The notes under the pieces: generated by a model
The model's input: the letters and a program-made list of their open reading frames with translations, nothing else
Databases searched by the model: none
Told to the model about the DNA's origin: nothing
Assembly (NCBI GenBank): GCA_964520655.1
Contig: CAZFNI010000007.1
Coordinates: forward strand, 6,398 to 70,397
DNA from: an uncultured Planctomycetales bacterium
GTDB lineage: Bacteria; Omnitrophota; Gorgyraeia; Zapsychrales; Fredricksoniimonadaceae
Direction: 5' to 3'
Length of the DNA: 64,000 bases
Part shown: positions 1-64,000 of the stretch, piece by piece
Layout: each line of letters opens with the position of its first letter
Position numbering within the stretch: position 1 is the stretch's first letter
Translations under genes and position numbers: made by a program

Positions 1-412
1 ATATTCCACCCGCATGATTATAGGTGAAGAAGAAATCCTGACGGTAGGTCAAAAACCATAAGCCTCCCAGAAAAGCAGCCGCAGGCGAGAACAGGCGCGC
101 AAGGCAAAGGAAGATCCCTAAGCCGGCGCCGATATTCAGGATGATCTGTCCCAAAAGAATGCTGGGGATGTGCACCCCGAAGAGTTTGAACATCAGCCCG
201 TAATAGTAGGGCATGAGCGGTCCATAGACCCACCAGAAATCTTTGTAGGGCATTTCTCCGCGTAAGACAGCCGCGGCCGCATACAGGTCCCGGCCATGGT
301 CCCCCTGGGCAATGAAACTTTGGAAATTATGGTATGGCCAGCAGATGATGACGCCGGCCATAAAAGTGAGAGCGCAAAAAAAGATAAAACGGATGTTAGG
401 GGAGCTAAACAC
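1..412 (-). CDS. Polytopic membrane protein, ArnT/PMT-like (divergent family A paralog). Only the N-terminal 137 codons are present; the gene continues past the left window edge.
   Basis: Absent from the supplied ORF track because there is no stop codon inside the window. The reverse-strand frame starts at GTG 412-410, just after an in-frame TAA. It reads MFSSPNIRFIFFCALTFMAGVIICWPYHNFQSFIAQGDHGRDLYAAAAVLRGEMPYKDFWWVYGPLMPYYYGLMFKLFGVHIPSILLGQ... and stays open to base 1. It aligns with the D(F/H)GR(E/D)(V/L)Y...G...YKD....(F/Y)G(A/P)L(P/M)PY...L.FK(I/L)FG loop of the four + strand family A genes. The track ORFs 18-233(-) and 193-519(-) lie in other frames and look spurious. Confidence 0.6.
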   Translation of the reverse strand, partial: MFSSPNIRFIFFCALTFMAGVIICWPYHNFQSFIAQGDHGRDLYAAAAVLRGEMPYKDFWWVYGPLMPYYYGLMFKLFGVHIPSILLGQIILNIGAGLGIFLCLARLFSPAAAFLGGLWFLTYRQDFFFTYNHAGGI

Positions 413-532
413 GGGGACATTTTAGTGGGAAAAGCCGGGGGCGTCAAGAAAGCGCTTGCAGAAATAATATGATCCAGCACTTGTTTTATTGTTGGACAGT
501 AGTAAACTTTAATTAGCATTTATAAAAAGATT

Positions 533-2980
533 ATGAAAACGCGCGCTGCCTACATAATGATGGTTATGCTGCTTCTGGGTGCGGGTTTCTTTTTTTGCCG
601 GCCGGCGATCGCGGATATTTATTACGCTGATCCTTCCGGCCATTTTGATGCCAATGCCATGGGGGTCGGCAATACCGTCATCGAAACGCCATCGGCAACA
701 TCAGGGGATTGTTCATCTGAAACATATAGTTCGTGCCGGGCCTCCGCTACTCCCGTAAAATTGAATGTTCCCGCTTTCAATATTGCTGTTGGAACGCAGT
801 GCAAATATATCACCGTTAATAATGGAAAAACAGTTTTTATCCCGGCGAGGACATCCAATGAATGGAAGTCGTTCATGGATTGGGCGGGAAATCCGCTCAG
901 GAATGGCGGGCAAGTGGACCTCCATGGATGCAGCGACGGGATGTGGACGGTGTGGAGCGGGTGTTCTCCGGCCTGCGGACCGCTTGCCGGGACGCAGAAC
1001 CGCCTGTGCGTGTACACCTCCAATTGGAAAGGCAATAATTGCAGCGCGCTGGATGCCTGGGGCAGCTCCAGGGCCTGCGCGGATTATTCCACCTGTGTTT
1101 GCGCGGCGAAAGACGCCAATTCGACATTTTGCGCCGGATCCGACAGCGGCTTTACGGCCATGCCGCCGCCCGTCACCTATGTTAATTTAGGTGGCTGCGA
1201 CGGGACAAAGTGCCAGGCGGCCTGTGTGGCGAATTATCACACCATCGCAGGCGGCTGCGCGATCAATACCTGCGCGCCCCTGACGGCTAATGCGACGGCA
1301 TGTAATGCCCTGACGCCTCCTGCGCATAATCAAAGCTATACGCTTGTCGCCGCTTGTTCGGCCAGCCCCTGTTTGGCCACCTGCAACAGCGGATATTTTA
1401 GAGACGGTGCGGTTTGTAATATTACCCCAGTTTGCGGCGCCAGCCCGAATACTTGCAGTGCCGGGGCACCTTCAGGTTATGACGGTCCCAAAGCCTGCGG
1501 CGGCAGTGTAGAGAATTGGACGTGCAGCAGCGGTTCGGCTTCGATCGCTTGTACCAGCACAACAGCGGCCTGTCCGTCTTGCGGCGGTTCTGCTAACACT
1601 TGCGCTGTGGGATCACCGACATCCTATAACGCGGATGTTTGCGGCGGGACATCAACATGGACATGCGTCAGTGGTGCATTTTCACTAGGGTGCAGCAAGG
1701 CCAATGCCGCGTGTCCGACCTGCGGCGGCAGCAATAATACTTGCGGCGTGGGATCACCGGCGGGGTATAGTGCCGGGGTGTGCGGCGGGTCCGCCACTTG
1801 GAATTGTAATAATGGAGGTTATACTCAAGCCTGCAGCAATGGGAATGCTGCCTGTCCGATATGCGGGGCCAGCAATAATACCTGCAACTTGGGAAGTCCG
1901 TCGGGATATAGTGCCGGCGTATGTGATGGCTCTTCCTCCTGGACGTGCAGTAACGGGGGGTATAATACTAGTTGCGGTAACCCGAATCCTGCCAATCCGA
2001 CCTGCGGGGGCAGCAATAATACCTGCGGTATAGGAACGCCGTCGGGATATGCTCTTGGTGCCTGCGGCGGGTCAGCGACATGGACATGTTCCAATGCAAC
2101 GTGTACTCCTAAAGCATGTAGCAATCCCAACCCTGCCGTCCCGACTTGCGGAGGCAGCTCGAATACATGTGGGATTGGAACCCCATCGGGGTATAGTGCA
2201 GGCGGATGCGGCGGGTCAGCTACATGGTCTTGTGATAATTCATGGTGTTCATCGCAGTCTTGCAGTAATCCGAACGCGGCTTGTCCCGTTTGCGGCGGCA
2301 GTGCCAATACCTGTTCGACAGGTTCACCATCGGGGTATGATGGTCCAAAAGCATGCGGAGGACTTACGGAGAATTGGACGTGCACAAACGGCGGTAGTTC
2401 AACGGGCTGTACGAAAGTCACAGGGGCCTGCGCGGGATGCACGTTTAGCGGAACCTGGGGAGGTGGATGCTCGGGTTCAACATCCGCGGCGCATGGTGCG
2501 ACGGGGACTGCGACGGATAGCACCGGATCGGAAACTGGTTGGATCTCGGCAACGTGCAACAATGGGACATGGACCGGAGTCTCTTCCTACTGCCAGGGGC
2601 CCTATACATTGGGGGCGTATGGCAGCTGTTCGCCATGCCGGACACGCAGTCTGGGTGGCGGATCGGAAGGGACACGCTCGCGCTCCGTAACATGCTCTTA
2701 TGACGCGTGCACGGGCGATAATACAAGCATCCAATGCTGTATTGCTTCTGATTGTCCGGTTACGTGCGGCGATGGGTCCTGCAATGGGGAAACGATCGCT
2801 GGTTGCCCAGCAGATTGCGGTTATTATTATTGCGGCGATGGCAGTTGCAATGCCCCGGAGAACCCCGGCAATTGCCTTGGCGATTGTCCGACAAGTTGTG
2901 GTGACGGATATTGCGTGGGTAGTGAAGTTTGTGATGGCTGTATCGCTGATTGCGGAGCATGTCCGCCTCCTCCAGATTAA
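533..2980 (+). CDS. Secreted cysteine-rich repeat protein (815 aa). It has an N-terminal signal peptide, a TSP1-like module, 7 tandem ~47-aa Cys/Gly/Ser repeats, and C-terminal CGDGxC repeats.
   Basis: Signal-like N-terminus MKTRAAYIMMVMLLLGAGFFFCRPAIA. TSP1-like six-Cys module WTVWSGCSPACGPLAGTQNRLCVY..NNCSALDAWGSSRACADYSTC (nt 944-1095). Repeats have the form CP.CGGS.NTC..G.P.GY..G.CGGS.TW.C.N.....C. The C-terminus has three copies of CGDG.C.....E....C..DC and ends in PPPPD. The N-terminal domain (CKYITVNNGKTVFIPA...EW..F..WA) is shared with the next gene. Confidence 0.85.
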   Translation: MKTRAAYIMMVMLLLGAGFFFCRPAIADIYYADPSGHFDANAMGVGNTVIETPSATSGDCSSETYSSCRASATPVKLNVPAFNIAVGTQCKYITVNNGKTVFIPARTSNEWKSFMDWAGNPLRNGGQVDLHGCSDGMWTVWSGCSPACGPLAGTQNRLCVYTSNWKGNNCSALDAWGSSRACADYSTCVCAAKDANSTFCAGSDSGFTAMPPPVTYVNLGGCDGTKCQAACVANYHTIAGGCAINTCAPLTANATACNALTPPAHNQSYTLVAACSASPCLATCNSGYFRDGAVCNITPVCGASPNTCSAGAPSGYDGPKACGGSVENWTCSSGSASIACTSTTAACPSCGGSANTCAVGSPTSYNADVCGGTSTWTCVSGAFSLGCSKANAACPTCGGSNNTCGVGSPAGYSAGVCGGSATWNCNNGGYTQACSNGNAACPICGASNNTCNLGSPSGYSAGVCDGSSSWTCSNGGYNTSCGNPNPANPTCGGSNNTCGIGTPSGYALGACGGSATWTCSNATCTPKACSNPNPAVPTCGGSSNTCGIGTPSGYSAGGCGGSATWSCDNSWCSSQSCSNPNAACPVCGGSANTCSTGSPSGYDGPKACGGLTENWTCTNGGSSTGCTKVTGACAGCTFSGTWGGGCSGSTSAAHGATGTATDSTGSETGWISATCNNGTWTGVSSYCQGPYTLGAYGSCSPCRTRSLGGGSEGTRSRSVTCSYDACTGDNTSIQCCIASDCPVTCGDGSCNGETIAGCPADCGYYYCGDGSCNAPENPGNCLGDCPTSCGDGYCVGSEVCDGCIADCGACPPPPD
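1430..2430 (+). repeat. Seven tandem in-frame coding repeats of about 46-48 codons inside the 533-2980 gene
   Basis: Units read from the translation: PVCGASPNTCSAGAPSGYDGPKACGGSVENWTCSSG.., CPSCGGSANTCAVGSPTSYNADVCGGTSTWTCVSG.., CPTCGGSNNTCGVGSPAGYSAGVCGGSATWNCNNG.., CPICGASNNTCNLGSPSGYSAGVCDGSSSWTCSNG.., CGGSNNTCGIGTPSGYALGACGGSATWTCSN.., CGGSSNTCGIGTPSGYSAGGCGGSATWSCDN.., CGGSANTCSTGSPSGYDGPKACGGLTENWTCTNG... The first and last units share the GYDGPKACGG..ENWTC variant. Confidence 0.8.
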
Positions 2981-3180
2981 GGATTTTCAGTTATTAGATC
3001 CCATCAATTATTTTTGATAACCATGTTGTTCTGGGTAGAACGAATGTATGTCTCTGCTGTTCTGGTTAAAAAGGCGTGATCAATTTTTAAAGTTTATAAA
3101 AGAAAGCGTTTGCCTAAAAAGTGGATTTGAGCCTTGATTTTAGACTAGGAAGGTCTAAACTTTAAGTGCTAGGAGAAAAA

Positions 3181-4887
3181 ATGACAATGCGCACAATCAC
3201 AGTTTTATTAGTCATGCTGTTTTTGAGCGCGGCTGTTTTTTTTGTCAAAGACCTTCAGGCAACAATTATCTACGGCGACGATTCTCTGAATGCCCATACA
3301 GTTGAAGGTGACAGTGAAACCACGAGTACAGCTCCCGGCGCCGATCCTGAGCAAAACCCGACAGGGGACTGCTCACAGAATCCCAATAAATCCTGCAAAG
3401 CTTCAGCGACCCCGACAAAATTAGATTCTTGGGGAACGCCGTGCAAGTACATCACGGTCAATAATGGCAAGACTTTATTTATCCCCGCCAAGAGCATGGG
3501 GGAATGGAATAATTTTCTTTCCTGGGCATCAAGCAATAATGGGGGGACGGTTTCCTTAAATGATTGTGTCGACGGAACATGGTCAGGGTGGGGCGCTTGT
3601 GTGCCTAGTACCTGCGGCTTCGGTACAGAAACGCGGACCTGTGTGTATGCAAGTCCCTATAAAGGGAAAGACTGTAGTTTGCTTGATGGGGGCAACAGCA
3701 CCCGGCCATGCACAGATTATACGCTATGCACCTGCGGTTCAAATGATGCGAATTCATCGTTCTGTGCCGGCCAGGACATTAATTTCACGGCCATGCCTCC
3801 GCCAACGACATATGTGGAAGCTGGCGGTTGCGACGCGTCAACCAAATGCCAGGCGCAGTGCGGGGCGGCATATCATGTGATACCGGGCGGCTGCGCGTTG
3901 ACAACATATACCGGGACATATCCGGCGTGTCCATCCGGATGCGGGTATATGGGAGGCCCTGTGGCACCTTTAACGTGCACTCGCGATCATGATGGGGCCT
4001 CTGTGGCGGGCGCTTTTTGTGGCAATCAAAGTTGTCCGACAACAGCGCCGTGCTGTGCTGGCGTCATTGATTGTTTCGGCGTGTGCAACGGTGGCGCGGT
4101 CACTGATTGTGCGGGGACTTGCGGCGGCAGTGCGGTCACCGATTGCAACGGTGTTTGCGGTGGCGGTGCGCAGATTGATGTTTGCGGTGTCTGCGGCGGT
4201 AGCGGGAATACCTGTCCATGCGTGGGGGCAACGCCGTGCGGCAGCCCGGGGGCGTGTTATGCGGCGGATGCATGCGGCGTGTGCGGCGGTCCAGGGCCGG
4301 GTTGTACACCAAGTGCTCCGGTATGCGGGGCGCCTAATGTCACGGTATGCAGTCAATGTACAGATGGCTGCGGGATCACCTATGTGGATTGTAATGGATG
4401 TCTTGCTGAACCAGAGCCATGTTCAGGAGCAACGCCGTGCGGCAGCCCGGGGGCATGCTATGCGGCTGATGCGTGCGGTGTGTGCGGAGGGGATGGTTCA
4501 TCATGCGCGCCACCGCCTTGTGTCTATGATTGCAATGGCGTTTGCAACGGCGGCGCGGTCGTGGATAACTGTGGAGTTTGTGGTGGACCTGGTGGCTGTG
4601 GGGGCTGCGCGGGGACAGTGGATTGCAATGGTGTGTGCAATGGCGGCGCGGTCGTGGATAACTGCGGAGTTTGCGGTGGACCTGGTGGCTGCGGGGGTTG
4701 CGCGGGTACAGTGGATTGCAATGGTGTTTGTAACGGCGGCGCGGTCGTAGATGCCTGCGGTCAGTGCGGTGGAGACGGCAGCAGCTGTTGTGCCGGAGGA
4801 TCATTTGATTGCAATGGTGTCTGCAACGGTGGGGCGGTCTTAGATAATTGCGGCGTCTGCGGCGGCTCAGGCGGATGTGGGTATTGA
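3181..4887 (+). CDS. Secreted cysteine-rich protein (about 568 aa), paralogous at its N-terminus to 533-2980. It has a TSP1-like module followed by many 'D.CGVCGG.G..C' (ADAMTS Cys-rich-like) modules.
   Basis: The track ORF opens at GTG 3166. ATG 3181 is preferred because AGGAG lies at 3171-3175. Hydrophobic N-terminus MTMRTITVLLVMLFLSAAVFFV. TSP1-like module WSGWGACVPSTCGFGTETRTCVYASPYKGKDCSLLDGGNSTRPCTDYTLC (nt 3580-3729). Repeated motifs include DVCGVCGGSGNTC, DACGVCGGPGPGC, DACGVCGGDGSSC, DNCGVCGGPGGCGGC (twice), DACGQCGGDGSSC and DNCGVCGGSGGCG. Confidence 0.85.
   Translation: MTMRTITVLLVMLFLSAAVFFVKDLQATIIYGDDSLNAHTVEGDSETTSTAPGADPEQNPTGDCSQNPNKSCKASATPTKLDSWGTPCKYITVNNGKTLFIPAKSMGEWNNFLSWASSNNGGTVSLNDCVDGTWSGWGACVPSTCGFGTETRTCVYASPYKGKDCSLLDGGNSTRPCTDYTLCTCGSNDANSSFCAGQDINFTAMPPPTTYVEAGGCDASTKCQAQCGAAYHVIPGGCALTTYTGTYPACPSGCGYMGGPVAPLTCTRDHDGASVAGAFCGNQSCPTTAPCCAGVIDCFGVCNGGAVTDCAGTCGGSAVTDCNGVCGGGAQIDVCGVCGGSGNTCPCVGATPCGSPGACYAADACGVCGGPGPGCTPSAPVCGAPNVTVCSQCTDGCGITYVDCNGCLAEPEPCSGATPCGSPGACYAADACGVCGGDGSSCAPPPCVYDCNGVCNGGAVVDNCGVCGGPGGCGGCAGTVDCNGVCNGGAVVDNCGVCGGPGGCGGCAGTVDCNGVCNGGAVVDACGQCGGDGSSCCAGGSFDCNGVCNGGAVLDNCGVCGGSGGCGY
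4528..4884 (+). repeat. 93-bp (31-codon) tandem coding repeat, about 3.8 copies, starting at 4528, 4621, 4714 and 4807
   Basis: Each unit encodes DCNGVCNGGAV(V/L)D(N/A)CG(V/Q)CGG(P/D/S)G... Copies 1 and 2 encode identical peptides (DCNGVCNGGAVVDNCGVCGGPGGCGGCAGTV). I counted 8 nucleotide differences between them, all at synonymous third positions. A second, dispersed repeat encoding GATPCGSPGACYAADACGVCGG occurs near 4227 and 4427. Confidence 0.85.
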
Positions 4888-4944
4888 TATCTATTGAATC
4901 CATTTTAGCATTGATATCGCTTTAAATATGTGCAGAATAAAAGC

Positions 4945-6756
4945 ATGTCCGTGCGCAGAAAAGATGTCCTCATTGACGGCTTTTTCCTGTCGATCTTCCT
5001 TCTAATCTTCGTATCCTTCACCTGGGGCAAATGGATCCATCCGATCGTTGATTTCGGCCGAGAGGTTTATATCCCCTGGGCGATCGATCAGGGGGCCGTT
5101 CTCTACAAAGACCTGGCATTTCTTTTCGGTGCCTTGCCTCCTTACTGGAATGCTCTGCTATTTAAGATCTTTGGCGCGTCTTTGCAGACGATCCATGTTG
5201 TGGATGTGTTGGTAGTTTTTCTTTGCGCCGCATTGATCTATCGTTTTTTCTACTGCACCATGAACCGCTTGACAGCCTTCATGGTCACCCTCTCTTTTCT
5301 TATCCTGTTTGTCATGGATTTTTATTATTATGAATCCAATATGGCGTTTTTATCGCCATTCACGCACAGTTATTTTTACGCGTTCCTTTTTGTATTAGCG
5401 GCGGTCAATATCTGGCAATGTTTTCTCATGCGTCCAAGCAGGGCCTGGATATTTTTTTTAGGGATTTGCGTCGGCGGGGTTGTTGTATCACGGCTGGAGA
5501 TCGCGGCAGCATTCTTCGTGGCATTGTTGATCGGGTTTGCCTTTTATCTCCAGCGGTTAAAACCAGGATCACGGCAAACGCTGTATTATATGGGGTGTTT
5601 TATCGGGGGATTATTGACCCCGATCGCTTTGTTCTGGGCGTATTTCTTAATGTATTTACCGCCCTTACCCGCGTTTCTTTCCATCATTGGGTATAATCCT
5701 CAATGGCGTGAGGTAGGGGATCTGTATTTTTATCAATTCTTGGGAGGGTGGAACAACTGGGAGTTAAATGTGCTCTGGATGATCCGCAATTTGCTGGTTT
5801 ATGCGGCGCTGTATGCTTCATTTCATCTGATGCTGATCGCTCGTTTAAGCTTCAGTAAGAAAGAATGGCTGAAAGGTGTTTTCTCCTTCGCGATCTTTTG
5901 TATGGTCTACGGTGGGGTCGCGTTCTATATCAGTGATATATATGCCCGGGGTGTGTTTCGAGGCGCGATCCCGGTAGTGGCGGCGTTGATCGGGATCAGC
6001 CTGTTCAATATTTGCCAGAACAAAGAATGTGCCTGCCGCGACAGGCATTTGTCAATTGTGGTTTTGGCTGTCTTCGCGTTCTTGCTGATGTTCAAGGTCC
6101 CATTACAGTTGACCTTGCAGGACTATGCGCTGATCTACGGGATGTTTGGGGTGTTGATGTTCGTTGCCGGATGTGTGTATTATCTGCCGGAAAGATATCA
6201 ACAGTATCCAGGCGGGAGGAATTGGGTTGCGTTATTAGTTTGCGCGCTGCTGGTGCTGGTCATGGTGCGCGTCGGGATCGTTTCATGGGGAGGGTTATCC
6301 AGCAAGAAAACACTGGTTGGGAGAGGGGAAAATGTGCTATGGACGTTTGATAGTCCCGCGCCTTTTGGTTCCGGCGGCAGCGTGAAAAGTTTTCTGGACT
6401 GGTCCCGGGAACACTTTGCCCCTGAAGATACGTTTGTTGTTTTGCCGGAAGGAATAATGCTCAACTTTTTGACGGGGCATCGGATCACCGGCCGGCATGT
6501 CACATATATGCCGGCGGAAGTAACGACTTTTGGTGAAGCCAGCATGCTTCAAGAACTAAAAATGTCCCCGCCGGATTATGTGGTGGTTGTCGTCAAGCAG
6601 ACAAATGCCTATGGAGGACTGGACCTGGGCGTGAATTATTTAAATGATGTGTATAGATGGGTAAAGGATAACTATACCGTAGTATGGAGGTCGGGGAGCA
6701 AGAAGAAAGATAGTTTCCTGATGTCAGTGTATCAGAAAAAAGAGCGGAAGAGGTAG
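4945..6756 (+). CDS. Family A1: polytopic membrane protein, ArnT/PMT (GT-C)-like N-terminal loop, with a C-terminal soluble domain
   Basis: The ORF is open from GTG 4930. ATG 4945 (MSVRRKDVLIDG..) matches the paralog N-termini. Motif W.HP.VDFGREVYIPWAIDQGAVLYKDLAFLFGALPPYWNALLFKIFG is followed by many hydrophobic spans. C-terminal domain: FVVLPEGIMLNFLTGHRITGRHVTYMPAEV..FGE..ML..L...PPDYVVVV...N.YG....G.NY......W....Y..VW. Confidence 0.6.
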   Translation: MSVRRKDVLIDGFFLSIFLLIFVSFTWGKWIHPIVDFGREVYIPWAIDQGAVLYKDLAFLFGALPPYWNALLFKIFGASLQTIHVVDVLVVFLCAALIYRFFYCTMNRLTAFMVTLSFLILFVMDFYYYESNMAFLSPFTHSYFYAFLFVLAAVNIWQCFLMRPSRAWIFFLGICVGGVVVSRLEIAAAFFVALLIGFAFYLQRLKPGSRQTLYYMGCFIGGLLTPIALFWAYFLMYLPPLPAFLSIIGYNPQWREVGDLYFYQFLGGWNNWELNVLWMIRNLLVYAALYASFHLMLIARLSFSKKEWLKGVFSFAIFCMVYGGVAFYISDIYARGVFRGAIPVVAALIGISLFNICQNKECACRDRHLSIVVLAVFAFLLMFKVPLQLTLQDYALIYGMFGVLMFVAGCVYYLPERYQQYPGGRNWVALLVCALLVLVMVRVGIVSWGGLSSKKTLVGRGENVLWTFDSPAPFGSGGSVKSFLDWSREHFAPEDTFVVLPEGIMLNFLTGHRITGRHVTYMPAEVTTFGEASMLQELKMSPPDYVVVVVKQTNAYGGLDLGVNYLNDVYRWVKDNYTVVWRSGSKKKDSFLMSVYQKKERKR

Positions 6757-6760
6757 GCCC

Positions 6761-8566
6761 ATGTCGCCGCGAAAAACAGGATTGTTGTGGGATGCCGCGG
6801 TCCTTTTGACCGTAGCCGTTGTGTTTATCATATTGACTGGCGGAAAGTGGACCCATCCGGTCAATGATTTTGGCCGGGAAGTCTACATCCCCTGGGCGAT
6901 CGATCAGGGGGCGGTCCTTTATAAAGACCTGGCTTATCTTTTTGGTGCTTTGCCGCCCTGCTTAAATGCGCTGCTGTTTAAATTCTTTGGAGCTTCCTTA
7001 CAGACGATCCAACAATTTGATCTTTTGGTCGTCGCCCTGATGACCGCGTTGATCTACCGATTTTTCTATCTTGTCTGGTGCCGGTTATCCGCATTAGCTG
7101 CTGCGGCATCATTTTTAGTTCTTTTTGCTTTTGATTATCTGCCGTTTGGTTCAAACATGTATTATTTAAGCCCCTATTCTCACAGTTATTTCTATGCTGG
7201 ATTGTTTACCCTCGCGATCTTTAACACACTGGAGAAGTATTTTAAGGATCAGCGTAAGCGCTGGCTTTTATTGACAGGGGTTCTTTTAGGTGCGGCATTG
7301 TTGTCCCGTCTGGAGTTATTTATCATCATATTCATCGCATCGATGTTCGGGCTGGTGATCGATGCCTGTGCCAAGAACATGGCGCTGCGGGAAAGGTTCC
7401 GGAACTGGATGCTGGTGTTGGCGGGGGTTACGATCGCGGTCCTGCCGTTTTTGATATATTTCTCGATGCATATGCCCGTGTCAAAAGCGTTAATGTCGAT
7501 CGTCGGGTTTAATCCACAGTGGCAGCAGGTGTCTGGCATCTATTTGTATAGAAATCTGGCCGGGCTTATCCATGTTCCGATGAACCTGCAGATGTTGGGC
7601 ATCGTTCTGGGAGCATACGCGGCGTTGTATTTAGGATTGAACGCGCTTGGTCAGGCGTTTTTGCTGCGGCGCGCGGGGAGGGATCATTTTCAGGTATTTG
7701 TTCTGGGGGCGTATTTCTTTACGGTTTATGGGGCTGTGCTGTATGCGGTCAATCACGGCTGGGCGCATGAGATCTTTCGTGGAGCGGCCGTTTGTGTGAT
7801 CTTAGCCGGTATTCTGGCGTATAGAAAAATGCGTCAAGCGCAGGATGCGGATAGCCGCACCAGGGCGCTGCTGATGCTGATGTTCTGTCTTTTTGCCGGG
7901 CTGATGCTGTTTAAAGTGCCGCTGTCGATGAAATTATTCAATTACGCGCTTTTTTACGGCATGCCCGCGGGGCTTGTCACAGTTATCGTCTGGGTCAAGG
8001 TGGTCCCGCAGATCATGCAGGAACGCTATAAGTCGGGCGCTGTCAGTCAGCTGTTTGTCTTATTCTTGCTTGTCAGCGTCGGAATCCAGGTGTTTGGCGC
8101 GTCCATCCATGGGCTTGGGGCGAGACAAAAGAAAGTCGGTCTGGGTCCCAATGCGCTGTGGGCGTTGGACAGGACTTCACCGTGGGGCGCGGGTGATGAT
8201 GTGGATCTATTCCTGAAATGGGCCAAAGAAAATCTTAAGGCCGGCGAGCGCTTCGTGGTCCTGCCGGAAGGCATCATGCTGAACTTTTTAACGGGGCATA
8301 AGATCTCCGGCAGGCATTTAACGTTTATGCCGGCGGAGATGGTCACCTTTGGCGAGAAAAGCATGTTGGGGGCATTGACGGAAGATCCGCCGGAATACAT
8401 GGTGCTTGTCCATAAAAGCAATGCTGAATACGGAGGGATCGTCCTGGGGCAGAATTATGCGCTTGAGATAGTCGGTTGGTTGAAAGAACATTATCAGCGG
8501 GTATGGATCTCCCGGGAAAAAAGGCCGGGGAATTTTTCAATTGAGGTCTATCAACGAAGATCATGA
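6761..8566 (+). CDS. Family A2: polytopic membrane protein, ArnT/PMT (GT-C)-like
   Basis: 601 aa, with GGAAGAGG upstream. NDFGREVYIPWAIDQGAVLYKDLAYLFGALPPCLNALLFKFFGASLQTI is nearly identical to A1 at both protein and DNA level. The C-terminal FVVLPEGIMLNFLTGHKISGRHLTFMPAEMVTFGE...PPEYMVLV is conserved. Confidence 0.6.
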   Translation: MSPRKTGLLWDAAVLLTVAVVFIILTGGKWTHPVNDFGREVYIPWAIDQGAVLYKDLAYLFGALPPCLNALLFKFFGASLQTIQQFDLLVVALMTALIYRFFYLVWCRLSALAAAASFLVLFAFDYLPFGSNMYYLSPYSHSYFYAGLFTLAIFNTLEKYFKDQRKRWLLLTGVLLGAALLSRLELFIIIFIASMFGLVIDACAKNMALRERFRNWMLVLAGVTIAVLPFLIYFSMHMPVSKALMSIVGFNPQWQQVSGIYLYRNLAGLIHVPMNLQMLGIVLGAYAALYLGLNALGQAFLLRRAGRDHFQVFVLGAYFFTVYGAVLYAVNHGWAHEIFRGAAVCVILAGILAYRKMRQAQDADSRTRALLMLMFCLFAGLMLFKVPLSMKLFNYALFYGMPAGLVTVIVWVKVVPQIMQERYKSGAVSQLFVLFLLVSVGIQVFGASIHGLGARQKKVGLGPNALWALDRTSPWGAGDDVDLFLKWAKENLKAGERFVVLPEGIMLNFLTGHKISGRHLTFMPAEMVTFGEKSMLGALTEDPPEYMVLVHKSNAEYGGIVLGQNYALEIVGWLKEHYQRVWISREKRPGNFSIEVYQRRS

Positions 8567-8575
8567 TAAAACGTA

Positions 8576-10387
8576 ATGGATAAGAATAAACGGGACATAG
8601 CCCTGGATGCGGCATTTATTCTGATGGTCTTGGGTGGATTTGTGGCCGTGACCTGGGGCCGGTGGGCTCATCCGATCATTGATTACGGCCGCGAGGTGTA
8701 TGTCCCCTGGCGTATCACCGCGGGGGAGGTCTTATATAAGGACCTGGCTTATCTGTTCGGTGCTTTTCCGCCCTATTGGAATGCGCTGCTTTTTAAAGTG
8801 TTCGGCCCATCGATCGCCACCTTGACGGGATTCAACACCCTCCTGGCCCTGGCGGATGTGTTCTTGGTGTACCGGTTCCTGCTTCTGTCCGCCGATCGCT
8901 TGACCGCGCTTTTGGGCGCGGCTGGTTTTTTATTGCTGGCGGTCTGCAATCTGCACATGGCCTACAATATGTATTATTTGGCCCCCTATTCGCATAATGC
9001 CGCGTATGCGGTCTTTTTTGTTTTGTGCGCGTTAAATGTGCTGCCGTCGTTGTTGCGGATATTGGAGCACAGGGCATTCTTTTTATTGGGGCTTTTTCTC
9101 GCTGGAGCGTTGTTATCGAGGCTGGAAATATTCCTGGCCGCGGCGCTGGCGATCTTTACGGCTTTAGGGTTGTATTTTTGGAAATATTCAGTACAAAAAA
9201 ATAAAGCGTTCGCTTATATCGGCACGGCGGTGGCAGGCATTTTCTTTCCGGTATTTGTGTTCTGGGTGTATTTTGTGGCACACTTGCCGCCCTTAGAAGC
9301 ACTTTTTTCTATTATAGGCTATAACCCTCAGTGGCGAGAGGTGGCCCAAACAACACTGTATGCCAAGCAATATGCGGCGTGGCGGGAGAATGTCACGCTG
9401 ATGGCCATGGCGTTGGGAGGCAGCATGTTATTGATCGTCGGCATTGAGATATGCTGCCGGGGCATGATGTTATGGCAAAAGAGCAAAGAGCGGTTGAAAG
9501 CACTGTTGATGTGCGGTCTTTCTGTGTTGTTATATACAGGGGTTCTATATGTTTGCACGGGTGAGAATGTGTATGATGTGTTTCGGGGGCAGATCATCCT
9601 TCAGATCGTATTGGTCGTTTTTTGTTATAAAAGATTCCAGTCTTCCACTGGATTGGAAGATAATATCAGAACATTGTGCCTTTGGGTGTTGTGTGCCTGG
9701 GGGCTTTTCATGCTGGGGAAGATCCCCTTAAAATGTGTTGTCCGGGGCAGCGGCTTGATCTACGGGATCCCGGCGATGCTGACAGCGGTCGTTCTTTTCG
9801 CGTATCTTCTGCCGCAGCGGGCGCAAAGGCTTTACGGCCAGGGGCGTATTGCGGCAATAGCGGCAGCGCTGCTGCTGACATTTTTGTTCTGTCGGGTGTT
9901 GGCGTCTTCGTTGAATAACTTGTCGCTGCGTTTGAAGGCTGTCGGTCAGGGAGCCAATGCATTGCGGACCATTGATTACCCATTGCCATTCGGGCTTGGG
10001 ACCGACATTGAGAAATTCCTTTCTTGGTCGCGGGATCATTTGGGGAACAATGACACCTATGTTGTCCTGCCCGAGGGGGTCATGCTCAATTTCCTGACCC
10101 GTCACCGGATAACGGGCCAGCACATCACCTTTATGCCGGCGGAACTGGCAACGTTCACGGAAGAACGTATGCTGGCAGGGTTGAAGGATGTTCCGCCTGA
10201 TTATGTGGTCATTGTGAATAAGGATAATACGGCTTACGGGGATATGGTTTTTGGGAAGAATTACGCGCCGCGTCTTTATCAGTGGGTCATGACGCGGTAT
10301 TCGCCGGTCTGGGATTCCAGGGTTATCCCCAACCGGTATGCAGGCATAACGGTCTTCAAACGTCAGGAAATACAGGGGCATGAATAG
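8576..10387 (+). CDS. Family A3: polytopic membrane protein, ArnT/PMT (GT-C)-like
   Basis: 603 aa. Motifs: WAHPIIDYGREVYVPWRITAGEVLYKDLAYLFGAFPPYWNALLFKVFG and the C-terminal YVVLPEGVMLNFLTRHRITGQHITFMPAELATF...PPDYVVIV. Confidence 0.6.
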   Translation: MDKNKRDIALDAAFILMVLGGFVAVTWGRWAHPIIDYGREVYVPWRITAGEVLYKDLAYLFGAFPPYWNALLFKVFGPSIATLTGFNTLLALADVFLVYRFLLLSADRLTALLGAAGFLLLAVCNLHMAYNMYYLAPYSHNAAYAVFFVLCALNVLPSLLRILEHRAFFLLGLFLAGALLSRLEIFLAAALAIFTALGLYFWKYSVQKNKAFAYIGTAVAGIFFPVFVFWVYFVAHLPPLEALFSIIGYNPQWREVAQTTLYAKQYAAWRENVTLMAMALGGSMLLIVGIEICCRGMMLWQKSKERLKALLMCGLSVLLYTGVLYVCTGENVYDVFRGQIILQIVLVVFCYKRFQSSTGLEDNIRTLCLWVLCAWGLFMLGKIPLKCVVRGSGLIYGIPAMLTAVVLFAYLLPQRAQRLYGQGRIAAIAAALLLTFLFCRVLASSLNNLSLRLKAVGQGANALRTIDYPLPFGLGTDIEKFLSWSRDHLGNNDTYVVLPEGVMLNFLTRHRITGQHITFMPAELATFTEERMLAGLKDVPPDYVVIVNKDNTAYGDMVFGKNYAPRLYQWVMTRYSPVWDSRVIPNRYAGITVFKRQEIQGHE

Positions 10388-12743
10388 GAATTTAGTCACC
10401 GTCGGTGTCATTTCGTTTTCGGCCATCTTGTTCCAGATATGCGTCACGCGCATTCTGGCGGTGACCCTGTGGTATCATTTTGCTTTTCTGGTGATCTCGC
10501 TTTCGATGCTGGGGATGACGGCAGCCGCGATCGCCTGTTTTGTTTTTTGGCCGCGTGTCATAGAAACACAAAGCCGGCGGTATTTTATTATTTTTGCAGC
10601 CCTGTTCGCCTTGCTTGCGCCATTATCCGTTGCTGTTCATTTAAATATCAATTTTCAGGAAGTGGCGTTCAACACGGCCGGATTTTATGCGATCGCGATG
10701 CTCCAGCTGGTGTTTTTGGCGGCGGCGTTCTTCGCCGCAGGGATGGCGTTAAATATCATTTTGTTCAAAGAACAGGAACGGATCGGATTTGTCTATTTCT
10801 GTGATCTGATCGGCGCCGCGGCGGCAAGCCTTCTGGTCATGGCGCTGTTATATTGGGTCAGCCCTATCGCTGTTGTGTTTCTCATTTCATTTTTGTCCTT
10901 ATGGGCAGCCTATGTGCAGGCATCGCATCAGGGCTTACGCCTGGCGCTGCTTTTATCAGCGGGAGTGATGCTGGTATTATTCATCAACAATGACGCGTGG
11001 CATATCTTTAAGATCAGGGCCGTGAAAAGTTATGGGGAGAAAGCGTTCCAGGTGGAGGACAAACCTCTTTTGTTCGAGAAATGGTCGCCGTTCGCGCGTA
11101 CGACGGTGTACAGCCCGACCCGCCATGACAGCGGGACATTATCCATTGAGAATAATTCCGGCGCACCGGCGGCAATGTTCAAATATGACCCGATGCTTCC
11201 GCCAACCCAGCTGAGGACCAGGCTTTACGGTCTTCAGGAAATGGCTTTTGTCCTCAAGAAGAGCGATGAAGCCTTGATCATCGGCTCAGGCGGAGGGAGG
11301 AATTTGCTGGCAGCGTTGCTCTCGGGTCAGGGCCATATCACGGCGGTTGAGGTCAATCCGGTGACTGCGGAGATCGTTACAAAGGATTTTTCGGATTATA
11401 TCGGCCGCATCTTTGAGGATTCCCGCGTTACTTTTCATGTGCAGGAGGGGAGGAATTTCATTGCCCGTACCCAACAGTTGTACGATGTGATCAATATCTC
11501 CATGGTTGAGAGCTGGGGGAATCAGGCCGCGGCCAGCAATTCGTATATTTTTACCGAGAACACCTTGTACACCAGAGAAGCGGTCTGGGATTATGTGCGT
11601 CATTTAAACCCGCAGGGGATACTGAGCATCACCCGGTATGATGATTTTGATGAAGGCTTGCGTTTAGTGAACACGATGATCGACACGCTGCAGGAGAGAG
11701 GGGAAAAAGACCTTAAGGACCAGTTCGTCGTTGTGTTGGGCTACAAGTATCGGGGATCGGTGGGGCTAGCCAATGTCATGTACAAACGCGGCGGATTCAC
11801 CAGGGAAGATGTGGCCAGGATCAGGGATTTTACATCCCGTAACGGTTTTAAGATCATTTACGCGCCGTTCTTGCCGGAGGCAGCAATGAGCGCGCTTCCC
11901 CGGTCGGAATTTTACCGCAAGCTTATCCTCGGGAAAGACAGGAGGGATGATCTGGTGGCGCGGTATCCCCGGATCATCAGCCCATCCACGGACGACAAAC
12001 CATTTTTTTTCTACATGGACCGATTTAAGGATTCATTTGTGTTCAATGCCAATGAACATGCGGCCCGAAGACGCGCTATCCCGATATTGTATGGATTGTG
12101 TGCGGGGGTAGCGGTGCTTAGCCTGATCATGGTCTTTCTGCCGTTGTTAGTTTACCGCCGTACACGTTTAAGCACGCTGTTGCAATGCCGGGTGAATTTG
12201 CTTTATTTTGCAGCGCTGGGAACGGGGTTTATGTTCATTGAGTTATCCCTGATACAGCGACTGACTGTTTTTCTGGGGCATCCCATTTACGCCTTGATCG
12301 TGGTGTTGACCGCCTTGCTGTTAAGCAGCGCTATGGGGAGCTTCTTCTCAGGAAGGATCAAGCCTCTAATGAAAGAGAAGGTGCTTAAGGTTGTGCTGCT
12401 GGCGATCGCCCTCTGTGGCGTTCTTGTGGGGGGAATTATGTTCGATCACCTGGCGCGCTGGATGTATTTACAGCAGCCGCTGCGTGTCATCGTTGCTGTC
12501 GCGACCATCGTTCCTTTGGGGGCTATGCTGGGGATGTGTTTCCCGCTGGGTGTTCATTTGCTGCAGGAGAAGGACAGGCAGCTGATCGTATGGGCGTGGG
12601 GTATCAACGGGATATTTTCTGTCTTAGGATCGGTGCTGGCCATGGTGCTGGCACTGCATATGGGATTTAAAGCCGTGTTCTTGATCGGAGCGGCATGTTA
12701 TTGCGGGGCATGGTTGGCGGTCAAACGCATGGGGAATCAATGA
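10380..12743 (+). CDS. Spermidine-synthase-like (class I SAM/dcSAM-binding fold) domain flanked by two multi-span membrane domains (787 aa)
   Basis: The central domain LIIGSGGGRNLLAALLSGQGHITAVEVNPVTAEIV...RVTFHVQEGRNFIARTQQLYDVINISMVESW resembles the SpeE-type aminopropyltransferase core. Hydrophobic segments lie on both sides (about 200 aa at the N-terminus and about 220 aa at the C-terminus). Overlaps the upstream gene by 8 nt. Confidence 0.65.
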   Translation: MNRNLVTVGVISFSAILFQICVTRILAVTLWYHFAFLVISLSMLGMTAAAIACFVFWPRVIETQSRRYFIIFAALFALLAPLSVAVHLNINFQEVAFNTAGFYAIAMLQLVFLAAAFFAAGMALNIILFKEQERIGFVYFCDLIGAAAASLLVMALLYWVSPIAVVFLISFLSLWAAYVQASHQGLRLALLLSAGVMLVLFINNDAWHIFKIRAVKSYGEKAFQVEDKPLLFEKWSPFARTTVYSPTRHDSGTLSIENNSGAPAAMFKYDPMLPPTQLRTRLYGLQEMAFVLKKSDEALIIGSGGGRNLLAALLSGQGHITAVEVNPVTAEIVTKDFSDYIGRIFEDSRVTFHVQEGRNFIARTQQLYDVINISMVESWGNQAAASNSYIFTENTLYTREAVWDYVRHLNPQGILSITRYDDFDEGLRLVNTMIDTLQERGEKDLKDQFVVVLGYKYRGSVGLANVMYKRGGFTREDVARIRDFTSRNGFKIIYAPFLPEAAMSALPRSEFYRKLILGKDRRDDLVARYPRIISPSTDDKPFFFYMDRFKDSFVFNANEHAARRRAIPILYGLCAGVAVLSLIMVFLPLLVYRRTRLSTLLQCRVNLLYFAALGTGFMFIELSLIQRLTVFLGHPIYALIVVLTALLLSSAMGSFFSGRIKPLMKEKVLKVVLLAIALCGVLVGGIMFDHLARWMYLQQPLRVIVAVATIVPLGAMLGMCFPLGVHLLQEKDRQLIVWAWGINGIFSVLGSVLAMVLALHMGFKAVFLIGAACYCGAWLAVKRMGNQ

Positions 12744-14566
12744 GATTAAACATGGCAAAGATCGACAGACGAGTTGTGCAAGATGTCATTGTGCTGATGA
12801 TCGTCATGATGTATTTCATCGCAAGGACATGGGGGAAATGGGCCCACCCGATCACGGATTTCGGACGGGAATTGTATATCCCTTGGCGCTTAAGCGAAGG
12901 GCAAATATTATACAGGGACATTGCCTATTTGTTTGGTGCATTTCCCCCCTATTGGAACGCGCTGATGTTCAAGCTGTTCTCCCCGTCGCTGGCCATGTTG
13001 ATAACGATCGACCTTGTGGCGGCTTGTTTATACACAGCATTGATCTACCGCTTTTTATATGTCACAACCAACCGGTCAACAGCATTCATGGGAAGTTTGG
13101 GTTTCATGATGGTGTTCGTCTGTAATTTTATGGGGTATAACATGTATTATCTAACCCCCTATTCTCACAGCAATTTTTATGCCGTTCTCTTTTCTTTGGC
13201 CGCAATGAACCTGTTCCATCTTCTTTCGCAACACTTTAAAAAAAGGATGGTATTCGCGATCGGCCTGTTATTAGGCGGGGTGCTCTTATCACGTCTAGAG
13301 ATATTCCTGACGATCATTATCCCTGTTATTGTTGGTATAGCGATGTTGGTGGATCGACGCGGCAGCAAGGCAGTGATCGCACGGAGTTATGCTGTATTTC
13401 TTTTAGGGCTTGTGATCCCCGTTATCTGTGCATGGGGTTATTTCTTGCAGTATTTCCCAGCGGCACAGGCGCTGCAGAACATCGTGGGATATAATCCCCA
13501 TTGGCAGAAAATATCGGGTGTCTATTTGTACGCAAAACAATATCTCGGCTGGGAAAGGAATGCCTCTCTAACGGCAAAGGCAATAGCCGCGGGCTTTATA
13601 TTTTATGGAGCCATTGATCTGTTGTGCCGGGGTATTCGCGGGGGTCTTGACAATAAAGGGGCATATCGGTTTGCGGGGATGATCTTGCCGGGTTTTTGTA
13701 TGTATGCCTTGATCGTTTATCTGTGTGTGACGCCTTATGTGTACGATTCTTTTCGGGGAGCGGCCATGGCGGCTGTCGTGCTGGCTGCAGCTCTTTTCCG
13801 TCGACTGAAAGGTGTTCCGTCCTTGCCGCAGAGTATTCCAGGTCTGATACCGCTGCTGGTGTGTTGTTTCTGGGCAGTCTTGATGTTGTTCAAGGTGCCG
13901 CTGATGATCACCTTCCGGGGATACGGGCTGGTCTATGGGCTGCCGGCATTTCTGATGGGGGTGGTCCTTTTTGTGTATTTTGTCCCACAGCAGATGCAGC
14001 GGAAATATGGTCAGGGACAGTTGTCGCGGCGACTGGTATCCGCGTTGCTGCTGTTGATATGCGTGATGATATATTCTTCTTCATTCAAAAATTTGTCATC
14101 GAGGAACAAGGCTGTTGGTTCTGGGAATAATATTGTTGTTTATCTGGACAAGAAGTCCTCTTACGGACTGGCGGAAGATATTGAGCGTTTTCTCCTCTGG
14201 GCCAAGGATCATTTGGGCCCCAGGGACACGTATGTTGTTCTTCCTGAGGGAGTAATGCTCAATTTTTTCACCAGGCATGCGATCACCGGTCCGCATGTCA
14301 GCTTTATGCCCGCGGAAATGGCCACGTATGGGCAAGAAGAACTGTTATTGTCGTTAGAACGTGATCCGCCGGACTATGTGCTCATTGTCCACAAAGATAA
14401 TCGCGTGTATCCCGGGATGATATTGGGTAGAAATTATGCGGTAAGCATTGTAGACTGGGTCAAAAGAAATTACCGTTCTGTCTGGGATTCGCGCGAGAAT
14501 AAAAAACGTTTTGTCGGGATCGAAGTGTTTCAACGCGAGGGGATAAATGATCAAGATCTTTATTAG
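12740..14566 (+). CDS. Family A4: polytopic membrane protein, ArnT/PMT (GT-C)-like
   Basis: The track ORF opens at 12695 inside the upstream gene. ATG 12740 gives an ATGA stop/start overlap, and its N-terminus (MRLNMAKIDRRVVQD..) is colinear with A1-A3. Motifs: WAHPITDFGRELYIPWRLSEGQILYRDIAYLFGAFPPYWNALMFKLF and the C-terminal YVVLPEGVMLNFFTRHAITGPHVSFMPAEMATYG...PPDYVLIV. Confidence 0.6.
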   Translation: MRLNMAKIDRRVVQDVIVLMIVMMYFIARTWGKWAHPITDFGRELYIPWRLSEGQILYRDIAYLFGAFPPYWNALMFKLFSPSLAMLITIDLVAACLYTALIYRFLYVTTNRSTAFMGSLGFMMVFVCNFMGYNMYYLTPYSHSNFYAVLFSLAAMNLFHLLSQHFKKRMVFAIGLLLGGVLLSRLEIFLTIIIPVIVGIAMLVDRRGSKAVIARSYAVFLLGLVIPVICAWGYFLQYFPAAQALQNIVGYNPHWQKISGVYLYAKQYLGWERNASLTAKAIAAGFIFYGAIDLLCRGIRGGLDNKGAYRFAGMILPGFCMYALIVYLCVTPYVYDSFRGAAMAAVVLAAALFRRLKGVPSLPQSIPGLIPLLVCCFWAVLMLFKVPLMITFRGYGLVYGLPAFLMGVVLFVYFVPQQMQRKYGQGQLSRRLVSALLLLICVMIYSSSFKNLSSRNKAVGSGNNIVVYLDKKSSYGLAEDIERFLLWAKDHLGPRDTYVVLPEGVMLNFFTRHAITGPHVSFMPAEMATYGQEELLLSLERDPPDYVLIVHKDNRVYPGMILGRNYAVSIVDWVKRNYRSVWDSRENKKRFVGIEVFQREGINDQDLY

Positions 14567-16529
14567 GAGCATGTTTATCGCGTTGATCGCCGCATGTTTG
14601 ATCGGCATGTCCGACCTGATATTCATTTCTGTTTCCCCTAAAGCGTTTATCAGTTTCAGGAATATCACTGTTCTGGCCGGAGTTCCGGTCCTGGCGATGA
14701 ACTGGCTGCTGGTCTTTTTCGCAACGTTCATCCTTGTGTTCGTATGTTCTTGGCTGGGAGGCTATGTTGTCGCCGGGATCTTTTCTTTATGGACGATCTT
14801 TTATTTGATCAGTTGGGGGACATATTTAGTCGTTGGTGAGTTTCTTGGTTTCGAGGGGATCCGGTTTGTTTGGTATAACCTCAATGATATCCTCTGGATG
14901 ATGGGACAGATCTCTGCCTGGTATTGGGTGGCTTTGACCGTCCTGGTACTAACGCCGGTCGCTGGTTTTCTTTTGACCAACAGGTTTAGTCATTATTTCA
15001 AGAAGATCATCACCGCTCTTGAAGTGAGGCAAAGAGTAGTTGCTGGGATCGGTGTTCTGGTTTTATGCACGTTGATGGCGATCGCGTTTATTCTTTTTGC
15101 GTCGTTGACCCCCAAACAGAAAGCTGACTTAAGATTACGTGTTTCTCCCCAGGCGACATTGTTCTGGGACCGTCCGCAAAAAGAGATCCTTTTGGGACGC
15201 GCGCATGATCAAGAGCACTTAAGAACACATTACTCCCAGGTTATTGGATGGGAGGATTATCAGAAGATGCAGGTCAAGACCGTCAAGCCTGTTCCTGTGA
15301 TCGTCATAGTCATTGAGTCCATGTGCTGGGACGTTTTGAACAATGCGCAGGTGATGCCCAACACGTACGCTTTAAAACAGGATGGAGTGTATTTACGCGC
15401 GTATACGACCAGCAATCAATCCGATTATGCGTGGCCCGCGATATTCTCGTCACAATATCCCCTGCGGACCAGATATCATTATTATTATCCCAGAGAAAGC
15501 CGCTTCCCGCGCGTTACCATCTATGACGTATTAAAGCAACAGGGATTCGACACGGCTATCTATTCTGCCCAGAATGAGACCTGGGGGGGAATGTTCAATT
15601 ATTTGAATACCGGGTCTTTAGACATGTTCTATTATTCCGATGCCTCTCATGGGGAGGATTATATGTCCCACGAAGATTCCGGGTTCGCTGCCTATACGAA
15701 AAAGTTCAGATCCCCGGGGAAGATCGATGATGGAGTGGTGGTCGATGAGGCCATATCGTGGATCAAAGGAAGGCATCAGGATAAGTTCTTTCTTGGTCTT
15801 AATTTTCAGCGTTCGCATTTCCCCTATACCTGGCCCGACTCATTCCATCCCCCTGATCCGGGAGTAAAGCCAAGCGGCTGGGGATATTCACGCACTCTGG
15901 TCAAGGGTGTAAAGGCCAGGTATTTCAGTGCGTTGCGTTATACGGATGAACAGATCGGACGTTTTATTAATTTCTTAAAAGAGCAGGGGATCTATGAAAA
16001 GAGCATTATTGTATTGATGGGCGACCACGGAGAGGCCTTTTATGAACATGCTTCTCCGATCCATGGGAATGAACTCTTCAATGAAACTGCTTTGACCGGG
16101 TTGTTGATCAAGGGATCAAACGAGCGCATAACCGTCAAAAATTATAAGAATCCGGAACTTCTGGATGTTGCTCCGACGCTATCTTCAATGTTGGGATTGA
16201 CGATACATCCGGCTTTTCAGGGGGAATCACTAGTGGCCCCGTCTTCTTTTTCAAAACCAGTCTTCATCACGGTGCAGTCGGCTATCGCTAAACAGGATGC
16301 GATCGTCGCGGGCGGGTGGAAATTGATCCGGGATCTGCGTAATAACAGGACATCTCTTTTTGATCTTCGACGTGATCCTGGGGAAAGCAAGAATGTTTAT
16401 CAATCCAATCAGGTTCAAGGGCTGAAACTGTTGCTCCAGTTGCTGTATTGGCGCAAGAAGCAGTTAGAGTATTATTCAACACCGGACATGGCAAAAAAAT
16501 ATTATGCCCCCAAGTACTCGTCCCCATAA
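14547..16529 (+). CDS. LtaS-like / sulfatase-family (alkaline-phosphatase superfamily) transferase with an N-terminal multi-span membrane domain
   Basis: 660 aa. About 200 aa of hydrophobic N-terminus are followed by PVIVIVIESMCWDVL..., ...LNFQRSHFPY..., IIVLMGDHGEAFYEH..PIHGNELFNE and LDVAPT. These are typical of membrane-anchored sulfatase-fold phosphoglycerol or phosphoethanolamine transferases. Confidence 0.7.
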   Translation: MIKIFIRSMFIALIAACLIGMSDLIFISVSPKAFISFRNITVLAGVPVLAMNWLLVFFATFILVFVCSWLGGYVVAGIFSLWTIFYLISWGTYLVVGEFLGFEGIRFVWYNLNDILWMMGQISAWYWVALTVLVLTPVAGFLLTNRFSHYFKKIITALEVRQRVVAGIGVLVLCTLMAIAFILFASLTPKQKADLRLRVSPQATLFWDRPQKEILLGRAHDQEHLRTHYSQVIGWEDYQKMQVKTVKPVPVIVIVIESMCWDVLNNAQVMPNTYALKQDGVYLRAYTTSNQSDYAWPAIFSSQYPLRTRYHYYYPRESRFPRVTIYDVLKQQGFDTAIYSAQNETWGGMFNYLNTGSLDMFYYSDASHGEDYMSHEDSGFAAYTKKFRSPGKIDDGVVVDEAISWIKGRHQDKFFLGLNFQRSHFPYTWPDSFHPPDPGVKPSGWGYSRTLVKGVKARYFSALRYTDEQIGRFINFLKEQGIYEKSIIVLMGDHGEAFYEHASPIHGNELFNETALTGLLIKGSNERITVKNYKNPELLDVAPTLSSMLGLTIHPAFQGESLVAPSSFSKPVFITVQSAIAKQDAIVAGGWKLIRDLRNNRTSLFDLRRDPGESKNVYQSNQVQGLKLLLQLLYWRKKQLEYYSTPDMAKKYYAPKYSSP

Positions 16530-17505
16530 AGGTTTTCCTGTGATGGTGCTGGCCTTTGTTGCGGCGGCCCTAGCCACGGTCATTGTATTGTTGGTCTGGA
16601 TGCTTTTGCCCAAGCAGCGGTTCGTGCATACGCGCTATGACAAGGATCTGGGATGGGTTAATATCCCGAATTTAAATATTTCCGATGCGTTCGGAAAAGG
16701 CGTTTCTATCAGGACGAACGCTCAGGCTTTCCGTAATGACAGGGAATTCTCCATCGCTGTTCCGGCGGGGAAAAAACGGGTCATTTGCCTGGGGGATTCT
16801 TATACCTTTGCCTATGGGGTTGATAATGACCATGCCTGGTGCCAGCAGCTGGCGTTGCTGGACCCGCGCATCGAAAGCGTCAACATGGGGCAGGGGGCCT
16901 ACGGCATTGATCAGGCTTACTTGTGGTACAAACGAGACGGCCTGCCGTTGGACCATCATCTGCAGGTGTTCGCCGTCATTTATGATGACTTTAACAGATT
17001 CGGTAAAAGGTTCCTTGGTTACGAGAAGCCGGTTCTGGAGTTGCACGGAGGGAATTTGACGGTAGGGAATATTCCTGTCCCCAAGCAGTCAGTCTTGCAG
17101 CGGCGGATGGGGCAGATCATGGGAACATTGTATCAGTCCTCTAAGGTTAGCAGATCACAGCAGCGTCGGCTGGCGCTGGCTGTTTTTGAAGATTTGGATA
17201 AGATCAATAAGGGTAAAGGCGGCCGTTTGGCGGTCGTGTATCTACCGACCTATTTCGCGGATATGGGGCATAACAGCAACCGGGAGCTGCGCGCCTTTCT
17301 CAATGATGAACTTTTTAAAAGAGGGATCCCTTTTATCGATCTGACGGACGATTTCGCGCGGCTGCCAAAAGCACAGATCAGGGCGATGTATAATATCAAC
17401 GATCAGAAAGGCGGACATTATACGGAAATGGGGAATGCGTTCGTTGCAAAACTGCTTTTACCGCGATTGTCTGTGCTAATGGAGCAGCAGGGGATAGAGA
17501 GGTAG
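16504..17505 (+). CDS. SGNH/GDSL-like hydrolase or acyl-esterase with an N-terminal membrane anchor
   Basis: Anchor MVLAFVAAALATVIVLLVWML. Block I is VICLGDSYTFAYG (GDS motif), with a later GGHYT near the C-terminus. The start could instead be ATG 16543, which would remove the 26-nt overlap with the upstream gene. Confidence 0.5.
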   Translation: MPPSTRPHKGFPVMVLAFVAAALATVIVLLVWMLLPKQRFVHTRYDKDLGWVNIPNLNISDAFGKGVSIRTNAQAFRNDREFSIAVPAGKKRVICLGDSYTFAYGVDNDHAWCQQLALLDPRIESVNMGQGAYGIDQAYLWYKRDGLPLDHHLQVFAVIYDDFNRFGKRFLGYEKPVLELHGGNLTVGNIPVPKQSVLQRRMGQIMGTLYQSSKVSRSQQRRLALAVFEDLDKINKGKGGRLAVVYLPTYFADMGHNSNRELRAFLNDELFKRGIPFIDLTDDFARLPKAQIRAMYNINDQKGGHYTEMGNAFVAKLLLPRLSVLMEQQGIER

Positions 17506-17506
17506 T

Positions 17507-19570
17507 TTGGCTGATATGCGCAATGTCATCAAATTCGGTTGGCCGCTTGTTCTGTGGATGATCCTTTGCCGGGATCTCATCTGTGGAGCCATTCCATTTA
17601 ACATGGACACCAATACCATTTACGGGGTGGCCAAATTTTATTTTAATAATGTTTTTAACGGCGTTGTCCCCTTGTGGGACCCGTTCGTCAGTCTGGGCCA
17701 TCCGTTCTATGCCTTGTCGATCTGCAATTTGTTCAATCCCGTAACGCTGTTGATGCCGCTCTTGAAGCTGTGCGGCTTGTCGTACAATATCGCCTTCGCT
17801 TTGTATATGACCGCGTATTTCTGGGTCGGGGGCATGGGATTCTATTTTCTATTAAAGAGGCTCCTCAACGATAAAAGCTTGGCCTATCTCGGCTACGTGG
17901 CGCTGTTATTCTCCAGCTTTGGTCTTAGCATGTTCACCCAGTTCACATTCCTGGAGATCGTCGTCCCGGCCATTTGGTTCTTTTATTTCCTGGCCGCGTA
18001 TTTCGATCGGCAAACCAGGGGGCATTTGCTTGGTCTGACATGCGCATTGATGGCCGCGCTTTCGTCCTATTTGCCGTTTTATTTTCTAACGGTGCTGTTC
18101 GTGTTCATTGCCGCCGTTATTGTATTGTACCCCAAAGAAACATGGAGCTACTGCATCCGCTCATTCGCATTCAAATTCCAGCATTGGCCGTTGACTTTTC
18201 TTTGTGCGGCAGGCATTGTCTGTGCCGCCGGACCACTGTTGGCCTATAAAATGCTCGATGCTTCAGGCGACGCTGTCTCTCCCGGACGGCACTGTCAATA
18301 TTCGTCCATCGAGGAGTGTTATAACCGCACCATCAATCATCAGGGCGGCATGCTCTATGAAGAGATCGCCCGCAGCGGCGGACTTGGGGAACGTTTGGAT
18401 ATTGGGTATTTATTCACCCATTTGGATAAGTTGACCTATGGCAGTGATTCGCTTTTCTTCGTTCCGGTATTGATCTATATTCTGATTGTTTTATCCATTG
18501 GTTTGAAATGCAGCCGTTTTAATGTGCTGTTAGTCGCCATGATGACCGGCATCGGCCTGATCGGGCTTGGCAGCGCTTGCGGTCTGCACCGTTTTTTATA
18601 CGACCACGTTTTCTTCTTTAAATATTTCCGAAATTTATTCTTCCTGGGGGCATTCTTAATTCCGCTTGCGATCATCTTCGCGCTTAGGCAGTTGAAAGAA
18701 CTGTTGTTATATAAACCGGCAGATGCCAGCCGTAAAAAGTTCGCTATTGTCGCCATTGTGGCAACCCACGCCGGCATGGCGGCGTATTTATGGCATTTAG
18801 GCGGCATTATCCCGTCGATATGGATCACGTTGGTGTTGAGCGCGGCGATGTTCTCTCTGTACTATGCGGGCGGATGGGTCTGGCCGCTTCGATACTGGAT
18901 GTGGGGGATGGTTCTGCTCATGCTCATTGAGCCCTTGGCGCTCATGCATGCCTATGCGCAAAACGCCGTGGAATTCCGCTGCGTATTGCCTAATGCCCAT
19001 GTGGTCCCGCGATTTTCCTGGGTGCGTCCGGATAAGCCGGCCACCAGCGCCTGCCGCATCTATCAATTTGTCCCCTATGAAGACTTCTGGTATGCCATGA
19101 GCATGACCGACGCCCCGGCGGTGGTGGGATACCCACAGGCCGCGGCGCGCTATGTGTTCATGCTCTCCAAACAATTAGGGGACGTGCCGTTATCACAATA
19201 TGCGAAATATAAAGTGTACCTGTTCGATGACCTGACCTCGTCGGGTCAGGTCATCGACGGCACACAGCCGTCGGTGCGTATCGTGCATTTTGACGTCAAC
19301 CGCGTTGTGTTCGATGTCGATCTGCCCAAGAGAAAGCAGCTGGTCTATAATGACGCTTATACCCAGCAATGGCGCGTTCTTGTCGACGGTCGGCATCAGG
19401 AACTTGTGCGGGCCAGTGGCGCCTTCAAAGGGGTTTGGGTAGAGCAGGGGCGTCACCGGGTGGAGTTCTCCTATCACCCGCCCGGGGGACAATGGGTCTA
19501 TCTGTTAACGACGGCGGTCCTTTTGGTATTTTTCATTATTACTGGGATAATGCTATGGAAAAAAATATGA
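17507..19570 (+). CDS. Family B1: YfhO-like polytopic membrane protein (shorter member, 687 aa)
   Basis: TTG 17507 or ATG 17516 could be the start. N-terminal FNGVVPLWDPFVSLGHPFYAL is followed by many hydrophobic spans. The C-terminal domain YNDAYTQQWRVLVDGRHQELVRASGAFKGVWVEQGRHRVEFSYHPPG is followed by a final TM helix, which is the arrangement I associate with YfhO-family proteins. Confidence 0.55.
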   Translation: MADMRNVIKFGWPLVLWMILCRDLICGAIPFNMDTNTIYGVAKFYFNNVFNGVVPLWDPFVSLGHPFYALSICNLFNPVTLLMPLLKLCGLSYNIAFALYMTAYFWVGGMGFYFLLKRLLNDKSLAYLGYVALLFSSFGLSMFTQFTFLEIVVPAIWFFYFLAAYFDRQTRGHLLGLTCALMAALSSYLPFYFLTVLFVFIAAVIVLYPKETWSYCIRSFAFKFQHWPLTFLCAAGIVCAAGPLLAYKMLDASGDAVSPGRHCQYSSIEECYNRTINHQGGMLYEEIARSGGLGERLDIGYLFTHLDKLTYGSDSLFFVPVLIYILIVLSIGLKCSRFNVLLVAMMTGIGLIGLGSACGLHRFLYDHVFFFKYFRNLFFLGAFLIPLAIIFALRQLKELLLYKPADASRKKFAIVAIVATHAGMAAYLWHLGGIIPSIWITLVLSAAMFSLYYAGGWVWPLRYWMWGMVLLMLIEPLALMHAYAQNAVEFRCVLPNAHVVPRFSWVRPDKPATSACRIYQFVPYEDFWYAMSMTDAPAVVGYPQAAARYVFMLSKQLGDVPLSQYAKYKVYLFDDLTSSGQVIDGTQPSVRIVHFDVNRVVFDVDLPKRKQLVYNDAYTQQWRVLVDGRHQELVRASGAFKGVWVEQGRHRVEFSYHPPGGQWVYLLTTAVLLVFFIITGIMLWKKI

Positions 19571-19788
19571 TCCTAAAGATATTATTGCGCAATGCGCTGC
19601 TGTTCTTGATCGCGGCAGCCCTGCTCTCAAAAAGCGTTGATCGGCAGGAATGTTTTATCAAGCGCGGAAAATATTTATTAGGGATCGTTTATAACGGTTT
19701 TTTCCAGAATGAGCGCGACAAGATCGTGTACGAGGATTATTTAAAGCGGCATGGCAGCTCCCCTGAGATATTCCAAAAGGGGTTATAA
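19567..19788 (+). CDS. Small hypothetical protein (73 aa) with a hydrophobic N-terminus
   Basis: ATG 19567 forms an ATGA overlap with the stop of the upstream gene. It reads MILKILLRNALLFLIAAALLSKSVDRQECFIKRGKYLL... I recognise no motif. The longer track ORF from 19369 lies inside the upstream CDS. Confidence 0.35.
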   Translation: MILKILLRNALLFLIAAALLSKSVDRQECFIKRGKYLLGIVYNGFFQNERDKIVYEDYLKRHGSSPEIFQKGL

Positions 19789-19805
19789 GCCATCGCGAAA
19801 GAGTG

Positions 19806-19835
19806 TTGCCATGGCCTTGTGTTGTCTGCTAGTAT
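19806..19835 (+). promoter_or_regulatory. Candidate sigma70-type internal promoter (TTGCCA, 18-nt spacer, TAGTAT)
   Basis: It lies in the largest gap of the array (19789-19867) and is read directly from the sequence. No experimental support. Confidence 0.3.
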
Positions 19836-19867
19836 GGGGGCCTGTAATTACCCACTAAAGATATATC

Positions 19868-20719
19868 ATGAATCTGAAAAGATCGTTTAGAGATTTTCGC
19901 CGGCAGGTCATCCGCTTGTGGCGCATCAATTCCGCGATACCGCGGCTGCTGCGGTACAATCCGTATACTGGCTTTATCGGACGGAGGCTGTTCCAATATA
20001 TCCCGTTCTTGTTGCCGCATGATAAAAGTTACTACGGCTTCGCGCATCTGGTGCATCAGGGGCCTGGTCTTTTTCTGGATGTGGGAGCCAATGACGGGAT
20101 CTCCGCGATCGGGTTCCGCCACATCCACAGCGACTACGATATCATTTCCATCGAACCCAATTTGTGCCATGAGCGGGCGTTGCGCAAATTAAAACGCCGT
20201 CTGACCCGGTTTGAGTTCAAACTGATCGGGGCGGGCCGCGAGCGTTCCCAGATGACCTTGTATATCCCTATTTATAACGGGGTGCCGATCTACACCGCGG
20301 CTTCCCTGCGGCGGGATTATGTCATGACCACGATGGAAGAGCAGCATTTGCCGGGGCAGAAAGATAAGAGCATTGTCATTGTGGAATACAAAGTGGACAT
20401 TGTCCCTCTGGATGAGCTGGGATTAAAGCCAGACATCATCAAGATCGATACAGAGGGTTTTGACCTGGAGGTGCTGCTGGGACTGCAGCAAACGATCGCC
20501 GTTGCCCGGCCGTCAATATTGATCGAGCATAATCCCGATCTGCTTCCCAAGCTGGAGGTGTTCTTTAAGGAACGCGACTACCTTTTGTTAACCTATGACC
20601 ATCCCTCCGACAGTTTCACTCTTTTTGATAGGAAAAAAGAGCTGGATATTTATCAAAATCAGAAAGTGACGACCAATATTTTCTGCGTCCCTAAAGAAAA
20701 ATCATCGGGCTTATGCTGA
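19868..20719 (+). CDS. FkbM-family SAM-dependent methyltransferase
   Basis: Contains LDVGANDGISAIGF and the signature IIKIDTEGFDLEVLLG. 283 aa. Confidence 0.75.
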   Translation: MNLKRSFRDFRRQVIRLWRINSAIPRLLRYNPYTGFIGRRLFQYIPFLLPHDKSYYGFAHLVHQGPGLFLDVGANDGISAIGFRHIHSDYDIISIEPNLCHERALRKLKRRLTRFEFKLIGAGRERSQMTLYIPIYNGVPIYTAASLRRDYVMTTMEEQHLPGQKDKSIVIVEYKVDIVPLDELGLKPDIIKIDTEGFDLEVLLGLQQTIAVARPSILIEHNPDLLPKLEVFFKERDYLLLTYDHPSDSFTLFDRKKELDIYQNQKVTTNIFCVPKEKSSGLC

Positions 20720-23196
20720 CGGTATTAATATCAGTTGGCCTGTCTTTGCTGGCCTCTTTGTTCTTATTCTCGGACCTGTTCTGGTTCCATAACCAGAGCT
20801 TCATGTGGCATCATGATACCGAGATCCCTTTTGAGAATACCTTTAACATCATTTCATTCTTTTCTCAGGGCGGGGTGCAGCTTTTCGACCCTTTCGACGG
20901 TTTTAATTACGCGTATTCCCATTTAAGCAGCGGGTTTTACACTGTAGCCAATGCCATCACCGCATTTATTTATCTATTGTTCTCTCCGTTCTATAGTGAA
21001 CCCGGGCAGGCCTACCATCATTGTTTCAGTGTTGTGTTCCATGCGGTCACGATGCTTTTGCGCACGATCGGCGGGTATTGTCTGCTTAACCGCATGAGAC
21101 TCAACCGTCCGGTCATGGTCATTTCCCTTGTGATCCTCAATACATTTTTGTCGTCGACGATGTATTTTGGATTATTGACGGATAATCTGTATTCCTATTT
21201 CCCGCTCCTGGCGTATTTTATCGTGAGTTATTTCGAGCATTTCCGCGCCAGGGATCTGGCGGCAGCATTCTTGGTGTTTGTCATTTGCGTCGCCAATTCC
21301 CCATTCTTTGCGCTGGGCTATTTTTATGAACCGGTGCATTTTTTGATCTTAAGCGCCGCGTTGATCGGATTGATATTCTATCGGCGCAGCATCAAGTGGC
21401 ATAAGCTTGGCGAACCGATGCTGTGGATCAAGACAGCGGGTGTTCTGCTGCTGGCGGCGCTGATCTTGCTGCCGTCGGGGATGCTGTCAAAGTCCCTGTC
21501 GAAAGATTTTTATGTGGCTAATTCAGGCATTAATGGGACAGAGGGGCGTTTAAAAAGCATATTTAATCCCAAGAAATATTTCTCGCCAAAATCAGAAACA
21601 TTGATCCCCCTTAAGGAGCTTCCGTTCAAGGTCGTCGATACGACCAATGACTGGTGGGAGAAATCGTGGATATTCTGGGGAGCGGGCATCATTGGGTTGG
21701 CGTTCTTTGGTCTGGTTGCCAGTCATCGACGGGAGAAATATATGTTCGGCGCCGCGATGGGGTTGATCGTGCTCTCCAATACCGCGCTTGATCCCTCTTC
21801 TCCGTTGTCGCTGGCGCACTGGATCAATGCCTTAACCAATCCTTTTGCGTTCTTGTTGCGCAGCTATCATATGCCGATCCTGTTGATGCCCTATCTGCTC
21901 TTTGTGCCTGTGGCGTTAGGATTGCAGGCGGTATGGGACCTCTCTGTTCGGATCAAAGGCCATGTGCATTGGTTTAAAAGCATGGTGCTGGTCGTTGGTC
22001 TAGTCCTCTTATTAAAGCTGGCGCTGACTTTCCCGGAACCGGTCAGAAGTTATGCTGCTATTGTTGCCGGTTTGTTCATTGGACTTGCTGTTGTGCTCAT
22101 CGCACCGCTTGCGCCTAAAGCGCGCATGGTCACAGCGGCGGTCTTGATGCTTGTCATCGCCGGTATCGACAGTAACGCATTGTGGAAATATTATGTCCAG
22201 AATCAATACCATGGACGCTATTTCTGTAAGGACGACGGGCGGCACATCAAGCCGCGGATATTCGATGATTTTAAGCAAGAGGTGCCGCTGATCTTGGAAT
22301 ACCAGGACCCGGCCATGATCCCCTGGCGCGAATTCGTGCGTGTTTTCCCCACACAGACCGCGCCGGCCATGCACAGCGAGCAAAATCATTATGGATTGTT
22401 CTACCGGTATCATGCCTTAGAGCGTTTCTTGCTGGAACCCAATATTTACGCGCCGCGGCCTTATGTGTATAAAGATCTCTATCAAGATACGGAGACGATC
22501 CGTCTGCTGGCCCAGGATCCCCGGTCGATATTTCTGGCGTCAGATGTCAATGGCGGTGCCGTGCAGGACCTGGGACGGCATCTCGAGCGTTTTGAACTGG
22601 ATATGCGCCGGGGGAAATTTGTCACAAAAGAGGGTTATTTGCAAGGGCAGTGGAAGCTTCCGGATGGATTTAATCCTTTTGCCGCGACCGGGGTGTTCAC
22701 GTTGGATCAGGACCTGATGAAGGCAGCCGTTGATGGGGAGATCTATACGCCGGTCCAGGGGGCACTGACCGCTTTGCGTCAATTTGATGTGAACAATATC
22801 AGAAAAGGATATCTGACAGCAGCGCTGCCGCGGGGTTTTGTGGTCAAAGATAAACCGTTGCTGTTATTCTATCACCGCAGCAATGAACTGCTGCGGGTGA
22901 GAGAAAATACGCTGGACCGCATGACGTTTGATTTTCTGGCGAGCAGGGCAGGGTATTTAAAGACCAGGATCGCCTTCAATGATCAATGGCGCGTTACTGT
23001 TGACGGCAAAGAAGTTACACCTGTGAAGGTGGACAAATATTTCCTAGGCGTGCCGATCTCCCAAGGACAGCATACGATCACATGGCAGTATGGCGCGGGG
23101 AGCATGTTACGCGTATGGATCATTGTGTCCATGCTGTTGACTTTCCTGGTGTTGGCTGCTGTTTTACGTTTTTCGATCAGAAGTTCTGCCTTTTAG
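20713..23196 (+). CDS. Family B2: YfhO-like polytopic membrane protein (827 aa)
   Basis: Motifs: SQGGVQLFDPFDGFNYAYSHLSSGFYT..LLFSPF and AHWINALTNPFAFLLRSYHMPILL. The C-terminus is AFNDQWRVTVDGKEVTPVKVDKYFLGVPISQGQHTITWQY followed by a terminal TM helix. Confidence 0.6.
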   Translation: MLTVLISVGLSLLASLFLFSDLFWFHNQSFMWHHDTEIPFENTFNIISFFSQGGVQLFDPFDGFNYAYSHLSSGFYTVANAITAFIYLLFSPFYSEPGQAYHHCFSVVFHAVTMLLRTIGGYCLLNRMRLNRPVMVISLVILNTFLSSTMYFGLLTDNLYSYFPLLAYFIVSYFEHFRARDLAAAFLVFVICVANSPFFALGYFYEPVHFLILSAALIGLIFYRRSIKWHKLGEPMLWIKTAGVLLLAALILLPSGMLSKSLSKDFYVANSGINGTEGRLKSIFNPKKYFSPKSETLIPLKELPFKVVDTTNDWWEKSWIFWGAGIIGLAFFGLVASHRREKYMFGAAMGLIVLSNTALDPSSPLSLAHWINALTNPFAFLLRSYHMPILLMPYLLFVPVALGLQAVWDLSVRIKGHVHWFKSMVLVVGLVLLLKLALTFPEPVRSYAAIVAGLFIGLAVVLIAPLAPKARMVTAAVLMLVIAGIDSNALWKYYVQNQYHGRYFCKDDGRHIKPRIFDDFKQEVPLILEYQDPAMIPWREFVRVFPTQTAPAMHSEQNHYGLFYRYHALERFLLEPNIYAPRPYVYKDLYQDTETIRLLAQDPRSIFLASDVNGGAVQDLGRHLERFELDMRRGKFVTKEGYLQGQWKLPDGFNPFAATGVFTLDQDLMKAAVDGEIYTPVQGALTALRQFDVNNIRKGYLTAALPRGFVVKDKPLLLFYHRSNELLRVRENTLDRMTFDFLASRAGYLKTRIAFNDQWRVTVDGKEVTPVKVDKYFLGVPISQGQHTITWQYGAGSMLRVWIIVSMLLTFLVLAAVLRFSIRSSAF

Positions 23197-23203
23197 AGAA
23201 AAA

Positions 23204-23234
23204 TTCAAGCAAATTTTTTGAGAATAGGTATAAT
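23204..23234 (+). promoter_or_regulatory. Candidate promoter with a perfect TATAAT box (23229-23234) only 6 nt upstream of ATG 23241, suggesting a leaderless transcript
   Basis: The sequence reads TTCAAG(19 nt)TATAATgcccctATG. There is no Shine-Dalgarno sequence before the ATG. The -35 element is weak. Confidence 0.3.
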
Positions 23235-23240
23235 GCCCCT

Positions 23241-24662
23241 ATGCAACAAACGCATTTTGATTATTGTGTGGTGGGCAGCGGCCCAAGCGGTCTGACCGCG
23301 GCCTATAAGCTTCTTAAAGGGGGCAAAAGCGTCCTGCTCATTGAACGCGATGACCGCATCGGCGGTTTGGCCAAAAGCTATGAATATGACGGCCACATCT
23401 TCGATACCGGCCCCAAACGTTTTCATACTGACGATCCCGTGGTGCTGGACTTCATCCAGGAGATCACTAAAGGCCATATCGCCACCATCGGCCGCTCGAC
23501 CAAAGTTTTTTTCTTAGGCAAATATTTTGAATGGCCCCTGCAGACCAAGGACCTGATCAAAATGCCGGCGGGTGTTTCTTTTAAATGTGCCATCGATTTG
23601 CTGAAAAAACGTCCGATCACCGATAAGGCCTCGTTTCACCAATTCATCAATTCCAAATACGGCGAAACACTCTACGGCGTTTTCTTCAAACCATATACAC
23701 AGAAATTCCTGCGCTGGGATACGGAAGACATCCATTCCGATTGGGCTTCGACAGGCATCAACCGCACGGTCATCGATAAACGCATCAATGCCAATTCACT
23801 ATTGGACCTGTTCCGTTCTTTGCTGCTTCCCGCGAAAGTAGAGACTGAATTCTTATACCCGTTAGAAGGCGGCTTCGGTGGTTTTTATGAACAGATGCTG
23901 GGGCTTTGCCGTCAAATGAAAGGTTTTCACCTGCAGCTATCCGACACGATCGTTCAGCTGAAGGATACTGGAAAGATCTTCGAAGCCCAAACCGCTGCAC
24001 GGCAGAATTTCACGTTCACGGACTTGATATGGACGGGGAATTTAAACGCGTTAAGCGCTGTCGTTGCGCCTAAGAATACGAACGTCAGTTATCTGAATAC
24101 GATCTTTTACAATGTGATCTGTAAAGAAGAGGGCGTCGGCCAGCAGAAAGCACAGTGGATCTACGTCAGCCGTGGGGATAGTTTGATCAGCCGCATCACC
24201 TGCATGAAAGAATTTCTGCCTTATACCTGCCGCGAGGGCTATTACAACATGATCTGTGAGTTGACGGATTCTCAGAAGGTTCCTCATTATTTTAACGACC
24301 CGCAGGCGCATAAAGACGGCATTTTAGATGAGTTGGCAGGGATGAGATTCATCCGCAACAAAAAATATGTAGATGCGGTGCATGTGGAGCCGGTCAAGGA
24401 CACGTATCCGATCTATCACCGCCGCTACAGCCATGATTTTGCCAAAGTCAAGGCGGGCATCGCTCAGTTCTCCAAACGCATCCATTTGCTGGGCCGCTGC
24501 GGTGCGTTCTGGTATAACAATTCCGACCATTCCATCCGTTTTGCCATCGAGACAGCGGACAAACTGCTGGGTGCTCAGAAAAAAGAATTCGATTACCGGG
24601 ATTATTTCGGCGGTCTTTACGGAGCCGGTGCTCATCAGGCGGAAGAAAGCGTCACCACATAA
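23241..24662 (+). CDS. FAD/NAD(P)-binding oxidoreductase (amine-oxidase / protoporphyrinogen-oxidase-like fold)
   Basis: The Rossmann N-terminus DYCVVGSGPSGLTAAYKLLKGGKSVLLIERDDRIGGLAKS..FDTGPKRFH begins right after M at 23241. The track extension from 23082 overlaps the upstream gene and is rejected. Confidence 0.7.
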   Translation: MQQTHFDYCVVGSGPSGLTAAYKLLKGGKSVLLIERDDRIGGLAKSYEYDGHIFDTGPKRFHTDDPVVLDFIQEITKGHIATIGRSTKVFFLGKYFEWPLQTKDLIKMPAGVSFKCAIDLLKKRPITDKASFHQFINSKYGETLYGVFFKPYTQKFLRWDTEDIHSDWASTGINRTVIDKRINANSLLDLFRSLLLPAKVETEFLYPLEGGFGGFYEQMLGLCRQMKGFHLQLSDTIVQLKDTGKIFEAQTAARQNFTFTDLIWTGNLNALSAVVAPKNTNVSYLNTIFYNVICKEEGVGQQKAQWIYVSRGDSLISRITCMKEFLPYTCREGYYNMICELTDSQKVPHYFNDPQAHKDGILDELAGMRFIRNKKYVDAVHVEPVKDTYPIYHRRYSHDFAKVKAGIAQFSKRIHLLGRCGAFWYNNSDHSIRFAIETADKLLGAQKKEFDYRDYFGGLYGAGAHQAEESVTT

Positions 24663-24675
24663 GCCGGAGGTTGTG

Positions 24676-25452
24676 ATGAAGAACATTCTTGTCGTCGGCG
24701 GATCCAGCGGGATCGGCGCGGCGACGGTCCAATTGCTTAAACAGCAGGGTTTCCATGTCCAAATAGGGGATATCCGCAAGCCGGGATCGGATACGGATTT
24801 TGTTACGCTGGACATAAGCAGCCCCTCGGGCTATGCCAATGCCCTGGCGCTTTTTAAATCCTCCCAGAAACGTTTCGACGCGCTTGTCATCACCGCGGCC
24901 ATGCACAGCGCATACCCATCTGAATATGTCAGCGACCAGATAATCGACAAAGTCCTGGCGGTCAATTTGACCGGACACATCAAATTCGTGCGGGACATGA
25001 TACCGCTGCTTAATCCCAACAGTCGCATCATTGCTGTTTCCTCGATCGCGGCCGGCATCGGCATCCCCATGGAGTCCCTTTACAGTGCGTCCAAAGCGGG
25101 TCTGGAAATGTTCTATGAGTCTCTTTCCGTCGAGATCGCATACCGCGATATCAGCTGTACGATCATCCAGCCGGGGAACGTGAATACGGGTTTTAATGAG
25201 ACCCATAATGATTTTCCCGGGACAGGCCAGGCACAAGTGGACGGCCCTTACCAGACGATCCTCAAACGCATTGACAGCAGGCTGGGCATGCCGCCTGCGG
25301 ATGTTGCGAACGTGATCGCTTTGGCCGTCAATGCGGCACGCCCCAGATTTTCCTATATCGTCGGACAGAATGCGCTCAAGGCCCACTGGGCTAAACGGAT
25401 CCTGGGCCGCGACCGGGCGCTGGTCGTCATGAAAAAATTTTTCGGTCTATAA
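24676..25452 (+). CDS. Short-chain dehydrogenase/reductase (SDR) family oxidoreductase
   Basis: GGAGG at 24666-24670 precedes ATG 24676. Motifs: MKNILVVGGSSGIGAATV (TGxxxGxG-like), SSIAA..., YSASKAGLE (YxxxK) and IQPGNVNT. Confidence 0.8.
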   Translation: MKNILVVGGSSGIGAATVQLLKQQGFHVQIGDIRKPGSDTDFVTLDISSPSGYANALALFKSSQKRFDALVITAAMHSAYPSEYVSDQIIDKVLAVNLTGHIKFVRDMIPLLNPNSRIIAVSSIAAGIGIPMESLYSASKAGLEMFYESLSVEIAYRDISCTIIQPGNVNTGFNETHNDFPGTGQAQVDGPYQTILKRIDSRLGMPPADVANVIALAVNAARPRFSYIVGQNALKAHWAKRILGRDRALVVMKKFFGL

Positions 25453-25459
25453 TCTTCCT

Positions 25460-27340
25460 ATGTGCGGGATCATCACCCATTTAAGTCTGGACAACAGCAG
25501 CCGTATTTCTCCTGATACATGCCGGCAGTTAAATGATCTGCTGATCCATCGCGGTCCCGATGATTCCGGTATCTTCTTAAGCGGCAATGTGGCCATGGGC
25601 ATGCGCCGGCTGGCCATCGTGGACTTAGAAGGCGGTCGTCAGCCGATCTCATCGAACGATGGGCGCTACACCATCGTTTTTAACGGGGAGATCTACGATC
25701 ATATGCTGCTGCGCCGTGAACTCTCGGCGCGGGGCAGGACATTTAAGCAGCACAGCGACACCGAGACGATCCTCAATGCCTACATCACCTGGGGAGCGGA
25801 TTGCCTGCGACACTTAAACGGCATGTTCGCGTTTAGCATCTGGGACGACACGGATAAGACTTTGTTCATTGCCCGCGACCGCGTCGGGATGAAGCCGCTT
25901 TACTACGCCCAGGATGCGAAACGCATCTTCTTCTCGTCCGAATTGACCCCGATCGTCCGCAGCCGTTTTTTCGACCTTCAATATAATCTCAAGGCGATCA
26001 GCGACTATTTGAGTTACTGGTATATCTGCGAGCCGGACACGATCTTTTTAAATGTGCATCAGCTTCCTCCGGGGCATTATGCCACCATCAAGGATGGGCG
26101 CATGACGGTCACCCGGTACTGGAGTATTCCCGCTAAGCCTGAGGCGGATGTGCCCTATGCCCAAAGCGTGGAACAGCTGCATGGTTTATTGACCGACGCG
26201 GTCAGGTCCCATTTGGTCGCGGATGTGCCCTTGGGCACATTCTTAAGCGGCGGTATTGATTCGGGCGTGGTGACAGCTTTGGCTAAAAGGCAAGCTGCCG
26301 GGCGATTATGTTCTTTCGGCATCGGTTTCAAAGATAGAAGTTACGATGAGACATCGCTGGCCAAAATGACGGCGGAGAAGCACGGGGTTGATCTGAACGT
26401 CCATATCATGGAGGACATATCGCCCGAACTTCTCGAGGAGATCATCGGCGCATTTGATGAACCGCTGGGGAATGCCAGTTATGTGCCGACCTATCTTTTA
26501 GCCAGGGCCGCTCGCGCCAAACTGAAAGTCGTACTGACGGGCGACGGAGGGGATGAGCTTTTCGGCGGTTATCCGACTTATCAGGCGCCTTACTACCAGA
26601 ATATGTGGCAGCGGACGCCGCGCTTCTTCAAGCAGATCATTAAGCAGTATGTCGCCGGGATGCGGGTGTCGCATCAACGCATTTCCCTTGATTATCGTCT
26701 CAAGCAGCTGATGCAGGGGATAGACCAGGATTATCAGCGCGCGCATATTTCCTGGCGTCAGGTAGCATCGATGGCCGTGCAGCAGCGTTTATGGAGATCT
26801 CATGTTTACGAGAAACTGCGGGGCCATGATCCTTTCATTGTCGCAGAGCGTTATTTCAGCCAGGCCAAAGAACTTTCGGTCATCAATCAGCTCATGTATG
26901 TGGACATCAATACGTTCTTGTTAAATGACCATTTGCGCAAAGTGGACCGCATGACCATGGCCCATGGATTGGAAGCCCGCATCCCGTTCTTGGATCACCG
27001 GATCGTGGAACTCGCCATGCGCATGCCGGCTCAGCATAAGATCAACCTCAGAAGCACAAAAAGAGTGCTCAAATCAGTCGCTGCTCAGTACTTGCCGAAA
27101 CAAGTCATCATGGGCAAGAAGAAGGGGCTGACATCGCCCATTGCCGGCTGGATCCATGGCCCGTTAAAAGAATATTTCAGCGATGTATTAACAGGGGGTA
27201 TTGCCAGCGAATTGTTTGAGTCCAAGGAGATCCGGGTACTGGTCACGGAACACATGGAAAGAAAAAAAGATCACAGCCGTATCTTATGGGCATTATTGAC
27301 GTTGCAGGTCTGGCATCGCAGGATCAGTGTTGGCCCATAA
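25460..27340 (+). CDS. asnB: Asparagine synthase (glutamine-hydrolysing) family amidotransferase
   Basis: The MCGI N-terminus provides the Cys2 nucleophile. Other motifs: RGPDD, FNGEIYDH, the PP-loop region FLSGGIDSGVV, and TGDGGDELFGGY. 626 aa. Given the context, it may amidate a sugar or polymer rather than make asparagine. Confidence 0.85.
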   Translation: MCGIITHLSLDNSSRISPDTCRQLNDLLIHRGPDDSGIFLSGNVAMGMRRLAIVDLEGGRQPISSNDGRYTIVFNGEIYDHMLLRRELSARGRTFKQHSDTETILNAYITWGADCLRHLNGMFAFSIWDDTDKTLFIARDRVGMKPLYYAQDAKRIFFSSELTPIVRSRFFDLQYNLKAISDYLSYWYICEPDTIFLNVHQLPPGHYATIKDGRMTVTRYWSIPAKPEADVPYAQSVEQLHGLLTDAVRSHLVADVPLGTFLSGGIDSGVVTALAKRQAAGRLCSFGIGFKDRSYDETSLAKMTAEKHGVDLNVHIMEDISPELLEEIIGAFDEPLGNASYVPTYLLARAARAKLKVVLTGDGGDELFGGYPTYQAPYYQNMWQRTPRFFKQIIKQYVAGMRVSHQRISLDYRLKQLMQGIDQDYQRAHISWRQVASMAVQQRLWRSHVYEKLRGHDPFIVAERYFSQAKELSVINQLMYVDINTFLLNDHLRKVDRMTMAHGLEARIPFLDHRIVELAMRMPAQHKINLRSTKRVLKSVAAQYLPKQVIMGKKKGLTSPIAGWIHGPLKEYFSDVLTGGIASELFESKEIRVLVTEHMERKKDHSRILWALLTLQVWHRRISVGP

Positions 27341-27410
27341 CCATAACGGAATAGGTGAATTTTCTGTTAAATCATGATATTCTGACGTCATTGCATTGAA
27401 AGAACGCGCG

Positions 27411-27752
27411 ATGGAAAAGATCATTCTGGGAATAGTCCAAACGATATTGTGCCCGCAATTCGCGGCTGATGCTAACCATCATCACGTGACGCATACGGCG
27501 GAAGTGCTTTACCGCAAGATCATGGCCATGCCGTTGTTGCTGCGTCTGGCCATGTCCGTGCTGTTATATGTTTTTAACGGATACGGGGTTTTGCTGGGCG
27601 GACATTTGTTTGAGAACCATGTCCCCCAAAACAAAGCTAAACAGTTAAGCCAATGGCAGAACAGCCCGATCGCCCCTTGCCGTGAAGCAATGTCTTTTTT
27701 TTATAAAATGACTTTTTTTATTTATTTCTCCTTATGCCCAAAGATCGATTAA
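27411..27752 (+). CDS. Small hypothetical membrane-associated protein (113 aa)
   Basis: The ORF is open from TTG 27396, with ATG at 27411. It has a hydrophobic core (PLLLRLAMSVLLYVFNGYGVLLGG) and overlaps the following GMC oxidoreductase gene by 19 nt. I recognise no motif. Confidence 0.4.
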   Translation: MEKIILGIVQTILCPQFAADANHHHVTHTAEVLYRKIMAMPLLLRLAMSVLLYVFNGYGVLLGGHLFENHVPQNKAKQLSQWQNSPIAPCREAMSFFYKMTFFIYFSLCPKID

Positions 27753-29065
27753 GTTGTGACGTTCTAGTCATTGGTTCCGGCCCCGGCGGCGCTATGACAG
27801 CCATGCTGTTGGCCCAGGCGGGACGGGATGTGATCCTTTTGGAAGAGGGGCAGCATATCCCCATCGACCAGGTTCCTGCGTATTCCCTGGATGAGATGGA
27901 CCTTAAATACCGCCACGGCGGGTTAACGGTCAGCGCGGGAGATCCCAAGGTCACTTACATAGAAGGCCGCTGCGTCGGAGGGGCAAGCGAGATCAATGCC
28001 GGGCTTTATCATCGCCCGCTGCCAAAAACATTGGATGCCTGGGGGGCGGAGCACCGTTTAAAGGGATTTTCTTCCCAGCTGATGGAGCCGTTCTTTTTAG
28101 CCAATGAAGACATGATCAAGGTGGTGCCGTTTCAGGGTGAATTGTCGATCGCTTCGCGTTTGATCCGCGACGGGGCTCAAAAGCTGGGCTGGCAGTCGGG
28201 GGAGGTGCCCAGGTTATGGGATTACGCGAAGGGATGTAAGTGCTCGATGAGCGAAGCGGTGATCCCGCAATTTATCAAAGCCAAAGGACGGCTGATCACG
28301 CAGGCCAGGGCGGGACGTTTGCATGTGTCCAATAGAAAAGCCTTTCAGGTCAATACCCGTTTATTGAATATCCGTTTTAACCATGTGTTTATCTGCGGCG
28401 GCGCGATACAAACGCCGCTCTTGCTGCGGCGAAGCGGCATCAAGAAGAATATCGGCAATAATTTACGTATGCATCCGGCGGTGCGGGCGGTCGTTGAATT
28501 TGACCGCGATATCAATGATCCAAGTGAGGGCGTGCCGGTCTATCAGGTCAGTGAATTCAAACCGGAGATCTCATTAGGGGGTTCTTACAGCGGGCTGCCG
28601 CATTTAGGGCTGTGGCTCTCCGGGCGAAGCGACCTAAAAGCGCATTTAAAGGCCTGGAAGCGACACGCGATCTTTTACGCCCTGATCATGGCTTCTACGC
28701 CTGGGAAGGTGCGTGCTATTCCTTTTGTCGACGAGCCGATTGTCAGCCTGCCCATGGTCAAGGCTGATTGGGAGCTGATGGAGCAGGGGCTTTCGCGTCT
28801 GGAGGAATTATTCAAGGCGGCAGGGGCGGTGCATATCCACCGCAGCATCAAGCCCGAACTATCAACGATACATTTGTTCTGTTCCTGTCCCATGGGGGAG
28901 GACTCACCGACCGCTGCGGTCGATTCTTACGGCCGGCTGCACGGGTATGACAATATTTATTTGAACGACGCCAGCATTCTACCGGCAACGCCCGGGGTCA
29001 ATCCCCAGGCAACCATCATGGCGCTGGCCCGCCGCAACGTGGAGCATTTTATAAAATACTCATGA
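27734..29065 (+). CDS. GMC-family FAD-dependent oxidoreductase (short form, 443 aa)
   Basis: N-terminal CDVLVIGSGPGGAMTAMLLAQAGRDVILLEEG. The C-terminal GMC signature region is VDSYGRLHGYDNIYLNDASILPATPGVNPQATIMALARRN. Confidence 0.8.
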   Translation: MPKDRLSCDVLVIGSGPGGAMTAMLLAQAGRDVILLEEGQHIPIDQVPAYSLDEMDLKYRHGGLTVSAGDPKVTYIEGRCVGGASEINAGLYHRPLPKTLDAWGAEHRLKGFSSQLMEPFFLANEDMIKVVPFQGELSIASRLIRDGAQKLGWQSGEVPRLWDYAKGCKCSMSEAVIPQFIKAKGRLITQARAGRLHVSNRKAFQVNTRLLNIRFNHVFICGGAIQTPLLLRRSGIKKNIGNNLRMHPAVRAVVEFDRDINDPSEGVPVYQVSEFKPEISLGGSYSGLPHLGLWLSGRSDLKAHLKAWKRHAIFYALIMASTPGKVRAIPFVDEPIVSLPMVKADWELMEQGLSRLEELFKAAGAVHIHRSIKPELSTIHLFCSCPMGEDSPTAAVDSYGRLHGYDNIYLNDASILPATPGVNPQATIMALARRNVEHFIKYS

Positions 29066-31116
29066 GCCGATTATCTTTGAGCCCCGCGTACCGCAATGTC
29101 CTGATGCTGGCCGTTCTAAGCTTCCTGCAGGCGCTGCAGCTGCTGATCTGGGCGGCTGCTGCAAGTTCCCTGATCCCCTATGCCAGGACCGATTTTGTCA
29201 CAAAGATCTTTCCGGTCTATTTGCCCGAGGTAAGGCCTGAGCGGGAGATGCTCTTGTTCCGTTTGTTTGTGGTGATGGCCGTCGCTATCATGGCGGCGTG
29301 GATCGTCCGGCACAAGGATGAGGTCGACTCCCGAGAACTTCGACGGGAATATGGCGCTTATACGGTCTTTACGGCAACGGTCATTGTCATACAGCTGATC
29401 TTTATTTTTAAACTTATTGTTTTTGGGGGCCCCCTGTGGGCCAGAGTGATGATGTGGCTTTGCATGGTCGGAGCTTTGTTGGCGCATGTGTTCTGGCCGG
29501 AACTGCGGAAAATATTATCTTCCTGGCAGGGGAAGATCATATCCAGCGATGATGTTGGATCCCCGCATTTGTGGGATGCTTCATTTATCCTTTTGCTGTT
29601 TGTTCTGCTATATCCAAATAATCTAGATAATGTACTGGGCCGCATATTTGTTCATGATCAGTTCTATCATTTAGACAGCATGCTCATGATGCCGGGCTTC
29701 GCGCATCTCAAAGGTCTGCTGTTAAACCGGGATATCACCAGCGAATACAGCGCCGGGTTGCCTGTAATGCTGTCCAATGTGCTGAATTTCTTCCATGGGT
29801 TTGATTATCCGGGGGCGGTAAGGCTGTTGATCATGTTGAACCTGGTTTATTACGCGGCGTTGTACCTGTTCATTGCCCGCTGGCTTAATTCCAGGCCTTT
29901 GGGGGTGTTGGGCACATTGCTTGCGGTCAAATGGCAAATGTTCCATTGGGGGGTGGCGCCATTGGTCTGGCAATTCCCCAGTGCCACCGCTTTAAGGCAT
30001 TTGCCGGACATTGTGTTTTATTTTACTTTCTGGCAGTATTTAAGAACACTTAAGACGCGCTGGTTGATCATTGCGGTGATCTCTGTCGGTGTCACGTTGT
30101 TCTGGATGATGGATGTCGGGGTCTATTTGCTGGCAGCGCTTTGCGCGGGCATGCTTTTATTCAATTGGCGGCAGGCTTTCGCAGCGGCGGCTCTGGCGCT
30201 TGGCACGGCTTTTGTGTTGCTGTGGGCTGGGCAGCCCCAGGCGGTTGTGTCGGCGGATTATTGGAAGAACCAGTTTGAATTCGCCTCATTGTTCCTCAAC
30301 GGGTGGGGGGCATTACCGATGACGGAAGGGTTAAAGGATAAGCAGTTCTTTGCTTTTATCATTGGATTTGTTATTCCCGTCGGTTATGCCGCCAGTTTAG
30401 TCTACAGCGCCCAACGTTTCTGGGCAGATAAAAACCGAAAAGACCATTTGTTCGTCGTTGTGTTGTGCCTGTACGGCCTTGGCCTGTACCATTATTTTAT
30501 CCATCGTTCTGGTGTCACCAGTTATTACGCGGTGTGTGTTCCGCTTGTTTTGCTTGTGTGTTTTTGGGGGCAGCAGCTGTTGTCCCGGCTGCCTGCCGAT
30601 AAGCGGCGGCTGGCGGCGGTCGTGGCCGCAAGCCTGATGCTGCCGATCTTGGCTACGAGCTATCTGTTCACGTATTATCCCAATATCCTTAATCTTGCCG
30701 GCAATGACTGGAAGATCGAGGCCAAATATTATCGCGAACACTTTGACCTGAAAAAAGATGCGCAAATGATCGCGTCATTGTCCGCTCCTGGCGAGAGGGT
30801 GGCCATCATCAGTAGTTTTGAGACCAGGATCCTGATGCAGGCCGACCGTCCGCCGCTGTTTTACTATTCACCCATGGTCGAATCTTCCTTGATGGATGAT
30901 CCGCGATCACGGTTGACCTATCTACACACTCACAAACGGCTGCGGGAGACGATCGCGCAGATCGAGGAACGCAGGCCGTCGTATGTTTTTATCGAGGCAA
31001 AGATGCTCAATGTGCAGGGCCAGGAAGCATTGTCAGGTCTGTTAAGCGCGGTGATGAACAATTACACACCGTTTAAACAAGGGGTTTACTTGATCGCCTT
31101 TAAGAGGACGAAATGA
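29062..31116 (+). CDS. Family C1: uncharacterised large polytopic membrane protein with a C-terminal soluble domain (684 aa)
   Basis: ATGA overlap with the upstream gene. Loop motif RIFVHDQFYHLDSMLMMPG....DITSEYSAGLP, then AVKWQMFHWGV. The C-terminal domain is VAIISSFETRILMQADRPPLFYYSPM....RPSYVFIEAK......NYTPFKQGVYLIAFKR. Confidence 0.6.
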   Translation: MSRLSLSPAYRNVLMLAVLSFLQALQLLIWAAAASSLIPYARTDFVTKIFPVYLPEVRPEREMLLFRLFVVMAVAIMAAWIVRHKDEVDSRELRREYGAYTVFTATVIVIQLIFIFKLIVFGGPLWARVMMWLCMVGALLAHVFWPELRKILSSWQGKIISSDDVGSPHLWDASFILLLFVLLYPNNLDNVLGRIFVHDQFYHLDSMLMMPGFAHLKGLLLNRDITSEYSAGLPVMLSNVLNFFHGFDYPGAVRLLIMLNLVYYAALYLFIARWLNSRPLGVLGTLLAVKWQMFHWGVAPLVWQFPSATALRHLPDIVFYFTFWQYLRTLKTRWLIIAVISVGVTLFWMMDVGVYLLAALCAGMLLFNWRQAFAAAALALGTAFVLLWAGQPQAVVSADYWKNQFEFASLFLNGWGALPMTEGLKDKQFFAFIIGFVIPVGYAASLVYSAQRFWADKNRKDHLFVVVLCLYGLGLYHYFIHRSGVTSYYAVCVPLVLLVCFWGQQLLSRLPADKRRLAAVVAASLMLPILATSYLFTYYPNILNLAGNDWKIEAKYYREHFDLKKDAQMIASLSAPGERVAIISSFETRILMQADRPPLFYYSPMVESSLMDDPRSRLTYLHTHKRLRETIAQIEERRPSYVFIEAKMLNVQGQEALSGLLSAVMNNYTPFKQGVYLIAFKRTK

Positions 31117-33701
31117 AGAACCAGTGCGCAAGACGTGATATTGGCATCGCCTTTATCCTGACCATGGCGGCTTATGCGCTGCTTTATCCTGATCAGTTCG
31201 TGTTCGGCAGCCGCCGTTTTTTGCAAGGGCAGGATACGGAGATACATTTAGAGAGCCTATTTACGCTGGTATCCCATGTTTTCCAGGGCGGGGTGCAGCT
31301 GTACGACCGTTTCGACGGGTTCAATAATGTATACACCCTCATGACCGCTGGCTTATATTCAGTTCTGGATATGATCTTAGCCGGCATATATGTATTGTTA
31401 AGCCCTTTAAGCGATCATTCCGGAAGTTTCCTGCACCAGGTCTATTCCGTCGGGTATTACGCCGGAGCTGCGGTGATACGCATCATGGGGGGCTATTTAT
31501 TGCTGGGCAAGTTCACGCGAAACAGGGCGGCCCGCGTCATCGCGCTGGTGCTGGCGAATCTGTTCCTCTCGTCGTTTTTGATCAACCGCGGCATGCAGGT
31601 CAATAACTTGTATAGTTATTTGCCGCTGCTTTTATATTTTGTCCTTAATTTTTTTGAGAACTTTGATCTAAAAGATGCGTGTCTCGCCGCGCTGGTCATG
31701 GCATTGGCGGTGAGCAATTCGCCATTCTTGGGCTTAAGTTATTTTTATTTGATCGTCCATTTTTTTATGATCAGCTGTGCAGCCGTCTATGCGTATTTTG
31801 CGTTAAAAGATGGCATCAAAGAAAGAACGCTAAGCTGGGAACCAGCTCAATGGGGATATGCCGCCGCTGTTGCAGCGGTCATTGTTATCCTGATCCTGCC
31901 GTACGCGCTGATGCAGTCGGATTTCAAAAATGATTTCTTCATCGCTAATTCAGGTGTTAACGGCACCGTTGGCCGTCTAAAGGCGGCGGGGGTGGACGCG
32001 TATTTTTCTTTCCCCGGTCGTTCCTATGTGAACCCTGGTGAGTTCTTGACCAAAAGTGTTGATTTCACGCTGACCCGATGGGGATCGACATGGATGTTCT
32101 TAGGTGTCGGTATGCTCTTTCTGATCTTAAGCGGACTGGTGCTGTCCCGTCAGAGGTTAAAGGGAGTGATCGTTTGCCTGACGGTCTTTGTGCTGAGCTT
32201 AAATATTCCAGCCAGCAAGGACAGTGTGCCCGGCTTTGCCCACTGGATCAATGTGTTGACAAATCCTTTCCATTTTTTGATCCGCAGCGTCCATATGTCG
32301 ACGCTGTTATGGTATCTCACCTTGACGCCGTTAGTTGCGCTGGGGATAGAGGCGTTGACCGCTTTGGCTGCTGGCCGCCGCGAGGCGGTCCATGCCGGTC
32401 GTCTTTATACATTCCTGGGATTCTTTGCCGGATCGTGTGTGCTGACAGCGTGTTTATCGCCGGGGCGGGTGCAGGGATATGTGCTGCTGCAGGGGGCGCT
32501 TATTGTCGCGACCATGCTTTTACTCTCCACACAGAAGAAGAAAATGAAATGGGCGGCCGCGCTGCTGGGGATCATTTTGATCGCCGGAGAGCTGGCAGCT
32601 CTTAAGAATTACGTGGACGAAGACCTGGATGTGCAGGTGCATTTAAAGCCGCAGGTTTACAGCGGCGTGCGTTCTGCTGAACCAATTTTATTAGATCATC
32701 AAAACCCCAAGGTCTTTCCCAACCGGGCGTATTATAAGAATAGCGCGCAACCCGTCTTTCCGCCGGCCTATACCTATCAGAACACTTACGGCGCCTATTA
32801 CAGTCATTATCCATTGATGGAGCGTTTTTTGCGTCCTCCTTCGCTGTATGAACCAAGGCCGCTGGTATTTAAAGGTTTCGCCCAAGATGTCGCGAACGCG
32901 GCGTATTTGCAGAAAGTCGGCCTGATGATGTTCTTTGTGCCGTATGCCATGGATGATTCGCGGGTGCGCATGGAAGACTTGTTGTCCGCGGGGCTTAATG
33001 GGCAGGTGGTGCTATTGCCCGCGGGTTCGCCTGGGATGGTTCCGCCCGATCAGGCGATCGTACCCCAGCCGATGCCAGTGGTCAGGACCCAGGAATTCGC
33101 ATTAGATCCCAAAAAAGCCAAACGTATACAGAAGGGGACTAATATCGAGTGGCATTTGACGCTTCCAGGCGGCTTCCCTTCTTATGTGACATCGACGGTG
33201 TTCACTCAAGATCAAGATGATCTTCAGCTATTGATGGGAGAGAGGGCATTAACACAGGTTCAAGGCGGGTTGGTTGTTCCCTACAGCTTTGATGTACAGA
33301 ATATCAAGGAGGGCAAGGCGGTGGTCCTGCTGCCGCAAGGCATTGATCCAGCATCGTCAGGGCTTAAGCTGGTGTACAAAAGATCAGACGGTATTAAGGA
33401 GATCTGGAAGAATACCCATGATGCCTGGGGTTTGACGATCGAAGCTCCCGTGGATGGATGGGTGGTGTTCCACTATCCGTATGATCCAAAATGGAAGATC
33501 ATTGTCGACGGAAGAACAGAAGCGCTTTACAAGGCGGATCATTATTATTGCGCTGTGCGTGTATCCAAAGGCGAACATCGGCTTTTACTCCAGTATTGGC
33601 CGGGGACGATCATACGGCCGTTGTTATTGTTATCAGCACTGCTTAGCATCGGTGTATTTTTTTATGTATTTAAAGAAGGGTATCGGCGTGAGTGTCCATA
33701 G
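31113..33701 (+). CDS. Family B3: YfhO-like polytopic membrane protein (862 aa)
   Basis: ATGA overlap. Motifs: FQGGVQLYDRFDGFNNVYTLMTAGLYS...LLSPL and AHWINVLTNPFHFLIRSVHMSTLLWY. The C-terminus is PYDPKWKIIVDGRTEALYKADHYYCAVRVSKGEHRLLLQYWP followed by a terminal TM helix. Confidence 0.6.
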   Translation: MKNQCARRDIGIAFILTMAAYALLYPDQFVFGSRRFLQGQDTEIHLESLFTLVSHVFQGGVQLYDRFDGFNNVYTLMTAGLYSVLDMILAGIYVLLSPLSDHSGSFLHQVYSVGYYAGAAVIRIMGGYLLLGKFTRNRAARVIALVLANLFLSSFLINRGMQVNNLYSYLPLLLYFVLNFFENFDLKDACLAALVMALAVSNSPFLGLSYFYLIVHFFMISCAAVYAYFALKDGIKERTLSWEPAQWGYAAAVAAVIVILILPYALMQSDFKNDFFIANSGVNGTVGRLKAAGVDAYFSFPGRSYVNPGEFLTKSVDFTLTRWGSTWMFLGVGMLFLILSGLVLSRQRLKGVIVCLTVFVLSLNIPASKDSVPGFAHWINVLTNPFHFLIRSVHMSTLLWYLTLTPLVALGIEALTALAAGRREAVHAGRLYTFLGFFAGSCVLTACLSPGRVQGYVLLQGALIVATMLLLSTQKKKMKWAAALLGIILIAGELAALKNYVDEDLDVQVHLKPQVYSGVRSAEPILLDHQNPKVFPNRAYYKNSAQPVFPPAYTYQNTYGAYYSHYPLMERFLRPPSLYEPRPLVFKGFAQDVANAAYLQKVGLMMFFVPYAMDDSRVRMEDLLSAGLNGQVVLLPAGSPGMVPPDQAIVPQPMPVVRTQEFALDPKKAKRIQKGTNIEWHLTLPGGFPSYVTSTVFTQDQDDLQLLMGERALTQVQGGLVVPYSFDVQNIKEGKAVVLLPQGIDPASSGLKLVYKRSDGIKEIWKNTHDAWGLTIEAPVDGWVVFHYPYDPKWKIIVDGRTEALYKADHYYCAVRVSKGEHRLLLQYWPGTIIRPLLLLSALLSIGVFFYVFKEGYRRECP

Positions 33702-35904
33702 AAAGATCTTTTATTCGTCCCTGTTAGGTATCCTGACAGCCCTTCAGGCGACAGTCCTGTTAGCCAGGCTCTTGTCCTTGAGAGTTCCGTCCTCGGCATT
33801 GACTGCCGATGTGGTCGGCGAGTGGCAATCCCTGCTGCGCCCGGAGTGGGAGACGGTCATTTACCGCGGATTTGTTTTTTTTGCTATTACTGGAGCATTT
33901 CTTTGGGTGAATATCCTTCGATTTATCCCGCGTTTACCCCGCTTTGCGGCCGCGGAGCTGGTCGTGACCGTCGCGATCCTGGGGACATGTTTCAAAGCGG
34001 CGGTCTATGCCGGCCATCCGCAGCTGGCAGGCAATTGGCAGATCATTCTTCTGGCCTCAGCGGTGCTTCTTAAAGTTTTCTGGCCGTGGGTGGATCGTCA
34101 GACAGAGGCGTTGGCGGAATTTGCTCTCAATAAGAGCAACAGGAAATACATCGATCTGCTGCTGACGGTCCTGATGCCCCTGGTGATCGTTTTGATCATC
34201 GATGTCCCCAATGTCCAGGGCGCTGTGGCGCGATTTTTTGTCGGCGAGCAATTCCATCATAACGACAGTTTTATTTATGGGCCGGTCCTCGCTTATGCCA
34301 GCGGCGCGAAGCTTGATGTGGATGTCATCAGCCAGTACGGGGTGGGTGTCGGCGCTATTTTTGGGACTTTGTCCTCGATGATCGGGGGCGTCAGTTATGA
34401 AAATGGGCTGACGCTGATGGTCTGGGGCGCGATCATCTATTATGTGCTGCTCTTCTTCCTGCTAAGGTCCTGGATCAACAATACAGTGCTGGCCTGTGCA
34501 GGGGTTTTTCTGGCGCTTAAATTCCAAATGTTCAATGCGGGCGTTTATCCGTTCGCTTTCACCTATGGCAGCGCGACAGTGCTGCGCGCCTGGTTTGATA
34601 TTGTTGTGCTTTGGTCCTTATGGGCGCACAGCCGCTGTCCCAGGATGCGCTGGCTAATATTGGCCGCCGCCGCATGCGGAGCGCAGTTATTCTATATCCC
34701 CTCCGACGGGGCTTATGTGTCGGCGATGCTGGCGTTCTATATCTTTGTCTGGGCCTGGCTTAACGGGGGGGTCAGAAAACTCTGGATCCTGGTCGTGCTG
34801 CTGGCTGCGCCGGCAATAATGCTGCTGTTGATGGGGATATTCCTGGGACCATCGGTCGGGCAAAAGATCTTTTGGGAGAACCTCAAAGAATTCGTCAGCT
34901 ATTTCCTTAACGGTTTTGGGCTGACGCCGATCGACAGCGGTTTGATCGAGCGCAAGTTCCTGGCATCCCTGATGGGCTTTGTGCTGCCGGTCCTTTATGT
35001 ACTGACGTTGTTGTTCACCGGCGCGCTTTTGCTGCTGCGCAAGATCCATCTGCGCAACCTTTTTGCCTGTACGCTCAGCGTTTACGGGTTATGTCTCTAC
35101 CATTACTACGTGGCCCGATCAGGCCCGTCGAGCTATTATGTGGTTTCTGTTCCTTTTGTGATGCTCTTGATATTTTGGATCAGCAAAGCCGGCGCGCTGT
35201 TCCCGGAAAATCTCCGCCGTATGACAAGTCCGGCGGTTCTTCTGGTCAGCGTGTTGATGCTGCTGCTTAATCAGAATTTTATTGCCTATCCTAATCGCTT
35301 TAACGTCTCGCGAAATCCTTTGACCGATCCCGCTGTTGCCCAGCCGCTGGATTCCGGCCTGCCGTATTTCTATCATTTATATAGAGGCTACAATGATCAA
35401 CTGAAAGTCCCGCTCAATGCTTTAGGTCAGCAGGATGAGGGACTCTATGCCGAATCGGATTTCCGCTCAGATGACCAGCTTTTGTCCTATTATCGCGCGG
35501 AATCGGATTTTTCTGTTGATGCGGCATTGATCGCCCGTTTGACAAAACCTGATGAGCCGGCGGCATTGATCAGCAGTTTTGAGATCAAAATACTCATCGA
35601 TGCCAAACGCCGCCCTTACTTTTATTATTTCCCTCTGGCAATTTCTCATCCGCTGCGTTCCCGGACGCTTGTGCGCAGCAGCATTTACACGAAGGACCAG
35701 CTGACAAAGGTGCTTGAGAAATTAGACCGGGACAAGCCGCCGTATATTTTCGTCGAACGCGTTTTGCTGCAGCGTCCGCTGCCGGAAGTATTTTATTTTT
35801 ATTATTCCAGCATGCTGTATTTAGTCGACCATGTGATGGCCAACTATGAGGTCGCCCAACAGGGGAAATATATTGTTGCCATGCGTTATAAAGGAGCCCG
35901 ATAG
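33688..35904 (+). CDS. Family C2: uncharacterised large polytopic membrane protein (about 738 aa)
   Basis: The track ORF opens at 33454 inside the upstream gene. GTG 33688 is preceded by AAGAAGGG at 33673-33680; ATG 33664 is an alternative start. Motifs: RFFVGEQFHHNDSFIYGP....DVDVISQYGVGVG and ALKFQMFNAGV. The C-terminus is AALISSFEIKILIDAKRRPYFYYFPL....KPPYIFVERV.....NYEVAQQGKYIVAMRYK. Confidence 0.6.
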   Translation: MSVHRKIFYSSLLGILTALQATVLLARLLSLRVPSSALTADVVGEWQSLLRPEWETVIYRGFVFFAITGAFLWVNILRFIPRLPRFAAAELVVTVAILGTCFKAAVYAGHPQLAGNWQIILLASAVLLKVFWPWVDRQTEALAEFALNKSNRKYIDLLLTVLMPLVIVLIIDVPNVQGAVARFFVGEQFHHNDSFIYGPVLAYASGAKLDVDVISQYGVGVGAIFGTLSSMIGGVSYENGLTLMVWGAIIYYVLLFFLLRSWINNTVLACAGVFLALKFQMFNAGVYPFAFTYGSATVLRAWFDIVVLWSLWAHSRCPRMRWLILAAAACGAQLFYIPSDGAYVSAMLAFYIFVWAWLNGGVRKLWILVVLLAAPAIMLLLMGIFLGPSVGQKIFWENLKEFVSYFLNGFGLTPIDSGLIERKFLASLMGFVLPVLYVLTLLFTGALLLLRKIHLRNLFACTLSVYGLCLYHYYVARSGPSSYYVVSVPFVMLLIFWISKAGALFPENLRRMTSPAVLLVSVLMLLLNQNFIAYPNRFNVSRNPLTDPAVAQPLDSGLPYFYHLYRGYNDQLKVPLNALGQQDEGLYAESDFRSDDQLLSYYRAESDFSVDAALIARLTKPDEPAALISSFEIKILIDAKRRPYFYYFPLAISHPLRSRTLVRSSIYTKDQLTKVLEKLDRDKPPYIFVERVLLQRPLPEVFYFYYSSMLYLVDHVMANYEVAQQGKYIVAMRYKGAR

Positions 35905-38502
35905 ATGCTGTTCTTAGTCATGGTCCTGAATTTTATCGTGGCAGCGTTGCTGTATCCCGAGATCTTCATCCGCATGGACTATCGCCTGGTGCAGGGGCAT
36001 GAGACTTGCGGGCCGATGCAGTATGTGTTCTTTTTGATCGGCCAGTTCTACCAGGGCGGGGTGCAGCTTTTTGACCGCTATGACCTTTTTAATGGGTCTT
36101 ATACCCAGCTCTCCGTCGGGCTCTATACGCCCATTAATTTCCTGATCGCAGCGGGCTACGCATTATTGTCGCCGTTCGTTAAAGATCCCGCCCAGTTCTT
36201 CCATCACTGGTATCTGATCGCCTATCACGGCCTGGGGCTGATGCTGCGCACCTATGGGGTTTATTTGCTGGCGTCTTATATGACCAAATCCCGGATGACA
36301 GCGCTTGTGTCCACCCTATGGGTCAACTGCTTTTGCGCGATCACCATGATCCATTTGGGCGGGTTGTGTATTTCTCCTGTGTATAATTACCTGCCGCTGC
36401 TGTTATTTTGTCTGGTCTATTACTGGGACACCCGTTCGATCAAAGCTGCGGTTGCCTCGATCTTAGTCTTTCTGCTGGCGGCTAATAATGCGATGTATGT
36501 CGGGTTTGGGTTCTTTTACCAGACAGTGCATTTGTTCTTGTTCGACATGCTGATGATCTGGCTGATCTTTCAGCGCCGCAAAAAACCATTATTTGCCGGT
36601 CGTTTCGAGTTAAAGAGGACGCTTGGCCTAGTACTTATCATCATTTTATTGTTCCTGCCGGTGTTATGGTGGGCGACCAACATCATCAGTGATTTTGATA
36701 TGGCTGGTTCTGGTCTGGGGGGGACACAGGGGCGTTTTAACCGCATCTATAATCCGCACGCCATGATGACAGATCCGTTGCGTTATTTTGTGTCCTTAAA
36801 AGATGTGTTCCACCACGCTTATGATTTCACGACCAGCGGCTGGTATCTAAGCGGCGCGTTCCTCGGGATCACAACGATGTTGCTGGCCTTGATCGGTCTG
36901 GTGCTGGGCAAGCATTCGTATAAAGTGGTCTTTATCACGGCGGCGGTGATGATGGGATTCTTGAACGTACCCTCGACACAAGGCGGATGGATGATGTGGG
37001 CCCATTGGGTCGATGCGATCACCAACCCATTCTGTTTTCTGGTGCGCAGTTTCCATTACGCGGTCTTGCTGTGGTATTTGAGCATCATGGTGCCGGTGAC
37101 GCTTGGCATACAATCCCTGTGGGCCATGGCCTGTGACCAGAAGGATAAGATCTATGCCGGCAGGATCCCGTTTATCACGGGGATTTTGGCGTCGGGATTG
37201 ATCGGGTGTTTCTTCATTCAGGCCCCTGTTATCAAAGCTTATGCCATAAAGATCGTCGCGGCGTTTTTGGTGTTCTTTGCCGTGATGAGCCTTGAGCGTC
37301 TCTCAACAGCGCTGCGCCGCTGGCTGGCCGCCGCCGCGATCGCGGTGATCGTGGTGACGGAATTTATCGTGCTCGTCAGTTATATCAACACCCCCAGCGT
37401 GGACATGAACGGCGCGTATTGGGACGGGTTAAGGGTCAAACCAAGGGTCTATTCCCCCATGCATACGCCGCCGATCCCGATGGTGTTGGATTATCAGAAT
37501 CCCCGCACGCTTCCAGTACGTTTCTTTTACCGAACCGATAAACAGGTGGTGTTCCCGCTGCTCGTTGAATTCCAGGGGATGTTTGGACAGTTCTACCAAT
37601 ATATGCCCCTGGCCTTGAGACTTGAACGGCCGGCGTGTATCTATATCCCAAGGATGAAGATCTTCAACAATATTGATCAGGATAAACAGATCCAGGAATA
37701 TATCGCCCGCGATGGGAGGATCATGTATATCGCTGACGCGGCGATCGCGCCGGACCAGAAAGAGTATGCCCGCATCCTGGATGCCGGCCTTGACCGTCGG
37801 GTGGTGCAGGTTGAAGCGGCGCATGAGGATAAGGTCCAGAAATTAGCGGACATGGCGTTGCCTTTGGCCGCAACGGAGCTTTTTAAGAACAATGAGTATG
37901 TGTTCCCCTCGATCGATGCCAGGGTCGTCGACAAGAAGGATACGATACAGTATCAGTGGCGCCTGCCCGCGGATTTTCCGCGCTATCTTTCCACAGGGGT
38001 CTTCACAGCGGACGCGCAGTTGTGGCGTCTTCTTGTCGGCAATGATCCGCTGACCATCGCACAAGGAGCCTTGGTCTATCCGGGGACGTTCGATGTGAAC
38101 AATGTCCGCGACGGATATTTGACCGTCCTGATGTCAAAGTCCAGGCCTGTGGGTAGAGGCAATGTCACGTTGACGGTAGCAACGCCGGCCGCATTAATGG
38201 ATGTTTGGCGCAACACCCAAGACCAGTTCGGTTTCACCTACAATAATCCCCGAAGCGGCTGGTGGGTCATGCACATGCCTTATGATCCAAAGTGGCAGCT
38301 TTTTATCGACGGGAAGAAGACACCGATCGCGCGCGTTAACCGCTATTTTATCGGCGCCCCGTTATCTGCGGGCGAACATCAGATCTTATTGACCTATTGG
38401 CCCGACAGTCCGCTTCGACCGCTGATCATTGTGTCGCTGATCACGGCGCTCTTGATCATGATCTGGGTCTTTCGAACGACCTATCGATGGAGCAAGACAT
38501 GA
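35905..38502 (+). CDS. Family B4: YfhO-like polytopic membrane protein (865 aa)
   Basis: Starts on the base after the upstream stop. Motifs: YQGGVQLFDRYDLFNGSYTQLSVGLYT...LLSPF and AHWVDAITNPFCFLVRSFHYAVLLWY. The C-terminus is PYDPKWQLFIDGKKTPIARVNRYFIGAPLSAGEHQILLTYWP followed by a terminal TM helix. Confidence 0.6.
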   Translation: MLFLVMVLNFIVAALLYPEIFIRMDYRLVQGHETCGPMQYVFFLIGQFYQGGVQLFDRYDLFNGSYTQLSVGLYTPINFLIAAGYALLSPFVKDPAQFFHHWYLIAYHGLGLMLRTYGVYLLASYMTKSRMTALVSTLWVNCFCAITMIHLGGLCISPVYNYLPLLLFCLVYYWDTRSIKAAVASILVFLLAANNAMYVGFGFFYQTVHLFLFDMLMIWLIFQRRKKPLFAGRFELKRTLGLVLIIILLFLPVLWWATNIISDFDMAGSGLGGTQGRFNRIYNPHAMMTDPLRYFVSLKDVFHHAYDFTTSGWYLSGAFLGITTMLLALIGLVLGKHSYKVVFITAAVMMGFLNVPSTQGGWMMWAHWVDAITNPFCFLVRSFHYAVLLWYLSIMVPVTLGIQSLWAMACDQKDKIYAGRIPFITGILASGLIGCFFIQAPVIKAYAIKIVAAFLVFFAVMSLERLSTALRRWLAAAAIAVIVVTEFIVLVSYINTPSVDMNGAYWDGLRVKPRVYSPMHTPPIPMVLDYQNPRTLPVRFFYRTDKQVVFPLLVEFQGMFGQFYQYMPLALRLERPACIYIPRMKIFNNIDQDKQIQEYIARDGRIMYIADAAIAPDQKEYARILDAGLDRRVVQVEAAHEDKVQKLADMALPLAATELFKNNEYVFPSIDARVVDKKDTIQYQWRLPADFPRYLSTGVFTADAQLWRLLVGNDPLTIAQGALVYPGTFDVNNVRDGYLTVLMSKSRPVGRGNVTLTVATPAALMDVWRNTQDQFGFTYNNPRSGWWVMHMPYDPKWQLFIDGKKTPIARVNRYFIGAPLSAGEHQILLTYWPDSPLRPLIIVSLITALLIMIWVFRTTYRWSKT

Positions 38503-39902
38503 GGAACGTATCCGTAGTTGCTGCGGCACTGTTCCAGGATCCCGACGAGATATTGGCAGTAGATCTGGTTGCTGCGGCGCGTGATGGCGTGATGGATGAG
38601 CTGGTGCTGGTGCTCTGTGCGCAGGCCCTTGAACCGTCGTGGGTCAAGTCGCTGCCCGATGCTGTGCGCGTGATCATTGTCCGCAGCCCGGCCCAGGCGG
38701 GGAAAGAGGGAGCGGTTAAACGCGGGCTTTTTGCCGCAACGGGGGACTGGGTTATTACCTGGGAAGATATGCGCGTTTCATTCAAGGAAGTCTTGTCTTA
38801 TGCGTTTAAACACAAGGATTCAGGGATCGTTTTAGGGATGTTCTATGCGCATGGGGAGAGACGGGTGCATCAGCATTTGACCCGTTGGTTGCTTGGAGAA
38901 GGCATTGTCGAGGGAGATTGCGCGTTTCGCTGTGTCCCTGGAAAATATTTAACGCCTGTGCTGGGCCGCATTTATCTGGAGCGCGACGGGTTTAATACGG
39001 AGTGGTGTTATGTGGCGCATCAGCTGGGATTTCCGCTGACAGTTGTGCCTGTGATCGTGCCGTGGCGCTTTGACCGGATGGACATCATGGCCTATGTGAA
39101 TCTCTGGCGCATCCGTCTCTGGCATCACACGCCTGTTAATACCAGCGATGAACATATGTCCGACCATGATGTGGCTCAGATGTATGCCCAGGAAAGTCGT
39201 CATTGGTGGTTTACGGCCAAGGCCGCTTTTATGGAGAAGATCTTAACACAATGGGTGCCTATCCAAGATCCATTTGTTCTCGATGCGGGCTGCGGCACGG
39301 GGCATAATATGCTGTATTTGGCTAAACAGGGCAGCTATGTTGGCGTGGATGTTTCCGGCAAAGCCTTGAGTTTCTGTCAGACGAACGGGCACACGCGTCT
39401 GGTACAAGCCGATCTTTTAGGCTTGCCGTTTAAGCCTGAAAGTGTGGATGTGATCCTTTCTTTGGATGTGGTCGAACATGTCGGCAATCCCTGGGGCTTG
39501 ATCCGTCAATACAAGCGTGTGCTGAAAAAGGATGGCTATTGCGTCATTGCTGTCCCGGCATACGGCTTCTTATTCGGCCCTCACGACGAAGCCTTGTCCC
39601 ATTATAAACGTTACAGTTCTGGGATGATACGTTCATTGATCGAAGAAGCAGGTTTTGAGGTGCTGCATGAGAACTATTTGTATTGCATCCCATTTTTCCC
39701 GGCAGCCACCGTCAGGCTTTTTCGTAAAATATGCTGCCGTGATCAAAAGCCCAGCACGGACATGTATTTAATGCCCCTGCCGTTCGTTAATGAGCTGATG
39801 CAAAAACTCATGGCATTGGAAGTCTGGCTGTTAGGCAAAGTGCCGATGCCTTTTGGTACATCGATCGTCGTAGTGGCGAAAAAAAGCGGGGCACATGGGT
39901 AA
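38499..39902 (+). CDS. Fusion protein: GT2-like (GT-A fold) N-terminal domain plus a class I SAM-dependent methyltransferase C-terminal domain
   Basis: ATGA overlap at 38499; the track ORF from 38397 lies inside the upstream gene. The N-terminal half resembles GT2: VSVVAAAL..., GKEGAVKRGLFAATGDWVITWEDM, ...FRCV... The position where DxD is expected reads WED. The C-terminal half has VLDAGCGTGHNMLYLAKQGSYVGVDVS, then DLLGLPFKPESVDVILSLDVVEHV, then LKKDGYCVIAVP. Confidence 0.65.
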   Translation: MRNVSVVAAALFQDPDEILAVDLVAAARDGVMDELVLVLCAQALEPSWVKSLPDAVRVIIVRSPAQAGKEGAVKRGLFAATGDWVITWEDMRVSFKEVLSYAFKHKDSGIVLGMFYAHGERRVHQHLTRWLLGEGIVEGDCAFRCVPGKYLTPVLGRIYLERDGFNTEWCYVAHQLGFPLTVVPVIVPWRFDRMDIMAYVNLWRIRLWHHTPVNTSDEHMSDHDVAQMYAQESRHWWFTAKAAFMEKILTQWVPIQDPFVLDAGCGTGHNMLYLAKQGSYVGVDVSGKALSFCQTNGHTRLVQADLLGLPFKPESVDVILSLDVVEHVGNPWGLIRQYKRVLKKDGYCVIAVPAYGFLFGPHDEALSHYKRYSSGMIRSLIEEAGFEVLHENYLYCIPFFPAATVRLFRKICCRDQKPSTDMYLMPLPFVNELMQKLMALEVWLLGKVPMPFGTSIVVVAKKSGAHG

Positions 39903-42372
39903 TCCCGGGCAAAAGAACTCACAGACATTATTGTTGATCGCCGCGATCGTGCTGGCCGGCATGGAGCTGGCATTGATCACGGGCGCGCTGTTGTCTTTTG
40001 TCCCGATCGACCAGCGGGCATTATTGGCGGATGTTTTTGCCAAAGATGTGCACATCATCAAAAAAGACTGGAAGATGCTTGTCTATCATGGCGTGATCGC
40101 GGCCATCGCGTTTTTGGGGTGGCTGGCCCTGACCCGGTTTAAGCAATATTGTTTTGAGCAGGACAAGCGGCGGGAATTGGCTCTGTTGTGCAAAAGCAGC
40201 GCGGCCTGGATCACGCTGATGGTCTACGCATTATTTTTTGTGATCAATGATCCTCGTCCCACATGGGCCTGGCAGACCTTCGGCCTGGCCGCGATCGGCG
40301 CCGTGTTAACGAAATTATTCTTTCCTGAATTAAATAATTTATTCCAGGGTCCAGCTGTTTTTAAAAAAGCGGCGATATTTGGCGGCTTTCTTTTTACCGG
40401 AGTTTTTGTTCTGTATAACGGAGGCGCTCGGGCGGCTGGGACATTGGCCTTGTGGTCCGTATTCCTAGGCGGGGCCATTGGCGCGGGATGGTTATTAGGC
40501 CGAACGGATCTAAGTCCAATTGCCAGGAAGTTGACGCGGCTTTCCCCGTTGGCGGATGTGTTGATATGGCTTTGCAGCAAAAGTGTTCTGGCCAACACTG
40601 CTTTTGCCGCAGGCGGTATTTTCCTTGTGTCGCTTTTGGCTATCGTCGACCCTGTCGCAGTCCTGGCACAGACGGCCTTTGGCGAGCACTATTACCATTT
40701 TGACCTGATGCTCATGGCCGGTGCCTATGCGTTTGGCAGCGGCAACACGCTGGGCGTCGATCAGATCGCGTATTACGGCATTGGTCTGCCTGCTTTAGTC
40801 GGGGGTTTGTCCAAAGCATTCTTTGGGCAGGTCACTTATGAGGGTGTCTTTGCCATCTATTGGGGATTGACGATCGTTTATTACGCGGCTTTCTATGCCG
40901 TCATGCGCTACTGGCTTGGCAGCGTTCTGTTAGCATTTGCCGCCGTGATGCTCGCGGTCAAATGGCAGGTTTTTTATTCCTTGTCTTATCCGGTCTCTGC
41001 CATTTATCCCAATAGCTCTCCACTGCGCTGTTTTTTAGACATTCCGACATTTATATTGCTGTGGATGTTCATCAAAAGCGGGAAGACAAGATACCTGTGG
41101 TCTGCCGCTGCCCTGACAGGAGTGGCAATGGTTTTCATGCCAACGACTGGCGTCGATCTGTATCTGGCCCTGGTGGCATTCGCGGGGATGTTTTTTATTC
41201 TTCGAAAGATCCAAAAGATAACGATCGATCGCCTTCGCGTTGCCACGGCGCTGCTGATCCCGTTGGCCTGTGCATTGATCGGATTCTTCTTTCTGTGCGG
41301 CAAGGCCGTGTTCGCTGGCCAATTCTGGAAAGACCTGATGTTCTATCCGCATTTGTTCACCAACGGGTTTTATGACATCTGGTTCTGGGATAATTTAATG
41401 CACGGCCATTATGTCGATTTTGCCGTCGGCGTGCTTTTTCCGGTCCTGTATCTATTCACGATGCTGTGGATAGGGTTTCGTTTGTACCGCCGGGAGGGAT
41501 CGCTTGAGGAAATGATCACCTTTGCCGTTTGCGCATATGGCTTAAGTCTGTATCATCACTACCTGGTGTTGTCGCTGCAGAATAATTATTTCATGCGCGC
41601 GGTCGTTTTTATCTGGGTGATCTTCTATTGGGTCAAAGGCGCGATGAATGCGTGTTCATCATCAAAGGCCAGGGCGCTGTGGGCGTGGGGTTTAGCTGCT
41701 GGATGCTTGTTCTTCCTGTTAACCGATAAGCTTTATCAGGCGTTCCCGAATTATTGGAATTCATTGAACGTGCGTAATCCCATCGTCGATAAACGCACTG
41801 CCCGGGGTTTACCTGAGGACGGGCGGCCTTACTTTTTCCATCAAGAGGCGTGGACCGCAGAAAAAGATAAGCTCGCGGCAAATTCTGTGGGAACAACACA
41901 GGAGCGTATCTTTTTTGAATGGCAGGTGCCTGACCATGAAACGTTAAAAGCGCTTTATGCCCAGGAGTTTGATTTTAAGGAGGATGTGGCCCTGATCAGG
42001 GCCTTGACCACGCCGTCAGAAAAGACCGCGCTGCTCTCAAGCTTCGAGATCGAGATATTGCGTCAGGCCGGGCGCCGTCCGTACTTTTTTTATTTCCCTG
42101 TCATTTCTTCGCGCGGCATGGATGTGCGCACCTTCCCGCACACCAACATTTACACCAAGGGCATGCAGGCGCGGATGATCCAGGAGATCGAGAGCTCAAT
42201 GCCGGAATATATTTTTATGGAACGGATATTTTTAAGCGATGCGCTTCCGGCTTCCTACGCGGTCGACCACGAGGAGCTCTTGGGTGTCATCGCGCATATC
42301 CGCAAACATTATCAACCCTTCGCCCAGGGCAAGTACTTGACGGCCATGAAGAGGGTCCATGTCCAGGATTAA
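39895..42372 (+). CDS. Family C3: uncharacterised large polytopic membrane protein (825 aa, longest member)
   Basis: 8-nt overlap with the upstream gene. Motifs: QTAFGEHYYHFDLMLMAG....GVDQIAYYGIGLP and AVKWQVFYSL. The C-terminus is TALLSSFEIEILRQAGRRPYFFYFPV....MPEYIFMERI....HYQPFAQGKYLTAMKR. Confidence 0.6.
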   Translation: MGNPGQKNSQTLLLIAAIVLAGMELALITGALLSFVPIDQRALLADVFAKDVHIIKKDWKMLVYHGVIAAIAFLGWLALTRFKQYCFEQDKRRELALLCKSSAAWITLMVYALFFVINDPRPTWAWQTFGLAAIGAVLTKLFFPELNNLFQGPAVFKKAAIFGGFLFTGVFVLYNGGARAAGTLALWSVFLGGAIGAGWLLGRTDLSPIARKLTRLSPLADVLIWLCSKSVLANTAFAAGGIFLVSLLAIVDPVAVLAQTAFGEHYYHFDLMLMAGAYAFGSGNTLGVDQIAYYGIGLPALVGGLSKAFFGQVTYEGVFAIYWGLTIVYYAAFYAVMRYWLGSVLLAFAAVMLAVKWQVFYSLSYPVSAIYPNSSPLRCFLDIPTFILLWMFIKSGKTRYLWSAAALTGVAMVFMPTTGVDLYLALVAFAGMFFILRKIQKITIDRLRVATALLIPLACALIGFFFLCGKAVFAGQFWKDLMFYPHLFTNGFYDIWFWDNLMHGHYVDFAVGVLFPVLYLFTMLWIGFRLYRREGSLEEMITFAVCAYGLSLYHHYLVLSLQNNYFMRAVVFIWVIFYWVKGAMNACSSSKARALWAWGLAAGCLFFLLTDKLYQAFPNYWNSLNVRNPIVDKRTARGLPEDGRPYFFHQEAWTAEKDKLAANSVGTTQERIFFEWQVPDHETLKALYAQEFDFKEDVALIRALTTPSEKTALLSSFEIEILRQAGRRPYFFYFPVISSRGMDVRTFPHTNIYTKGMQARMIQEIESSMPEYIFMERIFLSDALPASYAVDHEELLGVIAHIRKHYQPFAQGKYLTAMKRVHVQD

Positions 42373-44860
42373 AACCATCACATGGGGACCGGCGCAATGG
42401 ATGTTCGCCTGTATTATGGGGGCTTTTGTTCTTTTGGCGCTATTCTTCCCGACGCTGTTGATCACGCGGAAAGTCAGTTTCATCTACATGCAGGACTATC
42501 TCAATGATTACAAAGCTGTCCATCTGCTTATTCAATTCTTTTATCAGAAAGGCATACAGCTGTGGGATTTTTTCAGCCAGATGCCGCACACCTATTTCTT
42601 TGCGACATTCGGGACATTCAAGGTCGCCAATTTATTGACCGCTTTGGCCTATGTAGGCACATCAGGCTTCTTTTATGATCAAGCCAAATTGCTGCACGAT
42701 GTCTTCGCCTGGGTCTATGTTCCGGCGCTGCTGACCTTAAGGGCGTGCGGCATGGTGATCGTTTTGAGGCTGCTTGGATTTGGCAAAGTTTTCGCGGCGG
42801 CCTTTGGGCTGGCTGGTGCATTATTGTGGGCAAAGCCGGCGATCGTGATCGGCACGTTCTATCAAAGCTATACACCATTGATCATGCTGCTTATTTTGGC
42901 GTGGGTGACATTTCAACAGGGCCGTTATCTGCTGCTCTTGGCATTGATGCTGGCGCACGCCTTCACGCAAGGCATGGTGCATGCGTGCTATTTGTATTTA
43001 GGGATACACGGGTTGCTATTGTCGGCAGTCATCTATCAGTGTTTCCTTGGGAAGAAGGAGGCGTGGCGATTTTCATTCAAAGAAGCGGCGATCGCGATCG
43101 TTCTGATCGGTTTGATGCTCTGGCCGTACGCGGCCATGATCAAATTATCTTTTGCTGACATCATGTTCGCGCCGGGGGAGAGCCGGCTTAATGGATTTTT
43201 CGATCTGAAGTATTATTTCAATGCCATGAAGATCGACCAGGTGCGCGTGGGGACATTTGTCGCAGACAGCCTGAGGTTCGATGATATCAGCGGGATCAAA
43301 TATTTCTTTGGTCTTGGTTTCTTCTGGTGCGCGCTCACCGGATGGGTCATGGCGGCGGACAGGCGTAAATGGATCTTTGCCGGCGGTCTGATATTGTTAT
43401 GGGCTGTCAACACGCCGCGTTTCGGGTTTAACCCGGGGATGATCGGCCATTGGATCAATGTGCTGACCAATCCCATGAGCACCATGGTCCGTTCCTATGA
43501 AATGGCTGCCTGCGCGGCCGTGGGCTATATGCTCCTGCCGTTGTGCGCCTGGGGGATGATCTGGTTGTGGGAACACGACGGAGTGAAGGTCAGTGCGTAT
43601 AAAATGAAAATATGGTGGCTGTTGACGGCATGTCTGCTGGCGTTAGCGTTTGGGATCAATGTGCCGGTTCAGGTGCGTTTATATACGATCATTCTGAGCG
43701 TATTGATCGCGGGAGCGCTTTGGATCAAGACATACACGATGTTTAAAGTCGGCCGTAAAAAATATTCTGGCTGGTCATTCAGGGGATTGCTGATCATCAT
43801 GATCGCGTTAGACGCGTTCTTGAGCATCGTGCAGATCAACCGGTTCTTTGCCGCGGGAGAGGTCGCAACACCGCCGCTGGCGGGATCGGCAAGACATTAT
43901 GGTCTTAACCTTGATCATCAAAACCCGAGAGTGATGGGCTTTCCCTATAATGCGGATATGATCGATACAGGCGCGACGTCGCATGTGTGGAGTTTGCGGG
44001 ATATCTCGCCGGGCTACAGCCGTGTGATCAACCGCTTTATCGCTTTTGAAAAGCCAGGTGACCATTTCCCCCGTCATCAGGCTTATGCGGGATGGTATCA
44101 GAATGAACGCGTGATGGAATATGTTAAGCGTTATCCGGCATTGGCTTATTTTGTCCCGTCAGATGGAAAAAATGAGGCGTTGATCATCTCAGGGGAGCGG
44201 CCGGGAGATCTTGGCGGGCAATTTGTACAAGAGAGCCTGTTGCAAAGTCCGATCGTGGTAAATTCACAGGCCCATGGTTATTGGAGCATGTCATTTGCGC
44301 TTAGCGATCCATTTGCCCATATTGTAAGCAATCAAGTGTCCGCGTTCCCGGCGGCCAGAGTTTTTGTTGAGACAGATGGCCAACAGCATGAATTGGAAGC
44401 CTCCCAGGGACGATTATTGGGGTCTGGGATGTTTGATATCAATAATATCTATCAGGGCAAGATGCTGGTATCATTGCCCAGAGGAGTTTTGCCACAGGCG
44501 GTTAAGGTGCATGTATGGCGCTACCAGCAGGAGACTGGGATCGTCGGAGTTGATTCCTTCACACATGACCGTTTGAGCGCGGCATTCGCCGCGCCGCACA
44601 ATGGATGGGCGGTATGGCACATCCCGTATGATACGAAATTTGTGATCATGGAAGATGGACGCAAGGTCGATTACAGACGCACGACTGCCGGCTTTATCCG
44701 CTGGCCGATCAAAGCCGGACGGCACAAGGTGGTGATCGATTATTGGCCACAGGGCTGGTGGCTGAGATGGGGGCTTGTGTGCTCGACGGTGGTGTCCATG
44801 GGGTGTTTGGTGTACATCCTTAACCTGTTATGGGTAAGATCGTTCCGATATGAAAAATAA
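42359..44860 (+). CDS. Family B5: YfhO-like polytopic membrane protein (833 aa, most divergent member)
   Basis: Motifs: YQKGIQLWDFFSQMPHTYFFATFG and GHWINVLTNPMSTMVRSYEMAAC. The C-terminus is PYDTKFVIMEDGRKVDYRRTTAGFIRWPIKAGRHKVVIDYWP followed by a terminal TM helix. 14-nt overlap with the upstream gene. Confidence 0.55.
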   Translation: MSRIKTITWGPAQWMFACIMGAFVLLALFFPTLLITRKVSFIYMQDYLNDYKAVHLLIQFFYQKGIQLWDFFSQMPHTYFFATFGTFKVANLLTALAYVGTSGFFYDQAKLLHDVFAWVYVPALLTLRACGMVIVLRLLGFGKVFAAAFGLAGALLWAKPAIVIGTFYQSYTPLIMLLILAWVTFQQGRYLLLLALMLAHAFTQGMVHACYLYLGIHGLLLSAVIYQCFLGKKEAWRFSFKEAAIAIVLIGLMLWPYAAMIKLSFADIMFAPGESRLNGFFDLKYYFNAMKIDQVRVGTFVADSLRFDDISGIKYFFGLGFFWCALTGWVMAADRRKWIFAGGLILLWAVNTPRFGFNPGMIGHWINVLTNPMSTMVRSYEMAACAAVGYMLLPLCAWGMIWLWEHDGVKVSAYKMKIWWLLTACLLALAFGINVPVQVRLYTIILSVLIAGALWIKTYTMFKVGRKKYSGWSFRGLLIIMIALDAFLSIVQINRFFAAGEVATPPLAGSARHYGLNLDHQNPRVMGFPYNADMIDTGATSHVWSLRDISPGYSRVINRFIAFEKPGDHFPRHQAYAGWYQNERVMEYVKRYPALAYFVPSDGKNEALIISGERPGDLGGQFVQESLLQSPIVVNSQAHGYWSMSFALSDPFAHIVSNQVSAFPAARVFVETDGQQHELEASQGRLLGSGMFDINNIYQGKMLVSLPRGVLPQAVKVHVWRYQQETGIVGVDSFTHDRLSAAFAAPHNGWAVWHIPYDTKFVIMEDGRKVDYRRTTAGFIRWPIKAGRHKVVIDYWPQGWWLRWGLVCSTVVSMGCLVYILNLLWVRSFRYEK

Positions 44861-45323
44861 ATCTTTTGATGTCTTTGATCCGGTCTTTACCGGTTTATTA
44901 GCTGCCGCGGCGATCCTGTGCGCGATGGAAATGCTCATTATCGCCGGTGTTGTTTTGTTCTATATCCCCTTTACGCCTGACCCATCCCTGCAGGATATAT
45001 TCTTCCATTACCGCAAAGGATATGTTCCCGAGCAGGAATTATTATTGTACGGCGTTGGGATCGCGATGGCGGTGGTCTTCTTTGTCGGCGCTGCGATCGT
45101 TTTTGCGCGGCGCGTTTCGGATGTTTTGTTTCAAAGGTCATTGATACGTTATGCGGTGGTGCATACGGCCGTTGTGATTTCGATGACGGCATGTGTTTTT
45201 AAATTGATCGTCACACCGTCGGATGGCATCGCGTGGGCATGTCTTTATACAATGTTGGGCGTTTCTTTGGGACTTAACATATTTTGGAGCGAGATCGATC
45301 AATGGTTTGGGCGGACCTTTTAG
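44850..45323 (+). CDS. Family C4, N-terminal fragment (157 aa) of a split or frameshifted gene
   Basis: It aligns with the first ~150 aa of other family C proteins (..IPFTPDPSLQDIFFHYRKGYVPEQELLLYGVGIAMAVVFF.. and ..NIFWSEI..). It ends at TAG 45321-45323, exactly where the paralogs continue. Confidence 0.5.
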   Translation: MKNKSFDVFDPVFTGLLAAAAILCAMEMLIIAGVVLFYIPFTPDPSLQDIFFHYRKGYVPEQELLLYGVGIAMAVVFFVGAAIVFARRVSDVLFQRSLIRYAVVHTAVVISMTACVFKLIVTPSDGIAWACLYTMLGVSLGLNIFWSEIDQWFGRTF

Positions 45324-47068
45324 CGGTTCTCGGGATCTTTCTGGTGCTGTTCATCCCTGACCCGTCGTCGACGGTGGCGCAGCTGTTCTTGGGCGACTAT
45401 TTCCATGACTGGGATGTGGTCTTCATGGGGCCGGTCTACGGATTGTTCTGCGATCTTGTTCCCAACATCGATGTCAATACGACCTATGGGTTTGGATTAA
45501 GTCTGCTCATCAAGTGGGGGATGCAGCTTTTGGGCGGATTTGATTATACGCATGCGCTTGTCGTATTAGTCTGGCTGGGAATTATTTATTTTGTCGCCTG
45601 GTATTTTTTGCTGCGCCGGCTGTTTGAGCATCGGCTGCTGGCCTTTATCGCCATTTTGCTTGGCATGCGTTTTCAGATGTTTGTTTCGATCCTGATCCCC
45701 ATCGTCTGGAACGATATCCAATGCTCAGTGCTGCGTTTTTATTTTGACGCGGCCTTTTTCTGGAGTTTATACCTGCATCAGAACAAAGGTGGTCAGCGTT
45801 ATCTTTGGCTCATGGGGTTATCTGCGGCGCTGGGGATCTTCCATATGCCGACCATGGGGATATTTTTAGCGATGACCATGGTCGTTTATCTGGCCTTCTT
45901 GACCCTTGATGGATATTTTAAGGAAGGGATGAAATCCTTGGGCTCAGCGGCCTCCAATGCCCGGCCTTTGATCTTTATCCCGGTCGTCGTCTTCATCTTG
46001 TATTATGCCATTGTTAGGGACCATATTTTCACCGGAACATTCTGGGCCAACACCGCCGGATTCGCGTCCTATTTTGCTAAAGGATTTTTCTATAGCCCGA
46101 TGCTTGACCCGCTTAAACGGGGCAATTATCTGATGGTCATCGGCGGGATCTTGATCCCGCTGTGGTATCTGTTCTGCCTGTTCTTTTTCGGCTGGCGCTA
46201 TCTTACCCCTGCCAGAAGATCCAGGGATATATGGATCGTTCTGCTGTCCGTGTATGGTCTGGGGATATTCACGTATTTTGTCGGGATGTCCCATAAATAT
46301 TCGACGGTGTCTCTGCCGGCGACATTTGTTTCCTTTCTTGTCCTTGATGAGATCTTGGCCCGCGCCTCGCGGCACTGGAAATTCCGGATCACGTGGACTT
46401 TGCTTGCGGTGAGTATTTATGCTCTTGCGGTCGAGCCTATGTTCAAGGCCTACCCCAACTGGCTTAATATTTCCCGCGATCCGGTCGTTGACGAGCGCGT
46501 GACCATGAAAACTCCCAATGGAAAACCGTATTTTCAGCAGCTGGCCATCGATTTCCCAGAGTGGATCAAGGTCCCCTTCAATTCGCTGGGGGAGACGGAT
46601 GAGAAGTTCAAATATGAGAAAGATTTCGTCAACAGCGACGCGTTAAAGTCCTATTACCGTCTGGAGACCGCGTTTGTCGAGGACGCGGGCTTGATCCGTC
46701 GTTTGACCAGCCCCGGCGACAGGGTGGCCTTATTATCCAGTTTTGAGGTGATGATCCTTTCTAAAGCACAGCGTAAACCACTGTTCTATTATTTCCCATT
46801 GCTTAATTCCCATCCCATGCGCATGCGAAATTTCGTGGTCACGACCATATTTAGCTACCCGCAATTGCGCCAGAGCATTGACCAGTTAAACGCGGCCATG
46901 CCGCCCTATATTTTTATGGAGAAGGTGTTCTTGACGGAGCAGGTCCACCCCTGGTATTTTGAACAATTCGAGGATTTGATCGCGCTGATCCGCTGGATCA
47001 AATATTATTATACGCCGGTCGAACAGGGCAAATACTTGGTGGCCATGAAAAGGAAGACCGATGGTTGA
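45302..47068 (+). CDS. Family C4, remainder (about 588 aa) of a split or frameshifted gene
   Basis: A different frame is open from 45284, with ATG at 45302 (MVWADLLAVLGIFLVLFIPDP..). It carries the loop motif QLFLGDYFHDWDVVFMGP....DVNTTYGFGL, then GMRFQMF. The C-terminus is VALLSSFEVMILSKAQRKPLFYYFPL....MPPYIFMEKV....YYTPVEQGKYLVAMKR. Confidence 0.55.
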   Translation: MVWADLLAVLGIFLVLFIPDPSSTVAQLFLGDYFHDWDVVFMGPVYGLFCDLVPNIDVNTTYGFGLSLLIKWGMQLLGGFDYTHALVVLVWLGIIYFVAWYFLLRRLFEHRLLAFIAILLGMRFQMFVSILIPIVWNDIQCSVLRFYFDAAFFWSLYLHQNKGGQRYLWLMGLSAALGIFHMPTMGIFLAMTMVVYLAFLTLDGYFKEGMKSLGSAASNARPLIFIPVVVFILYYAIVRDHIFTGTFWANTAGFASYFAKGFFYSPMLDPLKRGNYLMVIGGILIPLWYLFCLFFFGWRYLTPARRSRDIWIVLLSVYGLGIFTYFVGMSHKYSTVSLPATFVSFLVLDEILARASRHWKFRITWTLLAVSIYALAVEPMFKAYPNWLNISRDPVVDERVTMKTPNGKPYFQQLAIDFPEWIKVPFNSLGETDEKFKYEKDFVNSDALKSYYRLETAFVEDAGLIRRLTSPGDRVALLSSFEVMILSKAQRKPLFYYFPLLNSHPMRMRNFVVTTIFSYPQLRQSIDQLNAAMPPYIFMEKVFLTEQVHPWYFEQFEDLIALIRWIKYYYTPVEQGKYLVAMKRKTDG

Positions 47069-48308
47069 ACGAAAGATCATCAGCATCATTACAGCCTTGG
47101 TACTCGTCGAGTCCTTGCAGGCGCTTGCGTTGATCGCGCATATTTATAGTTTTATCCCCATCTCCCTCAAAGGCCCGATCCTGCCAGGGCTTGAGCCGGA
47201 AAGGGAGAGTTTTCTCTACATCATTTTCCTGGCCATGGTTTTTGTGCTGACGATCGTGCTGACGGCGCTGTTATATAAGCCGCTTAAGTCCGCTGCTTTT
47301 CAACAGAGAGCATTGAAGTTCGTATATTTGGAAACGCTCTGGATGGGACTGATGCTGTTTGCCTTCTTTAAATGGGTAAGCTACCAGCATCCTTTCTATA
47401 ATATTCTGCCGCTGGAGAACGGACGATGGGTATATCCGTTCTTTTACGCAGTTGCCTTTTTAAGCTTTTTGACAAAGATATTCTGGGCGGAGATCGTCAG
47501 GTTTTGGGAGAGCTGGGAACAGGGGCGGGGCCGCAGACTGGTGACAAAAGAAAAACCATTGGCTGTTTATGCCGCCGGGATAATGTTTGCGGCCGCATTG
47601 TTGTACCCCAATGTGCCGCTTGCCTCGCAGGTCATTGCCTCCTGGAGCCGTTTTGCGCCATGGCAGAATTTCTGGCTGACGCGTTTTTTTCTTGAACGGG
47701 GATTCTCTCCTGAGGCGATCATTGCGTGTTTATACGGTCTTAATATGATCGTCCTGGGCGTGATCTTTGTCGGAGCGCATCGCTACTTGAAGAATTCCTG
47801 GCTGGCCTTTGGTGTCCTCATGCTGACGATCCAAATGACGTTTTTCCATTACGGCACATCACCGGTGTGCTGGAATGCTCCGCAGAATACGCTCATCAAT
47901 TTCGGCTGGGACTTTGGCTTTATGAAAGACGCCGCGCATTTGCCCATGTTCGCTGCCTTGCGTGTGCGCCAGTTTCTTTCATTCTTTATGGGATATGCCA
48001 TCGCGGTGTTGTATGTCTTCTCTATATTATATTGCTGGGGCAAAGATAGAATGGCGGTGATCTTAAGTGGCCTTGGCTTACTCTTATATACCCGCTATAT
48101 CGCCCATGCCGATGTATTTGCTTTTGGGGCGGCATCCTTCCCGGCAATGATCTTGTCTGCGCACTGGTTGAGAATTGTAATAAGGCGATTTTTTCCCAAA
48201 CAGGAAAATGCTGTTTATATCGCGCTTGCCGCAACGTCAGTTTTCATGCTGTTAACCAACCGGGTATTTGTGACCTACCCGCATTTTTGGATGAACAATG
48301 TTCCATAA
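47061..48308 (+). CDS. Family C5: truncated or degenerate member (415 aa) with the membrane domain only
   Basis: The N-terminus is colinear with family C (..FIPISLKGPILPGLEPERESFLYIIFLAMVFVL.., ..KIFWAEI.., ..TIQMTFFHYGTSPVCW..). It lacks the (E/D)Q.HH.D loop segment. It stops at ..FVTYPHFWMNNVP, which is where the C-terminal soluble domain begins in the paralogs. Confidence 0.5.
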   Translation: MVERKIISIITALVLVESLQALALIAHIYSFIPISLKGPILPGLEPERESFLYIIFLAMVFVLTIVLTALLYKPLKSAAFQQRALKFVYLETLWMGLMLFAFFKWVSYQHPFYNILPLENGRWVYPFFYAVAFLSFLTKIFWAEIVRFWESWEQGRGRRLVTKEKPLAVYAAGIMFAAALLYPNVPLASQVIASWSRFAPWQNFWLTRFFLERGFSPEAIIACLYGLNMIVLGVIFVGAHRYLKNSWLAFGVLMLTIQMTFFHYGTSPVCWNAPQNTLINFGWDFGFMKDAAHLPMFAALRVRQFLSFFMGYAIAVLYVFSILYCWGKDRMAVILSGLGLLLYTRYIAHADVFAFGAASFPAMILSAHWLRIVIRRFFPKQENAVYIALAATSVFMLLTNRVFVTYPHFWMNNVP

Positions 48309-50445
48309 AGAAGATCTTAAGATCAGCGTATTGAGTATCTGCAGCGCGATGCAAGTGGCCGTGCTCGTGGCCCAGGCACTGTCAGCGTTGAATGCGGCCT
48401 CTGGGGTTTATGACGGCATTGTCTATGTCGCTTTTTTGGTCAGTAGTGTCTTTGTGTTCGCTCTGTTAAAAAAGCAGCGGGACTTAGCTTGGAATGTGTG
48501 GATGGAAATGCTGGTGACGTTTCTGTTGCTAAGCGCTGTCTTTAAAAGCACCATCTATGACAATAGTCCGTTTCTGGCCAATGCCGCTGTGCTTTCGCTG
48601 CTTACGATCGCGGCTGCGATAAAAGTATTCTCGCTTGAGATATCGTCGGGATTGTTAAGGCTATCCGCGAAAGCGCGTGTAATGTCGTCATTTGGGCCGA
48701 TCGCTTCCTGTGCCGCCATCGCCGCATTGGTCTATGTGCCCAATCTAAATGCGGTGCTGGCGGAGGTCTTTATCGGCGAGCAGGCGCATCATTTGGACTT
48801 TTTTGTGATGTCTCCGGGATGGTCATGTTTTAACGGCGGTAAGCCCTACGTGGATGTGATCTCTCAATACGGGGTGGGCATACCGGTTATTTTTGCTAAC
48901 TTAAGCCGCATTCTTGGCGGGTTTGATTATTTGACCTTCCTTCAGGTGAACATGGCTTTCGGTATCTTGTATTTTATATTGTTCTTTTGGGTGACGCGCG
49001 CATGGCTTGGCAGCACGATGCTTGGGTTTGCCGCATTCCTGGTGTGTTTTCGTCTGCAAATGTTCCATTACGGGGTCAGCCCCCTGTGCTGGATCTATCC
49101 ATCCTCAACACCTATCCGTTTTGGGCTGGACATCCTCTGGTTGTGGCTGTTGTGGCGCCATCTGCAGACCGGCAGGGGGATCTTTCTGATCTTAGCCGCT
49201 TTGTACAGCGGGTTTGCTGTTTATTTCATGACATCGACGGGTATTTTTATCATGGTCACGTTCTACGCATATTTAGCAGGGCTGCTGGTACTGCAAGGAC
49301 TCCGCAAAGAAAAAATATTATCGCCCAGGCTTATGGCAGCGGCTGCTATCATCCCCGTGGTATCGGCCTTTGTATTCTTTTGGATCACCCTGGGTGGACA
49401 TGTTGTCAGTCAAACGTTCTGGCGGAATGTCGTCGAGTATATGTCATATTTCTCCAACGGACGCGGCGCTTTGCCTATCTTTGAAAGTTTGAAATACCGC
49501 AACTATTGGGTCGCGCTGATGGCTCTGGCTGTTCCTTTATTGTATGTGGCGACCGCCGTCAGCGTCGGGATCGCGTTATGGAAAGAAAAAGTCGATCGCA
49601 AATATTTGTTTGTTGTCACGATCGCGGTCTATGGGTTGGTCAATTATCAATATTTCGTTGTGCGTTCGGCGATGACCAGTTATTACAGCAATGCGGTGCC
49701 TTTCGTGCTACTGTGCGCGTTCTGGGCTGACATTGCCGTCAAACATTACATGCCGGCGAAAAAGGGGAAGATCTACGGACTGTGCGCCATTCTGGCCTTC
49801 TATGCACTGGCCACCAATCACAATTACATCAGCTATCCCAATCTGTTCAATTTCAGCCGTAACCCTTTGGTTGACATCACCGTGGCCCAGCGTTTCCCTG
49901 ACCGGCAGGGCTATTTCCATCATTTGGTCAAACATATCAAGGAAGAGGATAAGGTCGCCTTTAATGCGGCGGGCGACGGGGACGAGCATTTGATGACGGA
50001 GGATAGCTTTAAGACGGATAAGGAGTTGATCGATTTTGTTAAAAGCGAGAATGATTTCAGCCTCGATGCCGCGCTGATCGATTCTCTTGTGTCTTCCAAA
50101 GAACCCACGGCGGTCTTAAGCAGTTTTGAAACGAAGATCCTGATCCAGGCCAAGCGGGCGCCGTTCTTTTACCATACACCGCTTATCACCTCCCAGCCGA
50201 TGCGGGTGCGCTACTTTCCGGCGGATGCCGCGCACAGTCCAAGTTTTTTGGCAGACACACTGCGCCAGCTGGAGGATAAGAAACCGGCTTATGTATTTAT
50301 CGAGAATGTCTTTTTGCAGGAGATCATTCCGGCAAGCTACAGGGAGTCAAACGCAAATATATTGACAATCATCGCCTATATCAGGCAGAATTATACCCCT
50401 TTTAAGAGGGGACAGTATTTGACAGCAATGAAGAGACATGAATAA
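48298..50445 (+). CDS. Family C6: uncharacterised large polytopic membrane protein (715 aa); last gene of the array
   Basis: Motifs: EVFIGEQAHHLDFFVMSPG....YVDVISQYGVGIP and CFRLQMFHYGV. The C-terminus is TAVLSSFETKILIQAKRAPFFYHTPL....KPAYVFIENV....NYTPFKRGQYLTAMKR. Confidence 0.6.
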   Translation: MFHKEDLKISVLSICSAMQVAVLVAQALSALNAASGVYDGIVYVAFLVSSVFVFALLKKQRDLAWNVWMEMLVTFLLLSAVFKSTIYDNSPFLANAAVLSLLTIAAAIKVFSLEISSGLLRLSAKARVMSSFGPIASCAAIAALVYVPNLNAVLAEVFIGEQAHHLDFFVMSPGWSCFNGGKPYVDVISQYGVGIPVIFANLSRILGGFDYLTFLQVNMAFGILYFILFFWVTRAWLGSTMLGFAAFLVCFRLQMFHYGVSPLCWIYPSSTPIRFGLDILWLWLLWRHLQTGRGIFLILAALYSGFAVYFMTSTGIFIMVTFYAYLAGLLVLQGLRKEKILSPRLMAAAAIIPVVSAFVFFWITLGGHVVSQTFWRNVVEYMSYFSNGRGALPIFESLKYRNYWVALMALAVPLLYVATAVSVGIALWKEKVDRKYLFVVTIAVYGLVNYQYFVVRSAMTSYYSNAVPFVLLCAFWADIAVKHYMPAKKGKIYGLCAILAFYALATNHNYISYPNLFNFSRNPLVDITVAQRFPDRQGYFHHLVKHIKEEDKVAFNAAGDGDEHLMTEDSFKTDKELIDFVKSENDFSLDAALIDSLVSSKEPTAVLSSFETKILIQAKRAPFFYHTPLITSQPMRVRYFPADAAHSPSFLADTLRQLEDKKPAYVFIENVFLQEIIPASYRESNANILTIIAYIRQNYTPFKRGQYLTAMKRHE

Positions 50446-50449
50446 CAGC

Positions 50450-50495
50450 GACTAAAGATAAGTGATAAGATCGATCTTATCGCTTATCTTTAGTC
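50450..50495 (+). terminator. 46-nt near-perfect palindrome (23-bp stem with one G-U pair) 5 nt after the last stop codon of the array; a putative terminator or processing hairpin with no T-tract
   Basis: GACTAAAGATAAGTGATAAGATC|GATCTTATCGCTTATCTTTAGTC, centred on GATCGATC. The single non-Watson-Crick position is a U-G pair. It is followed by CACGCATTTATGC, not by a U-run. Confidence 0.45.
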
Positions 50496-50529
50496 CACGC
50501 ATTTATGCATAACGCATGAAAGGAAACGT

Positions 50530-50847
50530 ATGACCATTGATGAATTCAAGAAATTCGAATTGATCGTTGCTCAGATCAAGGAAGTCAAGGAACACCCCAA
50601 CGCGGACAGGCTCTACGTGCTGCAGGTCGACACGGGCAAAGATGTGCGCCAGATCGTCGCCGGGATACGCCGCGCCTATACGCCTGAGCAATTGATCGGC
50701 CGACGCATCGTGCTGATCGCTAACCTCGAGCCGGCGGTCATCCGCGGAGAGGCCTCCAACGGCATGCTTTTGGCTGCGTCCGATGAAACACAAATGGGAC
50801 TGCTGATGCCTGACAAAGATATCGCGCTGGGCAGTCCGGTAAAGTAA
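50530..50847 (+). CDS. Stand-alone tRNA-binding domain protein (CsaA / EMAP-II / MetRS C-terminal-domain-like)
   Basis: F.KFELIVAQIKEVKEHPNADRLYVLQVDTGKDVRQIVAGIRRAYTPEQLIGRRIVLIANLEPAVIRGEASNGMLLAA is the classic OB-fold tRNA-binding signature. Confidence 0.8.
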   Translation: MTIDEFKKFELIVAQIKEVKEHPNADRLYVLQVDTGKDVRQIVAGIRRAYTPEQLIGRRIVLIANLEPAVIRGEASNGMLLAASDETQMGLLMPDKDIALGSPVK

Positions 50848-50875
50848 CGTATAAGGGGGCGGTCACCTTTATCTA

Positions 50876-51598
50876 TTAGCTGCGGTATTGACCCTTAATG
50901 AGATTCCATTTGATGCGGACAAGGTCGCGCAGGGATGTCAGGGCGTCGCGCAGGGCTCGGACCTGGGAGCTGTTGTGATGGTTCCAGACAACCGGCAGCT
51001 CTCCAATCCTAAAATTTTTGGCTATGGCAATGCCGATAATTTCCGTGTCATAGGCCCACTGGTCGATCTCCTGACGGGAGAAGATGTCTTTTGAAGCGGC
51101 AGCGGTGAACATTTTAAATCCGCAGGTGAAATCCTGGATGTTACGCCCGACGCAGATCTTGGAAAGCAGCAGGAAGAATTTACCCAAAATTTCCCGGTGC
51201 AGCGGCTGTCGGATCTTTTGCGCATGAAAGTGTGATTTGCGTTCCCCAAGCAGAACGTCGTATTGTCCGGTGCGCATCGCCGCAAGAAAATCATCCACAG
51301 CATCCAGAGAGGTGGAGAGGTCGACGTCCATGAACAGATGGAAACGTCCTCGGGCTTGAAGCATCCCCAAACGTACGGCATGGCCTTTGCCGGCATTGCG
51401 TTCATAGCTTAAGATCTTAAACGTATCCGCCGGCAATTGGCGCATGCATTCTAAAGTATTGTCCCTCGAGCCGTCATTGACCAAAATGATCTCGTGGGTG
51501 ACCTTAAGCGATCTAAGCTTTTGTTGGATCAACAGCGCGTTGCGCTGGATGTCGGCGGCTTCATTGAATGCCGGCAGGATGACAGATAGTTCGATCAT
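50876..51598 (-). CDS. GT2 glycosyltransferase, polyprenyl/dolichyl-phosphate sugar synthase-like (DPM1/Alg5/GtrB-CsbB catalytic-domain type, no TM tail)
   Basis: Motifs: LSVILPAFNEAADI, HEIILVNDGSRDNT, NAGKGHAVRLGM, FMDVDLS (the DxD motif) and FTCGFKMF. 240 aa. Convergent with the tRNA-binding gene. Confidence 0.8.
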   Translation of the reverse strand: MIELSVILPAFNEAADIQRNALLIQQKLRSLKVTHEIILVNDGSRDNTLECMRQLPADTFKILSYERNAGKGHAVRLGMLQARGRFHLFMDVDLSTSLDAVDDFLAAMRTGQYDVLLGERKSHFHAQKIRQPLHREILGKFFLLLSKICVGRNIQDFTCGFKMFTAAASKDIFSRQEIDQWAYDTEIIGIAIAKNFRIGELPVVWNHHNSSQVRALRDALTSLRDLVRIKWNLIKGQYRS

Positions 51599-51619
51599 GG
51601 ATTATTTGGGTTTGTGCTG

Positions 51620-51625
51620 TATAAT
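51620..51625 (+). promoter_or_regulatory. Perfect TATAAT -10 box in the divergent region between the GT2 (-) and YkgJ-like (+) genes
   Basis: The context is gtgcTGTATAATc, 42 nt upstream of ATG 51668. The -35 element (TGGATT) is poor. Confidence 0.3.
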
Positions 51626-51667
51626 CAAATATTGACCGATTATACATGAACCATTTCTGGAATACTA

Positions 51668-52156
51668 ATGAAAAGCAACGCAAGTCTTGAATTAAAGCAA
51701 TTTGTCCCATCTTCCGTCTGTTTACAATGCGAGGGTTGCTGCCGCTATGAATCAGCGGATTCCTTGTGGCGGCCTAAATGGGACAAGCGTGAATTCCTTG
51801 ACGACAATGATTACATCACCACCATTCAGGAGTGCGGCAAGCATTTGTGCCGTTTCCTAAATACAAAAGACAATACCTGCCGGGTCTATGCCGAACGCCC
51901 ATTTGAGTGCGCGTTATACCCGTTCGTGCTTTCTTTAAACAAAGGCAAGGTCGAAGTGCATTTGCACTTGGCTTGTCCCTATGTGCAGGACAATCAGGAC
52001 ACAGGGGCTATTGAGGGATATATCGATCATTTGAAACAGTTCTTCCAGAGCCCGGAATGCATCGCTTTTTTAAAACGTCAGCGCCATTTGATCCACGATT
52101 ACGCGCCGGTCGCGCTCGAGCTAAAGTATGTGTTTACAATACAAGCCGCTATTTGA
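51668..52156 (+). CDS. YkgJ-family cysteine-cluster (zinc/iron-chelating, UPF0153-like) protein
   Basis: CLQCEGCCRY...LCRFLNTKDNTCRVYAERPFECALYPF matches the CxxCxxCC ... C.(F/L)L....C.(I/V)Y..RP..C..(F/Y)P pattern. Confidence 0.7.
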   Translation: MKSNASLELKQFVPSSVCLQCEGCCRYESADSLWRPKWDKREFLDDNDYITTIQECGKHLCRFLNTKDNTCRVYAERPFECALYPFVLSLNKGKVEVHLHLACPYVQDNQDTGAIEGYIDHLKQFFQSPECIAFLKRQRHLIHDYAPVALELKYVFTIQAAI

Positions 52157-53006
52157 CAGCTACGCCGCAAAGACAGCGTGCCCGCTATCGGTATATCATT
52201 TTTCCAGCCTTTATGCCTGGAGTGATCATTTCGATTTTCGTTTTGAGGAGATCCGCGGCCAGCTGTGTGTTTTTGCCTGTCAGGGCAAGGATAGCTTTTT
52301 ATATTTACCGCCGTTGGGAGAAAGCATAGACCCTGAAGTTTACCGAGAGTGTTTTAAGCGCATGGGCCGAAGACCAATCGCCCGTATTGAAAATATTGTC
52401 GATTATCAAATTGCGGCGCTTGAGGGCTCTGGTTATAATGCCTATCAGAAGTCCTATGAATATGTGTACCGCACAAAAGACATAGCGGACCTTTGCGGCA
52501 CGGCTTATAAATCCAAACGGCATGATGTGAATCTTGTTGGAAAGAGTCATCCCCAGGCGCGTTTTCGTGAATTTACGCGCGAGGATATCGCTGGCTGCAG
52601 GGGCCTGTATCAACGCTGGTCGGATAGCCGGAAGGCTAAGAACAGCGACGTCATTTACGTGCAGATGCTGGAAGAGAATGCGCTTGTGCACGCGAAATTG
52701 ATGGATAAAGCCGCCGAGCTGGGATTAGTCGGCCGGGTAGTGGATATTGACGGGAAGATCGCCGGGTACACTTTCGGCTATGTGCTGAATGACGATACGT
52801 TCTGTGTTGTCCTGGAGATCGCGGATAACGAAGTCGCAGGATTAGCCGCGTTCACATTTAACCATTTTTGCCGGGATAAAGCGGTCCGGGATCTTCCCTG
52901 GATCAATGCCATGGATGATTTCGGTATGCCCAATGTCGCCAAAGCCAAAGCATCTTATCATCCCGCGCGCACCATCGCGGTCTATAATATTAAGGAAAAC
53001 ACATGA
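52128..53006 (+). CDS. DUF2156-like protein (related to the C-terminal aminoacyl-tRNA-dependent transferase domain of MprF/LPG synthase; GNAT-like fold)
   Basis: Motifs: LSVYHFSSLYAWSDHF.FRFEEIRGQLCVFA, YEYVYRTKDIADLCGTAYKSKRHDVN, LYQRW, and LGLVGRVVDIDGKIAGYTFGYVLNDDTFCVVLEIAD. The start is uncertain; as drawn it overlaps the upstream gene by 29 nt. Confidence 0.55.
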   Translation: MCLQYKPLFDSYAAKTACPLSVYHFSSLYAWSDHFDFRFEEIRGQLCVFACQGKDSFLYLPPLGESIDPEVYRECFKRMGRRPIARIENIVDYQIAALEGSGYNAYQKSYEYVYRTKDIADLCGTAYKSKRHDVNLVGKSHPQARFREFTREDIAGCRGLYQRWSDSRKAKNSDVIYVQMLEENALVHAKLMDKAAELGLVGRVVDIDGKIAGYTFGYVLNDDTFCVVLEIADNEVAGLAAFTFNHFCRDKAVRDLPWINAMDDFGMPNVAKAKASYHPARTIAVYNIKENT

Positions 53007-53623
53007 ACATTAATGGATTAGAGATTGTGGTCTTTGACGTGGAAACAACCGGGCTGTCGCCGACAGACGGGGATCGTATCATCGAGATCGCGGCCATGAA
53101 GGTCAAGGATTTCAAGGTCACTGACCAGTTCTACTCCCTGATCAACCCAAAGCGTTTTCTGCCCGCTCAGGCCATGGCGGTCAACGGCATTACCGAGGAA
53201 ATGGTGGCGGACGCGCCGTTCTCCGAGGAGGTTATGCCCAAATTCATTGATTTTATCGGCGGCGCCTGTGTGGCCGGTCATAATGTGAAATTCGACCTGA
53301 ATTTTGTCTGTTTTGAACTCTCGCTGTTAAACCGTAAGTTGAAAGACCAGACCCCGGCGATCGATACGCTTAAAATGGCCCGGGAATTATTCCCCTATTT
53401 AAGTACATACAAACTGACCTATCTGGCGCGCGCGTTAGGGATTAGCGTCGACGGGGCTCACCGCGCCATGACGGACGTGGAAACAACGGTCAAGGTCATG
53501 CTGCGCATGATCGAGAAGGCGCAGACGCAGGACTTGGGGCAGATCCAGAAATTCCTGGCTCAGTTCGGCGTGGAAAAACCGGTGTTCAAAGCTGTCCGCA
53601 CCACGGAATCGTCGCTGTTCTAA
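53003..53623 (+). CDS. DnaQ/epsilon-like 3'-5' exonuclease (DEDDh family)
   Basis: Exo I is VVFDVETTGL, Exo II is AGHNVKFDLNFV, and Exo III is HRAMTDVETT. ATGA overlap with the upstream gene. Confidence 0.8.
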   Translation: MNINGLEIVVFDVETTGLSPTDGDRIIEIAAMKVKDFKVTDQFYSLINPKRFLPAQAMAVNGITEEMVADAPFSEEVMPKFIDFIGGACVAGHNVKFDLNFVCFELSLLNRKLKDQTPAIDTLKMARELFPYLSTYKLTYLARALGISVDGAHRAMTDVETTVKVMLRMIEKAQTQDLGQIQKFLAQFGVEKPVFKAVRTTESSLF

Positions 53624-53627
53624 CGCT

Positions 53628-54848
53628 ATGCAGAAAAAATTATCATTTAACGGGGACGCATTTGCGGTTTTTAGCGCCATGGCCGACCGTCCCGGGGCGT
53701 TTTTTCTGGACTCCAGTTTGTTGTCAAAAGACGGGGCTGTTTCGATCATGGGGTTTGCGCCCAGCCGGATCATCAAAGGCGAAGATCTTGATCGCATGCG
53801 CAGAGTATTTTCCCTCAATCACCGCTTAAAGACCTTGGCCGTTGGATTTATTACTTATGAGGGGGGATTCCATTTCGGAATTTACCGCCAATGGATCACC
53901 ATCGACCATGCCAAGCACAGCATGACCATTCACGCGTCCACGCCAAGAATGCTAGCGGCACTGTGCGCCATGGTACGAATTTCTATGCGTTGTGATAAGG
54001 CTGCCGTTCATCAAGTCTTTATTCCCAAAAGTAATTTTTCAAGAACAGCCTATATGCGCGCGGTGAAAAAAGCGCTGGAGGCGATCAAACGCGGCGACAT
54101 TTACCAGATCAATTTATCCCGCGTGATCTTTGCTAAAATGCGCGTCGATCCTTTGCGGTTGTATGGGGCTTTGCGTAAACATTCTCCGTCGCCGTTTGCG
54201 GCCTATTATGATGCCGGCCGCGAAAAGATATTGAGCTCTTCCCCAGAGAGGTTTTTGAGGTTAACCGGCAGGCAGGTCCAGGTCAGGCCCATGAAAGGGA
54301 CAAGGCCCCGGGGACGTACATTATCAGAGGATAAACGGATGCGCCGCGATCTGGAACAAAGCCCTAAAGAGATCGCTGAGCTGTTGATGGTGACGGATTT
54401 GGAGCGTAATGATTTGGGTCGCGTGTGCAAAACAGGATCGGTCAAGGTTGCCGCGATGCGCACGATCGAAGCTTATGCTTCCGTTTATCAGGCCACAGCG
54501 GCGATCGAAGGGGTTTTGGCTTCTGGTAAAGGAGCGTTTGATCTGATCAAGGCTGCCTTCCCCAGCGGTTCAGTGACCGGCTGCCCCAAGATCGAAGCCA
54601 TGAAGATCATCAAGAAGATCGAAGGGATTCCCCGGGGCTTTTATACCGGCGCATTGGGGTACATTGATCCAAAAGGCAATATGGACTTAAGTGTCTTGAT
54701 CCGTTCGGTGAGTGTCTCACCCGGCGGACTGCGCTATCATGTCGGAGGCGGCATCGTCGCGGATTCTGATCCAAAGCGTGAATATGAGGAAACTGTGTTG
54801 AAAGCCAAAGCCATTGAATCAGCCATACGCGAGGTCAGCCATGCGTAA
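53628..54848 (+). CDS. pabB: Aminodeoxychorismate synthase component I (chorismate-binding enzyme, TrpE/PabB family; short form)
   Basis: Motifs: GDIYQINLSR, PSPFAAYYD, SSSPERFLRL, RPMKGTRPRG, LMVTDLERNDLGRVC, FPSGSVTGCPKIEAMKII and RGFYTGALGY. The pabB assignment rests on the adjacent class IV aminotransferase gene. Confidence 0.75.
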   Translation: MQKKLSFNGDAFAVFSAMADRPGAFFLDSSLLSKDGAVSIMGFAPSRIIKGEDLDRMRRVFSLNHRLKTLAVGFITYEGGFHFGIYRQWITIDHAKHSMTIHASTPRMLAALCAMVRISMRCDKAAVHQVFIPKSNFSRTAYMRAVKKALEAIKRGDIYQINLSRVIFAKMRVDPLRLYGALRKHSPSPFAAYYDAGREKILSSSPERFLRLTGRQVQVRPMKGTRPRGRTLSEDKRMRRDLEQSPKEIAELLMVTDLERNDLGRVCKTGSVKVAAMRTIEAYASVYQATAAIEGVLASGKGAFDLIKAAFPSGSVTGCPKIEAMKIIKKIEGIPRGFYTGALGYIDPKGNMDLSVLIRSVSVSPGGLRYHVGGGIVADSDPKREYEETVLKAKAIESAIREVSHA

Positions 54849-55578
54849 TTTGACGTTCTATTTAGACGGGGTTTATTTAAACAGCAATGAAAAGCTCCTG
54901 TCAGTTTTTACCCCGGGTCAGCAAAGCTATCGGGGGGTGTTTGAGACCATGCGCGTTGTCAACGGCCGTGTGGAATATCTGGATGAGCATCTCTTTAGAC
55001 TGTTAAAGGGATTGAAAACCTTGAAGATCAGCTGCCCGTCATCTTTAGCAGCCATTAAACGCATTGTCAGTACTGTGGTTAGCAAAAATCCATCTATTGC
55101 TTTGGGGCGTTTGCGGCTGATGGTTTTTGGTGAACAAGGACAAACACATACGGCCTGCATGGTCTTGCCGTATAAGCCTTTTAATGGCCGTCAGTATCGA
55201 GAGGGCTTAAATGCGTGTGTGATCAAAACAGCGCGGCCGGCGACCAGCCGTTATGCGTCGGTCAAATCTCTGGATTACGCGGTCTTTTCCAACGCCCTAA
55301 AGCGGGCCGTCTCGCAAGGGTATGACGAGGCAGTGCTGCTTAACGCGAAAGGATATGTTTGTGAAGCCAGCCGGGGGAATATTTTTATTCTCTATCAAGA
55401 TCAATGGCTGACCCCGCCGCTGTCGAGCGGTTGTTTGAACGGGATCATGCGGACGCTGGTGATGGGCCAGATGGATGTCCGGGAAAAGAACATCACACCG
55501 AAGATGCTGCGTTTGGCGGATGTTGTCGTGATGACTAATTCTTTAGCCGGTTTGATCAAGCTGGTTGTGGCCCCTTAA
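54841..55578 (+). CDS. pabC: Class IV aminotransferase-fold protein, probable aminodeoxychorismate lyase
   Basis: ATG 54841 overlaps the pabB stop by 8 nt. Motifs: GVFETMRV, HL.RL..G, and CEASRGNIFILY...TPPLSSGCLNGIMR. Confidence 0.65.
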   Translation: MRNLTFYLDGVYLNSNEKLLSVFTPGQQSYRGVFETMRVVNGRVEYLDEHLFRLLKGLKTLKISCPSSLAAIKRIVSTVVSKNPSIALGRLRLMVFGEQGQTHTACMVLPYKPFNGRQYREGLNACVIKTARPATSRYASVKSLDYAVFSNALKRAVSQGYDEAVLLNAKGYVCEASRGNIFILYQDQWLTPPLSSGCLNGIMRTLVMGQMDVREKNITPKMLRLADVVVMTNSLAGLIKLVVAP

Positions 55579-55596
55579 AGGCTCTTGAAGGGATGG

Positions 55597-55625
55597 TTGC
55601 TTTATTAACTCGTGAGTGATATAAT
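55597..55625 (+). promoter_or_regulatory. Strong sigma70-type promoter: TTGCTT, 17-nt spacer, extended -10 TGaTATAAT
   Basis: The -35 element is at 55597-55602, TG at 55617-55618, and TATAAT at 55620-55625. AAGGAGA (55644-55650) follows, 5 nt before ATG 55656. Confidence 0.5.
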
Positions 55626-55655
55626 GCTTATAATTCGACATATAAGGAGAGTGTT

Positions 55656-55919
55656 ATGAAAACAATTTTGATCAGAACGGCCGTGGGTGCGTTGATCTTA
55701 GTGCAAGTCGTATCCATCATGCTGCTCATCGACCAGAAAAAAACAGCAAAGGCACAGTGTATTCCTATCAGTTCAACCATTGCCTGTAATGCGTCTTTTA
55801 ATTTCAATGCGAGCGACGGTTCCTCATGCGGGCCAGTTGCTGTGGCCTGTTCCGGCGGTTTGATGACCGGGATAACCTATACCGGCGGTTCATGCGGCAG
55901 CCCAAGCGGCGGTACATAG
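55656..55919 (+). CDS. Small secreted or membrane-anchored Cys-rich peptide (87 aa)
   Basis: MKTILIRTAVGALILVQVVSIMLLIDQKKTAKAQ is followed by CIPISSTIACNASFNFNASDGSSCGPVAVACSGGLMTGITYTGGSCGSPSGGT, which has 6 Cys, is rich in Gly/Ser/Thr, and contains no Glu, Lys or Arg. The gene has its own promoter, a strong RBS and its own terminator. Confidence 0.6.
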   Translation: MKTILIRTAVGALILVQVVSIMLLIDQKKTAKAQCIPISSTIACNASFNFNASDGSSCGPVAVACSGGLMTGITYTGGSCGSPSGGT

Positions 55920-55948
55920 ACATTTGTTCTAAGGAAGTGTTGTTTAAA

Positions 55949-55991
55949 GCCGGTCGTTTTAGTAAGATCAAAATGACCGGCTTTTTCTTTT
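55949..55991 (+). terminator. Rho-independent terminator
   Basis: The stem GCCGGTCGTTTT / AAAATGACCGGC (12 bp including one G-U pair) has a 9-nt loop and is followed by TTTTTCTTTTT. Confidence 0.8.
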
Positions 55992-56004
55992 TGATCCTAT
56001 CGAG

Positions 56005-57462
56005 ATGAAAGTTATGGGTTTTCGCAAGAAATTAGATGATCTATTCGGGATAGACATACGGGCTTTGGCCATTATGCGCATCGCCTTCGCTTTATTATTG
56101 ATCGTGGATCGATTCCGTGATCTACCGTTCGTTAAAGAGTATTATTCGGATGCCGGTCTTTTGCCTCTAGCCTATGGAAAGATGCTGGTGCCACGCGAGT
56201 CGTTTAGTTTATTCTTCTTTAACGGTTCTTTGGAATTCCAGTATTTCTTACTATTCGTGTTGCTTGTGCTAACGGTGGGACTGTTGGTGGGTTATTATAC
56301 GCGCTTTTGCACGGTGATGATGTGGGTCTTGCTGGTCTCGATGCATAACCGCAATTGGCTTATCCTGGGCGCGGAGGATAAACTGTTGGATGTGCTGTTT
56401 CTCTGGTTCATATTCCTGCCGTGGGGGGCATGTTATTCGATCGACAGGCTGCGCCATCCGGAAAGAAGGCCTCCGGCAAGGGTCTTGTCAATGGGGTCCG
56501 CGGCGTTCTTGCTCCAGGTCAGTTTTTTTTACATTTTTGCCGGTTTTCTTAAATCATTCCCGGAATGGACCAGGGATCATAATGCCGGGTATTTGCTCTT
56601 AAGCCTTCATGAATTTGTGAAGCCTTTAGGCACAAGCCTGCTTTCTTATCCCAAATTCTTGGAATGGATGACGGTATTGAGCTTGAACATGGAGCGTTTC
56701 GGCCCGTTCTTCTTTTTTATCCCTTTTCAAACGGTCCCTTTTCGATTTGTCATGGTCATTATCTTTGTGATCTTTCATTTGGTCCTGATGGCCACGTTAG
56801 AGACAGGGATCTTTCAATGGGTGTGTTTGATCATGTTCATCGGGTTCTTACCCACAGCATTTTTTGACAGGATCCTGGGTAAATATGAACCGCACCTCCC
56901 GCATGAGAAGGGAAATGCCCGAGAGAAAAGATCAGATGGAGGGGCGGGATTGCCGTGGTATCTGAACCTGATCGTTGGATTTCTGATCCTTTATGGGTTT
57001 TGTTGGAATTTGCATGATCTCTTAAAGCCTGGCAGCCAGATGCCCAAAAGCGTGAAGTGGATCGGATGCGCGCTTAATCTGCGGCAGCACTGGGGGATGT
57101 TCGCTCCCGGCCCTATGCGTGATGATGGCTGGTTCGTGATCCCAGGGAGATTACGTAATGGGACAGAGGTTGATCTGATGAAGTCAGACGGGGCTCCCGT
57201 CGTTTGGGAAGAGCCTCCTTCTATCATGGATCTAAATCGATCGGATCATTTAACGCTTTATTATATGAATATCCACCGTCCACATTATTCGCATTTTGTC
57301 CACCCCTGGGGGAAATATTTGTGCCGGGAATGGAATGCGACACATTCAGAAGAAGAACAAGTTCTTACATTCAAGATCATATTCATGGAGCGGATGATAC
57401 AAAAAGATCTTCAGCCGCCTAAAATGAGAAAAATCGTTCTGTTCAATCAAAGATGTTTTTGA
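56005..57462 (+). CDS. HTTM-domain polytopic membrane protein (vitamin-K-dependent gamma-carboxylase / SdpB-like family)
   Basis: The N-terminus LFGIDIRALAIMRIAFALLLIVDRF.....YYSDAGLLP....LLVGYYTRF..VMMWVLLVSMHNRN.....ED.LL.VLFLWFIFLP.GA.YSIDR is typical of HTTM domains. The C-terminal half contains WGMFAPGPMRDDGWFVIPG.L.NGTEVDL. Confidence 0.65.
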   Translation: MKVMGFRKKLDDLFGIDIRALAIMRIAFALLLIVDRFRDLPFVKEYYSDAGLLPLAYGKMLVPRESFSLFFFNGSLEFQYFLLFVLLVLTVGLLVGYYTRFCTVMMWVLLVSMHNRNWLILGAEDKLLDVLFLWFIFLPWGACYSIDRLRHPERRPPARVLSMGSAAFLLQVSFFYIFAGFLKSFPEWTRDHNAGYLLLSLHEFVKPLGTSLLSYPKFLEWMTVLSLNMERFGPFFFFIPFQTVPFRFVMVIIFVIFHLVLMATLETGIFQWVCLIMFIGFLPTAFFDRILGKYEPHLPHEKGNAREKRSDGGAGLPWYLNLIVGFLILYGFCWNLHDLLKPGSQMPKSVKWIGCALNLRQHWGMFAPGPMRDDGWFVIPGRLRNGTEVDLMKSDGAPVVWEEPPSIMDLNRSDHLTLYYMNIHRPHYSHFVHPWGKYLCREWNATHSEEEQVLTFKIIFMERMIQKDLQPPKMRKIVLFNQRCF

Positions 57463-57473
57463 CCAATCCGTCA

Positions 57474-57501
57474 TTGCTCTTCGAGAATAAACAGGTATAA
57501 T
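57474..57501 (+). promoter_or_regulatory. Candidate promoter TTGCTC, 16-nt spacer, TATAAT, with the -10 box ending 7 nt before ATG 57509 (a leaderless transcript is possible)
   Basis: Read directly from the sequence. No Shine-Dalgarno sequence lies between the -10 box and the ATG. Confidence 0.35.
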
Positions 57502-57508
57502 ATTATCC

Positions 57509-58477
57509 ATGATTCGGTTATTGGCCGCATTCTTCATATTTTTTCCCGTCGTGGGAGTTCATGCCCAGGAATTGACATCGGCCATGCGTGCTAATGGCCC
57601 GTCGGCAGCAGCTTTGGAGCAATGGAAGAGCGGGGTCGATGCTATCCGGGGGCAAATGGATGTGTTGATACGCCAGAATGACCAGTTGACGCAAGTGTAC
57701 GATCAGGAAAGATCGCAGGAACAGCAATTGCTGCGGGAGATCGAAGAACAGCGTCAGAAAGTGGAGGCGTTAAAGGAATATTTACGGAAACGCGAGGGAA
57801 AAACAGACCAGGACCTGCGCGTGGACGCGTTAAACGGAGAATTACGGATCAAGCGCATGCAGATGGATAAGATTTTGCTCGAGTATAAGACCAGCCATGC
57901 CAAAGCACAGGATGTTCTAGACAGGGTTGAATCCAAACGGATGAAGATCTCCGCGTATGATCTTAAGCCAACAGAGCCAGCCGTTGAAAAAAAGGCCGTA
58001 GAGCCGCGCAAAGACCCGGCCCTGGAGGCTTTGCGCGCGGAATACCAGCGCCAGAAAGCGTCGGAGGCAAGATTAGAAGCCGGTATGGATCCGGCGCGGG
58101 AGAGCAGCGACGCGCTGGAGATCAAGCAGTTAGAGGTCAGGGTTGCGGCGCTGACGGAACAAAAGGCGCAGCTGATGAAAAAACCTTTGGCGGAAGATCA
58201 CAGCGCAGACAAATTGAATTTGATGCAGACTAAGAAGGATGAGTTGGAAAAGAAGATCCGCGCATTTGAGAGCAGGATCGAATCATTGAAGTCAACATCG
58301 GTGGTTTCTGGTTCCTGGGCGGCTGCGCGTAAAGAAATGGTGCGGGCCGTTGTGCAGGGGGATGCGCGTAATAAGAAATTAGCGAATGAGATCAAAGAAC
58401 TAAAAGAGAATATCGCGCTGCTGCGCAGCCAGATAGGCGTTTTGGAAAAACGCGTGCTTTTCAGTAAGAAACGATAA
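57509..58477 (+). CDS. Secreted coiled-coil protein (322 aa)
   Basis: Signal peptide MIRLLAAFFIFFPVVGVHA|QE. The rest is rich in Q/E/K/R/L with a heptad-like pattern (e.g. QEQQLLREIEEQRQKVEALKEYLRKRE and LKENIALLRSQIGVLEKR). Confidence 0.6.
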   Translation: MIRLLAAFFIFFPVVGVHAQELTSAMRANGPSAAALEQWKSGVDAIRGQMDVLIRQNDQLTQVYDQERSQEQQLLREIEEQRQKVEALKEYLRKREGKTDQDLRVDALNGELRIKRMQMDKILLEYKTSHAKAQDVLDRVESKRMKISAYDLKPTEPAVEKKAVEPRKDPALEALRAEYQRQKASEARLEAGMDPARESSDALEIKQLEVRVAALTEQKAQLMKKPLAEDHSADKLNLMQTKKDELEKKIRAFESRIESLKSTSVVSGSWAAARKEMVRAVVQGDARNKKLANEIKELKENIALLRSQIGVLEKRVLFSKKR

Positions 58478-58488
58478 GGAGCGATGAA

Positions 58489-58818
58489 ATGGCAAAAGCT
58501 GTCAGCCCGTCCACTGTCAGGGCATTGATCGAGGTGAGCATTACTCCTCAAAAAGACGTGGGTTTTGATCAGATCGCGGAACGCATTTACAGTTATCCGG
58601 AAGTTAAGACGTGTTATCTGTTGTCCGGTGGTTATGATCTATTGGTCGTCGTTGAAGGGGATAATATCCAGACCGTCGCGGATTTTGTGGCGGCAAAACT
58701 ATCGTCCATGGCCAATGTCCGCCAGACCGCAACACATTTCTTGCTGCGGAAATATAAAGAAGAAGGTCAAGTCCTGCATCACAGTAAGAAGGAACGCCGG
58801 CCTAATATTTCGTACTAG
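58489..58818 (+). CDS. Lrp/AsnC ligand-binding (RAM) domain-only protein
   Basis: ALIEVSITPQ.....IAERIYSYPEVKTCYLLSGGYDLLVVVEGDNIQTVADFV..KLSSMANVRQTATHFLL. At 109 aa there is no HTH domain. It lies immediately upstream of an aminotransferase gene. Confidence 0.65.
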   Translation: MAKAVSPSTVRALIEVSITPQKDVGFDQIAERIYSYPEVKTCYLLSGGYDLLVVVEGDNIQTVADFVAAKLSSMANVRQTATHFLLRKYKEEGQVLHHSKKERRPNISY

Positions 58819-58827
58819 GGAACATCT

Positions 58828-59979
58828 ATGCGCATTGCTAAAAAAGTTGAACAATTAGCGCCCTCGGGGATCAGGGCTTTCTTTGATCTTGTGCTGGGCA
58901 TGAAAGACGTTATATCGCTTGGGGTCGGCGAGCCGGATTTTGTCACGCCTTGGCATGTGCGTCAGGCGGCGATCCATTCCCTCGAACAGGGTTTCACGTC
59001 CTATACTTCCAATAAAGGCATGGGTGAGCTGCGCAAGGCCATCACGGTCTTTTTAAAGAGCCGTCATGGGCTTGATTATGATTTTGAAGAAGAGGTTTTG
59101 ATCACCGTCGGTGTTTCTCAAGGCTTTGACCTGGCCATGCGTGCGATCCTTAATCCCGGCGAGAAAGTGCTGATCCCGGATCCCAGTTATGTCGCTTACG
59201 GCCCGGTCGTGGAATTAGCCTACGGCGTACCGGTATTTTTGCCCACGTCGCTTAAAGGCGGGTTTAAGATAACCCCTGAACAGGTCGACCGCGCCTGTAC
59301 CAAGGGGGTCAAGGCCATTTTATTTAATTATCCATGTAACCCGACGGGGGCTTCTTATACGCATAAAGAGCTTTCCGCGTTGGCCAAGGTCTTTAAGAAG
59401 CATGACCTGATCGTTATCAGCGACGAGCTCTACGATGAGCTGACCTATGATTTCGACCATACGGCTTTCCCGACGTTGGCCGGCATGAGGGAACGCACAT
59501 TGTATCTCAATGGTTTTTCTAAGAGCCACGCCATGACGGGGTTTCGCGTTGGCTATGCCTGTGGCCCTAAGGATATCATCGGCGGTATGACCAAGATCCA
59601 TCAATACACCATGCTATGCGCGCCGATCACCTCGCAGATGGCCGCGATCGAAGCATTGAAAGATGGGCTTAAGGATGTGGCCTCCATGAAAAAGGAATAT
59701 CAACGCCGCCGCGATTTTATCGTCGGGGCTTTAAATGAGCTTGGGTTGACGTGCCATACGCCGCAGGGAGCTTTTTACGTATTCCCGTCAGTTAAGTCCA
59801 CCAAACAGACCTCCATGGATTTTGCCAAGCAGCTGCTGCAAGAGCAGAAAGTGGCCTTGGTCCCGGGGGTTGCGTTCGGGACATCGTGTCCGGACTGCGT
59901 GCGTATTTCTTATGCATCGAGTTATGACAATCTCAAAGAGGTTGCCGTGCGTCTGAAGGCATATTTGAAACAGCATTGA
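58828..59979 (+). CDS. PLP-dependent class I/II aminotransferase (aspartate/aromatic aminotransferase-like)
   Basis: Motifs: ISLGVGEPDFVTPWHV, YTSNKG, NYPCNPTGA, ISDELYDELTYD, and LNGFSKSHAMTGFRVGY (the Lys that binds PLP). Confidence 0.85.
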   Translation: MRIAKKVEQLAPSGIRAFFDLVLGMKDVISLGVGEPDFVTPWHVRQAAIHSLEQGFTSYTSNKGMGELRKAITVFLKSRHGLDYDFEEEVLITVGVSQGFDLAMRAILNPGEKVLIPDPSYVAYGPVVELAYGVPVFLPTSLKGGFKITPEQVDRACTKGVKAILFNYPCNPTGASYTHKELSALAKVFKKHDLIVISDELYDELTYDFDHTAFPTLAGMRERTLYLNGFSKSHAMTGFRVGYACGPKDIIGGMTKIHQYTMLCAPITSQMAAIEALKDGLKDVASMKKEYQRRRDFIVGALNELGLTCHTPQGAFYVFPSVKSTKQTSMDFAKQLLQEQKVALVPGVAFGTSCPDCVRISYASSYDNLKEVAVRLKAYLKQH

Positions 59980-59997
59980 TCCGGAAAGGTTTTAGAC

Positions 59998-60408
59998 GTG
60001 CGCAAGGAACACGCGAAGAAGCTGCCGAAATCCAAAGATGATATCGAATTTGAGATCGCTTTTTATGAGAATGTCCTCAAGGAAGCCCCGAATTTTATTG
60101 AAGCCTTGGTGGTGATGGGGGATCTGTACACCCGCGCCGGTTACTGGCAAAAGGGGCTGGATGTGGATGTGAAGCTCTCCAAGCTTCGCCCCCACGACCC
60201 CAATGTTCTCTATAATCTAGCGTGTTCTTACGCATTATTGAATCAGACCCGCGCGGCGCTTGCGGCGCTCGCCCAGGCCATTGAATACGGCTATGATGAT
60301 TTTGCCTATCTGCGCCAGGACGCGGACTTAAGCAATTTGCTCAAAGATTCCCATGTGCAGGCTTTCCTTAAAGACATGGAAAAGAAAAAGAAGAAGGCGG
60401 CCTCGTGA
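59998..60408 (+). CDS. TPR-like repeat protein (136 aa)
   Basis: GTG start. [63 protein letters not shown] is a helical-repeat pattern. Confidence 0.5.
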
Positions 60409-60824
60409 AGCATTTCCGCCGTGAATTGTTCTTTCATACGCAGACCCGCCGGGCATATATCAATATCACGCATCAGGTCCAGGAGGCGATCGACCAGAGC
60501 GGAATTCAAGAGGGGCTCTGTCTGGTCAATGCCATGCATATTTCCGCCAGCGTCTATATCAATGATGATGAGTCGGGTTTACTGCATGATTATGACAAAT
60601 GGCTGGAAAAATTGGCCCCGCATGAACCGGTTGGTCAGTATCAGCATAATAATACCGGTGAGGATAATGCCGACGCGCATTTAAAACGCCAGGTCATGGG
60701 GCGAGAGGTTGTGGTGGCTGTGACGAATGGTAAATTGGATTTCGGGCCGTGGGAACAGATCTTTTATGGCGAGTTCGACGGCCGGCGTAAAAAACGTGTG
60801 TTAATTAAAATCATAGGAGAATAA
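60405..60824 (+). CDS. YjbQ/UPF0047-family protein (secondary thiamine-phosphate synthase-like)
   Basis: GTGA overlap with the upstream gene. [53 protein letters not shown]......[58 protein letters not shown]. Confidence 0.8.
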
Positions 60825-60828
60825 CAAG

Positions 60829-61731
60829 ATGAGCCTGGTTGTGTTAGGGACAGTGGCATTAGATCATGTGAAGACCCCTTCCGGCAGCAAAAAGGATATG
60901 TTAGGCGGGTCCGCCGCGCATTTTTCCATGAGCGCGCGCCTGTTCACGCCCGTGCATTTGGTGGCGGTCGTCGGGAAAGATTTCCCGGTCAGGCATCTGG
61001 ACTTCTTAAAGCGCAAAGGGGTTGACCTGACGTCCTTGATGATCGGCAGCGGGAAGACCTTCCGCTGGTCGGGGGAATATAAGAAGGGTGATCTCAACAC
61101 CGCACTTACGCTTGGGACGGAGCTTGGCGTTCTGGAGAATTATGTCCCAACCATCGCCGACCACCAGAAACACATGCCGAACTTATTTTTGGCGAATTTC
61201 GACCCGGATCTGCAGATGAAGCTCATTGGCCAGCTGAGATCTCCGAAGTTGATCGGTTTAGACAGCATGAATCTGTGGATCAATATCAAATTAAAATCGC
61301 TTAAAAAGCTGATCAGGCAGGTGCATTTGTTCGTTGCCAATGACAGCGAGGCCAGAGCCTTGACGGGTGAGCATAATCTGATCATGGCCGCCAAAGCCAT
61401 TGCCGCCATGGGGCCTAAGATGGTCGTGATCAAAAAAGGCGAGCACGGGGTATTGTTTTACAGCAAAAGCTTTATGTTCGCTTTTCCCGCTTATCCGGTC
61501 ACTAAGGTCGTTGATCCGACGGGCGCGGGGGATACCTTTGCCGGCGGGCTGATGGGGTATTTAAGCCGGGTCAATAAGGTCGACGAGAGGTCGTTGCGCA
61601 AAGCGCTCTTATATGCCACCACCGTTGCTTCATTTAACGTGGAAGGTTTTGGTATGGCCAAAACGGCGCCGCTGACGATGAAAGATGTCGAGGAACGCAT
61701 GAAACATTTAGTGAAATTCTTCAGTGTGTGA
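60829..61731 (+). CDS. PfkB-family (ribokinase-like) carbohydrate kinase
   Basis: N-terminal GTVALDHV...GGSAAHF, and the signature VVDPTGAGDTFAGGLMGYL. Confidence 0.8.
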   Translation: MSLVVLGTVALDHVKTPSGSKKDMLGGSAAHFSMSARLFTPVHLVAVVGKDFPVRHLDFLKRKGVDLTSLMIGSGKTFRWSGEYKKGDLNTALTLGTELGVLENYVPTIADHQKHMPNLFLANFDPDLQMKLIGQLRSPKLIGLDSMNLWINIKLKSLKKLIRQVHLFVANDSEARALTGEHNLIMAAKAIAAMGPKMVVIKKGEHGVLFYSKSFMFAFPAYPVTKVVDPTGAGDTFAGGLMGYLSRVNKVDERSLRKALLYATTVASFNVEGFGMAKTAPLTMKDVEERMKHLVKFFSV

Positions 61732-62005
61732 TATGGAACATATGACTTTAATCGAAAAGATCGGTATCGCGGGCTCCATCGGCCTGCCGTTATGGAATAT
61801 CCCGCTGATCATCAATATTTGCCGCCGGCGCTCCTCAGCGGACCTCTCCGCCAGCTGGCTGATCGGGGTGTGGGTCTGCTCGCTGTTGATGCTGCCCAAC
61901 GGGCTTTTGTCCAAGGATGTGGTCTTAAAAGTGTTTAGCATCGTTAACATAACTTTATTTTCAGGGGTGGTGATCGTTGCCTTCAAATACCGTCAAAAAA
62001 AGTAA
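61724..62005 (+). CDS. Small 3-TM membrane protein (possibly PQ-loop/SemiSWEET-like)
   Basis: About 90 aa with three hydrophobic segments (IGIAGSIGLPLWNIPLIINI, WLIGVWVCSLLMLPNGLL, VLKVFSIVNITLFSGVVIVAF). The family assignment is tentative, and the start may be ATG 61733. Confidence 0.4.
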   Translation: MCDMEHMTLIEKIGIAGSIGLPLWNIPLIINICRRRSSADLSASWLIGVWVCSLLMLPNGLLSKDVVLKVFSIVNITLFSGVVIVAFKYRQKK

Positions 62006-62927
62006 ACTCTTAAAAAGCGGCATTGTCAGTATCGTCGGCCGTCCCAATGTGGGCAAGTCGACGTTGGTCAACGCCATCATTGGCGAGAAGATCTCGATCG
62101 TCTCTGATATACCCCAGACCACCCGCCAGCAGATCAGGGGTATCTATACGGATGAGCGCGGGCAGATCGTGTTCATTGACACGCCGGGTCTCCATTTGGG
62201 GGGCGATAGCCTGGATAAGTTCATGAGCCGTTCCTCCATGGGGGCGCTGCAGGGCGTCGATGTTGTCATCCATTTGGTCGACAGCAGCGAAGGGGTCGGC
62301 AAGGAAGAGAATTTTGTCGTCAATCAATTAAAGAAATTGAAGGTTCCCATTATCGTGGGGATGAATAAAGTTGATTACAAGCAGGGTAAATGCATCCAGG
62401 AATATATCGAATTGTGGGAACAAGCGACGGGCAAATCGATCCATGAATTAAAGAATTTGACGCTCTTGCCGCTTTCCGCGCTTAAAGGCACCAACGTTGA
62501 GAAATTGATCGAGCTTGTGTTCGAGTTATTGCCCGAAGGGCCGATGTTATATCCGGAGGATGTGATCACTGACCTGCCCCAGCGCCTGGCCATGGCGGAC
62601 TTGGTCAGGGAAAAGTTATTTCAGACCATGCGTGAAGAAGTGCCGCATTCGATCGCGGTCAAGATCGAGCATGTCAGCCCCCGCAAAGGCAAGGTTCTGC
62701 TGATCAAAGCGCTGATCATCGTTGAGCGTGAGACGCAGAAAGAGATCGTGATCGGCAAGAAGGGGGAAGTTCTCAAGAACATCGGTACGGCCGCCCGCGC
62801 GGACTTGGAAGAACTGGTTGGACAGAAAGTGTTCCTGGAGCTCTACGTGAAGACCACGAAGAATTGGCGCGATAATCCATCCGTGCTTGAGGACATGGGC
62901 TATATCTTTGAAGGGGCGGCATGCTAG
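61977..62927 (+). CDS. era: GTPase Era
   Basis: G1 is GRPNVGKST, G2 is PQTTR, G3 is DTPG and G4 is NKVD. The C-terminal KH domain reads VREKLFQTMREEVPHSIAVKIE. Confidence 0.9.
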   Translation: MPSNTVKKSKLLKSGIVSIVGRPNVGKSTLVNAIIGEKISIVSDIPQTTRQQIRGIYTDERGQIVFIDTPGLHLGGDSLDKFMSRSSMGALQGVDVVIHLVDSSEGVGKEENFVVNQLKKLKVPIIVGMNKVDYKQGKCIQEYIELWEQATGKSIHELKNLTLLPLSALKGTNVEKLIELVFELLPEGPMLYPEDVITDLPQRLAMADLVREKLFQTMREEVPHSIAVKIEHVSPRKGKVLLIKALIIVERETQKEIVIGKKGEVLKNIGTAARADLEELVGQKVFLELYVKTTKNWRDNPSVLEDMGYIFEGAAC

Positions 62928-63580
62928 ACAATGCCCGCATGGGCACCGCGATCGGACGTTTAAAGCGGGCCATGCGCGATCTGCCTGATCCTTCTGTCAC
63001 ACTCGTTGGTAAAAAGTTCAAAAGTCCATTCCTTGTCCTGATATCCTGTCTGCTTTCCTTAAGAACAAAAGATACAACGACCCTTCCGGTATGCGAACGT
63101 TTATTCCCACAGGCGGATACGATCGACGCGTTCTTGAAATTGACGCCGGGGCAATTGGAGAAGCTGATCTATCCGGTCGGTTTTTATAAGACAAAAGCCC
63201 GCACCATTTTGGATATTTGCCGTGACCTTAAGGCGCGTTTTGGATCCCAAGTCCCTTCAACCCTCGAGGAGTTATTGACGCTCAAAGGGGTGGGGCGCAA
63301 GACCGCGAATCTGGTGCTGACCGAAGGTTTCGGCAAGCCGGGCATGTGCGTGGACACGCATGTGCACCGCATTTCTAATCGTTTGGGATATGTAGATACG
63401 AGAAGTCCTGAAGAAACAGAATTTGCTTTAAGAAAAAAATTGCCCCGTCAATATTGGATTGAGTATAATGCTTTGTTGGTCACCTGGGGACAGAATGTCT
63501 GCGCCCCGGTCTCGCCAAAGTGCAGTGTGTGTCCGGTATCGGATATCTGTTTACGCAGAGGAGTGACAAAGAGCCGATGA
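62921..63580 (+). CDS. nth: Endonuclease III (HhH-GPD DNA glycosylase with a 4Fe-4S cluster)
   Basis: Motifs: LISCLLSLRTKD, LKGVGRKTANLVL, VDTHVHRISNRLG, and CAPVSPKCSVCPVSDIC (C-x6-C-x2-C-x5-C). The start may be ATG 62938. Confidence 0.85.
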   Translation: MLDNARMGTAIGRLKRAMRDLPDPSVTLVGKKFKSPFLVLISCLLSLRTKDTTTLPVCERLFPQADTIDAFLKLTPGQLEKLIYPVGFYKTKARTILDICRDLKARFGSQVPSTLEELLTLKGVGRKTANLVLTEGFGKPGMCVDTHVHRISNRLGYVDTRSPEETEFALRKKLPRQYWIEYNALLVTWGQNVCAPVSPKCSVCPVSDICLRRGVTKSR

Positions 63581-64000
63581 AGCTTTTTCTATATTTCTCA
63601 CATTTGATCGGGATGGATGTGTTGGACTCCAAAGGCGAGTACTTAGGGGCCCTGCATGACCTGATCATGAACCCTCATGGGGACATTTATCCTCGCGCCA
63701 CCGACCTGATCGTCACCACCCGCCAAATGCGCAAGCAGTACGCGTTGATCAGATGGGAGGATGTTGTTTATATTGAAGATGAGATCCGATTAAAGATCGA
63801 GGGGGATAAGGTTGAATTCCATCCCGAGCCGGTCAAGACGGACTTTACCTTGCGCCGGGACATACTGGACCAGCAGGTCGTGGACACTGATGACCAGCGT
63901 GTTGTGCGTGTCAATGACATTCATTTGCTCAGAGTTGAGAATCAGCTCTATGCCGCCCATGTGGATGTCGGTTTGCGCGCGCTGGTGCGACGTCTGGGAT
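63577..64000 (+). CDS. PRC-barrel-domain protein, partial; resembles the N-terminal region of MgtE-type magnesium transporter relatives. Runs off the right window edge.
   Basis: Not in the ORF track because there is no stop in the window. ATGA overlap with the nth stop. It reads MKLFLYFSHLIGMDVLDSKGEYLGALHDLIMNPHGDIYPRATDLIV.......FTLRRDILDQQVVDTDDQRVVRVNDIHLLRVENQLYAAHVDVGLRALVRRLG and is open to base 64000. Confidence 0.55.
   Translation, partial: MKLFLYFSHLIGMDVLDSKGEYLGALHDLIMNPHGDIYPRATDLIVTTRQMRKQYALIRWEDVVYIEDEIRLKIEGDKVEFHPEPVKTDFTLRRDILDQQVVDTDDQRVVRVNDIHLLRVENQLYAAHVDVGLRALVRRLG

Follow-up and report, generated by a model that had tools for sequence, protein, structure and literature searches.

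Silent divergence between adjacent units of a 93-bp coding repeat in a predicted bacterial secreted cysteine-rich protein

In ADAMTS proteins, the cysteine-rich domain ends in the segment "CGVCGGDNSSC", and this is the stretch of ADAMTS5 and ADAMTS13 with which the modules described here align. Microbial proteins carry tandem arrays of a module with the consensus DCxGxxNGxAxxDxCGVCGGDxSxC (alignment A2). Environmental sequence data abound in this module type, which is essentially unannotated. Some of the microbial relatives bear the NCBI label "dockerin type I repeat-containing" and some carry precomputed PF27846 or PF26745 assignments; one of them, P0004, has a separate Dockerin_1 domain at residues 561-605. 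A literature search on the motif and on bacterial TSR/ADAMTS-like repeats found nothing relevant.

Here, we describe a gene for a secreted cysteine-rich protein of 568 aa that contains such modules. It lies in a stretch of 64,000 nucleotides from an uncultured Planctomycetales bacterium, referred to below as the window. The gene ends in an array of 93-bp repeats, which we read with good confidence as an old duplication, in tandem, of a disulfide-rich module of 31 codons, extracellular in location, that would have drifted silently under selection at the protein level. The gene, its upstream neighbour and its main parts are the following.

533-2980, + strand: upstream paralogue, 815 aa, with a matching N-terminal domain and a different cysteine-rich repeat
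3181-4887, + strand: gene for the 568-aa secreted cysteine-rich protein
3181-3261, + strand: N-terminal hydrophobic helix MTMRTITVLLVMLFLSAAVFFVKDLQA (helix at residues 2-19 in the AF2 model, one TM-like segment)
3361-3897, + strand: conserved N-terminal domain of about 180 residues, common to the paralogue at 533-2980 and to P0005
3562-3738, + strand: thrombospondin type 1 repeat (TSR)-like segment inside the N-terminal domain, WSGWGAC...CGFG...R.C, with six Cys
4069-4215, + strand: degenerate half-modules and one full module, DCFGVCNGGAVT / DCAGTCGGSAVT / DCNGVCGGGAQIDVCGVCGGSGNTC

The likely start is the ATG at 3181, with AGGAG upstream at 3171-3175. Other starts proposed for the same gene are a GTG at 3166 (ORF lister) and position 3187 (another gene call). 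The protein is P0121 and is identical, except for the start, to P0001 of a public collection. Its N-terminal helix may serve as a signal peptide, presumably cleaved, or as a membrane anchor. Scans of the whole protein against Pfam and NCBIfam assigned no family, and the Dockerin_1 (PF00404) profile had no match in it.

The conserved N-terminal domain is known only in this protein, in its paralogue P0002 (43% identity, 533-2980) and in P0005 (33% identity, alignment A1). Within this domain, the segment at 3562-3738 resembles a TSR in its WxxW and CxxxCGxG motifs, its conserved Arg, its six Cys and its length of about 55 residues. The PF00090 TSP_1 profile scores it at 20.7 bits, with E = 5e-4 (residues DCVDGTWSGW...CTCG), just missing the gathering score of 21.6. 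The paralogue reaches 15.7 bits and the homologue P0005, at 25.8 bits, is above the same cut-off. The top Foldseek matches in PDB are all TSRs (properdin, F-spondin, C6/C8), at weak E-values of 0.07-0.3. In the AF2 model, strands are placed at residues 123-126, 139-142, 145-150 and 171-175, with pLDDT values of 54-85 per 10 residues over 121-180.

Small Cys/Gly modules form a mosaic in the C-terminal half. The AF2 model is moderately confident, with a mean pLDDT of 59.8 overall; in the repeats, where it builds a regular ladder of single beta-bridges, one every six residues, blocks of 10 residues reach 66-92. This predicted geometry fits tiny knotted units stacked rigidly on one another. Judging from its architecture, a TSR-like domain together with CGVCGG modules, the protein may be a surface or extracellular protein for binding or adhesion.

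The paralogue at 533-2980 has at least 7 copies of a 47-aa unit, CPxCGGSxNTCxxGxPxGYxxxxCGGxxxWxC. TRF reports an array in it at 1714-2050 with a period of 141 bp, and further Cys-rich motifs are found at its C-terminus.

In the 568-aa protein, TRF reports a period of 93 with 3.6 copies at 4528-4862. The array as a whole, 4528-4884, forms the 3' end of the + strand ORF. Each module consists of a 20-residue core, DCNGVCNGGAVVDNCGVCGG, and a Gly/Cys linker. A second kind of repeat, a 22-codon segment, is present twice upstream of the array.

4225-4290, + strand: 22-codon segment GATPCGSPGACYAADACGVCGG, first copy
4426-4491, + strand: 22-codon segment GATPCGSPGACYAADACGVCGG, second copy
4528-4620, + strand: unit 1 of the 93-bp array, 31 codons (TRF and recount)
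4621-4713, + strand: unit 2, with the peptide of unit 1 and 8 synonymous differences (recount)
4714-4806, + strand: unit 3, with a conserved core (N14A, V17Q) and the divergent linker DGSSCCAGGSF
4807-4884, + strand: unit 4, cut short at 26 codons, with the stop directly after it at 4885-4887

Recounting and translation show that 4528-4620 and 4621-4713 encode the same peptide, DCNGVCNGGAVVDNCGVCGGPGGCGGCAGTV. The two units differ at exactly 8 bases; each of these is a third codon position and every change is synonymous, as had been claimed from the sequence at the outset; the recount returned an identical list. The differences lie at offsets 11, 14, 20, 44, 53, 71, 77 and 86, and the codon swaps are GGC/GGT, GTT/GTG, AAC/AAT, TGT/TGC (three times), GGC/GGT and GGG/GGT, with 6 transitions and 2 transversions. 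Among random single-base changes in unit 1, 25.4% are synonymous, which gives P = 1.8e-5 for eight of eight; with mutation limited to transitions, P is still no higher than 1.5e-4. By the Nei-Gojobori method, S = 23.7, N = 69.3, dS = 0.45 and dN = 0, and the 95% upper bound on omega for this pair alone is 0.155.

The two copies of GATPCGSPGACYAADACGVCGG behave in the same way. They are not in tandem, being 201 bp apart, and all 8 of their differences are third-position synonymous changes. Pooling both intragenic pairs, 16/16 differences are synonymous (P = 3.9e-10, omega < 0.071). The other units of the array depart from this picture. Non-synonymous differences from units 1 and 2 number about 16.5 in unit 3, most of them in the linker, and 4 in unit 4, whose synonymous sites are saturated but which has 23/26 residues in common with them. 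The description of the copies as differing only at synonymous sites, given in the sequence-only reading, is thus correct for units 1 and 2 and does not extend to units 3 and 4, which carry amino-acid changes.

Two other long ORFs overlapping the region, +3989-4750 and -4376-4903, were considered and rejected, since all differences fall on their codon position 2. An Rfam scan of 3000-5200 at E<=1 had no match, so this interval is not an RNA element.

Sequence comparison establishes tandem duplication and protein-level constraint on the modules. After the duplication, units 1 and 2 would have gathered neutral synonymous substitutions, up to a dS of about 0.45. Selection on the protein would have purged every amino-acid change in them, because this small knotted fold consists almost entirely of Cys, Gly and conserved Asp residues. 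With the cysteines presumably in disulfides and the glycines at turns, almost any replacement should be deleterious. Neighbouring modules of the unrelated homologues P0010 and P0003 also have pS well above pN. The linker counts mildly against our reading. It is poorly conserved relative to unit 3, and in units 1 and 2 it encodes an identical peptide with 3 synonymous changes; a linker under loose constraint would be expected to be slightly less conserved.

As no diverged orthologue was available, dN/dS comes from the 16 intragenic substitutions only. A scan of GTDB representative genomes with the N-terminal-domain alignment found no diverged orthologue, and a protein search for orthologues brought up nothing beyond the identical sequence and the paralogue in the locus. 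A degenerate DNA pattern for the 20-aa core matched nothing in either JGI metagenomes or GTDB genomes. On these 16 substitutions, the earlier proposal of purifying selection on each module is borne out by a dN of 0 and by both bounds on omega. The dN/dS between units, which had been suggested as a check, is significantly below 1 for units 1 and 2.

We then aligned the window to a second assembly of the locus (L002, GCA_041910255.1, contig JAYRRC010000016.1). The two differ by 472 mismatches over 12,980 aligned bases, with no internal indels, and dS in the neighbouring genes is 0.18-0.24. Look-ups of P0121 and of the proteins encoded downstream had turned up no record, which this difference in strain explains. 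Positions 93-5066 of the window and 9561-14534 of L002 form a block of 4,974 bp that is 100% identical, covering both cysteine-rich genes and their flanks. The dS of 0.45 between units 1 and 2 is about twice the inter-strain dS at the neighbouring genes, so the duplication does not stem from recent slippage, in line with the first interpretation of the repeat.

The identical block is itself unusual in its surroundings. In the genes adjoining it, 6-8% of bases differ between the strains, and a second patch of low divergence is seen at about 6001-7000 of the window. The block could reflect recent recombination, a gene-specific sweep or strain chimerism in metagenome assembly. An independent assembly, Logan contig SRR26835473_106357, is identical to the window up to 4458 and ends there, before the array, on which it bears neither way. 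Its end falls inside the second GATPCGSPGACYAADACGVCGG copy, where there is no repeated k-mer of 27 or longer; low coverage and a minor variant are both possibilities.

Three other explanations of the array were weighed against an old duplication under protein-level selection. In the first of these, the array or its copy number would be an artefact of assembly, with units 1 and 2 being strain variants threaded in tandem, or with units collapsed or expanded. The source is a metagenome-assembled genome, the second assembly is also metagenome-derived, the Logan contig from run SRR26835473 stops short of the array, and the identical block could come from shared reads as well as from chimerism. Against this, every k-mer of 27 or longer from 4400-4900 is unique in the window, both strands considered, so the de Bruijn assembly graph is unbranched across this interval, and the junctions between units are unique sequences. 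The whole array lies inside the identical block, so its four-unit structure was assembled alike twice, in assemblies that differ in their flanking bases as counted above. The reading frame runs through unbroken, and each of the units has matches in a module family of wide occurrence. We consider an artefact highly improbable, and the original claim that the array is genuine stands on the absence of repeated k-mers and on the second assembly.

A different proposal is that the dissimilarity between units is itself selected, guarding the array against RecA-mediated deletion or slippage while the peptide stays unchanged. The DNA would be held below the identity length that recombination needs, as a natural counterpart of the "codon scrambling" that serves to stabilise synthetic repeat genes. 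In its favour, units 1 and 2 are identical over at most 23 consecutive nt and the longest exact repeat within 4200-4890 is 26 nt, close to the shortest identity on which RecA recombines efficiently in E. coli; two strains also have an identical array. However, when codons are drawn independently from the usage of the gene or of the window, 18.6-19.5 of the 31 codons are expected to differ between units 1 and 2, and only 8 do (P <= 2e-4 for so few). Common descent thus still shows in these two units, which have by no means been recoded to the maximum. Units 1 and 2 differ from unit 4 at 12-13 codons, with 13-14 expected, which is saturation, and no pair of units exceeds the expectation for independent codons. 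Nor is the spacing of the 8 differences more even than random: the longest identical run of 23 nt compares with a mean of 26 nt, and the probability of a run no longer than that observed is 0.47. Furthermore, the silent-only pattern recurs in the non-tandem pair at 4225-4290 and 4426-4491, the synonymous excess is likewise seen in unrelated homologues, and neutral drift with purifying selection predicts all the observations. Selection against perfect DNA repeats, as had been suggested, is unsupported by these counts and by the random spacing, and we regard it as unlikely. The conserved frame might also be that of an antisense ORF at 4524-4721 on the - strand, encoding a proline-rich product of 65 aa, in which 7/8 differences between units 1 and 2 are silent and the remaining one is an H/Q change. 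That ORF has a TTG start and is confined to units 1-2, and its silent pattern is a geometric by-product of third positions that coincide with those of the sense frame. The sense frame, on the contrary, has 568 codons, an RBS and homologues with conserved Cys positions. We give the antisense frame hardly any credence and judge this ORF to be a by-product, not a gene.

We take the silent-only divergence of the adjacent units, in the old duplication preferred here, to be ordinary purifying selection. The array is a clean textbook case of individual constraint on each small disulfide module, in an old and correctly assembled array, and matters little alone. The surrounding locus, with its arrays of putative glycosyltransferases and its 5-kb identical block, may be of more interest than the repeat.

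After both cysteine-rich genes, about 45 kb of the + strand (4945-50442) is largely occupied by three families of paralogues, with 7-13 predicted TM segments.

4945, 6761, 8576 and 12695, + strand: polytopic family A, with a weak PMT_2 match
20713, 31113, 35905 and 42359, + strand: polytopic family B, with a weak match to the YfhO C-terminus on 20713
29062, 33454, 39895, 45284 and 48298, + strand: polytopic family C

Genes for a sulfatase-like protein, an FkbM methyltransferase, AsnB, a GMC oxidoreductase and a 14-TM protein with a spermidine-synthase-like domain are found among them. The three families may be glycosyltransferases of the GT-C type. As pure speculation, polytopic proteins beside two proteins with WxxW TSR-like motifs might recall the C-mannosylation of TSRs in eukaryotes. 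The locus is flanked by genes for HTTM-domain proteins, which have a membrane domain like that of vitamin K-dependent gamma-carboxylase, at 56005-57459 of the window and at 2897-4249 of L002. One of the two HTTM genes adjoins a radical SAM gene (L002 4558-5481). The Era protein encoded at 61977-62924 has 66-70% identity to proteins named Candidatus Omnitrophica, with other relatives reaching up to 91%. By these sequence identities, the host lineage is probably Omnitrophota.

In terms of homologues, a phmmer search with the array (4507-4884) against 1.84 billion representatives of 50%-identity clusters gave 1,843 matches at E<=1e-3, with 573 at E<=1e-10 and 75 at E<=1e-30, and up to 22 matched stretches per protein. 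Besides P0121, homologues have at most 54% local identity over at least 20% of the query; those with 55%, 62% and 63% cover 9-17% of it. A module profile built from 14 modules (A3) was also searched against PDB. It matched only ADAMTS5 (9rwm_A, residues 18-41, E = 4e-4) and ADAMTS13 (3ghm_A, residues 248-271, E = 0.064). With a single sequence, the match to ADAMTS5 chain 9rwm_A has E = 0.03 and falls in 4069-4215.

The PF19236 ADAMTS_CR_3 profile had no match, either in the whole protein at E<=0.1 or in the repeat regions alone at E<=10. Its threshold is exceeded by two homologues, P0004 (34 bits) and P0009 (25.9 bits), which cover profile positions 91-115 only. By Pfam criteria, the 568-aa protein is not a member of ADAMTS_CR_3, and it belongs to a large unannotated microbial family of CGVCGG modules. 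The hairpin at the end of the ADAMTS cysteine-rich domain is a probable homologue of the module, which can be likened to it. Scans against Pfam and NCBIfam detected no metalloprotease, disintegrin or spacer domain in the 568-aa protein.

The value of the protein is modest and descriptive: it documents, in a bacterium that is probably a member of Omnitrophota, a secreted combination of a TSR-like domain with an iterated motif from the end of the ADAMTS cysteine-rich domain. With the end of that domain, its modules have in common a 24-residue pattern, C-x12-C-x2-C-x6-C, with D.CGVCGGD.S.C, and they lie downstream of a TSR-like domain within one protein, as in ADAMTS proteins. They correspond only to the last quarter or so of the 115-residue ADAMTS_CR_3 domain (24-25 positions), iterated in tandem, and they differ from it in an extra Cys (DCxGxC), in the Cys of the linker and in the bacterial host. 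With the microbial tandem CGVCGG proteins, the resemblance extends to the consensus, the period of 26-31 residues, the tandem arrangement and a divergence dominated by silent changes. Those relatives have a D(G/N)SxC linker, whereas the linker of the 568-aa protein is Gly/Cys-rich and its modules are joined to an N-terminal domain of restricted distribution.

What the first reader, a model, noticed from the sequence alone, without database searches (positions are those of the whole stretch)
4945..50445. A ~45-kb single-strand gene array dominated by 15 paralogous polytopic membrane proteins from only three families
Between 4945 and 50445 all 27 ORFs are on the + strand. The largest gaps are 79, 70 and 44 nt, and most junctions abut or overlap.

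Fifteen of the ORFs are 415-865-aa multi-span membrane proteins that sort by eye into three families:
- Family A (4945, 6761, 8576, 12740) has an ArnT/PMT-like first loop, D.GRE.Y....G..LYKD.AYLFGA.PPYWNALLFK.FG.
- Family B (17507, 20713, 31113, 35905, 42359) is YfhO-like, with QGGVQL.D.FD.FN, HWIN.LTNPF.FL.RS.H and the C-terminal W...VDG.......G.H....Y motif.
- Family C (29062, 33688, 39895, 44850/45302, 47061, 48298) is unassigned.

The remaining genes fit lipid-carrier-dependent extracytoplasmic modification: an LtaS-like sulfatase, SGNH hydrolase, FkbM methyltransferase, GT2-like/methyltransferase fusion, AsnB amidotransferase, SDR, FAD and GMC oxidoreductases, and a membrane SpeE-like protein. 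A DPM1/GtrB-type GT2 lies just outside the array at 50876-51598.

A typical envelope locus has one or two GT-C enzymes. Sixteen such proteins in one window (counting 1-412), maintained as diverged paralogs, is highly unusual. It suggests a combinatorial or multi-substrate surface glycosylation or polymer-assembly machine.
Basis: partly seen in the sequence, partly recalled or inferred. Interest (0 to 1): 0.85.

Follow-up and report, generated by a model that had tools for sequence, protein, structure and literature searches.

The report
Fifteen-gene GT-C glycosyltransferase array in Omnitrophota
A 45-kb one-strand gene block from a Candidatus Omnitrophota-like bacterium encodes fifteen membrane glycosyltransferases of the lipid-carrier-dependent "GT-C" fold in three families, one of them an un-annotated family found so far only in that lineage, which points to an unusually elaborate sugar-coating pathway acting outside the cytoplasmic membrane.

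Summary
From 4945 to 50445, 27 ORFs lie on the + strand, mostly overlapping or abutting. Fifteen gene units fall into three paralog families: A x4, B x5, C x6.

All three families are GT-C glycosyltransferases.
- **Family A** is a divergent PMT_2 branch: 26 of 37 proteins in the alignment of the four window copies and 33 homologs hit PF13231.

Family C was found in 23 loci of species-representative genomes, all Omnitrophota MAGs or MAGs labelled Planctomycetales. It always occurs as tandem multi-copy arrays, often interleaved with family B.

Most B and C paralogs have their own ortholog elsewhere (46-74% identity, against 23-35% between window paralogs). The duplications are therefore old and maintained, and this is not a misassembly.

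The "combinatorial" reading is not, because no switching signatures were found.

The acceptor, the donors and the transcript structure remain untested. I rate this a new variant of a known kind, of moderate-to-high interest.

The parts
1..412 (-). 5' part (137 aa) of a divergently transcribed PMT_2-like GT-C gene; it carries a family-A-like first-loop motif (D-H-G-R-D ... Y-K-D ... F-K-L-F-G)
   Evidence: The ortholog in L001 (518 aa) has a weak PF13231 hit.
533..2980 (+). Secreted or anchored repeat protein rich in Cys/Ser/Thr/Gly (815 aa, 11% Cys) with one thrombospondin-type-1-like WxxWxxC...CG motif; candidate glycosylation acceptor (inference)
   Evidence: No Pfam hit at E<=10.
3166..4887 (+). 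Paralog of 533-2980 (573 aa, 13% Cys), with DCNGVCNGGAxxDxCGVCGG repeats and a TSR-like motif
4945..6756 (+). Family A GT-C (PMT_2-like), copy 1
6761..8566 (+). Family A GT-C, copy 2
8576..10387 (+). Family A GT-C, copy 3
10380..12743 (+). Membrane protein with about 17 TM segments and a central spermidine-synthase-like (aminopropyl/methyltransferase-fold) domain
12740..14566 (+). Family A GT-C, copy 4
14571..16529 (+). Membrane-anchored alkaline-phosphatase-superfamily enzyme (LtaS/EptA-type architecture; Pfam Sulfatase E 1e-32)
   Evidence: It co-occurs with family A homologs in L027.
16504..17505 (+). Anchored protein of 333 aa, weakly SGNH/GDSL-like
   Evidence: 25.9 bits, far below the curated cutoff. 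No Pfam hit.
17507..19570 (+). Short, divergent family B (YfhO-type) GT-C
19555..19788 (+). Small ORF (77 aa) with one N-terminal hydrophobic helix
   Evidence: no family hit.
19868..20719 (+). FkbM-type methyltransferase
   Evidence: Conserved next to the 17507-type gene in L011, L013, L022 and L024.
20713..23196 (+). Family B GT-C (YfhO-like)
23241..24662 (+). FAD-dependent amine-oxidase-like oxidoreductase
24676..25452 (+). Short-chain dehydrogenase/reductase
25460..27340 (+). AsnB-type glutamine amidotransferase
   Evidence: Conserved in L004 and L005.
27411..27752 (+). Small hydrophobic protein paired with the GMC oxidoreductase
27734..29065 (+). GMC-family flavin oxidoreductase
   Evidence: Conserved directly upstream of the first family C gene in L003-L005.
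29062..31116 (+). Family C GT-C, copy 1
31113..33701 (+). Family B GT-C; this is the copy modelled with AlphaFold
33664..35904 (+). Family C GT-C, copy 2 (= P0042); this is the copy modelled with AlphaFold
35905..38502 (+). Family B GT-C
38499..39902 (+). Class I SAM methyltransferase with a weak N-terminal GT2-like region
39895..42372 (+). Family C GT-C, copy 3 (with an extra TM insertion)
42359..44860 (+). Family B GT-C, the most divergent full-length copy
44850..45323 (+). Stand-alone N-terminal 4-TM module of family C (first half of a split gene)
45302..47068 (+). Family C GT-C core lacking the N-module (second half of the split gene)
   Evidence: The same split occurs in L004, and a fused form exists as P0120.
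47061..48308 (+). Degenerate family C copy with no EL1 loop and no C-terminal domain; probably non-catalytic
48298..50445 (+). Family C GT-C, last copy
50876..51598 (-). Soluble GT2; its best similarities are to polyprenyl-phosphate sugar synthases (PgfS, PpgS, AglJ, ArnC), so it is a possible donor-charging enzyme
   Evidence: all hits below curated cutoffs. Conserved at this site only in L019.

Best explanation
The block is an envelope-glycosylation supercluster of a Candidatus Omnitrophota-type bacterium. Fifteen GT-C-fold membrane glycosyltransferase gene units are present, fourteen of which retain the first-loop acidic residue. I propose they act on the outer face of the cytoplasmic membrane and use polyprenyl-phosphate-linked sugars as donors.

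Because most paralogs are old and individually conserved, each most likely performs a distinct, non-redundant transfer. Together they would build or decorate one or a few defined, complex surface glycoconjugates.

The interspersed enzymes would tailor the donors or the product:
- the LtaS/EptA-like phosphotransferase;
- two methyltransferases;
- the AsnB-type amidotransferase;
- the FAD, SDR and GMC oxidoreductases;
- the SGNH-like protein;
- the membrane SpeE-like protein.

Shown computationally: the fold of families B and C; homology of A to PMT_2 and of C to A; retention and predicted outward position of the acidic loop; conservation, synteny and antiquity of the paralogs.

Inferred: the donor type, sequential action, the tailoring roles and the acceptor.
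For: Fold and homology:
- Family A: 26 of the 37 proteins in the alignment of window copies plus homologs hit PMT_2.
- A vs C by HHalign: 93% probability, E 2.6e-7, 501 columns including the C-terminal domain.

Catalytic features:
- The first-loop acidic residue is kept in every full-length copy.
- It is predicted to lie outside the membrane by the positive-inside rule.

Conservation:
- All 23 family C loci found in other genomes carry tandem C arrays, often together with B.
- Orthologs are 46-74% identical (one exception at 32%), against 23-35% between in-window paralogs, and they hold conserved positions.

Supporting context:
- A GT2 of the polyprenyl-phosphate-sugar-synthase type lies next door.
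- In L027 a GT2 overlaps the start of a family A homolog.
- YfhO-type GT-C enzymes work in multi-component GT2 + flippase + GT-C systems (PMC5836110, PMC8035078).
Against: - No biochemical or expression data exist.
- No GtrA/GtcA-type or Wzx-type flippase was detected in the window.
- The adjacent GT2 is on the other strand and is not consistently linked to the array in other genomes.
- The four window family A proteins do not themselves reach Pfam PMT_2 at E<=0.01.
- Family B matches the YfhO model only over its last 60-85 residues.
- Array composition varies between genomes (C-only runs in L018 and L020), so the product is unlikely to be identical across the lineage.
Confidence: 0.7

Rival explanations
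1. The machine is a dedicated protein-glycosylation system. Its acceptors would be the two secreted Cys/Ser/Thr-rich repeat proteins encoded at the head of the block (533-2980, 3166-4887). PMT-like family A enzymes would O-glycosylate Ser/Thr, and possibly a DPY19-like activity would modify the Trp of the WxxWxxC motif. This is a more specific version of the main explanation, not a contradiction of it.
For: - Both proteins are co-directional with the array, lie immediately upstream of the four family A genes, and are conserved there in the close relative.
- They have an N-terminal hydrophobic helix, 15-22% Ser+Thr and internal repeats.
- Their WxxWxxC...CG..G...R.C motif aligns with thrombospondin type-1 repeats at 41% identity over 37 aa, pairwise E 2e-4.
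- The best structural match of family C is a protein O-mannosyltransferase.
- DPY19 C-mannosyltransferases are GT-C enzymes that act on WxxW/C sequons (PMC10154233).
Against:
- Cys-rich proteins were seen only in the window and its near-identical relative.
- The family A module in L027 has no such neighbour.
- In L011, L013 and L015 the B/C array begins directly beside the divergent PMT_2-like gene, so B/C arrays exist without these proteins.
Confidence: 0.2
2. The paralogs provide combinatorial or switchable surface variation. Alternative GT-C enzymes would be expressed or used in different cells to vary the surface, as with phage-encoded Gtr serotype-conversion systems.
For: - There are many paralogs of the same fold in a single locus.
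- Array composition differs between genomes.
- The close relative carries an inserted ATPase + HNH endonuclease gene pair inside the array.
Against: - No homopolymer or short-repeat tracts occur at gene starts, and the only tandem repeats in 1-52000 lie inside the two Cys-rich protein genes upstream of the array.
- Paralog DNA is too diverged for recombination: at most 77% over 232 nt.
- Most paralogs have a positional ortholog at 46-74% identity in other genomes. That is the signature of fixed, differentiated functions.
- Most genes overlap their neighbours, which suggests co-expression.
Confidence: 0.07
3. Many of the proteins are not enzymes. They would be GT-C-fold scaffolds, lipid-carrier binders or recyclers, or transporters.
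For: - 47061 lacks the catalytic loop and the periplasmic domain, yet it is conserved.
- Fused and split forms suggest multi-subunit complexes in which some subunits could be structural.
Against: - All 14 other gene units keep the first-loop Asp, which is invariant across family alignments: D36 in A, D201 in C.
- The top structural matches are catalytic transferases.
- No transporter fold scores above the GT-C hits.
Confidence: 0.05
4. The array is an assembly artefact, produced by collapsed or duplicated reads or by chimeric binning.
For: The window comes from a metagenome-type assembly. Exact look-ups of two window proteins found no record.
Against: - Paralogs are only 22-44% identical in protein and show no near-identical DNA.
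- The same gene order is found in an independent 578-kb contig.
- The same order also appears at about 60% identity in L003 and L004, the latter a 1.34-Mb contig.
Confidence: 0.01

Closest known systems
Multi-component transmembrane glycosylation systems of Firmicutes (CsbB/GtrB-type GT2 + GtcA/GtrA flippase + YfhO/GtlA-type GT-C), which glycosylate teichoic acids (PMC5836110, PMC8035078)
   Same: - Family B carries the YfhO C-terminal domain above Pfam's threshold and has a GT-C fold.
- A small soluble GT2 of the polyprenyl-phosphate-sugar-synthase type lies beside the array.
- A GT2 is translationally coupled to a family A homolog in L027.
   Different: - The window has five YfhO-like genes plus ten GT-C gene units of other families, instead of one GT-C.
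- No GtrA-like flippase was found.
- Family B matches the YfhO model only at its C-terminus.
- The host is a PVC-related lineage, presumably diderm, with no known teichoic acids.
PMT_2 / GT39 / GT83 enzymes (protein O-mannosyltransferases Pmt1/2/4, bacterial PMT, ArnT)
   Same: - Homologs of family A hit PF13231, and some are named GT39 or ArnT-like.
- A conserved Asp follows the first core TM helix.
   Different: - The window family A proteins fall below the Pfam threshold.
- No MIR domain is present. Families A and C share their own C-terminal alpha/beta domain of about 130-150 aa.
- Family C has an extra 4-TM N-terminal module that can be encoded as a separate gene.
Mycobacterial arabinogalactan/LAM GT-C set (AftA-EmbC-EmbA-EmbB cluster, AftB, AftD, PimE); the gene arrangement is stated from my own knowledge
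   Same: - Several GT-C enzymes use a polyprenyl-phosphate sugar to build a complex envelope polymer step by step outside the membrane.
- They are partly clustered and form hetero-oligomers (EmbA-EmbB).
- An FAD oxidoreductase plus SDR pair in the window recalls the DprE1/DprE2 epimerisation of the lipid-linked donor. This is an analogy only.
   Different: - There is no sequence-level relationship.
- The window has 15 genes in one co-directional block, against about 4 in mycobacteria.
- The families are different, and the acceptor and sugars are unknown.
DPY19 tryptophan C-mannosyltransferases acting on thrombospondin repeats (PMC10154233)
- Two upstream secreted proteins carry a WxxWxxC...CG motif that resembles the DPY19 sequon context.
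   Different: - There is no specific similarity to DPY19 beyond the shared fold.
- The TSR-like motif is not significant against Pfam.
- The link is purely positional.

Membership tests
GT-C glycosyltransferase superfamily (fold level) | Polytopic N-terminal membrane domain whose helices superpose on solved GT-C enzymes | tested here: met
- Family A was not modelled. It is linked by HHalign to family C (93%) and by PMT_2 hits in the family alignment.
GT-C glycosyltransferase superfamily (fold level) | Conserved acidic residue in the first extracytoplasmic loop, facing outward | tested here: met
   - The Asp is invariant across family alignments (D36 in A, D201 in C).
- It is kept in all full-length window copies and absent only from 47061.
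- The outward position is inferred from model helices plus the positive-inside rule. It was not measured.
GT-C glycosyltransferase superfamily (fold level) | Use of polyprenyl-phosphate-linked sugar donors; transferase activity | not testable with these tools
   Only indirect evidence: an adjacent GT2 with sub-threshold similarity to polyprenyl-phosphate sugar synthases, and GT2-family A coupling in L027.
Pfam PMT_2 (PF13231), for family A | A significant match of the protein itself to the PMT_2 model | tested here: not met
   The four window proteins give no hit at E<=0.01. 26 of the 37 proteins in the alignment of window copies plus homologs do hit (best E 5.9e-9). Family A is therefore a divergent relative and not a scored member.
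Pfam YfhO (PF09586), for family B | Whole-protein score above the gathering threshold (28.5 bits) | tested here: met
   Scores are 31.6-46 bits for all five copies. The match covers only model positions ~750-835, the C-terminal domain. The membrane domain does not align with the model.
Pfam / NCBIfam / PDB-sequence families, for family C | Any significant sequence-profile match | tested here: not met
   - No Pfam hit for the window copies, for 15 database homologs or for 10 long representatives.
- No NCBIfam hit.
- No PDB sequence hit at E<=10.
- The family is nevertheless populated: 1,283 50%-identity representatives at E<=1e-3.
Three-component GtrA/GtrB/GtrC-type glycosylation system | GT2 polyprenyl-phosphate sugar synthase encoded with the GT-C | tested here: inconclusive
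   A GT2 lies at 50876-51598, but on the opposite strand and outside the block. It is conserved there only in L019. A coupled GT2 occurs in L027.
Three-component GtrA/GtrB/GtrC-type glycosylation system | Small 4-TM GtrA/GtcA-type flippase | tested here: not met
   - No PF04138 hit in any ORF.
- The 4-TM N-module of family C and the small ORFs give no GtrA hit at E<=10.
Single operon | One transcript covering 4945-50445 | not testable with these tools
   - Sixteen overlapping junctions and six gaps of 13 nt or less are compatible with co-transcription.
- Promoter and terminator scans are uninformative.
- The close relative tolerates a 2-gene insertion inside the block.

The most novel reading that the evidence does not exclude
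Family C arrays would be an Omnitrophota-specific periplasmic glycan assembly line. Ten or more individually conserved GT-C enzymes, some working as hetero-oligomers with degenerate or split subunits, would build a complex surface glycoconjugate almost entirely from lipid-phosphate sugars outside the membrane. This would take the place of the usual cytoplasmic GT-A/GT-B plus Wzx/Wzy route. In the window lineage it would glycosylate thrombospondin-repeat-like Cys-rich surface proteins, possibly including the first bacterial Trp C-glycosylation. Such a coat could underlie host attachment in these ultra-small, host-dependent bacteria.
Probability: 0.15. Interest if true: 0.85.

Novelty: new variant of a known kind. 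Interest (0 to 1): 0.62.

Why it matters
GT-C enzymes are usually found singly or in pairs, and to my knowledge the richest well-studied cluster is the mycobacterial Emb/Aft cluster. A conserved block of fifteen would be an extreme of this enzyme class, if it holds up.

The block also includes an un-annotated family: about 1,300 50%-identity clusters in metagenomes, with no Pfam or NCBIfam model. In the species-representative genomes scanned here it was found only in the Omnitrophota lineage.

Together these point to a complex and so far uncharacterised surface chemistry in a phylum of ultra-small, largely uncultured, host-dependent bacteria.

The work gives annotators a new GT-C family to model. 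It gives structural biologists naturally split, fused and degenerate GT-C subunits to study. It gives Omnitrophota researchers a concrete locus, and two candidate glycoproteins, to look at in enrichment-culture transcriptomes and glycoproteomes.

Tried and rejected
1. **PDB sequence searches.** Profiles of A, B and C gave zero hits at E<=10. Only fold comparison worked.
2. **Shallow profile comparison.** Window paralogs alone gave A vs C at just 25% probability. It became convincing only with database homologs added. A vs B and C vs B stayed at noise, so B is related to A and C only at fold level.
4. **N-module as a fused GtrA-type flippase.** No Pfam support at E<=10. I dropped the idea for lack of evidence, but it is not disproved.
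5. **Domain fusions as functional clues.** The long family C representatives are only self-fusions (N-module + partial core + full core) with no foreign domain.
6. **Cys-rich proteins against Pfam at E<=10 and against PDB.** Nothing found.
7. **Cys-rich neighbours in other arrays.** None found, although most loci do not reach the head of the array.
8. **Promoter and terminator scans.** Results were near shuffle expectation and confounded by T-rich membrane-protein codons.
9. **Exact-sequence look-ups of window proteins.** Not on record, so the source contig could not be named.
10. **B-C heterodimer idea based on alternating gene order.** Weakened, because other genomes have C-only runs (L016, L018, L020).
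11. **Rfam and tRNA scans of the window.** No matches.
12. **Literature.** Two Omnitrophota genome preprints and the YfhO/GT-C papers do not describe such arrays.

Full report
**1. The observation**

Listing ORFs and inspecting every junction confirms the layout. From 4930/4945 to 50445 all long ORFs are on the + strand.
- With the 77-aa ORF at 19555-19788 there are 27 genes.
- Sixteen junctions overlap, six have gaps of 13 nt or less, and four have gaps of 44-79 nt.
- AT skew over the block is strongly negative, -0.1 to -0.28. I read this as T-rich membrane-protein codons.

- Family A: 4945, 6761, 8576, 12740, at 37-44% identity.
- Family B: 20713, 31113, 35905 at 30-33%; 42359 at 22-24%; 17507 similar only at the C-terminus.
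- Family C: 29062, 33664, 39895, 45284/45302, 48298 at 26-35%, plus the 157-aa 44850 and the truncated 47061.

The quoted motifs are all in the family consensus sequences.

The "1-412" protein is real but lies on the minus strand. It is the first 137 aa of a PMT_2-like protein with a family-A-like loop, whose 518-aa ortholog is seen in a related genome.

**2. Not an artefact**

- The strongest DNA similarity between any two paralogs is 77% over 232 nt.
- A closely related genome (GCA_041910255.1, a 578-kb contig, 93-100% protein identity) carries the same genes in the same order.
- More distant genomes (about 60% identity) reproduce the order C-B-C-B-methyltransferase-C-...-small C-C-truncated C.

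**3. What the three families are**

*Family A.*
- It has no Pfam or NCBIfam hit of its own and no PDB sequence hit.
- A database search found 41 relatives, some named GT39 or ArnT-like.
- In the alignment of the four window copies with 33 of those relatives, 26 of the 37 proteins hit PF13231 PMT_2.

*Family B.*
- It hits Pfam YfhO above the gathering score, but only over the last 60-85 residues.
- It has just 11 close relatives before a gap to ordinary YfhO proteins.
- Its AlphaFold model (31113; pLDDT 83.3, pTM 0.85) has about 13 TM helices, a beta-rich C-terminal domain and a final TM helix.
- Foldseek agreed but only weakly.

*Family C.*
- It has no Pfam, NCBIfam or PDB-sequence match.
- With homolog-enriched alignments, family C is a remote homolog of family A: HHalign probability 93%, E 2.6e-7, 501 columns, running from the first loop to the end of the shared C-terminal alpha/beta domain.
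- B is related to A and C only at fold level.

**4. Catalytic features**

- Every full-length copy keeps the acidic residue of the first core loop:
  - D-[F/Y]-G-R-E in family A;
  - the D of Q-G-G-x-Q-L-x-D in family B;
  - [E/D]-x-x-x-H-x-x-D in family C.
- These Asp residues are invariant across the wider family alignments.
- On the family C model, the distribution of Lys/Arg in the loops fits an N-in topology with five helices before the acidic/His loop, which places that loop outside. This is an inference.
- 47061 lacks this loop and the C-terminal domain. It matches only profile positions 5-185, 241-316 and 426-554, so it is probably non-catalytic.

**5. Modular oddities in family C**

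- Family C has an extra 4-TM N-terminal module.
- In the window it is encoded separately once, as 44850, followed by the module-less core 45284/45302.
- The same split, followed by the same truncated copy, is present in L004.
- A fused version exists elsewhere: P0120 matches 44850 at 31% over residues 1-151 and 45284 at 51% over residues 295-872.
- Other long representatives (up to 1,166 aa) are N-module + partial core + full core fusions without foreign domains.
- I infer from this that the pieces function together as complexes.
- The N-module shows no GtrA or other family signal.

**6. Distribution and age**

- A scan of 185,579 species-representative genomes with a family C motif found 23 loci. 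Thirteen are labelled Candidatus Omnitrophota, and ten are labelled "uncultured Planctomycetales" in third-party assemblies.
- Every locus has two to eight family C genes in tandem on one strand, often interleaved with family B.
- An exhaustive HMMER search found 1,283 50%-identity representatives at E<=1e-3, and 400 at E<=1e-30.
- Nearly every window B or C paralog has its own ortholog elsewhere at 46-74% identity, against 23-35% to its best in-window paralog. The exception is 42359, whose best match elsewhere is 32%.
- The duplications are therefore ancient and each copy is maintained.

**7. Accessory genes and modules**

Confirmed:
- a membrane LtaS/EptA-type alkaline-phosphatase-family enzyme;
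- an FkbM methyltransferase;
- a class I methyltransferase;
- an FAD amine-oxidase-like enzyme;
- an SDR;
- an AsnB-type amidotransferase;
- a GMC oxidoreductase with a small hydrophobic partner;
- a ~17-TM protein with a SpeE-like domain.

The SGNH call and the GT2-fusion call are weak.

Across genomes:
- The GMC pair, AsnB, FkbM and the methyltransferase recur with the B/C arrays.
- The genes after the last C copy (tRNA-binding protein, CxxCxxCC protein, LPG_synthase_C-like protein) mark a conserved 3' boundary.
- The GT2 at 50876-51598 (minus strand) recurs at that boundary only in L019. Its best NCBIfam similarities are to PgfS, PpgS, AglJ and ArnC, all below the curated cutoffs.

In L011, L013 and L015 the divergent PMT_2-like gene abuts the 17507-type gene directly. 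The segment 533-17505 therefore looks like a module added in the window lineage. It holds the two Cys-rich proteins, four family A genes, and the SpeE-like, LtaS-like and SGNH-like genes.

Part of that module recurs in an unrelated metagenome contig, L027: two family A homologs, an LtaS-like gene (44% identity) and a GT2 whose stop overlaps the family A start.

**8. Mechanism proposed**

*Shown by computation:* fold, homology, loop conservation, predicted orientation, synteny and antiquity.

*Inferred from what is known of GT-C enzymes and of YfhO-type multi-component systems (PMC5836110, PMC8035078):*
- Cytoplasmic GT2 enzymes charge a polyprenyl phosphate with sugar.
- The lipid-linked sugars are flipped by an unidentified flippase.
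- The fourteen catalytically intact GT-C units each add a sugar to a specific acceptor position outside the membrane.
- The phosphotransferase, methyltransferases, amidotransferase and oxidoreductases tailor the donors or the product.

Individually conserved paralogs argue for a fixed multi-step pathway and against a variable one. No phase-variation features were found.

*The acceptor is unknown.* The two upstream secreted repeat proteins are attractive candidates.
- They are rich in Cys, Ser, Thr and Gly.
- The association is seen only in this lineage, however.

**9. Comparison with known systems and novelty**

The components belong to known kinds: the GT-C superfamily, the PMT_2 relatives and the YfhO relatives.

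What is new:
- **(i) Family C.** It is a populated but unmodelled GT-C family that, in the genomes scanned, is confined to the Omnitrophota lineage. It has its own N-module and a C-terminal domain shared with family A.
- **(ii) The scale.** Fifteen GT-C gene units sit in one co-directional 45-kb block, with a sixteenth divergent one beside it. The arrangement is conserved across a lineage.
- **(iii) Subunit variants.** Split, fused and degenerate GT-C subunits occur naturally.

The literature searches found no description of such arrays.

I rate it a new variant of a known kind, with interest 0.62.

The window's origin in Omnitrophota is an inference from its closest relatives and from shared flanking genes.

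Noticed in passing
window 533-2980 and 3166-4887 (+): Two paralogous secreted or anchored proteins with 11-13% Cys. One has tandem ~47-aa repeats (CGGSxNTC...GSPSGY...); the other has 31-aa repeats (DCNGVCNGGAxxDxCGVCGG). Each has one thrombospondin-type-1-like WxxWxxC...CG..G...R.C motif. No Pfam hit at E<=10.
   Followed up: partly
window 1-412 (-): Start of a divergently transcribed PMT_2-like GT-C gene with a family-A-like first loop. In other Omnitrophota loci (L011, L013, L015) this gene directly abuts the 17507-type gene, which suggests that 533-17505 is an inserted module.
   Followed up: partly
window 44850-45323 / 45284-47068 / 47061-48308; L004 18573-22028: One family C gene is split into an N-module ORF and a core ORF, followed by a truncated copy lacking the catalytic loop. 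The same three-ORF arrangement is conserved at ~74% identity in a 1.34-Mb contig. Fused versions exist in metagenomes (P0120, P0149 and others).
   Followed up: yes
L026 1-1512 (GCA_041910255.1, JAYRRC010000016.1): The near-identical relative has an AAA_14/DUF4143 ATPase gene and an HNH endonuclease gene inserted between the ortholog of 20713 and the FAD oxidoreductase. This is a mobile-looking insertion inside the array that the window lacks.
   Followed up: no
window 10380-12743 (+): A 787-aa protein with about 17 predicted TM segments on both sides of a central spermidine-synthase-like domain, embedded between family A genes. Its role in a glycosylation locus is unexplained; it could be aminopropyl or methyl transfer onto the product.
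   Followed up: no
window 27411-29065 (+); L003, L004, L005: A GMC flavin oxidoreductase with a small hydrophobic partner ORF is conserved (60-77% identity) immediately upstream of the first family C gene in several genomes. This suggests a sugar-oxidation step tied to the family C array.
   Followed up: partly
window 23241-25452 (+): An adjacent FAD oxidoreductase and SDR pair. By analogy only, this recalls the DprE1/DprE2 two-step epimerisation of a lipid-linked sugar donor in mycobacteria.
   Followed up: no
window 50530-53006 (+): A tRNA-binding-domain protein, a CxxCxxCC protein and a stand-alone LPG_synthase_C-like protein form a conserved 3' boundary of the array in L007, L019, L020 and L023.
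   Followed up: partly
window 56005-57462 (+): An HTTM-domain (vitamin-K-dependent gamma-carboxylase-like) membrane protein, followed by a signal-peptide protein with no family hit. It appears unrelated to the array.
   Followed up: no
L027 3158-5661 (Logan SRR26978870): In an unrelated metagenome contig, a GT2 gene overlaps by 4 nt the start of a family A homolog. An LtaS-like gene and a second family A homolog lie nearby. This is a compact version of the family A module.
   Followed up: partly
window 33454-33701: The longest ORF for the second family C gene starts 210 nt too early. The database protein (P0042, 746 aa) and the alignment support the ATG at 33664, which overlaps the upstream gene by 38 nt. 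Similar corrections apply to the starts at 23241, 24676, 14571 and 38499.
   Followed up: yes

Follow-up and report, generated by a model that had tools for sequence, protein, structure and literature searches.

We propose that a run of genes for membrane glycosyltransferases, 45 kb long and contained in the 64,000-nucleotide stretch of DNA from an uncultured Omnitrophota bacterium analysed here (the window), is best explained as a compacted co-directional operon with facultative translational coupling, in which the GT-C paralogs would act as separate enzymes, a reading to which we assign a probability of about 0.6. From ~4.9 to 50.4 kb all genes are co-directional and internal gaps do not exceed 79 nt, and the ~29 genes over these 45 kb presumably form a single expression unit, namely one long envelope-glycan operon that would be transcribed polycistronically. 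Within this array, 17 of the 24 same-strand junctions overlap (71%) and one more has a zero gap, while 11 of 12 consecutive junctions are overlapping. Stop/start overlaps that hint at coupling are textbook operon biology and serve here chiefly as a sanity check on the gene models, and the array represents a new, unusually dense example of something already known. The value of the overlaps is contextual, as they mark ~15 GT-C glycosyltransferases, including a new family, as a presumed single expression unit.

The ~15 GT-C-fold membrane glycosyltransferases fall into three families, all encoded on the forward strand, and are accompanied by sugar-modifying enzymes, namely FAD and GMC oxidoreductases, an SDR, an AsnB-type amidotransferase, methyltransferases and an LtaS/EptA-like transferase. 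Family A (PMT_2/ArnT-like) comprises four genes (4945-6756, 6761-8566, 8576-10387 and 12740-14566, a span interrupted by 10380-12743) and has near-invariant D36, R39 and E40; Pfam PMT_2 (PF13231) is matched by 25 of 34 family members with a best E of 3.7e-9, and among the window members tested, the one at 8576 (member 1) gave no match in that scan and those at 4930 and 12740 gave none at E<=0.01. Family B (YfhO-type) comprises five genes (17516-19570, 20713-23196, 31113-33701, 35905-38502 and 42359-44860) that match Pfam YfhO (PF09586) at 31.6-40.2 bits, above the 28.5 cut-off, with matches confined to the C-terminal 55-85 of 835 profile positions, and its orthologs carry precomputed PF09586 matches. 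Family C, the new GT-C family, is homologous to family A and has four intact genes (29062-31116, 33688-35904, 39895-42372 and 48298-50445), one split gene (44850-45323 plus 45302-47068) and one reduced gene, C5 (47061-48308); it has no Pfam, NCBIfam or PDB sequence match, counts 423 cluster representatives at E<=1e-30, and has invariant H165 and D167 (GExxHHxD motif). By structural similarity to solved GT-C enzymes, families B and C have a multi-pass N-terminal GT-C membrane core, and the fold matches include Pmt1-Pmt2 (6p2r), EmbA-EmbB (7bvf), AftA, AftB, AftD and EmbA.

Known transmembrane glycosylation systems combine a GT-A polyprenyl-P-sugar synthase, a flippase and a YfhO/PMT_2-type GT-C (PMC8035078, PMC5836110), and the streptococcal Pgf system (PgfS, PgfM1, PgfM2) is a related case. 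The array resembles them in that its YfhO-/PMT_2-type GT-Cs adjoin a GT2 gene (50876..51598, reverse strand) resembling PgfS and CsbB, a candidate polyprenyl-phosphate sugar synthase that may supply donors to the GT-C enzymes, and in that a GT2-to-family-A pair with a 4-nt overlap occurs in one relative (L027). The best NCBIfam matches of this GT2 (PgfS, PpgS, ArnC-like and dolichyl-phosphate hexose transferase) do not reach the curated cut-offs, and Pfam Glycos_transf_2 is recorded in L001 and L002. However, the known systems consist of one to three genome-scattered GT-A/GT-C pairs in Gram-positive hosts, whereas the array gathers its GT-C enzymes of three families in one operon of an Omnitrophota host with a single nearby GT2, and, unlike in the known systems, no GtrA-type flippase was identified for it. 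The mycobacterial arabinosyltransferases (embCAB and AftA-D, with DprE1/DprE2 donor epimerisation and an EmbA-EmbB heterodimer) also combine tandem GT-C paralogs with FAD-oxidoreductase and SDR genes, but they have no detectable sequence relationship to the array beyond the fold, and families, C-terminal domains and gene number differ. For envelope research on ultra-small uncultured bacteria, the operon would lend itself well to heterologous reconstruction.

Each junction listed in an earlier sequence-only reading of this DNA was recovered exactly and as described, including the ATGA overlaps at 53003 and 63577 and the GTGA overlap at 60405 outside the array; that list had left out the overlaps at 16504 (26 nt) and 45302 (22 nt), and the start codon at 33688 is GTG, not ATG. 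In the 5′ part of the array, A3 overlaps the gene of a spermidine-synthase-like membrane protein by 8 nt (10380..10387, with the same gene call in the 97%-identical strain L025), and the latter overlaps A4 through ATGA (12740..12743, preceded by GGGGA at -10..-6), where an alternative ATG is possible at 12752 (+8). A4 overlaps the gene of a sulfatase-fold membrane enzyme by 20 nt (14547..14566), an ambiguous start for which the gene caller of L025 took the ATG at 14571, giving a +4 gap, and the corresponding pair in L027 has a +9 gap; the overlap of the sulfatase-fold gene with that of a 333-aa SGNH-like protein (26 nt, 16504..16529) is ambiguous as well. Further downstream, YfhO-like B0 overlaps the gene of a 73-aa protein through ATGA (19567..19570; TTGA at the homologous site of L024), an FkbM methyltransferase gene overlaps a family-B gene by 7 nt (ATGCTGA, 20713..20719, identical in L024), and the gene of a 118-aa protein overlaps that of the GMC oxidoreductase by 19 nt (27734..27752, 19 nt in four species). 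Both short ORFs are real conserved genes, whose products share 70% (73-aa protein, L024) and 44-68% (118-aa protein) amino-acid identity with those of other species.

In the 3′ block, ATGA overlaps join the GMC oxidoreductase gene to C1 (29062..29065, kept in L005, L004, L009 and L032) and C1 to B1 (31113..31116, kept in L005, L004 and L032), the N-terminal RDIG of B1 being kept via synonymous changes. B1 overlaps C2 by 14 nt (33688..33701; 14 nt in L005, 11 nt in L004 and L032), and the GTG start and the upstream GGGAAGG motif are kept in these three relatives. C2 and B2 meet at a zero-nt gap (TAG/ATG, 35902..35907, start 35905; -1 in L005 and L032, 0 in L031 and +12 in L004), B2 overlaps a GT2-remnant/methyltransferase gene through ATGA (38499..38502; 8 nt in L005), and the latter overlaps C3 by 8 nt (39895..39902; 4 nt in L005, -1 in L032). 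C3 overlaps B3 by 14 nt (42359..42372, the frame opening 3 codons upstream) and B3 overlaps C4N by 11 nt (44850..44860), and in L005, where B3 is absent, the C3-to-C4N junction is ATGA. The remaining overlaps are those of C4N with C4C (22 nt, 45302..45323; 13 nt in L005), C4C with C5 (8 nt, 47061..47068; 8 nt in L005) and C5 with C6 (11 nt, 48298..48308; 8 nt in L005).

These overlaps are real, conserved and enriched relative to non-array junctions of related Omnitrophota loci, at which 13 of 53 overlap (25%; Fisher p = 2.8e-4, odds ratio 7.5), while the excess is weakly supported when the adjoining housekeeping flank in the window is the sole reference (6 of 15 junctions; p = 0.09). Among co-directional pairs elsewhere, the overlapping share has a mean of ~15% and reaches ~30% (PMC6728339). 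The array is like known coupled overlapping pairs (PMC6728339, PMC10666635, review PMC12548453) in being co-directional, in its ATGA/GTGA, -1, -8 and 0-nt junctions, in SD-like motifs located within the 3′ end of the upstream gene and in the conservation of junctions across species, but it is unlike them in its far higher density, 71% of junctions compared with ~15-30% genome-wide, and in that nearly half of its overlaps, at 11-26 nt, are longer than those for which coupling is well supported.

Experiments have demonstrated termination-reinitiation coupling within -8 to +10 nt, with -4 > -1 > -8 predominating and a steep drop with distance, and long overlaps are rare and typically uncoupled (PMC10666635). 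Since 12 of the 24 array junctions lie within this range, some coupling is likely there, and termination-reinitiation is plausible at the -4, -1, 0 and -8 junctions; terminating ribosomes would probably reinitiate at the short junctions (-4, -1, 0, -7/-8), which would make expression coordinated and polar along the operon. At another eight junctions, which are overlaps of -11 to -26, initiation would more likely be independent, or merely aided by upstream ribosomes. The sequence-only reading had called coupling obligate along the whole array; some coupling remains likely at the short-distance junctions, but an obligate one is not supported, because 8 of the 17 overlaps lie beyond the -8 range of efficient reinitiation, because overlap and non-overlap starts do not differ in SD-like motifs or RNA accessibility, and because in L030, a syntenic sister locus whose B2 ortholog is 70% identical, gaps separate genes of these families, with spacings of +16, +49, +37, +166, +107, +68, +9 and +36 nt. 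Gaps of +82 and +70 nt occur in L006 too. The computed RNA accessibility gave no sign that the RBSs of the overlap starts are occluded, and with their own SD-like motifs and normal accessibility nothing points to dependence on upstream translation. As short junctions probably reinitiate and long ones are likely independent, the overlaps would represent operon compaction with facultative coupling rather than a device for fixed subunit ratios, and compaction in this lineage would have left most start codons and SD-like motifs within the 3′ end of the preceding gene. For coupling research, the array provides a naturally graded set of overlaps from 4 to 26 nt, and a sister lineage supplies gapped orthologous versions.

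It is possible, though unlikely, that the overlaps are neutral by-products of streamlining, through stop-codon loss and spacer deletion, with no coupling and with each cistron initiating independently, an evolutionary scenario also set out in PMC10666635. Consistent with this, the non-array genes of the window overlap as well, half of the overlaps are long, the start sites resemble ordinary independent sites, and the overlap lengths drift between species (8<->4, 11<->4, 11<->8, 22<->13, 0<->-1<->+12). However, the exact ATGA, 19-nt and 7-nt arrangements are kept in 2-5 species at 45-77% protein identity, the odds ratio over non-array junctions is high, and PMC6728339 reports strict coupling in 13 of 14 native -4/-1 pairs tested. 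A point against the preferred reading of compaction with facultative coupling is that several starts (29062, 27734 and 20713) are without any SD-like motif and could rely on upstream ribosomes.

The sequence-only reading had also held that dense coupling is typical of subunits made in fixed stoichiometry, and that the membrane proteins form complexes rather than independent alternatives. Such complexes are not supported: even in model organisms, complex subunits account for just 30-45% of tightly spaced gene pairs, the other 55-70% encoding none (PMC10666635), and copy number, gene order and C:B ratio differ widely between genomes. The C:B ratio is ~6:4 (1.5:1) in the window and 7:1 in L015, L005 lacks B3, L004 and L032 carry an additional B, the genes of L030 and L031 are arranged in a different order, and array composition or spacing is also variable in L006, L015, L023 and L032; across the compared genomes, a constant partner copy ratio, as a fixed-stoichiometry complex would need, was not found. 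We therefore consider it rather improbable that the membrane proteins assemble into one or several heteromeric complexes whose stoichiometry is fixed by obligate coupling at the overlaps, even though complex subunits in E. coli and H. volcanii show a 4.5- to 8-fold enrichment of short overlaps (PMC10666635). Such complexes would also fit the C-to-B junctions, which are <=0 nt in 12 of 13 cases (8 loci), the three-fold alternation of C and B genes in the window array, and the conservation of the split C4N/C4C, the reduced C5 and their overlaps, and GT-C enzymes can heterodimerise, as in Pmt1-Pmt2 and EmbA-EmbB. Against them stand the gapped sister locus, the long overlaps and the start sites with SD-like motifs and normal accessibility described above, a relative in which a 733-aa gene, unlabelled but within the size range of family C, lies on the other strand, and the soluble enzymes (GMC oxidoreductase, methyltransferases) that share in the same overlaps. 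Most likely, each GT-C paralog would be an enzyme of its own, specific for a linkage or an acceptor and using polyprenyl-phosphate sugars outside the membrane; enzymes of this kind mostly work separately in the systems known so far, and in Gram-positive bacteria paralogous GT-A/GT-C pairs act independently (PMC8035078).

A more specific form of association, for which we hold out similarly little expectation, is that Omnitrophota possess heteromeric GT-C machines, each composed of a YfhO-type and a family-C enzyme and sometimes a non-catalytic GT-C scaffold, with the overlaps serving co-translational membrane assembly, as the tight C-to-B junctions, the conserved C4 fission and the conserved motif-less C5 would jointly mean. 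If true, Omnitrophota would have, on a far larger scale, a bacterial equivalent of Pmt1-Pmt2 or EmbA-EmbB. The C-to-B tightness by itself is more consistent than one would expect from simple compaction, and may point to a C-B partnership.

Within the preferred reading of a compacted operon of separate enzymes, the overlaps point to two likely association sites, the split C4 and the reduced C5. The split family-C gene encodes C4N (157 aa, a four-helix module) and C4C (588 aa); L001 and L005 share the split, the gene is in one piece in L006, L008 and L031, and none of the three split genomes has one part without the other. The conserved overlap of the two parts contains no slippery heptamer, and the predicted C4N and C4C, alone among the array proteins, must associate 1:1. 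C5 is a conserved paralog without the GExxHHxD motif; together with the split C4 it implies a minimum of physical association, which counts against the preferred reading.

The overlapping starts themselves appear to be the true ones. At eight 3′-block junctions (31113, 35905, 39895, 42359, 44850, 45302, 47061 and 48298), the frame opens only 0-8 codons upstream of the chosen start and offers no earlier start codon, and at 12 junctions the start is kept at the homologous codon in species 2 and 3, L009 and L032 (45-77% amino-acid identity). SD-like tetramers precede 10 of 18 overlap starts compared with 18% of random positions (3-fold; p = 4e-4), and the RNA opening energy is 10.3 versus 12.9 kcal/mol at random positions (p = 0.008), so that SD-like motifs and reduced RNA structure mark these sites as real starts. 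Use of the overlapping starts is supported indirectly by these features at 12 junctions, while 14547, 16504 and 12740 are ambiguous. The sequence-only reading had recognised that use of downstream starts would remove the overlaps, and on this point it held, as the overlapping starts are conserved across species and the downstream candidates are not. It is very improbable that the overlaps are annotation artefacts with true starts at downstream ATG or GTG codons, for although the gene callers of relatives placed the start later in three cases (14571, M18 of the gene at 48298 in P0001, and +20 codons for C2 in L032) and 12752 matches paralog N-termini, the M18 start is not kept in L005, and later starts would remove conserved residues or, at 27734, the GxGxxG FAD-binding motif of the GMC oxidoreductase. 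Additionally, independent gene calls on L001, L002 and L025 confirm the starts.

Between 533 and 50847 every large ORF is on the + strand, and the array of membrane glycosyltransferase genes in this stretch, which belong to the GT-C families A (PMT_2-like), B (YfhO) and C (unannotated), is almost certainly one compacted operon. The junctions listed by the sequence-only reading were each found where it had placed them: the array contains five ATGA overlaps and its surroundings another three, of ATGA or GTGA type; the remaining overlaps measure 8 nt (three), 11 nt (two), 14 nt (two), and 7, 19 and 20 nt (one apiece), and at one junction the gap is zero. The start codon at 33688 is GTG, and the partners at 19567 and 27734 are short ORFs (73 and 118 aa, respectively). 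Two further overlaps, at 16504 (26 nt) and 45302 (22 nt), were absent from that list. With the best-supported starts, overlaps are present at 17 of the 24 same-strand junctions in the interval 10380-48298, with a zero gap at one more, while in the sub-block 27734-48298 overlaps occur at 11 of 12 junctions, the remaining one being the zero gap. At 71%, the array exceeds its downstream flank, where 40% of junctions overlap (p = 0.09), and the 25% seen among 53 non-array junctions that were pooled across Omnitrophota loci (odds ratio 7.5, p = 2.8e-4). Past 50.5 kb, the downstream region is one of housekeeping genes, among them aminotransferases and an enzyme with a chorismate-binding domain, which we take to be PabB-like; from ORF translations, a GTPase there is presumably Era and another protein presumably Nth-like. 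For co-directional pairs, group means of about 15%, reaching up to about 30%, have been reported (PMC6728339). The overlap enrichment of the array is real, though moderate.

Four independent lines, namely frame opening, conservation, SD-like motifs and RNA structure, indicate that the overlapping starts are real. First, for eight 3′-block junctions, from 31113 to 48298, just 0-8 codons separate the opening of the downstream frame from the chosen start, and thus the chosen starts are not long upstream extensions. Second, the cross-species alignment of junctions revealed that the start codon is kept at the homologous codon in other species. Close relatives of the window proteins come from Candidatus Omnitrophota metagenome-assembled genomes: the nearest, GCA_041910255.1 (loci L001, L025), has 97% amino-acid identity, the syntenic second species CAZNDZ010000001 (L002, L005) has orthologs 45-77% identical, and the third is OTE_78_metabat_191 (L004, L018, L024). 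On the + strand, the overlap between the 118-aa protein and the GMC oxidoreductase (27734) is 19 nt in four species, that from GMC to the family-C copy C1 (29062) is ATGA in five species, and that from C1 to the family-B copy B1 (31113) is ATGA in four; from B1 to C2 (33688), a conserved GTG follows GGGAAGG with overlaps of 14, 14, 11 and 11 nt. Likewise on this strand, the FkbM-to-B junction (20713) reads ATGCTGA in two species, the junction from B0 to the 73-aa protein (19567) reads ATGA or TTGA, and the overlaps are 8 and 8 nt from C4C, the C-terminal part of the split C4, to C5 (47061), and 11 and 8 nt from C5 to C6 (48298). Alternative starts further downstream showed no conservation between species; M18 of the 48298 gene, the annotated start in the 97% strain, is a non-start codon in the aligned L005. 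Third, start sites were ranked by SD tetramer counts and opening energies, anti-SD duplex energies with the 13-nt 16S tail having been dropped as too noisy, and SD-like tetramers at -18..-5 precede 10 of the 18 starts in overlaps and 10 of the 20 that lie outside overlaps, against 18% of random positions (p = 4e-4). Fourth, the region -20..+10 at starts is less structured than at random array positions (10.3 vs 12.9 kcal/mol, p = 0.008). In L001, L002 and L025, gene calls made independently match the window starts at nearly all junctions, and three starts are uncertain (14547, 16504, and 12740 vs 12752); for 14547 the gene caller chose 14571, and locus L027 shows a +9 gap. A promoter/terminator consensus scan was uninformative, since T-rich membrane-protein coding sequence inflates terminator-like hits.

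The overlaps had been taken to imply obligate translational coupling and complexes of fixed stoichiometry. The commonest junction distances are -4, -1 and -8 nt, complex subunits are 4.5- to 8-fold over-represented among pairs with such overlaps, 55-70% of these pairs encode no complex, and the -8 overlap is less efficient while longer overlaps are typically uncoupled (PMC10666635); for native pairs of this kind, strict coupling was found in 13 of 14 tests (PMC6728339). The short overlaps would therefore probably give coupled, coordinated translation, and this part of the earlier proposal stands together with the overlaps themselves, but obligate coupling does not, as 8 of the 17 array overlaps are 11-26 nt long. 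SD content and accessibility of the overlap starts are indistinguishable from those of ordinary starts, so there is no sign of a need for upstream ribosomes. A direct argument against obligate coupling comes from the comparative data. The L030 locus of a sister lineage (JGI 3300027815 Ga0209726_10000012, 247831-270428) lies at the same place in the chromosome, with GT2 and a tRNA-binding gene at its end, and has a B2 ortholog of 70% identity; only 3 of its 11 array junctions overlap, and the spacers between the same families are +16, +49, +37, +166, +107, +68, +9 and +36 nt. Gaps of +82 and +70 nt occur in L006, and an unlabelled gene of 733 aa, a size within the family-C range, lies on the opposite strand in one relative. 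L030, with mostly 9-166-nt spacers, offers a natural control for any functional role of the overlaps; its array also holds an added acyltransferase.

A complex of fixed stoichiometry as a general property is likewise unsupported, and the comparative evidence is against it, because array composition is fluid across loci: L005 lacks B3, L004 and L032 each have an additional B, and the order is C-C-C-C-B-C-C-C in L015 and B-C-C-B-C-C5-C-C in L031. This is the pattern that would be expected of individually gained and lost enzymes of distinct specificity, not of obligate subunits. Stop/start overlaps that suggest coupling are a well-known phenomenon, and the array is a dense new instance in an unusual glycosyltransferase operon.

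Nevertheless, the split C4, the reduced C5 and the tight C-to-B junctions point to physical association, which keeps a heterodimer model alive as a possible reading. C4 is divided into C4N, an N-terminal four-helix module of 157 aa (44850-45323, + strand), and C4C, the 588-aa remainder (45302-47068, + strand); the fission and its overlap are kept in three genomes (22, 22 and 13 nt), and the orthologs in L006, L008 and L031 are unsplit single genes of 744-774 aa. C4N evolves fast (45% identity vs 74% for C4C). Programmed -1 frameshifting was rejected, as the 15-45-nt stretch in which the two frames could meet contains no X_XXY_YYZ site, and there is a conserved ATG. With no slippery heptamer, the two halves would most likely be made separately and be obliged to reassemble 1:1. 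C5, a reduced family-C paralog of 415 aa (47061-48308, + strand), has neither the GExxHHxD motif nor the C-terminal soluble domain and is missing several helices, yet is conserved in L005; it carries the subfamily-specific insertion YNILPLENGRW, has longer versions in L006, L021 and L031, and may be a non-catalytic partner. In eight loci, 12 of 13 junctions from C to B are at 0 nt or overlapping. Pmt1-Pmt2 and EmbA-EmbB are precedents for such a heterodimer.

By BLASTP, the large membrane proteins fall into three paralogous families. Family A comprises four genes of about 600 aa; PMT_2 matched 25 of 34 members, and the tested window members 4930, 8576 and 12740 had no Pfam match. When families A, B and C were searched as profiles against PDB sequences, no meaningful match emerged, and fold comparison was used thereafter. 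Family C (29062-50445; also L005, L015, L023, L030 and L031) is a GT-C fold glycosyltransferase family with no match in Pfam, NCBIfam or PDB sequences; it is remotely related to family A, shows no relation to family B by hhalign, occurs in many Omnitrophota as 3-8 tandem copies, and has 423 cluster representatives at E<=1e-30. Its conserved C-terminal ...AMKR/FKR peptide is encoded by AAAAGGAAG or AAGAGG (31095-31116, 35885-35907, 42340-42372, 47040-47068), which also serves as an SD-like element for the next gene.

Interspersed among the GT-C genes are those for a spermidine-synthase-like membrane protein, a sulfatase-fold (LtaS/EptA-like) enzyme, FkbM and class-I methyltransferases, FAD and GMC oxidoreductases, an SDR and an AsnB-type amidotransferase, and a minus-strand GT2 gene just downstream of the array resembles polyprenyl-phosphate sugar synthases, e.g. 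PgfS. Judged from its gene content, the set appears to be an operon for assembling or decorating an extracytoplasmic glycan. It follows the same logic as multi-component transmembrane glycosylation systems (PMC8035078), and in concept it is near the mycobacterial Emb/Aft set; a literature search returned no paper that contains both Omnitrophota and GT-C. At the operon head (533-4887) lie two secreted cysteine-rich proteins of 815 and 573 aa, with no Pfam match and with tandem repeats of 141 and 93 nt ('CGGSxNTC...', 'DCNGVCNGGAV'), which may be glycosylation substrates or surface proteins; in L027 an 815-aa ORF also lies 3′ of a GT2 and family-A pair. The 118-aa protein and GMC FAD oxidoreductase pair (27396-29065), with its exact 19-nt overlap in four species, is always followed by a family-C gene joined through ATGA, and the GMC start has a T-rich upstream stretch without an SD motif. 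A 787-aa polytopic membrane protein (10380-12743) with a central spermidine-synthase-like domain sits among the family-A genes. The 38499-39902 protein, in which a class-I SAM methyltransferase domain is joined to a weak GT2 remnant at the N-terminus, is kept inside the array in L005, L030 and L032.
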